In this document: piece after piece, positions 1 through 12,445 of the stretch
Numbering within the stretch: the stretch's first letter is position 1
Layout: every line of letters begins with the position of its first letter
DNA from: a virus
Virus record (IMG/VR): IMGVR_UViG_3300045988_104734
Span: 1-12,445 of that record
Length of the DNA stretch: 12,445 nt
Strand: one strand, 5' to 3'
Notes under the pieces: generated by a model
What the model was told of the DNA's origin: nothing
Database searches by the model: none
The model's input: only the letters and a program-made list of their open reading frames with translations
Program-made: the position numbers and the translations under genes

Positions 1-77
1 CACTCTGTACACTTTGCACAAATAGGAAGCCTCCCCTTTGTGCATATTGTACACATTGCACAAAAAGGGAGGCGGTT
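1..77. repeat. Left terminal inverted repeat (perfect 77 bp; imperfect similarity continues to about 111)
   Basis: Bases 1-77 are the exact reverse complement of 12369-12445. The first mismatch is at position 78 versus 12368. The ITR contains internal direct and inverted repeats. Confidence 0.97.
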
Positions 78-93
78 GCCAGATTGTACAAAT

Positions 94-111
94 TTGGTCA
101 GGTTGACATGC
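94..111. repeat. Subterminal conserved box TTGGTCAGGTTGACATGC (left copy)
   Basis: 17 of 18 bases match the reverse complement of 12320-12337, which lies outside the perfect ITR. The box contains TTGACA. It abuts the stop codon of the tail fibre gene at 112. Confidence 0.8.
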
Positions 112-765
112 TTATGCTGTGTAATAGGTCAGATCGAAAATTAACATACCCTGTGGAACAGTCGAGATCGTTCCAGACTCGACGCTGACTACATTATTCT
201 CGATCTTCGTCTTAATGCGAGTTGTCCCGCTAAGCAGCCCCCAGCCGAAAGCTGTTCCGACGACGCTGTGCGGGAGAGTGGCGACCGGTGTCCAATACTC
301 GGAGCTTTTGCTTGAAAGTGTGGCGTCGATGAAAAACGTAGCGGTATGTCCGGACACGATTGAATAGCACAGAGTGACATTTATTAAATGGTCGGATGGA
401 GTTACATTTGCCACGGTCGGAGTGAGCGAATTTTCAACCGCGATTCTCGCGTTTTCCGCTCTCACCGCATCCGCATTAGCGAGAGCAGCAGCGGCCGCGG
501 CCTCGGTCGCGTCCTTTTCAGCCTCCGCAGCACTGGTCGCCGCGTTCTCTTTCGCGGTGTTGGCCTCGCTCGCCGAAGACTGCGCGGCAATCGCGGCGGC
601 CTGCGCCTCATTGACTTTCTGCATGACCTGCTCAATGATGTCGGGCGTGAGCTGCTGCAATGCCTGAATAACCGCCGGGTCGATGCTCTTAATAATAGAG
701 ATGATCCAGTCGAGATTAATGTCGTGCAGATTAGTGTATGGGAAAAGATGATTAAAGATTGCCAT
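112..765 (-). CDS. Tail fibre / receptor-binding protein (217 aa)
   Basis: The N-terminus FPYTNLHDINLDWII matches the NLDWI-type anchor motif I recall from Firmicutes phage tail fibres. An Ala/Glu-rich predicted coiled coil follows, then a beta-rich C-terminal domain. It is the last gene of the structural module. AAAGGAG lies upstream of the ATG at 765. Confidence 0.6.
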   Translation of the reverse strand: MAIFNHLFPYTNLHDINLDWIISIIKSIDPAVIQALQQLTPDIIEQVMQKVNEAQAAAIAAQSSASEANTAKENAATSAAEAEKDATEAAAAAALANADAVRAENARIAVENSLTPTVANVTPSDHLINVTLCYSIVSGHTATFFIDATLSSKSSEYWTPVATLPHSVVGTAFGWGLLSGTTRIKTKIENNVVSVESGTISTVPQGMLIFDLTYYTA

Positions 766-1504
766 TTTTGCCTTTCTCCTTTTTGTAAATTTCGTTCACA
801 CGATTTTGTACAAGAGAGTAGAACCAAGCGCCGAGCTTTTCTTTCCGGTCGAGGCCGTTTGACCACTTTCCGTCGATCACGTCTCGCGCGATGTTCTCGA
901 TGTCGATCACCAGCTTTTCAGGCTCTGCGCTCGGCTCTTCGAGCTTAAAAAGGTTAATGTCGAAAATGAGATCGAGATCGAGGGGATCGCCGCGGTATTG
1001 ATGCATGACCGCCTCGCCGGTCAGATCGGGAAAATTAATTCCGTCGTTCCATCCCCACGCGGCCACCCAGCGCGGAAGCTCGTCCGCAAGGATTTTCGTG
1101 TCGAACCATGACTGCGACGCATAAACGCCAGAGAACAGGCCGCGCGCCCTCATGCAGCCGCAGAACTCGCGGCACATAAGCGTGATCGAGTCAGGGAATC
1201 CGTGTTTGCGCTTGAAATTGTCGGAGTCCTCCATGTCGAACCAGACGCCGAGAGGCGGGACTTTTCCGTTGAGAAACTTGATGCAAGCGCCCGCTTCGGC
1301 GGCCGCTTCCTTAACGGTCAATGCGTAGGAATACCAGTAAATGCCCCAAGGGATTCCGATCTTTTCAGCTTGCGCCACGAACTCATACGCGCAGCGGTCG
1401 ACAGTCTCCGAAAAACCGCCGCGGATGATGACGAACTCCGGGGAATGATCGGCGATCTTAAAGGATTTTCCTTGATGCTCGGAAATATCGATTCCTTTTA
1501 ACAT
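752..1504 (-). CDS. Endolysin: GH25 muramidase catalytic domain plus one C-terminal CW_7 (Cpl-7-type) cell-wall-binding repeat
   Basis: The N-terminus MLKGIDISEHQG is the GH25 signature, and an acidic FDMEDSD segment follows. The C-terminus IARDVIDGKWSNGLDRKEKLG...LVQNRVNEIY fits the CW_7 consensus. RBS GGAGG lies 7 nt upstream of the ATG at 1504. Confidence 0.9.
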   Translation of the reverse strand: MLKGIDISEHQGKSFKIADHSPEFVIIRGGFSETVDRCAYEFVAQAEKIGIPWGIYWYSYALTVKEAAAEAGACIKFLNGKVPPLGVWFDMEDSDNFKRKHGFPDSITLMCREFCGCMRARGLFSGVYASQSWFDTKILADELPRWVAAWGWNDGINFPDLTGEAVMHQYRGDPLDLDLIFDINLFKLEEPSAEPEKLVIDIENIARDVIDGKWSNGLDRKEKLGAWFYSLVQNRVNEIYKKEKGKNGNL

Positions 1505-1515
1505 GCTCTTTCCTC

Positions 1516-2064
1516 CTAATAAACCAGCAGACAGAAACGGCGCTGAAAGCTGTCGATGATAACGTCATACACGCAATAATCAACGATCTTTCGCTGCTCT
1601 TCGATCATCTGCTGCGATGTTGTGACGCCGATGTTGCCGCGAACGAGGCCGACGTGCTTGCTGCTCGATTTTCCGGAGCTGCTGCCGCCGCTCTCGCTGC
1701 CGTCAGAAGTCACAAGCTCTTGCGAGTTGTAACCGGCCTGTTTGCCGGTCGCAGTGCTTGTCGCCGTGCTGCTGCCCTCGCTGTCGTCCGTCCATTCCTC
1801 ATGTCGGTCGTAGTTAGAGATCGGGTCATATTCATAGTGGAGAGTCTTTTCAAGCTCCTCCCATTTGTCAACCTCGGCCTTCGACCAAGCGCCTATTGCC
1901 TCGCGCATAAATTCCGCGTTCGGGTACAGGATTTCGAGCTCCGCACATTCCATGAGCAGATTGTCGATAAGCGTCTGTTTATCCAGCGCGGCCGGGATTT
2001 TGAAGAAGTCGAAAAGGCCTTTGTTCGCTGTCCACAGTCCTAACAGGCTCATCGTTGCGCTCAT
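1516..2064 (-). CDS. Putative lower collar / head-tail adaptor (phi29 gp11-like), 182 aa from ATG 2064
   Basis: It sits immediately after the portal gene, as in phi29. LHYEYDPISNY and the C-terminal GNIGVTTSQQMIEE resemble remembered phi29 gp11 segments (LNYEYPYHP; IGTTQSAMYG). The start at 2064 was chosen because GGAGG lies 10 nt upstream. The ORF-track start at 2133 would overlap the portal gene by 155 nt. Confidence 0.5.
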   Translation of the reverse strand: MSATMSLLGLWTANKGLFDFFKIPAALDKQTLIDNLLMECAELEILYPNAEFMREAIGAWSKAEVDKWEELEKTLHYEYDPISNYDRHEEWTDDSEGSSTATSTATGKQAGYNSQELVTSDGSESGGSSSGKSSSKHVGLVRGNIGVTTSQQMIEEQRKIVDYCVYDVIIDSFQRRFCLLVY

Positions 2065-2941
2065 CGTTTTCATACCTCCAATCAACAGAAATTTTGAGAT
2101 CGGGGAACATTTTCCGGACGCGCTCGCAGTCATCCTGCAACTGTTCGAGCCACATTCCCGAGCGCGAGAACGTCTCTACGTTGTTTGCGTTAACCTCGTC
2201 TGTGGTCAACCGCTCGCGTTTGGTGATGTTAGCGTTTGGGATGCCGATCTCGGTACAGAACTGGTTTTCGAGCGCTCGCATATCGTCAAAGATTTTCGTT
2301 GCGATGTAGTTTTGCCCGACGTTCTGCGAAAATGTATACCAAGCGTTTTTACCGTCCGGCGCTTTAAGACGAGTGTCGAGAACGACCGCCGGATCGCCCT
2401 GCTGAATTTGATCGTAGAGCTTTTTGAACGTCTCGGCCGCTGCTTTGTTTCCGGCGGCGAACACGTAGGAAAGTTTGCTGTTCAACATGTTCATGCCCGC
2501 CGCCTCGCTTGCAATGGCGAGCTGGTCGGCGTAGTAGGAAACAAGGTCGCCTATACCCATCCAGTCAGGTGTGAGCCGGATAATCTCACAGTCAATGCCG
2601 ATAGTGAACGGATTTGAAATGTCCGGCAGGATAGGATTTGCGACAATGAACTGTGAGGGCTGCATAAAAACGTTGTAGCCGCTGACGCCTCCGAGCTGGG
2701 GAATAACGCCGAATTTCTTCGTCGGCACGATTCCGACATATCCCCAATAAAAGAGGCCGTAGAGGAAATAATTCTTTGCCCAATTGAGCGGCATTTTCCA
2801 GCGGAAAACCGACATTGCTTTCTGTAAAAGGTATCGCTCGAAAAAGCTGTGAAGCGCCGTGTTGCGAACGTGCACTGTCGATGGTGATGTCGAGCCGGAA
2901 ACGGCGTTAATTTGCCGGTAGGAATAGGGCGGATTTGTCAA
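1979..2941 (-). CDS. Portal (upper collar/connector) protein, phi29 gp10-like, about 320 aa
   Basis: EIGIPNANITKRERLTTDEVNANN...SRSG...ISVDWRYE closely parallels remembered phi29 gp10 [23 protein letters not shown]...ESSG...VKVKFRYD. The N-terminal PYSYRQINAV resembles NTYRSINEIQ. The likely start is TTG at 2941, which has GGAGG 9 nt upstream and overlaps the upstream TGA as TTGA. An alternative ATG lies at 3001, and the ORF track extends to 3070. Confidence 0.9.
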   Translation of the reverse strand: MTNPPYSYRQINAVSGSTSPSTVHVRNTALHSFFERYLLQKAMSVFRWKMPLNWAKNYFLYGLFYWGYVGIVPTKKFGVIPQLGGVSGYNVFMQPSQFIVANPILPDISNPFTIGIDCEIIRLTPDWMGIGDLVSYYADQLAIASEAAGMNMLNSKLSYVFAAGNKAAAETFKKLYDQIQQGDPAVVLDTRLKAPDGKNAWYTFSQNVGQNYIATKIFDDMRALENQFCTEIGIPNANITKRERLTTDEVNANNVETFSRSGMWLEQLQDDCERVRKMFPDLKISVDWRYENDERNDEPVRTVDSEQRPFRLLQNPGRAG

Positions 2942-3480
2942 AGTCTGCCACCTCCAAATTTGAAAAGTAACCACGCGGGGATTTTGAAAAACGCTTCCCA
3001 TGCTCGCGCATAGGAAATTCTTGTGTTCTGCGTCGCCGGGCCGGGATCGGCCGGGTGCTCGTAGAACCACAACCAGTATTTTGTGAGAACGTCAACCGGC
3101 AGACTGGACACAAGGAACTCTGAGAGAGTGATCGGCGGGTCAATGCCGAGCTCGGCGTTTCTGAACCATTGCAGATCGTTTACTGCCTCGAAAGAAATTC
3201 GCTGCATCTGGGCGTTGCCGTTGTTTTCCCAGCCGTCGCCCCACCATTCGGAGTATTTTGTGTATGGCGTCCATTGTGTCAGGCCGTAACCTCCGGCATA
3301 CGGTGTTAAATTCTCCCATATGCCGGGATTGATGCCCGATTCTGCCTGAATATTTCCGAGCATGGCGAAAATTGCGTTGCTGCTCCAACCGATGGACAGG
3401 CCGCGTCCGCGAAAGACGCGCGCGTTGTTCTGCATTTCGGTTGTTGATAGGTATCGGTTTCCGGCGATCCAATCACTCAT
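2938..3480 (-). CDS. Tail-associated peptidoglycan hydrolase (phage tail lysozyme, phi29 gp13 N-terminal-domain-like)
   Basis: LGNIQAESGINPG...GGYGLTQWT is the GNxxxES...G(L/I)xQW signature of the phage tail lysozyme family. The gene is embedded between the tail knob and portal genes. Its start overlaps the tail knob stop by 8 nt. Confidence 0.85.
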   Translation of the reverse strand: MSDWIAGNRYLSTTEMQNNARVFRGRGLSIGWSSNAIFAMLGNIQAESGINPGIWENLTPYAGGYGLTQWTPYTKYSEWWGDGWENNGNAQMQRISFEAVNDLQWFRNAELGIDPPITLSEFLVSSLPVDVLTKYWLWFYEHPADPGPATQNTRISYARAWEAFFKIPAWLLFKFGGGRL

Positions 3481-4906
3481 AATACGCCCCGTTCATCAAC
3501 ATTCTGTTGATCGAATCGCGCTCCGCGTCGGTGCGGCCTCCGGAGAACTGCGGCGAGGCGATCTCGACATAGCCGGGAACGTCAGAAATTTTCCGCACCT
3601 CACAAAGCGGGCGGCCTATTTCGTCGTTGTTCTGCGCGGCGATCCGCGAGAACGTGCCGGTGAGACGCACAGGGAAATAGCCTGCGGTGTATGTCCCGTT
3701 TGATCCGAGAGATTGCAGCGGAGATACTTTCGATAGCATATAAGCTCCGACGCCTTTTGCGACGGTCATAAAGGTATTTTCGAGACGGTCAATAACATTC
3801 CCTTGCGGATTGTCGAACTTTACACCAAGCAATGAACTAACGCCACTTTCAAGAGCTTCGGCACCCGCGGCAATAAGGCCCATTGAGGAGTTAGCGATTT
3901 GTACAGGCACGCCGATTTGAGAGCGCAGCACGTTACAATATCCGAACGTTGTTGTGAGAGCGTTAGCGCCGATACGTAACGATCCCTCGCCTGTGATGCA
4001 GTCAACTGTCCATTGAAAATCGAGGAGATCGCAATCAACCAAAGCGGCGGCCGGGACAGTCACGGCCCCGAACGGTTGAAAATCAAGATAATACTGTGAG
4101 TACGGCTCGGAAAGTAGCCAATAACCGCGCGTCAATGCGTCCGGGTGTTTGGGAACTTTGATTGTCAGCGTGCCGCCGGATCGAACCGTCTGTGATAGTT
4201 TTTTCGCGCTCGCCGAGACCTCCCACCATCCGATGGGGATCGTCGTCACGTCGCCGCTCGTTGGCGGCTGTACCGGAATCCAGATACACGAGGAAATGTA
4301 GCTGAACGGATTAAACAGGACTTTTGTCAACTGCTCGGAAATCTCGGCAATGTCTCCGAGATAGTCAGTTGACGAAAGGAGCTTTGCCGAGAACGCGCGA
4401 AATTGCGCATCCGTCATAACGTAGTAGGACACGGCCCCGACGCTGTTTGCGTCGTTATTGATGACTCCCACCACGTAATAACCATTTGCAATGCTCGATG
4501 CAAAGGGGTTGTTTGTGTTCGTTTCGACCGCATACGTAACACCCACCTCCGATACCGCCGCGGGATCGGGAATGCGGCCATTATGCGCAGTGCTCGACCG
4601 GTTAATCATGCATGTCATTTCTCCAATCTCCGAGCGGTATGTGCCGAGCACGTCAACGGCGAGATCGACCTCCCAGAGTCCGCGCAGAAATCGCCAATTC
4701 TCCACGAAATAAAAGCGGTCAAACTCGACGATACGCGCATACCCAAGATTTTGCGGATTGATCGGAGGCTTTAATAGAATCGTGGGCCGGAGAAGACCAG
4801 AGCCGTCCAACAGCTCACAGGAAAATTCTATGTCTGCAAGATCGCCGGGAATTTTGGTCGAATTTGTTCTTTTCGGGAACGTGTAAAATTTAACCGTATA
4901 GGACAT
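3473..4906 (-). CDS. Tail knob / distal tube protein (phi29 gp9-like), 477 aa
   Basis: It follows the capsid gene, as gp9 follows gp8 in phi29. The N-terminal block YARIVEFDRFYFVENWRF...LAVDVLGTY parallels remembered gp9 YIMFQNADYGNKWFYAFV...FEIDVLQTW. RBS GGAGG lies 5 nt upstream of the ATG at 4906. Confidence 0.75.
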   Translation of the reverse strand: MSYTVKFYTFPKRTNSTKIPGDLADIEFSCELLDGSGLLRPTILLKPPINPQNLGYARIVEFDRFYFVENWRFLRGLWEVDLAVDVLGTYRSEIGEMTCMINRSSTAHNGRIPDPAAVSEVGVTYAVETNTNNPFASSIANGYYVVGVINNDANSVGAVSYYVMTDAQFRAFSAKLLSSTDYLGDIAEISEQLTKVLFNPFSYISSCIWIPVQPPTSGDVTTIPIGWWEVSASAKKLSQTVRSGGTLTIKVPKHPDALTRGYWLLSEPYSQYYLDFQPFGAVTVPAAALVDCDLLDFQWTVDCITGEGSLRIGANALTTTFGYCNVLRSQIGVPVQIANSSMGLIAAGAEALESGVSSLLGVKFDNPQGNVIDRLENTFMTVAKGVGAYMLSKVSPLQSLGSNGTYTAGYFPVRLTGTFSRIAAQNNDEIGRPLCEVRKISDVPGYVEIASPQFSGGRTDAERDSINRMLMNGAYYE

Positions 4907-4917
4907 GACAACCTCCT

Positions 4918-4960
4918 ATAAAAGATCGCGCGGCGGGCATATCGGTCATCCGCCGCGCGA
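4918..4960 (-). terminator. Intrinsic terminator or attenuator downstream of the major capsid gene
   Basis: A perfect 11-bp GC-rich stem (4926-4936 pairs with 4950-4960) encloses a 13-nt loop. On the minus strand it is followed by UCUUUUAU. It lies in the 64-nt gap between the capsid stop and the tail knob start. Confidence 0.7.
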
Positions 4961-4970
4961 CCCATGAGCA

Positions 4971-6146
4971 CTAATCGAGCGTGAAAACGACCGCGTTCTC
5001 CGTGAAGTCGTTCCAGTAACGATCCTGGAAGTTCCAGAACGTATTAGCGTAACGACCGCGGGGATTCCAAATCGAGCCGACGTCGTAGTTGCAGACGGAA
5101 ATTCCGGCCGCCTCTTCGTCCATGAGCACCGCGAACACGTTCGCAACGTCCACCTTTTCCGCCTCCGTCGTGATCGTGCCGTCGGCCGCCAGATAGGACG
5201 GCAGCGCGGAAACAGCGTCCGGCGTCTTGATCGACTGCCAGAAGTTGACGATCTCGTTGGACGCGTCGCGGATATAATTCTCGTGATAGGTGTCCGCGAG
5301 CACGCGCGCCTCCGTCTCGAATTTCGCGGGCGCGTACATGAACACTTTCTGTCGGGCCATCGGCGTATGACGGATGAAATTCCCGGCCGTGATGTTCGTG
5401 TGGAAATCGATGCTTCGCTCGGTCATCAGAGACGAAATAGAGGCAATGCGCGCATATACCCACTTCATAAACGCGGGGAATACGTCAGGCGCATGAACGG
5501 TCGTTGCGGTATACTTGCCGCCGGTCGCGGCGTTGTACTCTGTCAGAAGATGGATATTCTGCTGCGCGTTCGCCTGTTTCGCGATACCGGCAATGAGGTT
5601 TGCCATAGTCGCGCGGGCCGTCGTTTCATGATCCTGTTCGATCTGGTCGGACACATTCTGCATCTGTCCGGCGATGAACGATGCAAATTCATCCGGCGAC
5701 GTGAACGCCGCGTCGAGCTGATCGCGGAAAACAGTGGTCTTGCGCTCATAGTCGGTGCGCCCATAGAAATTCGTCTGGATGATTTTGGGCTTGCTCACGT
5801 TGAACGGATCGACGCTCGCGGCGTCTGCCGGAGCGAGACCCGCGTCGTCGACGGGATCGCTGTCCAGATAGTTGATCTTTCGGACGTGGTTTCCCCACTT
5901 CCGAGAATCCACGAACAGGCCGCCGAACTTGCGGGTATACGGCCGCACGGAAAAGATCGTGCGCGCGAGCACCTGCGAAATCGCGTTCATGGCGGGCTCG
6001 TAGCCGGTTTTGAGCAGCGTCTGCCCGACACTGACGAATTCGCCAGTGTTGATCGGAGACTGGACGCTATGTCCGGTCGCCTGATGCAGCATTTCGGCGA
6101 GAGTCGCCGAGAGCTGCACAAATTCAAGATTGTTCACATTGGGCAT
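4971..6146 (-). CDS. Major capsid protein (phi29 gp8-like HK97-fold), 391 aa
   Basis: The C-terminus SIWNPRGRYANTFWNF...FTENAVVF parallels remembered phi29 gp8 TVRNPRGLYWNYYYHV...FANAVAF. The gene sits directly after the scaffold candidate with a TAATG stop/start overlap. There is no Ig-like C-terminal extension. Confidence 0.85.
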   Translation of the reverse strand: MPNVNNLEFVQLSATLAEMLHQATGHSVQSPINTGEFVSVGQTLLKTGYEPAMNAISQVLARTIFSVRPYTRKFGGLFVDSRKWGNHVRKINYLDSDPVDDAGLAPADAASVDPFNVSKPKIIQTNFYGRTDYERKTTVFRDQLDAAFTSPDEFASFIAGQMQNVSDQIEQDHETTARATMANLIAGIAKQANAQQNIHLLTEYNAATGGKYTATTVHAPDVFPAFMKWVYARIASISSLMTERSIDFHTNITAGNFIRHTPMARQKVFMYAPAKFETEARVLADTYHENYIRDASNEIVNFWQSIKTPDAVSALPSYLAADGTITTEAEKVDVANVFAVLMDEEAAGISVCNYDVGSIWNPRGRYANTFWNFQDRYWNDFTENAVVFTLD

Positions 6147-6592
6147 TATTTTTTCTCCCCTCCATTAATGAGATTTGTGAGATATGCCTCCGCGATCTCT
6201 CCCGGAGACTGCGGCGGCGTTTCGCGCGAGATGGTCAGAATGTTGTGCTGCTGCACCGCGCCCAGCAGCTCAGCGATCTTCTGATTGATCGCTGCGAGCT
6301 CTGGATTTGCCGGAGCAGCCGGAGCAGCCGGAGCAGCCGGAGCAGCCGGAGCAGCCGGAACAGCCGGAGCAGCCGGAGCAGCCGGGGCTGTGGGAGCAGC
6401 CGGAGCAGCCGGAGCAGCCGGAGCCGCCGGAGCAGCCGGAGCAGCCGGAGCCGCCGGAGCAGCCGGAGCCGCCGGAGCAGCCGCCGGAGCAGCCGGAGCA
6501 GCCGGAGCAGCCGGGTCCGGTGTCAAAAGCCGCTCGATGAATGCCGCGGAAAATCCCGCGTCAAGCAGTTTGTTTACATCTTCGAGATTCAT
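6146..6592 (-). CDS. Putative scaffolding protein with central (PAA)n linker (148 aa from ATG 6592; the ORF-track GTG is at 6601)
   Basis: It lies immediately upstream of the capsid gene and is translationally coupled to it, like phi29 gp7. It has helical N- and C-terminal segments. The central region holds about 23 Pro-Ala-Ala units. Function is inferred from position only. Confidence 0.45.
   Translation of the reverse strand: MNLEDVNKLLDAGFSAAFIERLLTPDPAAPAAPAAPAAAPAAPAAPAAPAAPAAPAAPAAPAAPAAPTAPAAPAAPAVPAAPAAPAAPAAPAAPANPELAAINQKIAELLGAVQQHNILTISRETPPQSPGEIAEAYLTNLINGGEKK
6309..6515. repeat. Tandem 9-bp repeat (GCCGGAGCA)n, about 23 units, in-frame within the scaffold candidate
   Basis: The repeat is directly visible. 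Units are mostly identical, with a few single-base variants (gccggaaca, a ggggctgtggga segment, gccgccgga) and one 12-nt unit. It encodes PAAPAAPAA on the minus strand. Confidence 0.97.
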
Positions 6593-6597
6593 GTTGT

Positions 6598-6951
6598 TCA
6601 CTCTTCCTTTTCGTGATTTCCGTGATTGCTGTCAAAGAATTTGCCGAGAATGTCCGCCGCTGCGGGGGAAAGTTTGCGGATGTTCTCCAGGATGCTGCCG
6701 ATCTCCATCAATACGAGATAGGAAGCCGCGACCATAACCAGATCAACCGGGAGCTCGATATTGACGAAAGGCGCGAACTTGTCGCACATCACCGCCAGGC
6801 CGAGAGCTGCCAGCTCGCCCACTTTGTTAAACAGTCCCTCGCGCATGATCGCGCTTTTGAACTGCTTGTTTTTGAGAGCCGCGAGCAGACCTGTGAGAAG
6901 ATCGCCGAGAATGAACGCAAGAACGATGCAGCAGACCAGTGTCACATTCAT
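6598..6951 (-). CDS. Holin (phage_holin_4 / TcdE-like family), 117 aa
   Basis: It has three hydrophobic segments (VTLVCCIVLAFILGDLLTGLL; ELAALGLAVM; LVMVAASYLVLMEIGSIL) and a charged C-terminal tail. The LGDxxTG N-terminal motif is typical of this holin family. A strong RBS, GAGGAGGTG, lies 7 nt upstream of the ATG at 6951. Confidence 0.85.
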   Translation of the reverse strand: MNVTLVCCIVLAFILGDLLTGLLAALKNKQFKSAIMREGLFNKVGELAALGLAVMCDKFAPFVNIELPVDLVMVAASYLVLMEIGSILENIRKLSPAAADILGKFFDSNHGNHEKEE

Positions 6952-6979
6952 TTAACCACCTCCTCACCGGTCGAATTTC

Positions 6980-7008
6980 AACATACCAAAACATAATAAG
7001 AAAAGGAA
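6980..7008 (-). promoter_or_regulatory. Candidate late promoter with extended -10 (TTCCTT, 17-nt spacer, TGgTATGTT)
   Basis: On the minus strand the -35-like TTCCTT is at 7008-7003, the TG extension at 6988-6987 and the -10 TATGTT at 6985-6980. This places it about 30 nt upstream of the holin start. The match to consensus is weak. Confidence 0.25.
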
Positions 7009-7080
7009 CACAAGTGTCTGCCCCGACCGAGAGCATGGACGCGCTTTCCGGGCGCTGGTCTTGTCCCTTGTGTTCCTCTT
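6989..7080 (-). other. Long compound hairpin plus U-tract in the ATPase-holin spacer (terminator or structured RNA)
   Basis: On the minus-strand RNA, AAGAGGAACACAAG (7080-7067) pairs with CUUGUGUUCCUUUU (7014-7001) for 14 bp including one G-U. The stem encloses 52 nt with further GGAC/GUCC, GACC/GGUC and GCGC/GCGC pairings. UUCUUAUUAUGUUUU follows. Confidence 0.6.
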
Positions 7081-7109
7081 CATTATCATATCACCTACCG
7101 CTACTGTTG

Positions 7110-8129
7110 TCAAGTGGCAAGTTTCCGAAAGAATGCCTTTGCCGCCAAATTCGAGAACGAAAGCCGCTCGTCAATGAAAGCGAGCCAGAAAATTTTAAGA
7201 TACCGCGCGCGGAAACTCGCCGCCGCCGTCTCGCCGTTGCCCAGATTGACCGGGTGGCCGAACGAATGTTCCGTGATATGAAACTCTGCGGTACCTTTCA
7301 CGCCGCAGAACGTATAACCGCCGACTCTGACGATAGGCTTTAATTGCTTGAGATCGCGCGAACGAATATTCGATACGTCGGTCATCACAAATTCATTGTC
7401 AAGCGCCATTGCCGAAAAATCGCCCTCTCCGGCAACACGATAGAGCGCTGTGTCCCTCTTCTTCTGCGAGATCGGGGATTTTGTCAGGGAAATAACACAG
7501 ATTCCGCGCGCGTCGTCCGTCCACATTTCCCGGCCGGAAGCAAAGGCTCTCCGCACATTGTCCGCGATTCCGAGCGTGAGAAAGACAGGGTTCGCAAGAT
7601 CGCCGCTGTTTGACAGACAGATCATTTTCAGAGGTTCGCGGCCGTCAAGCTCTCGGTTTCGGTTCATTGTCTCGTATGCGTTCAGAAATGCGAGGCCCTC
7701 ATTTCGGATTTGCGTTTCGTGAGGTTCGGGGATGAACTCGTCATAAATGCAGTATTTCGCCGCCGAAACGTCAAAGCCTCTCACGTTGGCGATGGCCGTT
7801 AACGCTAACATGATGCAGCGCAGATCGCCGCGCGCTCCCTCCGTGCTCTCCCAAACGCCGACAGCATTTCGAGAAATGCCGTTTTGCTCAAACTCAATTC
7901 CGCGATCTCGACAGAATGGAACGAACGGCGACAGCTCTTTTCGGCTGATCGCGTCAAGCTGCGTCTGTCTCCGTCGCATGAAAACAAACTCGCCGCCGCG
8001 TTCCCAAGCCTCCGAGATCGCGCCGTATGTCTTGCCGGTCGCTCGGCCTCCTACGACCATTATAAACGGATAGGACAAATCGAAAATTTCTTTAAAATCG
8101 GGATAGCCGTCTTTTTTAAAAAGTTTCAT
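7110..8129 (-). CDS. DNA encapsidation (packaging) ATPase, phi29 gp16-like, 339 aa
   Basis: Walker A is VVGGRATGKTYG, compared with remembered gp16 VIGARGIGKSY. Walker B is CIYDEF. The size matches gp16 (about 330 aa). RBS GGAGG lies upstream of the ATG at 8129. Confidence 0.9.
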   Translation of the reverse strand: MKLFKKDGYPDFKEIFDLSYPFIMVVGGRATGKTYGAISEAWERGGEFVFMRRRQTQLDAISRKELSPFVPFCRDRGIEFEQNGISRNAVGVWESTEGARGDLRCIMLALTAIANVRGFDVSAAKYCIYDEFIPEPHETQIRNEGLAFLNAYETMNRNRELDGREPLKMICLSNSGDLANPVFLTLGIADNVRRAFASGREMWTDDARGICVISLTKSPISQKKRDTALYRVAGEGDFSAMALDNEFVMTDVSNIRSRDLKQLKPIVRVGGYTFCGVKGTAEFHITEHSFGHPVNLGNGETAAASFRARYLKIFWLAFIDERLSFSNLAAKAFFRKLAT

Positions 8130-8140
8130 GTTTCCTCCTA

Positions 8141-8169
8141 TAAGAAAAGCGCCGGATTTCTCCGGCGCT
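8141..8169 (-). terminator. Intrinsic terminator at the replication-module / packaging-module boundary
   Basis: A perfect 9-bp stem AGCGCCGGA/TCCGGCGCT (8148-8156 pairs with 8161-8169) has a 4-nt loop. On the minus strand UUUUCUUAU follows. It fills most of the 48-nt gap between the 120-aa ORF stop and the ATPase start. Confidence 0.8.
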
Positions 8170-8177
8170 CTGCGCTG

Positions 8178-8540
8178 TCAGCGGACGACGCTGCATGTGA
8201 TAAAGTCGCGGCCGGTCTTGCCGCTCACGCTGCGAACAACGGCCACACGATCAAGCGTCTTTCCCATCTGGGTAAACAGCTCAACCATCTTGCGGAAGTC
8301 GCGGATAAAGTAGGGGCTGTTCGTCACGTAAACGCGATCATCCTTGCCGAGAATGGAGAGGTTTTCGCGGACTTCGCCGGTCTTCTCGGAAACGTCGTCG
8401 TAAAAGACGGCGGTCTCGATCTCGATACTCTCAACCTCCACAGTCTTCCTGATCGGTACGGCGCTGGAATCGGAGGTCAGCAGCCAAACCTCTTCAGGGG
8501 AAAGCTCTTTGTTCGCGGGGTAAATTTCGTTGATTTTCAT
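8178..8540 (-). CDS. Hypothetical protein (120 aa), possibly an ssDNA-binding protein of the replication module
   Basis: The ORF lies directly after the polymerase. AAAGGA lies 9 nt upstream of the ATG at 8540; the ORF-track start at 8564 is a TTG. The alternating beta-like pattern and size resemble small phage SSBs such as phi29 p5, but I recognise no diagnostic motif. Confidence 0.6.
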   Translation of the reverse strand: MKINEIYPANKELSPEEVWLLTSDSSAVPIRKTVEVESIEIETAVFYDDVSEKTGEVRENLSILGKDDRVYVTNSPYFIRDFRKMVELFTQMGKTLDRVAVVRSVSGKTGRDFITCSVVR

Positions 8541-8560
8541 GTCGGGGCATCCTTTCTTTT

Positions 8561-10624
8561 TCAAAATGTCCGAGATTTCCTTTTCGTCCCGGTACGTATA
8601 GTATAGCGCAATGTTCGCACAATGTCAACGGCAAAATGAGGATTTCCCAAAATAAGCGAATAGTCACCGGCAAGCCCCAATTCGTATGTCGTAGGTACAA
8701 GGCATGTGTTTTTCGTCACTTTCCACACTTTTCCATTTTTCGCCGTGTAATTCCAATCTCCGGCGATATGGTCATTATGAACGGCGGCGAGCTTTCCGGA
8801 ATCGGAAAAAACAAAACCCTCTCGAAATGCTGCAAGGCCGCCTTTCGCCGCAAGCTCGGCGCTTCCCGCTTTTTTAGGTACTCCCGCAATTGTTATTTCG
8901 AGATCGCCTTTCTGATCGATAGCCGCGTATTTTTTCGCGCCCATAGTGACAAACTGCTCGGCGGTTTCCTCGCCCTCGAACACTCCCATAAAATGCTCGA
9001 CGCCGGAAGGGTCGGTCGCGTACGCACCGCTCTGCATATCGTCGGCGATGCACTGATCGTTAAACAATGTAAAATCAAGATCGCCTACATATTTAACACA
9101 GTCAGTGTCGCAGTAGACAAACTGACTTCCCGCAATATCGATTCCCGTCTGCAATGCGTCTCTCGCCCATGCGGTCACCCAGACACCCCAAGCGTAGGAG
9201 AGAAAAGCGCTTTTGTTCGCTCGCAGAAGCTGATCCTCCGGCCGCGCGTCTGTCAGTGCGAATTGCCGGTCAGACTTCGGGCAGTATTTCCACTCGGCCC
9301 GCACGGGATCGGTTGCCATCATGCCATAAATCGCATTTAACTTTCGCTTTGACTTCGCATATAGAACCTCTTGACCTTTTACATTTTTCAGCTCGGTCTT
9401 TTTTCGATAATAGTCAAGGCAACAATCAATAATCGGCTGTGGAAGCGCGCCATATTGGGCATATCGTAGATCGCCAATCTCGACACTTTCCCAAGCATAT
9501 TGTCGCTCTACGATCTTCCAATCTACATCGGTCAATGTCGTTTCGAGCGAGGCGGCCCGCAGAATGCGGCCGTTATCCTTTATCGGCCGCGAAATGTCCC
9601 TGCATTTTGAATGCGCGAGGTACGGGCAGCCGGTCAAAGGGTCGCGCAGCTCGATATTGATGAACCTCGCCCGAAAAAGACATGCTCTGTGATGCTTGTC
9701 AATCAGCCGCCGCAGCGTCTTTTCGTCACTGGTGAGGCTTTCGCAAAACGGCGACATTGGGAAAGGTCGGTTGCAAATGACGTCTGGATAAGAGCTCGAC
9801 CGGTCGCAGGATTTAACGTCGACGAGAATCATGTTTGCATAAAGCCTGTTTGCGTGAGTATTGCCGCCTCGGAACGCCTCTCGGAGCAGGACATAATCCT
9901 CCCAACCGGGGGCGAGATAGCGATACGATTTCCCAGCTTTCCGCAGAGCGGCGCGCACATCGCGCCGGACGTAGCCGGTGGACGTGAGCGGCAACGTGTG
10001 CAGCGTGTCGCCGTCGTGCCGCATCTCTGCACGAATCGCTTCCACCAAACCAAGAACATCGTGAACTGCATAGGCAATCTCACTTTCGGAGAGCTCGGTG
10101 TCCGGCAGACGAAAAACCGAATAATCGAAGTCATGCAGCTTTGCGTGTTCGACGCGCATTTCCTTTAGAAAAGCGTCAAGCGAAAGGTTACTGTGAATAT
10201 AGGAACAACGAAATTCGACAAAGCCGCACATGTCAGCCTTTGCCACCTTTCGCGGCTGGAGGGCGAATACATCATCAGGGCCGAAATCAAAAACGCCAGA
10301 AAGAAATTGGAACTCGTAGGAAAGATTGTGAACAAACACCACCAGCCATGTTTTTTCCTGCATAGCGGCCTTTGCAATAGCTATGCAGTCTTTGAACTCT
10401 TCCCACGTCCGGCCGACGATCACATCGCTCTCAAAAGCCCATTGCCACACATACATTATCGATTCCTCCGTGTCGGGTATCCGGGAAGTCTCGATGTCGA
10501 AAGCGCTCACCACGTCGACATACTCGCGCTTGACCTTTACATTTCCCGGATGCTCGACACGTTCAACTGTCACATGATCGACAATTGCCTGTTTCGCGGC
10601 GCGCGTCCCTGCCGCATAAATCAT
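8561..10624 (-). CDS. Protein-primed family-B DNA polymerase (687 aa from ATG 10624; the ORF-track GTG at 10657 gives 698 aa)
   Basis: Exo I is FDIET, Exo II is HNLSYEF and Exo III is YAVHDVLG. Motif A is DRSSSYPD (Dx2SxYP), motif B is KRKLNAIYG (Kx3NxxYG), motif C is YCDTDC and the KxY motif is GAKKYA. GGAGGAAAGGA lies upstream of the ATG at 10624, which sits 2 nt after the upstream TAA. Confidence 0.95.
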   Translation of the reverse strand: MIYAAGTRAAKQAIVDHVTVERVEHPGNVKVKREYVDVVSAFDIETSRIPDTEESIMYVWQWAFESDVIVGRTWEEFKDCIAIAKAAMQEKTWLVVFVHNLSYEFQFLSGVFDFGPDDVFALQPRKVAKADMCGFVEFRCSYIHSNLSLDAFLKEMRVEHAKLHDFDYSVFRLPDTELSESEIAYAVHDVLGLVEAIRAEMRHDGDTLHTLPLTSTGYVRRDVRAALRKAGKSYRYLAPGWEDYVLLREAFRGGNTHANRLYANMILVDVKSCDRSSSYPDVICNRPFPMSPFCESLTSDEKTLRRLIDKHHRACLFRARFINIELRDPLTGCPYLAHSKCRDISRPIKDNGRILRAASLETTLTDVDWKIVERQYAWESVEIGDLRYAQYGALPQPIIDCCLDYYRKKTELKNVKGQEVLYAKSKRKLNAIYGMMATDPVRAEWKYCPKSDRQFALTDARPEDQLLRANKSAFLSYAWGVWVTAWARDALQTGIDIAGSQFVYCDTDCVKYVGDLDFTLFNDQCIADDMQSGAYATDPSGVEHFMGVFEGEETAEQFVTMGAKKYAAIDQKGDLEITIAGVPKKAGSAELAAKGGLAAFREGFVFSDSGKLAAVHNDHIAGDWNYTAKNGKVWKVTKNTCLVPTTYELGLAGDYSLILGNPHFAVDIVRTLRYTIRTGTKRKSRTF

Positions 10625-10626
10625 GG

Positions 10627-11226
10627 TTATTCGTCCTTTCCTCCGGTCTCTACCCACAAATAGAACGCATCTTCGAGATCTTCTTGTGTGCTGTACTTTC
10701 CGGAATTGTCGTCGAAAAAATCCGCGATTTCCGGCGAGCCAATGCGAAATCCGCGCGTCGTTTCTCGCGCAAACTGCATAAAGCGGTCGAAATCTGGGTA
10801 TGTTCCCTCGTCGACGAAATCTCCGGCCGCCTCGCGTGCTTTCCTGACATTACGCTCGAATTTTCGGCGAGCGCCGTAAACGGTACTCTCTTCTTTTGTG
10901 AGAAACGACCGCAGCCCGGCCAAATTTCCAGCGAGAGCGGTTGACGATTTGCCTATTTCTTTCAGCGTTGGAAAGCCTGTCGAAACCGCATCCTTGACGT
11001 TCTCCAAACGCTTAAGCAGCGGATCGGCTTTCAAGCGAACAATGCGCTTTTGCGCGATATTGCGGAGGCGGGTGTACTCTCGGCGCAGGTCTTTTTCGCT
11101 GATTTCTTCCTTGCCCAGCTTGACCAAAAGAGCATAGGGTGTGTACTGCTCGACCGGAAGATTAAACTTTACCGGCTTTGGTTTCGGCGGCAGACGGCCG
11201 CCGGTCTTTGAAAATTTACTCGACAT
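10627..11226 (-). CDS. Candidate terminal protein (199 aa from ATG 11226)
   Basis: It lies immediately upstream of the protein-primed polymerase and is coupled to it, as phi29 gene 3 is to gene 2. It has a basic N-terminal half (KPKPVK, REYTRLRNIAQKRIVRLK) and an acidic C-terminal domain (DFFDDNSGKYSTQEDLED). There is loose resemblance to remembered phi29 TP segments (EYARLVKNTKAKIARTK; EEFDSEGNT). The 258-aa ORF-track version overlaps the upstream gene and has an implausible Cys/Arg/Trp-rich leader. Confidence 0.55.
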   Translation of the reverse strand: MSSKFSKTGGRLPPKPKPVKFNLPVEQYTPYALLVKLGKEEISEKDLRREYTRLRNIAQKRIVRLKADPLLKRLENVKDAVSTGFPTLKEIGKSSTALAGNLAGLRSFLTKEESTVYGARRKFERNVRKAREAAGDFVDEGTYPDFDRFMQFARETTRGFRIGSPEIADFFDDNSGKYSTQEDLEDAFYLWVETGGKDE

Positions 11227-11485
11227 TGAAATGCACGACCTCCCAATTCTCGCAAAGAATGCGTTTCGCTGACAATCTGATCTGTCGCTTGGGCACCATC
11301 TCCATATTTCGCAGCAGGACGAGGCGGCCGTCTTCGGTCTTCTTCGCTGCGTAATAGTTGCCGTTTTCTCGCCATGTTGCACAATATGCCGGAGCGTCCG
11401 CAAGGAATTTCATCATTTCCTGTAAAGTCTCCGGAGAGAGCGGCGCGCGCTCTCTCCGGTATCCTCGATATTTCGTGCTGTCCAT
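11216..11485 (-). CDS. Hypothetical early protein (89 aa from ATG 11485; alternative ATG at 11497)
   Basis: The ORF ends 11 nt into the terminal-protein candidate. A GGTGGTG Shine-Dalgarno-like sequence precedes the ATG at 11485. The upstream part of the 160-aa track ORF is Cys/Arg-rich and overlaps the preceding gene. I recognise no family. Confidence 0.55.
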   Translation of the reverse strand: MDSTKYRGYRRERAPLSPETLQEMMKFLADAPAYCATWRENGNYYAAKKTEDGRLVLLRNMEMVPKRQIRLSAKRILCENWEVVHFNVE

Positions 11486-11618
11486 ATTCACCACCATCCA
11501 AAAATTTTTCCGAGAACCACAGCCCGCAGAGCGTCGGCAATGCATAGAAGGGCATTCACAATCGCGCTCTCCGCGCAGTCGTCCATGACAAACAGCCGCA
11601 ACATGAAATAGATAACGC

Positions 11619-11843
11619 TCATAAGCAGAACCTCTCAACATTCTCGAAAAATCTGCGATCTCCGAGAAAGGTGTCAAGATCGACCAGAACCTCGCCATTC
11701 GGCCCGTTGATAATGATCGATAGATCGCCGGTTTGCAGCTCTTCGTAAACTGCCCGACCGAAACATCTGTTTCCGGTCTCAGCGCATAAAGTCATCCGAG
11801 CCTTGCCGTATTTCCGCACTCTCTTAATCGTACGTTTCGACAT
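11619..11843 (-). CDS. Hypothetical early protein (74 aa from ATG 11843; alternative ATG at 11864)
   Basis: AAAGGAG lies 11 nt upstream of the ATG at 11843. The N-terminus is basic (KRTIKRVRKYGKAR), so it could bind nucleic acid. I recognise no family. Confidence 0.55.
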   Translation of the reverse strand: MSKRTIKRVRKYGKARMTLCAETGNRCFGRAVYEELQTGDLSIIINGPNGEVLVDLDTFLGDRRFFENVERFCL

Positions 11844-11864
11844 GTTTTGTCCAACTCCTTTCAT

Positions 11865-11918
11865 TTAGCCTTTGCCTGCGAGATCGAGCCCGCGGTTGTC
11901 GATGATTTCAAATTTCAT
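11865..11918 (-). CDS. Possible 17-codon micro-ORF (MKFEIIDNRGLDLAGKG)
   Basis: AAAGGAA lies 8 nt upstream of the ATG at 11918. The stop TAA directly abuts the ATG at 11864 of the next ORF (TAAATG). It is too short to judge from composition. Confidence 0.25.
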   Translation of the reverse strand: MKFEIIDNRGLDLAGKG

Positions 11919-11966
11919 TTCAATTTTCCTTTCTGGGCGATTTGGCCGTCGCCCTCGGCTTGTCTC

Positions 11967-12254
11967 TCACTTTCTGCTTGACGCTCTCGCGTTCTGGCGA
12001 ACCGCCGTCACATCGCTATATTCGCCGCTTTCGATGATGTTGAGCAACGCTGCGATCTTCGCCTCGGCTTTGTTGCGCGCCTCAATCTTCTCGGTGCTGC
12101 ACCAAAGGCGAAGATTGCCAGTTTCATTTTCTTTCCCTCTAAAAGAGGTGTGCACAGTGAAAAGCATTTTCCCATTCCTTTCTGCATGCCGCTCGTCGTG
12201 GCGATCTTCGAGCACTGGCAGAACCTGCCTCGACCACCGGATCGCCTGTCTCAT
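11967..12254 (-). CDS. Hypothetical first early protein (95 aa from ATG 12254; alternative 66-aa form from ATG 12167 with AAAGGAA RBS)
   Basis: This is the first ORF inside the right end. The ATG at 12254 lies 6 nt downstream of a perfect TATAAT, which implies a possible leaderless start. Third-codon-position G/C bias continues through the N-terminal extension. I recognise no family. Confidence 0.5.
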   Translation of the reverse strand: MRQAIRWSRQVLPVLEDRHDERHAERNGKMLFTVHTSFRGKENETGNLRLWCSTEKIEARNKAEAKIAALLNIIESGEYSDVTAVRQNARASSRK

Positions 12255-12260
12255 AATGCA

Positions 12261-12307
12261 ATTATACGACAAGCACCACGTGCAATTGTGAACAAATTGT
12301 TAACAAT
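12261..12307 (-). promoter_or_regulatory. Candidate early promoter (-10 TATAAT at 12266-12261) with upstream tandem operator-like palindromes
   Basis: Reading the minus strand gives ATTGTTAACAAT (a 12-bp perfect palindrome, 12307-12296), then TTGTTCACAAT (12295-12285), then CAATTG, CACGTG and finally TATAAT. No good -35 hexamer lies at 16-18 nt spacing. Confidence 0.45.
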
Positions 12308-12319
12308 GTAGCGCAGCCT

Positions 12320-12337
12320 GCACGTCAACCTGACCAA
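12320..12337. repeat. Subterminal conserved box (right copy; GCACGTCAACCTGACCAA on the plus strand)
   Basis: Its reverse complement, TTGGTCAGGTTGACGTGC, matches left-end 94-111 at 17 of 18 positions. The right arm carries an extra 13 nt (cggctgtgcatgt in inward orientation) between the box and the ITR. Confidence 0.8.
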
Positions 12338-12368
12338 ACATGCACAGCCGAATTTGTGCAATCTGACA

Positions 12369-12445
12369 AACCGCCTCCCTTTTTGTGCAATGTGTACAAT
12401 ATGCACAAAGGGGAGGCTTCCTATTTGTGCAAAGTGTACAGAGTG
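12369..12445. repeat. Right terminal inverted repeat (perfect 77 bp)
   Basis: It is the exact reverse complement of 1-77. Confidence 0.97.

Follow-up and report, generated by a model that had tools for sequence, protein, structure and literature searches.

A 12.4-kb phi29-like podophage genome from the human gut with a conserved structured RNA ahead of its late genes

The gp16-type DNA-packaging ATPase of phi29 requires a prohead or packaging RNA (pRNA), which bridges the portal and the ATPase, and to our knowledge such RNAs have so far been reported only from Bacillus phages. The phi29 genome is 19.3 kb long, is transcribed in two directions and carries inverted terminal repeats (ITRs) of 6 bp. 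Smaller phi29-like phages of 10.4-12.3 kb are in culture (Astrithrvirus, AD70P2/P3, Phanie and Vibrio K58 g2), and Amedibacillus phage AD70P3 and C. innocuum phage CI644P2 are both (nearly) unidirectional. A 2024 survey (Evseev et al.) catalogued more than 2000 phi29-like sequences, including a Gram-negative group whose knob is split into two genes and a cluster represented by a human-metagenome genome of 12,323 bp with 53.5% GC (PMC11476376).

Here we analyzed a 12,445-nt stretch of viral DNA (IMGVR_UViG_3300045988_104734:1-12445; hereafter the window). Both of its termini are closed by a perfect ITR of 77 nt with 100% complementary arms, and the match continues imperfectly to about position 111:

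1..77, no strand: left ITR, putative replication origin, complement of 12369..12445
12369..12445, no strand: right ITR, 100% complementary to 1-77

The left ITR contains three copies of a 24-nt motif, TGTACACwTTGCACAAAwAGGrAG, at 6-29 (+), 30-53 (inverted) and 48-71 (+), and the ITR is kept in related strains in which the neighbouring early region has been swapped. Independent assemblies from other samples stop 0-3 nt from the termini of the window: ENA contig L004, from a different sample, ends exactly at position 1, and ENA contig L003 stops 2 nt short of the opposite terminus. Contigs of related strains begin with CCCACTCTG or ACTCTG, and the window itself probably lacks about 2 terminal nt (two C) at each end. 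A sister species (83% nt identity) carries a perfect 86-bp ITR at both extreme ends, in the homologous position, and the ends are therefore taken as real. The original prediction of a complete, ITR-bounded genome agrees with these observations, and the window very probably represents, in essentially complete form, the linear dsDNA genome of a phi29-like podophage that inhabits the human gut and has not been cultured. That the contig is instead an assembly artefact, comes from a circular element or one of greater size, or is a linear phage-plasmid is very unlikely. Phage-plasmids do occur among phi29-like sequences (PMC11476376), and the window seems 2 nt short at either end, but identical stop bases recur across assemblers, k-mer sizes and samples, and the k-mers used (k127, k141) are longer than the 77-nt repeat. 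A fragment or plasmid is also opposed by the complete replication, virion and lysis sets and by Pfam and PHROG searches of the window ORFs, which found no partition, toxin-antitoxin or integrase genes. No contig bearing any searched protein exceeds about 15 kb, and the hundreds of related contigs top out at 12-15 kb, which again argues against a fragment.

The window (53% GC) encodes 17 ORFs. As had been predicted, every one of them lies on the minus strand, both in gene calls on the near-identical contig L003 and in our own check; coding density is 92.8%, and 8 of the 16 gene junctions overlap. Ribosome sites are purine-rich and GGAGG-like, and clear for most ORFs. The claim of almost no spacer DNA overlooked the sole large internal non-coding gap, 158 nt at 6952-7109 between the ATPase and holin genes; the conserved RNA gene within it was likewise missed. 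A promoter scan found no consensus match for an early promoter at the right end, where the small early ORFs precede the replication genes:

11967..12167, minus strand: early ORF e1, 66 aa, gene call on contig L003; no Pfam or PHROG match
11619..11843, minus strand: early ORF e2, 74 aa, arginine/lysine-rich N-terminus; gene call, searched against Pfam and PHROG
11488..11622, minus strand: early ORF e3, 44 aa; gene call, searched against Pfam and PHROG
11216..11416, minus strand: early ORF e4, 66 aa; gene call, overlaps the start of the terminal-protein candidate
10627..11226, minus strand: terminal-protein (TP) candidate, 199 aa; ORF directly upstream of the polymerase, with its stop 2 nt before the polymerase ATG
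8561..10624, minus strand: family-B protein-primed-type DNA polymerase, 687 aa; phrog_1907 (4e-50) and phi29 polymerase match
8178..8540, minus strand: phi29 p5-type single-stranded DNA-binding protein (SSB), 120 aa; PF17427, 27.8 bits (cutoff 25)

The polymerase aligns with phi29 polymerase (1XHX/2EX3; phmmer E=6e-6) over phi29 residues 144-465, a region that includes the TPR1 and TPR2 segment, and its motifs A, B and C (DxxSLYP, Kx3NSxYG and YCDTD) align to those of phi29, bearing out its identification as a family-B protein-primed-type enzyme; the PF03175 score is slightly below the cutoff (24.8 vs 25.8 bits). For the TP, the predicted position held, and the candidate is translationally coupled to the polymerase. 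Its 71 distinct sequences align as a single family, and Ser164, present in 92% of them, lies 35 residues from the C-terminus, as compared with 34 for the phi29 priming Ser232. Homology to the TPs of phi29, GA-1 and Nf was not detectable (hhalign probability 0.3%), and the ORF is retained as a candidate TP. The SSB of relatives was also matched in precomputed annotations.

The packaging, virion and lysis genes follow:

7110..8129, minus strand: gp16-type DNA packaging ATPase, 339 aa; PF05894 (2e-12), 27.7% identity to phi29 gp16 (E=8e-10)
6598..6951, minus strand: holin, 117 aa; PF05105, 57 bits, above cutoff
6146..6592, minus strand: scaffold candidate, 148 aa; (PAA)n tract encoded at ~6305-6513; assigned by position only
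4971..6146, minus strand: phi29-type major capsid protein, 391 aa; PF25622 (4e-23)
3473..4906, minus strand: gp9-type tail knob, 477 aa; AlphaFold2 model and Foldseek
2938..3480, minus strand: gp13-N-type tail lysozyme, 180 aa; PF18013 (1e-19)
1979..2941, minus strand: gp10-type portal (upper collar), 320 aa, TTG start; PF05352 (1.5e-18), phrog_2038 (1e-31)
1516..2064, minus strand: lower-collar (gp11-like) candidate, 182 aa; immediately follows the portal gene
752..1504, minus strand: endolysin, GH25 muramidase with CW_7 wall-binding repeat, 250 aa; Pfam and PHROG
112..765, minus strand: short tail fibre or receptor-binding candidate, 217 aa; weak PHROG tail-fibre matches (2e-5), last gene of the late operon

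The rearranged order that had been described was confirmed, with the ATPase first, the holin between ATPase and scaffold, and the gp13-like lysozyme between knob and portal; capsid precedes knob, and collar, endolysin and fibre follow the portal. As to the proposed phi29-type virion module, Pfam supports the ATPase, capsid and portal, and the knob is supported by structure (pLDDT 78.5; Foldseek match to 5FB5, phi29 gp9, E=4e-14, probability 1.0), but the gp11-like collar yielded weak matches only. Homologues of the collar candidate (164-198 aa) align over their full length and its model consists of helices and a long central hairpin of low confidence; hhalign against phi29 gp11 gave a probability of 11.7%, phrog_3225 ('adaptor Ad4') gave E=0.06, and a Foldseek search returned no significant match. 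Its location, length and predicted topology accord with a gp11-type lower collar, for which the ORF is listed as a candidate. The scaffold candidate lies directly upstream of the capsid gene and overlaps it; its (PAA)n tract corresponds to a 9-nt DNA repeat, and its length ranges from 111 to 148 aa among strains. Homologues of p4, p6, the head fibre and gp12 were not detected in the window, in line with the earlier observation that neither a head fibre nor a large gp12-type appendage could be found.

By its polymerase, ITR, ATPase, capsid, portal and knob, the phage falls among the phi29-like podophages, a supergroup that takes in Salasmaviridae, Guelinviridae, Rountreeviridae, Madridviridae and Astrithrvirus, among others, and is presumably protein-primed. 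It shares with phi29 a linear genome with ITRs, a directly alignable polymerase, the p5-type SSB, the gp16-type ATPase, capsid, gp10 portal, gp9 knob (by structure), gp13-type lysozyme and holin, and a small RNA of prohead-RNA topology (see below). It differs in genome size (12.4 vs 19.3 kb), in having a single transcription direction, in ITR length (77-79 vs 6 bp), in the four undetected homologues named above and in its TP candidate, which shows no detectable homology. The minimal tail gene set might also be explained by helper dependence, as in the satellite-like Acinetobacter phage Phanie, which needs the tail of a helper myophage, and the very small genome, the single short fibre, the lack of a detected gp12-type appendage and a polymerase ~35% identical to that of Phanie (PMC11476376) are compatible with such a lifestyle. 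We nevertheless consider it highly improbable: the knob is one full-length gp9-type protein, not the two-gene split knob of the Gram-negative group (PMC11476376), a tail lysozyme and candidates for fibre and lower collar are encoded, and the cultured AD70P3, alike in gene layout, was according to its record isolated on Amedibacillus.

The species turns up many times in ENA, Logan, JGI and NCBI data. One ENA contig is 99.99% identical to the window, and the 90% protein clusters have about 650 members, one of which, encoded on a 12.8-kb contig of a sister species in an NCBI MAG assembly, is also in NCBI. Relatives of 12-15 kb number more than 440 in IMG/VR. The GenBank fragment MT838760 shares 87% nt identity over 4.3 kb. 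The closest cultured phage is AD70P3, and polymerase identity to any cultured phage is at most 36%; the ATPase is ~23% identical to that of CPS1 and 27.7% to that of phi29 in pairwise comparison. The predicted distance from the Bacillus, Staphylococcus, Streptococcus and C. perfringens groups is thus supported, with AD70P3 as the best cultured match. The claim of novelty is not, since it presumed phi29-like genomes of 17-20 kb, and the one-direction layout is no novelty either, given the small and (nearly) unidirectional cultured phages and the survey cluster above and the public records of this species. The phage is a common uncultured human-gut relative of phi29 with an ordinary genome type, and is unclassified rather than unknown.

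AD70P2 and AD70P3 (Guelinviridae per NCBI) are likewise 12.2-12.3 kb and nearly unidirectional, with a shared order of ~200-aa protein, polymerase, small genes, ATPase, non-coding gap, small gene, capsid, knob-sized gene and portal, but identities reach only 36% for the polymerase and 30% each for capsid and ATPase, and their GC content is 26.7% vs 53% here. Uncultured 12-15 kb gut phages (IMG/VR UViGs; MT835998, MT836263, MT838760; clusters of Evseev et al. 2024) belong to the same clade and share the architecture, although polymerase identity is mostly at most 48%, and in some, such as MT835998 and L035, the replication and ATPase genes lie as a block on the other strand; all of them are unclassified and unannotated.

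The 6952-7109 gap holds a promoter and a structured RNA:

7085..7113, minus strand: sigma-70-type promoter, TTGACA-17-(TGa)TATGAT, 11/12 consensus match, extended -10
7000..7081, minus strand: structured RNA, ~82 nt; fold, covariance model and covariation

The -35 box of the promoter overlaps the ATPase stop codon, and 49 of 71 distinct relatives have a corresponding promoter 5-20 nt before the RNA. The RNA folds (MFE -37 kcal/mol, z=-3.5) into a closing helix (P1), a three-way junction, an arm composed of P2a, a 7-nt bulge, P2b and a CGGAA-type loop, and a P3 hairpin, followed by a U-rich tail; the covariance-model match at 7006-7075 scores 38.9 bits (E=3.5e-5). Searches with the RNA models found it once per genome in 86 of 93 relatives. 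Over 66 distinct sequences, pairing is maintained at 94% in P1, 100% in P2a, 100% in P2b and 99.6% in P3, with covariation in all helices and compensatory changes in 19 of 20 pairs; P2a and P3 are invariably 4 bp, and the junction has few conserved nucleotides. The P3 loop GGUC is complementary to the bulge GACC, a pairing that was left out of the model and is nevertheless formed in 70% of cases, with double changes in 4 of 5 pairs. The longest complementary run between bulge and loop averages 4.38 nt for cognate and 2.59 nt for non-cognate combinations (reached in 0 of 10000 permutations). No Rfam family matched, and RF00044, the pRNA model, stayed silent even with lax filters. In control searches RF00044 found phi29 pRNA (145 bits) and missed the annotated Nf and GA-1 pRNAs, so that a distant pRNA could well lie outside its narrow reach. 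The RNA is strongly conserved and not previously described.

Compared with the pRNA folds of phi29, Nf and GA-1, the RNA has the packaging-RNA topology: a closing helix, a three-way junction, an arm of C helix, 5' bulge and E helix with loop, and then the D hairpin, in 5'-to-3' order. As in pRNA, the RNA has its own consensus promoter, its 5' end coincides with the start of the closing helix and its 5' and 3' ends are paired; bulge and D loop are each 7 nt long and mutually complementary over 3-6 nt, with covariation, and sequence conservation is concentrated in the E hairpin. Neither the Rfam pRNA model nor models built here revealed a sequence-level link to phi29 pRNA, nor is there covariance-model similarity. 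The C helix has 4 bp rather than 9-11 bp, the D helix is likewise 4 bp, the A helix (9-18 bp) is without conserved bulges and is not the long bulged helix of phi29, domain II is absent, and the RNA heads the late operon whereas that of phi29 lies in the early region. With moderate confidence, we consider it most likely a shortened, miniature counterpart of the phi29 prohead RNA.

The C. perfringens CPS1/phi24R group (Guelinviridae) offers a full-size comparison. These phages are also unidirectional, with polymerase and ATPase before the late genes and a non-coding gap immediately 5' of the scaffold-like and capsid genes, but CPS1 has a 19-kb genome, a duplicated capsid gene, a gp12-type appendage and an ATPase only about 23% identical. 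The CPS1 gap folds into a 119-nt RNA (z=-7.4) in which the A, C (bulged), E and D helices measure 27, 10, 4 and 4 bp, the bulge 6 nt, and the E and D loops 6 and 8 nt; GUCA and UGAC are complementary. It was not detected by the models built here, and at 97-100% conservation within the group the RNA is too uniform for a covariation test. In AD70P2/AD70P3, the gap after the ATPase also holds a promoter and a three-way-junction fold, although the AD70P3 candidate was missed by the models and its fold alone is not significant (z=-1.2).

A possible, more doubtful reading is that the RNA acts in cis as the 5' leader of the late operon, serving as an attenuator or as a processive-antitermination, translational-control or mRNA-stability element. 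It would then time expression of the holin and structural genes, whose consensus promoter would otherwise be constitutive. In all genomes examined the RNA immediately precedes the holin/scaffold/capsid block, with the next start codon just 19-58 nt away, and keeps this place in L006 and L035, whose ATPase is distant and on the opposite strand; a U-run or terminator follows it in some clades. In about 23 of 64 relatives, the 5' strand and loop of the E hairpin are complementary, over 6-8 covarying nt, to the leader 5' of the ribosome site (mean run 4.34 vs 2.92 when shuffled; 0 of 2000 shuffles as high), a pairing, seen in roughly one relative in three, that points towards cis-regulation. Read from sequence, the bulge-loop pairing fits intra- or intermolecular contact alike; the equal 4-bp P2a and P3 place bulge and loop level, so that they could dock within a single molecule, and an intramolecular pseudoknot, as a leader would imply, is possible. 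On the other hand, the junction is poor in conserved nucleotides, unlike ligand-binding riboswitches, Rfam has no matching family, and the match to pRNA is specific in topology and loop sizes. CPS1, moreover, has a full-size pRNA-like version whose C and D helices are unequal as in pRNA, and these phages encode the gp16-type ATPase that is pRNA-dependent in phi29.

By analogy with phi29, the 199-aa protein would prime replication at both ends, the ~79-bp ITRs acting as origins with the repeated 24-nt motifs as putative protein-binding sites, and the SSB would coat displaced strands. All 17 genes would be read one way from the right end, from small early genes through TP, polymerase, SSB and ATPase to the late block, which would begin at the promoter overlapping the ATPase stop codon, with the ~82-nt RNA as its first product. 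The ATPase would package DNA through the gp10-type portal into a phi29-type prohead, a minimal tail would be built from lower collar, gp9 knob, gp13-type lysozyme and a single short fibre, and holin and GH25/CW_7 endolysin would bring about lysis. The samples are from human gut, and the host is probably a Clostridia bacterium of Oscillospiraceae type, as judged from endolysin similarity (53-54% identity to proteins of Clostridiales and Oscillospiraceae MAGs) and from MAG binning (related phage contigs in Clostridiales bins). The mostly GGAGG-like ribosome sites also agree with such a host.

If the RNA is indeed a packaging RNA, then together with the CPS1 fold it would mean that pRNA, far from being peculiar to Bacillus phages, is an ancestral and widespread part of the gp16-type packaging motor among phi29-like phages, including abundant ones of the human gut. 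Its core could then be pared down to a 4-bp C helix, a 7-nt bulge and the E and D hairpins.

Database searches make the genome one more complete representative of a large clade of phi29-like gut phages of 12-15 kb, a clade that is catalogued but unclassified. A 2024 survey sorted more than 2000 phi29-like sequences into about 30 clusters, one of them represented by a human-metagenome genome of 12,323 bp and 53.5% GC (PMC11476376); the GC content of the window is 53.3%. GenBank holds cultured relatives of 10.4-12.3 kb (Astrithrvirus, AD70P2/P3, Phanie, DU_PP_III and Vibrio K58 g2), and the premise of the original prediction that phi29-like phages measure 17-20 kb is therefore outdated. Unidirectional or nearly unidirectional genomes occur in the Amedibacillus phage AD70P3 and in CI644P2, a phage of C. 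innocuum. The 90% clusters of the window capsid and polymerase contain 659 and 649 members, respectively, and the window's own species is common. MT838760, a GenBank sequence of an uncultured relative, is 87% identical to the window over 4.3 kb, and IMG/VR contains more than 440 relatives; there, a single polymerase query returned only one distant locus, and the clade was reached only with an ATPase alignment. The closest cultured match is AD70P3, with 36% polymerase identity. The lineage is thus distinct, as had been claimed, and unclassified, yet it is not new, given its abundant public relatives. As for the host, the endolysin is 53-54% identical to Clostridiales and Oscillospiraceae MAG proteins, and related phage contigs have been binned in Clostridiales MAGs. 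Overall, the original observation stands, and its interpretation stands in part. The genome as such adds little; its interest lies in a conserved RNA that constitutes an undescribed family.

Gene calling on a near-identical ENA contig yielded 17 genes, all on one strand, with internal stops in none, an ATG start in 16 and clear, purine-rich (GGAGG-like) ribosome sites upstream of most. The one-strand layout originally predicted was borne out by these re-checked ORFs, and plus-strand ORFs lie antisense to well-supported genes. This layout is not universal in the clade, since some members use both strands: in L006 (GenBank MT835998) and L035, for example, the genome is split between a replication/ATPase block and an RNA-holin-scaffold-capsid block. 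The dense packing described earlier was also recovered, with 8 of 16 gene junctions overlapping and a coding density of 92.8%, but that description had overlooked the only large non-coding gap, 158 nt at 6952-7109. ARAGORN found no tRNA or tmRNA genes. Profile or structure matches confirmed all of the following gene products except the last two, which are candidates.

Gene products of the window (minus strand), with supporting matches or properties
Polymerase: phrog_1907 (4e-50); phmmer to phi29 polymerase 1XHX (6e-6)
SSB: PF17427, above cutoff
gp16-type ATPase: PF05894; 27.7% identity to phi29 gp16
Capsid: PF25622
Portal: PF05352
gp13-N-type lysozyme: PF18013
Holin: PF05105
Endolysin: GH25 and CW_7
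3473-4906: predicted gp9-type tail knob, 477 aa
1516-2064: lower-collar candidate, 182 aa; position, size, predicted helices and a long central hairpin
10627-11226: terminal-protein candidate, 199 aa; stop 2 nt before the polymerase ATG

The polymerase scored slightly below the cutoff of Pfam PF03175; its alignment to 1XHX matched the DxxSLYP, Kx3NSxYG and YCDTD motifs across the segment with TPR1 and TPR2. The 477-aa protein had no sequence match in any search. Its AlphaFold2 model, built with 39 homologues as input (pLDDT 78.5), matched the phi29 gp9 tail knob 5FB5 (E=4e-14, probability 1.0), and this predicted structure confirms it as a gp9-type tail knob. Residues 339-403 of the model form a 65-residue helical insert of low confidence, at a position that is presumably comparable to that of the membrane-active loop of phi29 gp9. 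The lower collar remains a candidate: hhalign to gp11 (11.7% probability) and phrog_3225 (E=0.06) gave weak matches, and Foldseek of the model against the PDB gave no significant one. The terminal protein is likewise a candidate assignment. ORFs at this position from 71 distinct sequences align as one family, and 92% of its members share Ser164, at a distance of 35 residues from the C-terminus, compared with 34 for the priming Ser232 of the phi29 protein; profile comparison with the phi29, GA-1 and Nf terminal proteins by hhalign showed no similarity. A shared N-terminal 'EYxRL' string was noticed by eye only and was not counted as evidence. The scaffold candidate ORF (6146-6592, minus strand) carries about 23 tandem 9-nt units at 6305-6513, which encode a (PAA)n tract; the putative protein measures 111-148 aa depending on the strain and has a (TPAP)-like repeat instead in one strain.

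The perfect 77-bp terminal inverted repeat (ITR) previously reported was recovered with the same arms (1-77 and 12369-12445, 100% complementary), and imperfect similarity continues to about position 111. An ENA contig from another sample, assembled with another k-mer size (L004), ends exactly at window position 1, and a second (L003), 99.99% identical to the window, falls 2 nt short at the opposite end. Contigs of related strains start with CCCACTCTG (twice, in independent samples) or ACTCTG. A sister species (83% nucleotide identity) has a perfect 86-bp ITR up to both extreme ends, starting with CCCACCCTGTACA at the homologous position, while its NCBI MAG contig has 4 nt less at either end. 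Contigs encoding any of the searched proteins do not exceed about 15 kb. The independent contig stops, the sister-species ITR and this size ceiling are evidence that the window probably ends at real physical DNA ends. Most likely, two C's are missing at each end and the true ITR is about 79 bp. The 5′ ends of the contigs L010, L012 and L106, CCCACTCTG or CCCACCCTG, extend two C's past the window's CACTCTG; their terminal CCC, which is CCCACCC in the sister species, is a short reiteration of the kind that serves sliding-back when initiation is protein-primed.

Within the ITR, a 24-nt motif, TGTACACwTTGCACAAAwAGGrAG, occurs three times in alternating orientation (6-29, 30-53 inverted and 48-71), and a degenerate fourth unit, TTG(C/T)ACAAA, follows just inward of the ITR (within 1-111 and 12335-12445). 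The ITR is kept among strains with entirely different adjacent early genes. Such conservation, together with the motifs, would fit an origin or protein-binding function, and the units probably serve together as an array of sites bound by a replication or transcription protein. The early region itself is mosaic (11417-12368 compared with L009, L010 and L106): the early ORFs of the window number four and encode 44-74 aa, and strains with 83-96% identical terminal-protein and polymerase sequences carry other, larger early genes, e.g. 160/209/91 aa or 162/168/88 aa.

At the start of the 158-nt gap stands a near-perfect promoter, TTGACA-17-TGaTATGAT, with its -35 box overlapping the stop codon of the ATPase gene. 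The RNA that follows (about 82 nt, 7000-7081, minus strand) is predicted to fold at -37 kcal/mol (z=-3.5). Another near-consensus promoter, TTGACA-17-TATACT (11/12), lies at 8600-8628 (minus strand), within the 3′ end of the polymerase gene and shortly before the SSB gene; no consensus early promoter was found at the right end. The same gap layout occurs in distant relatives, and the closing stem shows compensatory changes between strains. Covariance models, built from 9 seed sequences and then rebuilt from matches, were searched against the window and 93 relatives, giving exactly one significant match per genome in 86 of the 93 (71 distinct sequences so far), each on the late-gene strand directly upstream of the holin/scaffold/capsid block. 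Across 66 distinct sequences, paired cells reached 92% (55% in shuffles), the covariation score was 0.86 (0.18 in shuffles) and 19 of 20 pairs showed double compensatory changes; RNAalifold found the same structure independently. A closing helix P1 leads into a three-way junction with two arms. In the first, a 7-nt bulge on the 5′ side separates two 4-bp helices, P2a and P2b, and the arm ends in a conserved loop, CGGAA; the second is P3, a 4-bp helix capped by a 7-nt loop. The bulge is complementary to the P3 loop, and the two covary (GACC/GGUC in the window; GCACA/UGUGC, AGUCA/UGACU, GUAUCA/UGAUAC and GAAACA/UGUUUC in relatives). This pairing is absent from the covariance model and therefore provides an independent test: the mean run was 4.38 nt for cognate and 2.59 nt for non-cognate combinations, and the cognate value was reached in 0 of 10,000 permutations. 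Hammerhead and other ribozymes and riboswitches were rejected as explanations of the junction, which lacks a conserved core and matched no Rfam model. An exact 17-mer of the RNA core matched three unrelated 25-65 kb IMG/VR contigs by chance.

The phi29 packaging motor cannot work without prohead RNA (pRNA), a molecule that also has wide use in RNA nanotechnology. The RNA resembles phi29-family pRNA in topology, element order and loop sizes, in carrying a promoter of its own from which transcription begins at the A helix, in the C helix, CE bulge, E hairpin and D hairpin with covarying CE/D pairing, and in the E hairpin being the sequence-conserved part. Homology at the sequence level was not demonstrable with Rfam or our own models, and our model R1, run against the phi29 genome with filters off, gave no match at the pRNA. 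Rfam searches of the whole window, including a lax local search, returned nothing relevant, only chance miRNA-like matches on the long hairpin. This negative is uninformative, because RF00044 at its gathering threshold finds the phi29 pRNA (145 bits) and misses the annotated, genuine pRNAs of GA-1 and Nf; for surveys, this curated model is too narrow. In the literature that could be searched, pRNA is known only from Bacillus phages (PMC5066667, PMC11476376, PMC12670572).

From sequence and predicted structure, we consider the chances even that the RNA is a packaging RNA. Favoring this assignment, the cultured Clostridium perfringens phage CPS1 has a fold of pRNA-domain-I size in the corresponding gap, which precedes its scaffold and capsid genes (6158-6276, 119 nt non-coding, z=-7.4), with a bulged A helix of 27 bp, a bulged C helix of 10 bp, a 6-nt bulge, an E helix of 4 bp with a 6-nt loop, a D helix of 4 bp with an 8-nt loop, and GUCA/UGAC complementarity. 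These dimensions are essentially those of domain I of the Nf and phi29 pRNAs. By blastn, the CPS1 region has only copies that are 97-100% identical (phi24R, HN02, cpp, PM11 and CPD2) and hence no covariation power; the fold is unannotated in the records. A candidate in the Amedibacillus phage AD70P3 had no significant fold on its own, and its ATPase retrieved a single IMG/VR contig with an identical ATPase, precluding a covariation test.

Other features argue against packaging and would suit a cis-acting leader, a role we regard as possible but less likely. The late operon always begins with the RNA, also in genomes whose ATPase gene lies elsewhere, and P2a and P3 are equal in length, which makes an intramolecular pseudoknot feasible. 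A clear U-run occurs in only 17 of 71 sequences, and in one clade a canonical terminator directly follows the RNA. About one-third of relatives offer the E hairpin an alternative, covarying pairing partner in the leader that just precedes the next ribosome site. L020, L040, L060, L062, L070, L091 and other relatives carry a covarying 6-8-nt complement to the E-helix 5′ strand and E loop, 10-25 nt 3′ of the RNA and directly before the ribosome site of the following gene (AGCCGGA/UCCGGCU, CCCCGGAA/UUCCGGGG and CUCGGAA/UUCCGAG; only CCGG/CCGG in the window). This complement suggests an alternative pairing or pseudoknot that may touch translation initiation. The modest remaining probability falls to another role, or to packaging and leader functions combined.

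The long-standing question of pRNA outside Bacillus phages becomes directly testable with a covariation-supported family, its clear genomic position as the first element of the late operon and a cultured system, CPS1/phi24R. If the RNA instead regulates the late operon, it would still be a new phage RNA family.

Follow-up and report, generated by a model that had tools for sequence, protein, structure and literature searches.

Almost everything that is understood about protein-primed phage origins comes from a single system, phi29, which has inverted terminal repeats (ITRs) of 6 bp. In this phage the p6 protein binds every 24 bp with low sequence specificity, and boxes for the host regulator Spo0A are located near the genome ends and the early promoters. 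In adenovirus, NFI and Oct-1 sites beside the core origin form an auxiliary origin within the ITR. Other systems have longer ends: the ITRs of Cp-1, PRD1, Bam35 and Clostridium phage HM2 measure tens to hundreds of bp, and we know of no internal motif grammar described for any of them. Streptomyces linear replicons likewise have protein-primed ends, and their telomeres carry palindromes that can fold in single-stranded DNA.

The window analysed here is a sequence of 12,445 bp (hereafter W), which is the complete linear genome of a small phi29-like protein-primed phage from the human gut. Its ends follow a sequence-defined grammar consisting of a terminal core, a TCCCC box and an array of dyads, and this grammar is common to dozens of uncultured gut phages. 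In the literature on gut and phi29-like phages that we searched, we found no description of the shared dyad or of the TCCCC box, and ITR motifs are not discussed. The ITR of HM2 (approximately 170 bp) is unrelated to that of W, with neither the dyad nor a TCCCC box at nt 30–45.

Every gene of W is encoded on the minus strand; reading from the right end, several small early ORFs are followed by a putative terminal protein of 199 aa, a family-B polymerase (8561–10657), a phi29-type SSB, a Gp16 packaging ATPase, a holin, an (Ala-Ala-Pro)n protein, a phi29-type capsid protein, a 477-aa protein, a tail lysozyme, the connector, a GH25+CW_7 lysin and, leftmost, a 217-aa tail-fibre-like protein. Pfam matches PF05894, PF25622, PF05352 and PF17427 correspond to the Gp16-type ATPase, the phi29-type major capsid protein, the Gp10 connector and the phi29-type SSB. 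The polymerase scores slightly below the cut-off for PF03175 (24.8 against 25.8 bits); PF03175 is present in its homologues, and its tblastn matches are annotated DNA polymerases from phages of Amedibacillus, Salmonella (Astrithrvirus), Clostridium and Bacillus. The family-B polymerase, the ATPase/capsid/connector/SSB set and the linear genome with ITRs place W among the phi29-like podophages. The 199-aa ORF sits directly upstream of the polymerase gene, a position that is conserved, and has no match in Pfam or PHROGs. With respect to the packaging pRNA, a type of RNA that diverges quickly, W gave no Rfam match at E<=1, and no Rfam family was found in W as a whole or in the promoter-associated dyad loci. 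The closest entries in the databases are human-faecal contigs without annotation, and polymerase identity to cultured relatives (Amedibacillus, Clostridium and Salmonella Astrithrvirus phages) is 33–36%. No additional ITR relatives were present in INPHARED; one cultured relative, AD70P3, was deposited without ITRs, and the Logan contigs of relatives end at the ITR boundary and are of no use for the ends.

The ITR of W is perfect over 77 bp (Table 1), and an independent ENA contig terminates at the same base. Beyond this point the repeat continues imperfectly to approximately nt 111 on the left and to approximately nt 126 from the right end, the two sides differing by a 14-nt indel, such that 14 nt of the right continuation are missing from the left end. 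This imperfect continuation cannot be an assembly artefact. The original prediction had described the ITR as a set of nested repeats, and most of its particulars were recovered. Specifically, the 16-bp direct repeat is identical at 15 of 16 positions and can be extended to 24 nt (6–29 versus 48–71, 88%), and all five quasi-palindromic 8-mers were found at the coordinates claimed. The internal inverted repeat is also present, although its right partner had been placed one position too far to the right (at 58–73), and the loop is 12 nt rather than 13. The observation that 77 bp far exceeds the ITR length of phi29 is true, yet it is unremarkable among relatives, whose ITRs span a range of 60 bp to at least 400 bp. 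Exact TTGYRCAA words number 8 in W against 1.18 expected, with 6 of the 8 inside the two terminal stretches of approximately 93 nt. A further feature, overlooked in the earlier description, is that module B is an inverted copy of A and C, so that three modules of approximately 24 nt alternate in orientation along the ITR.

Table 1. Positions of terminal and promoter-region features in W
Feature	Position	Strand	Details
Left ITR arm, perfect	1–77		100% complementary to 12369–12445; contig L005 ends at same base
Dyad D0	5–21	+	cTGTACA-CTT-TGCACAA; 2 mismatches to consensus; mirror 12425–12441
Module A	6–29		forward
Direct repeat, first copy	7–22		GTACACTTTGCACAAA
Inverted repeat, left partner	30–44		CCTCCCCTTTGTGCA
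CCTCCCC arm	30–36	+	TCCCC box at 32–36; mirror 12410–12416
Module B	30–53		inverted
Dyad D1	38–54	+	TTGTGCA-TAT-TGTACAc; centre nt 46; mirror 12392–12408
Dyad D2	47–63	+	TTGTACA-CAT-TGCACAA; mirror 12383–12399
Module C	48–71		forward
Direct repeat, second copy	49–64		GTACACATTGCACAAA
Inverted repeat, right partner	57–72		TGCACAAAAAGGGAGG
GGGAGG	67–72	+	outer part of B:C hairpin; complement of CCTCCC arm
Left imperfect ITR continuation	78–111		85–111 versus 12320–12346, 85%; includes conserved block TTTGGTCAGGTTGAC
Half-site pair, left	84–91		TTGTACAA
TTGACA	103–108		within left continuation
TATAAT	12261–12266	-	likely early-promoter -10; conserved in L004, L007, L011, L504, L507
Second motif pair	12286–12306	-	TTGTTAACAA + TTGTTCACAA; upstream of early -10; kept in L011, L504, L507
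TTGT-NN-ACAA	12286–12295		
TTGT-NN-ACAA	12297–12306		
Right imperfect ITR continuation	12320–12368		from alignment; hairpin 12341–12360 within
TTGACG	12323–12328	-	within right continuation
Inverted half-site TGTGCA	within 12340–12347	-	inside CTGTGCAT
Half-site, right	12354–12361	-	TTGCACAA
Right ITR arm, perfect	12369–12445		100% complementary to 1–77

Comparison with relatives revealed that the 8-mers are half-sites of a larger unit, a 17-bp dyad of the form TTGYRCAA-N-TTGYRCAA (equivalent to TTGTGCA-N3-TGCACAA). Each ITR holds three copies, with centres at nt 13, 46 and 55, and the second and third copies (D1 and D2) share a palindromic, self-complementary TGTACA. When up to two mismatches to TTGTGCA-N3-TGCACAA are allowed, six copies are found in W, all of them in the ITRs, against 0.035 expected genome-wide and a maximum of one in 200 shuffles. 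The array also extends past the perfect ITR, with a further half-site at either end and, on the right, an inverted half-site together with a degenerate dyad, GTGCA-GGC-TGCGC, whose counterpart in the close relative L504 is a good dyad.

To compare the ends, close-clade genomes were recruited by homologues of the polymerase, the lysin and the early ORFan product p89 (polymerase identity 79–94%, lysin 66–92%), and ten ends were aligned (W, L500, L501, L504, L505, L507, both ends of L007, L011 and L004). Conservation of the 8-mers against drifting flanks, which the original prediction had proposed as its check, is what the alignment shows: half-site positions are identical to W in 91% of cases (248/273), compared with 65% for the N3 spacers and 66% for the other columns, a contrast that is descriptive and carries no formal test, the aligned ends being related sequences. 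The TCCCC columns show 83% identity to W. D0 is kept in six genomes (W, L500, L501, L504, L507 and L007) with differing spacers (CTT, CCT and ATA), and the distance between the centres of D0 and D1 is constant in the close clade at 33 bp. W, L004, L500, L501 and L507 possess the 9-nt stretch that makes the second dyad; L504, L505, L011 and L007 lack it. The conserved half-sites, and the continuation of the array from the ITR toward the early promoter, support the earlier view of this region as a candidate binding platform.

Folding of the same region could also matter. Two mutually exclusive hairpins are predicted, B:C at -15.2 kcal/mol (z -2.75) and A:B, on the other strand, at -18.3 kcal/mol (z -4.2). 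These could act as a hairpin in the displaced strand or as a cruciform, serving origin opening, 3′-end protection or positioning, or a switch between A:B and B:C. The predicted stabilities (-15 to -18 kcal/mol, z -2.8 to -4.2) are in keeping with such a role, as are the perfect 14-bp stem of L047 (z -6.6), a loop whose length ranges between 3 and 12 nt among close-clade members, and the occurrence of palindromes in other ITR families (L013, L353, L386 and L403). Moreover, the outer arms have undergone compensatory changes: the C30:G72 pair of W is T:A in L500, with L501 as a C·A intermediate, and a second such change gives L004 outer arms that read CTTCC/GGAA. Some of this arm covariation (L500 and L004) is just as compatible with a hairpin, which counts against the protein-site explanation. 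The inner 8 bp of each half behave differently, being invariant in sequence across lineages and across all contexts in which the dyad occurs, with no compensated drift and with a free spacer. The outer CCCC/GGGG pairing, for its part, is frequently missing, including from L214 (z -1.0), L251 and most promoter-associated sites, and the GGGAGG arm, which shows partial covariation in L500 and L004, is unpaired in L214, L251 and the chromosomal sites described below. Invariant inner arms combined with an outer pairing that is often missing fit recognition of sequence and not of a hairpin. Dyads at chromosomal promoters, furthermore, have no reason to become single-stranded, and tandem dyad arrays such as those of L622 and L558 suit a protein better than a single fold. 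We therefore regard a structural role of this kind as quite unlikely. A G+C-containing hairpin downstream of the last gene (112–765, minus strand) could in principle be an intrinsic terminator of the leftward late transcript that the ITR has copied to the right end; this highly improbable reading was rejected, as a terminator scan of 1–111 was empty on both strands and the stem has no T-run in W, L047 or L214.

The left hairpin arm, CCTCCCC, is itself part of a separate element with a broader distribution. TCCCC is found on the inward-reading strand at nt 31–45 in 8 of the 14 distinct ITR families, specifically at nt 32 from the end in W and L047, 33 in L214, 31 in L353, 37 in the L363 type, 40 in L497, 41 in the L434 type and 45 in L366. 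The genome-wide background is one TCCCC per 1620 nt per strand, which gives a binomial tail of 1.4e-12, the window having been set once the data were known. More families (L622, L557, L535 and L522) have the box at nt 25–33. Given that the gap between TCCCC and dyad varies from 5 to approximately 120 nt in L622, L535 and L522, the two elements are independent of one another. That TCCCC keeps a near-fixed offset from the genome terminus suggests a function tied to the end, either in replication or in packaging.

With respect to the distribution of the dyad, searches of IMG/VR with loose DNA patterns returned nearly all chance matches, and a single true match, L047, started the comparison. Both L047 and L214, whose polymerases are 27–28% identical to that of W, carry (T)CCCCTTTGTGCA-N3-TGCACAAA at both ends. 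The centre of this single dyad, at nt 46 in L047 and nt 47 in L214, approximately coincides with that of D1 in W. An unbiased IMG/VR scan for the perfect dyad, with 16 specified bases, gave at least 120 loci, and among the matches listed many lie near the ends of 12–17-kb contigs encoding phi29-like polymerases 22–46% identical to that of W. The dyad is found near the ends of more than 10 other phi29-like lineages. Dyad-bearing ends were seen in L588 (both ends), in L622 and L557 (a half-site followed by TCCCC(C) and then by three dyads at 31-nt intervals), in L604, L535, L537, L567, L601, L511 and L563, and in a 16-kb group (L522, L527 and L529). In W, L047, L214, L588, L604, L622 and L535 a dyad is centred 46–52 nt from the end, which amounts to a symmetric site inside the ITR adjoining the terminal core. 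As controls, the ends of 80 loci from a clade with 47–51% polymerase identity and those of the nearest relatives of L047 (43% identity) did not contain the dyad. These dyad-free ends have other ITR words, either of the GGACA/ATTTGT types or TGAACAAATTGTTAACA / TTTGTTCA, the latter being the same word pair as at the early promoter of W. Presence of the dyad in far lineages and its lack in intermediate ones make its distribution patchy with respect to the polymerase phylogeny. The elements themselves, together with their enrichment, conservation and distribution, are direct observations on the genomes compared.

The same site also occurs away from phage ends. In metagenome-assembled (MAG) contigs of Oscillospiraceae, Lachnospiraceae and other Clostridia, the dyad with a CCCC flank lies upstream of promoters of the TTGACA/TATAAT type. 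At one such locus, L426, two dyads flank the promoter between a gene for a LacI-family regulator (PF00356, PF00532) and one for an ABC-transporter binding protein (PF13416); the LacI-family neighbour is confined to this locus, the other dyad sites having none. Contigs of larger phages from metagenomes and IMG/VR carry dyads as well, often as arrays 30–60 nt upstream of TTGACA-17-TATAAT promoters. A metagenome scan was dominated by one bacterial hairpin locus with an N10 spacer (gatcCCCCTTTGTGCAGGATAAYGGCTGCACAAAGGGGgatc, approximately 75 loci) and otherwise yielded only L251, L259 and several promoter-associated arrays. Perfect chromosomal dyads are few (12 in a GTDB scan, about half of them in Bacillota), which counts against our preferred explanation. 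Lysin homologues, used to infer the host, carried no organism names, and this too weighs against that explanation. From the occurrence of one site in phage lineages that share no lineage-specific protein and at Clostridia promoters, we take its binder to be most likely host-encoded, or at any rate a protein that is shared widely.

This bears directly on the identity of the binding protein, for which the original prediction had nominated one of the small basic early ORFans of W. That nomination is not upheld: the same dyad is present in lineages whose polymerases are 22–46% identical and which have no small protein in common, as well as at the promoters of Clostridia chromosomes and larger phages. 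We consider it unlikely that a phage-encoded small early protein, be it a p6-like organiser or a p4-like regulator (p89, p81 or the 66/95-aa product), binds the array. Several small ORFans are indeed encoded beside the array, and phi29 sets a precedent for small phage proteins acting at their own ends. One of these candidates is p89, the sole early ORFan conserved through the close clade, found in every member and encoded directly upstream of the terminal-protein gene. However, p89 is limited to the close clade, where its 48 clusters all show 62% identity or more, and the dyad has no such limit; its AlphaFold model is poor (pLDDT 62), and Foldseek returned no fold match. L214 has one small ORF ahead of its terminal-protein gene, and this is unrelated to those of W. 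By phmmer, W, L047 and L214 have only core proteins in common, and when every ORF of 40 aa or more in 19 dyad-bearing and 20 dyad-free genomes was clustered by blastp, no dyad-specific family emerged, although clustering on sequence would miss a phage protein that had diverged while retaining its fold. The early ORFans of W gave no DNA-binding domain match in Pfam or PHROGs, and no p6 homologue was detected among them in the same databases. The proposed analogy to p6 is weak, since p6 has low sequence specificity and the sites in W are discrete and symmetric. An ORFan, finally, cannot account for the chromosomal sites. The lack of a dyad-specific phage family makes a host or widely shared factor a more likely binder than a lineage-specific small early protein. 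The ITR repeats of W, whose 17-bp site and TCCCC box both recur at the ends of many distantly related gut phages, therefore probably dock a DNA-binding protein that is widely shared and probably host-encoded, and not one of the small proteins of W.

In terms of known regulators, literature searches found no transcription-factor motif matching the dyad, which weighs against the explanation we prefer. Their sole match, the site of alpha-proteobacterial PhaR (TTGTGCA-N1-TGCACAA), was rejected for its wrong spacing and wrong host group. To our knowledge, none of the boxes of Rex, CRP/FNR, TnrA, AraR, sigma-54, NtrC or DnaA fits in both spacing and sequence, the best being 8/9 to TTWTNCACA.

Turning to the right end, the predicted early -10 TATAAT has no canonical -35 at 16–18 nt, and a consensus scan of the coding strand in this region found no full canonical sigma-70 promoter. 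The TTGT..ACAA dyads previously reported for the right-end promoter region were confirmed as two TTGT-NN-ACAA words, there being three in W against 0.12 expected. That the array of W reaches the early promoter region raises the question of whether the dyads are operator or activator sites of the early promoter and nothing else, the left copy having arisen by ITR homogenisation. Dyads located 30–60 nt upstream of strong TTGACA-17-TATAAT promoters in L563, L620, L215, L297, L241 and L430 are what this reading would predict. In W, however, the three best dyads are 125–175 nt from the -10 and within the homogenised ITR, and the promoter-proximal copies are degenerate. Furthermore, several unrelated lineages keep the dyad centre at a fixed 46–52 nt from the physical end, which suggests an end-related constraint. 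A role in transcription alone is therefore doubtful, albeit compatible with the explanation we prefer. The distance between the ITR dyads of W and TATAAT (approximately 125 nt or more) is far for direct promoter control, and to that extent it counts against the preferred explanation too.

The explanation we favour, to which we assign a probability of roughly 0.5, is that the ends of W form a composite module in which a terminal core, a TCCCC box and an array of dyads are combined, the array being bound by a widely shared, probably host, protein. In this model, the terminal core of approximately 30 bp would presumably be read by the terminal protein and the polymerase. It is followed at nt 32–36 by the TCCCC box, the element whose distance from the end is nearly constant among many ITRs of gut phi29-like phages that are otherwise unrelated. 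The operator-like array comes next, with three dyads in the perfect ITR and then one or two half-sites and a degenerate dyad toward the early promoter, and its dyads would be sites for a dimeric sequence-specific DNA-binding protein. Once bound, this protein may serve as an auxiliary origin factor for protein-primed initiation, helping to open or organise the origin in the manner of NFI and Oct-1, and may also gate early transcription and replication in the manner of Spo0A at the phi29 ends. That a protein binds, that the host encodes it and what its binding would do are all points that we infer from sequence comparison. A more specific version, which we put forward only tentatively, is that the operator of a single Clostridia transcription factor has been retained or gained independently in the ITRs of many lineages of gut protein-primed phages. 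The host protein would then be an auxiliary origin and early-promoter factor linking replication to a host physiological signal, and the conserved phage machinery would read TCCCC as a distinct origin or packaging signal common to the clade.

By analogy, the closest functional counterpart of the W ends may be the adenovirus auxiliary origin. Both belong to protein-primed linear genomes, and both have a symmetric site of the transcription-factor type approximately 25–50 bp from the end and internal to the terminal core; the adenovirus binder is cellular, as we propose for that of W. Unlike adenovirus, W is a bacterial virus, its site is unrelated in sequence and present in several copies, and its binder and any stimulation of initiation are putative. 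The closest phage precedent is phi29, in which Spo0A exemplifies a host regulator at phage ends. W resembles phi29 in the group defined by its gene content (polymerase, Gp16 ATPase, capsid and connector) and in ends that would combine origin and early-promoter control, and differs from it in having discrete 17-bp dyads that are not 0A boxes and no detected p6 homologue. In length, the W ITR is like those of Cp-1, PRD1, Bam35 and HM2, with which it shares no motif. Streptomyces telomeres resemble W in their protein-primed ends and foldable palindromes; those palindromes, however, are defined by structure and are associated with a 3′ overhang and end patching, whereas in W the sequence is conserved and the same site is found at ordinary promoters.

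With the grammar described here, it becomes possible to test which factor recognises the ends of such highly abundant small phages, and whether a host regulator gates their replication or early transcription. The dyad itself could be used as a host-linked marker for grouping phages and as bait for the binding protein. A second set of words at the right end of W also extends to other phages: TTGTTAACAA and TTGTTCACAA, the pair lying upstream of the TATAAT, are also the words from which the ITR of the L434/L435 clade is built, and they recur three times in L194.

With respect to gene content, the variable part of the phage's close clade is the early region. Accessory genes differ among close relatives (L500/L501, 9567-9992; L504, 555-1295; L505, 648-1388; L009, 162-842), among them a Dam-like methyltransferase gene (PF05869) ahead of the lysin gene and an early gene for a PAPS-reductase-like protein of 226-246 aa. 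The first ORF of the window could not be found in those members of the clade for which the early region was inspected. This ORF lacks a ribosome-binding site and starts 7 nt past the TATAAT; an alternative internal start, located behind AAAGGAA, would give a 66-aa product. Both the reality of the 95-aa ORF and its true start are doubtful.

Features of the window outside the perfect terminal repeat
Feature	Position	Strand	Details
Block TTTGGTCAGGTTGAC(A/G)	94-108 vs 12323-12338		Conserved at both ends, outside the perfect ITR
TTGACA in left-end TTTGGTCAGGTTGAC(A/G) block	103-108		Directed into antisense of last gene
Tandem repeat (GCCGGAGCA)n	6273-6563	-	9-nt unit; inside ORF 6146-6601
Imperfect inverted repeat	10469-10561		37 nt, 73% complementary, 19-nt gap; within 5' part of polymerase gene
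95-aa first ORF	11967-12254	-	
Word pair TTGTTAACAA / TTTGTTCA(C)A	12286-12306		Promoter region

The word pair of the promoter region recurs in two other settings. In the clade typified by the genome L434, the ITR itself is built from these words (nt 22-82 of L434 and L435), where they adjoin that clade's own TCCCC box. The words are also found three times in L194 (8131-9195), an unrelated 23-kb viral contig, with a G+C hairpin after each occurrence. As for the ends, the TTGACA of the left-end block is not accompanied by a good -10 element. The apparent ITR of one IMG/VR contig, L368 (nt 1-47), is inflated because a Nextera transposase adapter (TCGTCGGCAGCGTCAGATGTGTATAAGAGACAG) was retained at both termini, fused to the phage end.

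Dyads and dyad-like arms were also encountered in other contigs. The metagenome scan was dominated by a single locus on the chromosome of a bacterium common in the human gut (L221 and about 75 others), gatcCCCCTTTGTGCAGGATAAYGGCTGCACAAAGGGGgatc, which forms a perfect 34-nt hairpin; its arms are identical to those of the dyad, its spacer is 10 nt, and it is probably a terminator. A further arrangement, CCCCTTTGTGCA-NN-TGCACAAAGGGG, lies within similar G+C-rich flanks in L234, L310, L313, L332, L238, L309 and L250, all environmental, high-GC contigs of soil type, and may represent either a repeated element or a short-spacing site of the type bound by the alpha-proteobacterial regulator PhaR. Two unrelated metagenome contigs, L297 (385-939) and L241 (1309-1884), each carry a 184-191-aa ORF preceded by dyad arrays and a strong promoter. 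These ORFs have no match in Pfam, and they may constitute a dyad-controlled first gene common to both contigs.

In terms of structured elements, the polymerase gene contains an imperfect inverted repeat. An Rfam search of the whole window detected neither pRNA nor any other family at E<=1, despite the packaging ATPase and connector being of the phi29 type. Directly upstream of the capsid gene lies the gene of a 151-aa protein in which the tandem repeat encodes ~25 Ala-Ala-Pro units. Since orthologues of this protein range from 106 to 156 aa among relatives, the repeat is probably length-polymorphic.

Follow-up and report, generated by a model that had tools for sequence, protein, structure and literature searches.

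A conserved pseudoknotted RNA at the head of the late operon of small phi29-like gut phages: a candidate miniature packaging RNA

What is encoded by the longest non-coding spacer of a small phage genome, placed directly behind the gene for the DNA packaging ATPase? The question is raised by IMG/VR record IMGVR_UViG_3300045988_104734, analysed here over its whole length of 12,445 bp (the window), which is a complete linear genome with perfect 77-nt terminal inverted repeats. The minus strand carries every sizeable gene, and the ORFs for the ATPase and the holin are separated by a gap of 158 nt (6952–7109). An earlier sequence-only reading had singled out exactly these 158 nt as the longest non-coding stretch in the genome; they are indeed the longest internal gap between minus-strand ORFs, the remaining gaps measuring 48–107 nt. 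It had left two explanations for the structured element inside the spacer, a long-stem terminator that isolates expression of the ATPase, and an RNA resembling the prohead RNA (pRNA) of phage phi29. To our knowledge, pRNA is the only RNA known as part of a viral DNA-packaging motor.

The identities of the genes in the window were assigned using Pfam and PHROGs on ten ORFs (Table 1). The AlphaFold model of the ATPase has a pLDDT of 86.5 and its best structural matches are the asccphi28 gp11 motor (7jq6, E=8e-15) and phi29 gp16 (7jqq_A, full length, E=1e-11); the N-terminal (5hd9) and C-terminal (7cnb) domains of the phi29 ATPase are also matched separately. A phi29-type connector (PF05352) is encoded in the syntenic relatives L002, L004, L006 and L171. 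Based on the types of its ATPase, capsid, SSB and PolB and on the fold matches of the ATPase, the window is a small phi29-like phage, belonging to the group with a pRNA-dependent motor. Relatives of the ATPase fall into 3451 database clusters at E<=1e-10, many of them on contigs of 12–14 kb. The closest GenBank phage record, MT838760, ends 58 nt before the spacer. No Pfam or PHROG family of a Q-like or N-like antiterminator was found among the ten ORFs, several of the small early ones being without any match.

Table 1. Features of the window, with positions counted from its first nucleotide. Paired strands are written 5′ to 3′ as read on the minus strand; counterparts in phi29 pRNA are given in brackets.
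Feature	Position	Strand	Remarks
Protein-primed-type family B polymerase (PolB)	8561–10657	−	Pfam/PHROGs
phi29-type SSB	8178–8564	−	Pfam/PHROGs
gp16-type DNA packaging ATPase	7110–8129	−	339 aa; Pfam PF05894, E=2e-12
ATPase stop codon	7112–7110	−	TGA
−35 hexamer	7108–7113	−	TTGACA; overlaps the ATPase stop codon
Extended −10	7085–7093	−	TG-a-TATGAT; 17-nt spacer from the −35
P1, 5′ strand (A helix)	7067–7081	−	closing helix; pairs with 7014–7000
P2, 5′ strand (C helix)	7063–7066	−	GGAC; pairs with GUCC 7040–7037
Bulge (CE loop)	7056–7062	−	AAGACCA; 7 nt, on the 5′ side only
Bulge/P5-loop pairing	7060–7057 with 7028–7025	−	GACC (bulge) with GGUC (P5 loop)
P3 hairpin (E hairpin)	7041–7055	−	GCGC-CCGGAAA-GCGC; 7055–7052 with 7044–7041
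P2, 3′ strand	7037–7040	−	GUCC; abuts P3, zero nucleotides opposite the bulge
P5 hairpin (D hairpin)	7020–7034	−	GCUCU/GGGGC, 7034–7030 with 7024–7020; 5-nt loop CGGUC, 7029–7025
Junction strand, P5 to P1	7015–7019	−	AGACA; 5 nt, length and A/G-rich pattern conserved
P1, 3′ strand	7000–7014	−	
U-rich tract	6988–7004	−	UUUUCUUAUUAUGUUUU; with P1, an intrinsic-terminator-like 3′ end in the window
Holin ribosome-binding site	6959–6965	−	GAGGAGG
Holin	6598–6951	−	first gene of the late (lysis and structural) block; Pfam PF05105, E=2.5e-15
phi29-type major capsid protein	4971–6146	−	Pfam/PHROGs

The minus strand of the spacer can be folded into an RNA of about 85 nt, a three-way junction whose 5′ and 3′ ends are paired in P1. 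Direct reading confirmed the outer stem described earlier, 7080–7067 with 7014–7001, as 14 bp including one G–U (15 bp with G7081–C7000) around an interior of 52 nt. The helices GGAC/GUCC and GCGC/GCGC, the latter around CCGGAAA, are both present, as is the U-rich run, UUCUUAUUAUGUUUU lying directly 3′ of the outer stem. At least three interior helices had been proposed, and they are there, but P5 had been overlooked. The two strands of the proposed GACC/GGUC helix are likewise present and paired; because GACC sits inside the GGAC/GUCC helix and GGUC outside it, they cross that helix and form a pseudoknot, in which a bulge loop contacts a hairpin loop, and not a further nested helix. The spacer folds on the minus strand with −54.2 kcal/mol (z = −3.3, none of 200 shuffles as good) and on the plus strand with z = −1.55. 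A genome-wide folding scan of 110-nt segments gave 14, nearly all in coding sequence, with an equal or lower score. The element is thus no outlier among the folding z-scores of the genome and thermodynamics alone is therefore no evidence; judged from the window sequence alone, the fold exceeds chance only moderately.

Searches of Rfam with the whole window and with the spacer alone returned only sub-threshold microRNA and snoRNA noise, and no pRNA, riboswitch or ribozyme family. Three stems and a loop–loop contact also describe a hammerhead-like ribozyme. We rejected this candidate: the junction strands have just 0–1, 2 and 5 nt, the CUGANGA/GAAA core is missing and there is no Rfam match. A 49-aa ORF running across the element on the minus strand (6964–7113) was rejected as a gene. 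Its start is the TTG of the −35 hexamer, and the corresponding region in relatives shows indels that are not multiples of three as well as paired substitutions.

Relatives were gathered from contigs carrying close and 48%-identical ATPases, to which 80 loci from IMG/VR and 80 from metagenomes were added, together with 11 full-length IMG/VR contigs from two odd subgroups, six GenBank records and 64 contigs in GTDB genomes, all of the last being MAGs from human or ruminant guts and mostly Clostridia bins. A search of IMG/VR with the single ATPase protein gave no relatives; an alignment query succeeded. Two covariance models were used, R1, which holds the nested helices only, and R2, built from the matches of R1; the loop–loop pairing is in neither. 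Of 164 gut loci, 147 have a copy located by the models, one in each, and almost all of these lie on the ATPase strand 20–60 nt past the ATPase stop; the models also give one match each in the four complete genomes searched (the window, L002, L004 and L006). Scores on the sense strand range from 21 to 84 bits, most exceeding 38, against at most 19 on the opposite strand. R2 matches 33 of the 64 MAG contigs and also GenBank records whose ATPases share only 26–34% identity.

Divergent copies can be read by eye in three loci that the model missed (L016, L070 and L104). The same is true of the cultured Amedibacillus phage AD70P2 (OP172638), in which the promoter TTGACA-17-TGaTATATT precedes a P1 of UGAGGG/CCCUCA and a P2 of UUGC/GCAA, and the bulge AUAUCCAA pairs with the P5 loop (AUCC with GGAU). 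About 190 related phage sequences retain the fold, with many base changes that compensate one another. The MAG bins of the carrier contigs run from Clostridia to Bacteroidales and Treponema; such bins are unreliable for host assignment and we therefore conclude only that the carriers are gut phages, probably mostly of Clostridia.

When the spacers of the first nine relatives are aligned, the core shows stronger conservation than the ATPase protein (48% identity), and compensatory changes are seen in four pairings, for example GACC/GGUC to GGUC/GACC and GCGC/GCGC to ACCG/CGGU. RNAalifold on a MAFFT alignment of 25 relatives recovered the same four nested helices, with compensatory changes in 21 of 22 pairs, which bears out the folded element proposed from sequence alone. 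When 99 distinct sequences are compared, 92.5% of pair cells hold standard pairs, as opposed to 56.8% after shuffling and 38–44% with the partners slid by 1–3 columns, and all 30 pairs have changed on both sides. The individual helices differ in how they vary. P1 has changed on both sides in each of its 13 model pairs; it is 14–15 bp long in the window and has a median of 11 bp (range 8–13) in relatives. P2 is paired in 100% of the 99 sequences with its two central pairs varying freely, P3 in 99.6–100%, and P5 in 92.9% with all five pairs changed on both sides. The core of the P3 loop, CGGAA, hardly varies within the family. Conservation is highest in the 52-nt interior, above that of the stem, and the interior covaries helix by helix in four pairings.

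The pairing between the bulge and the P5 loop, although absent from the search model, is formed in 90.8–94.3% of sequences, its four pairs have all changed on both sides, and it occurs in 40 distinct versions among the 99 RNAs. Where it lengthens it does so in both loops together (GAAAC/GUUUC in L078, ACGAC/GUCGU in L087 and UCGCC/GGCGA in L059). Among close relatives 9% of the loop–loop pairs have changed and 0% of those in P2, P3 and P5 (some 20 non-independent pairs), which is suggestive of a faster evolution of the loop–loop pairs. That a conserved and transcribed family of pseudoknotted RNAs exists can be put forward with very high confidence.

Immediately upstream of the stem, a near-consensus sigma-70/sigma-A promoter (7113–7085, minus strand) matches 11 of 12 consensus positions and carries the TG extension. 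Transcription would start near 7079–7077 (about 7078), among the first bases of the stem. The sequence-only reading had instead placed a possible extended −10 downstream of the stem. The promoter-like match found there, 3′ of the U tract (CAGACA-16-TATTAT, 9 of 12), is weak, and the segment is deleted in relatives whose ATPases are 86–94% identical. By comparison the upstream −35 is invariant in the alignment of the first nine relatives and an exact TTGACA stands at the equivalent position in 56 of 71 distinct relatives. Most promoters of the relatives agree with the consensus at 10–12 of 12 positions, the TG extension being frequent; since the −10 ends 0–8 nt before the start of the model match, the RNA is expected to begin at P1.

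The 3′ side is more varied. The sequence right after P1 is U-rich in 38 of the 99 relatives (the window included), intermediate in 37 and not U-rich in 24; in six of these 24 a separate classical terminator hairpin with its U run directly follows the RNA. Termination right after the RNA is hence reached in two ways, by a U tract on P1 or by a separate hairpin and U run. About 18 of the 99, for example the L034 group, have no recognisable terminator and the SD of the next gene lies within some 20 nt, thus release of the RNA in these genomes would need processing. The next SD-bearing ORF in relatives follows P1 at a median distance of 28 nt (about 16–58 nt). In L004 and L006 the U tract runs directly into the holin RBS and leaves no space for another promoter; the late genes of these two phages can therefore be transcribed only through the RNA. 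The best reading of the spacer would be a small-RNA gene with its own strong promoter, going beyond a terminator alone.

The position of the ATPase beside the RNA is not constant. In a subgroup with 14-kb genomes the ATPase is the last gene of a rightward unit, which stops at a bidirectional terminator, and the late genes are read towards it from the opposite end; the RNA is away from the ATPase and heads the late operon with the same promoter. An example is L171, where the RNA (13269–13184, minus strand) is followed by an ORF for a small membrane protein and then by the capsid, connector and tail genes. In L243 and L224 the RNA is upstream of the ATPase and on the opposite strand. As the RNA stays with the late operon when the gene order changes, its constant neighbour is the first late gene and not the ATPase. 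The linkage that is never broken is that of strong promoter, RNA and first late gene.

On balance we lean towards the view that the RNA is a miniature packaging (prohead) RNA which also ends early transcription in this genome. Host RNA polymerase would start at the sigma-70/sigma-A promoter whose −35 lies on the ATPase stop codon. In the resulting product of about 85 nt, P1 would close the three-way junction, P2, bulge and P3 would form one arm and P5 the other, and four bases of the bulge would pair with four of the P5 loop. The U tract after P1 would cause most transcripts of the window to end as a discrete RNA, with those that read through serving as mRNA for the holin and the structural genes. 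We infer that the head of the junction (P2, P3 and P5 with the CGGAA loop) may dock on the connector vertex of the prohead, and that P1 would point outward and receive the gp16-type ATPase. The complementarity of bulge and loop would either link neighbouring copies into a ring, as it does in phi29, or lock the fold. P2 (4 bp) and P5 (5 bp) are of similar length, so the loop–loop pairing could form within one molecule.

The phage family, the match to the plan of pRNA, the single copy, the dedicated promoter, the two modes of termination and the diversity of the loop pairings all favour a packaging RNA. Against it stand the absence of detectable similarity to known pRNAs and the helices, which are all shorter; we roughly estimate a reduction of about 40% in the length of the arms, and a pentameric ring would then be tight around a connector of normal size. 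The roughly 18 of 99 relatives that have no recognisable terminator also count against it, and the constant position at the late operon, kept when the ATPase is elsewhere, fits a role in cis equally well. A wider proposal is about as likely as not: packaging RNAs would not be confined to Bacillus phages, and a second, minimal class of pRNA, about 80 nt long, built to the same plan and unrecognisable by sequence, would work with the gp16-type motors in a very large clade of phi29-like phages of human and ruminant guts with genomes of 12–15 kb. As part of that proposal, the pRNA gene would be fused to the start of the late operon, so that the motor RNA and, by read-through, the structural proteins would come from one promoter.

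The simplest alternative is the one preferred in the sequence-only reading, a plain intrinsic terminator for the early (replication and ATPase) transcript, followed by a late promoter. The window itself invites it, having a G+C-rich stem of 14–15 bp, then UUUUCUUAUUAUGUUUU and then a weak promoter-like match. Yet a terminator does not account for an interior that is more conserved than its stem, with four covarying pairings and an invariant loop, the U tract is missing from 24 of 99 relatives and so is dispensable, and close relatives have a deletion of the promoter-like segment downstream of the stem, the strong, conserved promoter lying upstream of it. The intricate constraint on the interior and the dispensable U tract contradict a plain terminator as the complete explanation, the element moreover tracks the late operon, and we regard this alternative as the least probable, close to negligible. 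A terminator stem could also be under the control of an aptamer. An attenuator of the riboswitch type, sensing a ligand or a protein, would use the junction and pseudoknot as the aptamer, and in the bound state P1 would form and stop transcription ahead of the late genes. A three-way junction of about 85 nt with a loop–bulge pseudoknot is reminiscent of the aptamers of several riboswitches, the THF class among them, and P1 does double as a terminator stem in the window. However, no Rfam riboswitch family is matched, a separate expression platform is lacking, the U tract is missing from many relatives, and the pseudoknot varies freely (40 variants), unlike a ligand pocket; the sole invariant loop, CGGAA, is a solvent-exposed hairpin loop. 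Such an attenuator is very unlikely. We give equally little credence to a trans-acting small RNA with some other target, be it a decoy for host defence or a regulator of host or phage mRNAs. The strong promoter and frequent terminator make a discrete, abundant RNA plausible, but there is no conserved, extended single-stranded seed and the conserved parts are structural. The carriers' ATPases are only 26–48% identical and their bins belong to many host taxa, a spread that argues for a core function in the virion or in expression and not for a host-specific one.

More serious is the possibility that the RNA is a cis-acting leader of the late operon, which would act on the polymerase or the mRNA and determine when, and how strongly, the holin and structural genes are expressed. 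It could do so by processive antitermination as in the put RNAs of HK022, as the target of an antiterminator as in lambda PR′-6S-tR′, or as a stabiliser against RNase J and RNase Y. A stem within a few nucleotides of +1 is the classic geometry of a 5′ stabiliser in Firmicutes. The genomic evidence fits: in the convergent genomes the RNA has parted from the ATPase but not from the late operon, it lies on the strand opposite to the ATPase in L243 and L224, the next SD is close behind P1, and in L004 and L006 another promoter would not fit. Many genomes have a terminator between the RNA and the late genes, so that expression of these genes needs read-through, and the relatives without a terminator are also consistent with a leader. 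On the other hand, neither a stabiliser nor a simple attenuator has any need of a three-way junction, a covarying loop–loop contact and an invariant CGGAA; an alternative (antiterminator) pairing is not evident and nothing sequesters the SD; a terminator that would have to be overridden is missing from about a quarter of relatives; and no Q-like or N-like gene is recognised among the ten ORFs. The match in helix order with pRNA would moreover be a coincidence, and one occurring in precisely the group of phages that uses pRNA. A purely cis-acting leader is a possibility that we hold tentatively and consider doubtful, and it is improbable that the RNA has a role other than packaging or purely cis-acting control. 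We note that packaging RNA and cis leader are compatible, as one promoter could supply both the small RNA and the late mRNA.

The known carriers of RF00044-type pRNA are Salasmaviridae of Bacillus and Cytobacillus. In a 2024 review whose coverage of phi29-like phages extends to Guelinviridae and Amedibacillus phages, pRNA is described as a feature that only phi29 and its Bacillus relatives have (PMC11476376), a review from 2016 restricts it likewise, and an Infernal search of viral genomes in 2025 added pRNAs only within the Bacillus phi29-like group (PMC12670572). In a paper on Clostridium perfringens podophages pRNA is named only as the partner of the ATPase and none is identified. The gut RNA family is not in Rfam 15, nor is it described in the pRNA literature that we found. 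Packaging RNAs may exist well beyond the Bacillus phages. Were the packaging reading true, the ancestry of the RNA to all gp16-type motors would become testable, the minimal parts of a pRNA would be defined, and nanotechnology, which makes use of the ring-forming RNA, would gain a second natural system offering many natural loop specificities. Were the leader reading true, the family would be a new and widespread class of pseudoknotted RNA that controls the late genes of the smallest tailed phages. The cultured carrier, Amedibacillus phage AD70P2, makes experiments feasible.

Among known systems, the arrangement at the late promoter of lambda (PR′-6S-tR′) is similar in that a strong, constitutive-looking promoter is followed by a short, structured, terminated transcript and then by the holin and structural genes, read-through being required for late expression. 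It differs in that no Q-like protein or Q-binding element is recognised in the gut phage and that the terminator is missing in about a quarter of the gut relatives. The lambda 6S leader is not known for any junction or pseudoknot fold held by covariation. The put RNAs of HK022 are also structured, promoter-proximal RNAs of some 70–85 nt, ahead of a long operon and upstream of terminators, but consist of two stem-loops with neither a junction nor loop–loop pairing.

For the comparison with phi29 pRNA, the RF00044 consensus from Rfam, run on phi29, was taken as the reference structure. No similarity by covariance model is detected in either direction. RF00044, whose gathering score is 100 bits and against which phi29 reaches 145 bits, has no match in the window or in 6960–7120 alone at E up to 10, and R1 and R2 give nothing above 10 bits on phi29 and do not find its pRNA. 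The gut RNA, at about 80–85 nt, is shorter than the phi29-type pRNAs (117–174 nt), it is without the CCA bulge and without domain II, and its near-invariant CGGAA loop has no counterpart in pRNA. It heads the late operon on the late-gene strand, whereas the pRNA gene of phi29 is at the genome end, after the early operon. Followed from one end of the molecule to the other, helix A of phi29 has about 26 bp with the CCA bulge and P1 13–15 bp with no conserved bulge; the strand to the first arm has 1 nt in phi29 and 0–1 nt in the gut RNA; and the stem of that arm has 9 bp in helix C and 4 bp in P2. The bulge on its 5′ side is 9 nt ending in AACC in phi29 and 7 nt (AA-GNNC-A) in the gut RNA, and is followed by the E hairpin of 4 bp in the one and by P3 of 4–5 bp with its CGGAA loop in the other. 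The next junction strand is UUU in phi29 and 2 nt in the gut RNA, the second arm is the D hairpin of 6 bp with loop U-GGUU as against P5 of 5 bp with loop y-GNNC, and the strand back to the closing helix, which phi29 does not have, is 5 nt.

These differences are set within a common plan. Both RNAs belong to protein-primed podophages with a gp16-type ATPase, a gp10-type connector (in the relatives of the window) and a phi29-type capsid. In both, the 5′ and 3′ ends of the transcript pair as the closing helix of a three-way junction, and the elements follow one another in the same order of closing helix, junction, C-like helix, bulge, E-like hairpin and D-like hairpin. The bulge is on the 5′ side only and a short hairpin comes directly after it. 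The D-like hairpin has a loop of 5 nt, the last four bases of which are complementary to the bulge, with which they covary. A dedicated promoter of the sigma-A type is placed so as to start transcription at the closing helix, just as promoter A1 sits directly before the pRNA in phi29. The pRNA-like character proposed from sequence alone thus gains support from the type of motor, the order of helices, the complementarity of the loops and the promoter, and none from RF00044 similarity, helix length or the CCA bulge. With the same plan, differing sizes and no match between the models, the resemblance of the gut RNA to pRNA is therefore one of design.

A CCGG-containing motif is found between the three-way-junction RNA and the next SD in several clades, as AUCCGGC; in the window it reads ACCGGU (6966-6971). 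It lies around 10-20 nt past the closing helix P1 in seven of the related loci (L044, L045, L049, L052, L053, L064 and L067) and shows complementarity to the region of the invariant CGGAA loop in hairpin P3. The motif and the P3 loop could form an additional long-range pairing. The complementarity could also have arisen by chance, CCGG being a palindrome; the motif is missing from L002 and from the L034 group.

The position of the RNA relative to the ATPase gene varies among the related phages. In L028 and L109 it is located around 900 nt past the ATPase gene, instead of directly after it; an additional gene therefore appears to have been inserted between the two. In the 14-kb subgroup (L171-L180), which has a convergent layout like that of phi29, the RNA has been relocated together with the late operon to the opposite genome end. 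The cultured Amedibacillus phage AD70P2 (L182, OP172638; 12.3 kb), assigned to Guelinviridae, shares the ATPase-gap-late gene order of the window. Its gap, unannotated in the record, holds a divergent copy of the RNA, to which our covariance model gives no match.

Coordinates of features in the window and in related phage loci
Feature	Genome	Position	Strand	Remark
Imperfect inverted pair, 27 nt	Window	85-111 / 12320-12346		Just internal to the 77-nt terminal repeat
151-aa ORF	Window	6146-6601	minus	Between holin and capsid genes
Second near-consensus promoter, TTGACA-17-TATACT (11/12)	Window	8600-8628	minus	
Divergent copy of the RNA	L182 (OP172638)	6384-6506	minus	In the gap after the ATPase gene
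The RNA	L028 and L109	3380-3463		
Bidirectional terminator, CAGCCCCUGCC-GUAUU-GGCAGGGGCUG	L171 (example)	4794-4830		After ATPase
Separate terminator hairpin	L078 (example of subgroup)	2643-2668		After the RNA

The window termini (regions 1-111 and 12320-12445) carry a perfect inverted repeat of 77 nt. Inside it a motif of around 24 nt, TGTACAnnTTGCACAAAnAGG, recurs, with two copies per end in one orientation and one in the inverse; these repeats, like the 27-nt inverted pair, are probably an origin or sites for terminal-protein/DNA binding. Within the 151-aa ORF, around 23 tandem copies of the 9-nt unit GCCGGAGCA (6300-6520) encode a proline/alanine tripeptide repeat, and G+C peaks here at 0.68. 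In L002, L004 and L006 the counterpart gene has a product of just 106-119 aa, so the repeat has expanded in the window's genome. The second promoter is internal to the polymerase gene, at its 3′ end, and directly precedes the SSB and ATPase genes. The lowest folding z-score of the genome scan (around -6.9, -54.9 kcal/mol) was obtained at 6011-6120 (minus strand), among the initial codons of the capsid gene.

In a further subgroup (L066, L072, L077, L078, L079 and L135) the U tract on P1 is replaced by a classical terminator hairpin of its own, ACAGGCGGU...ACCGCCUGUUUU, following the RNA. This arrangement recalls the 174-nt pRNA of phi29 with its extra 3′ domain.
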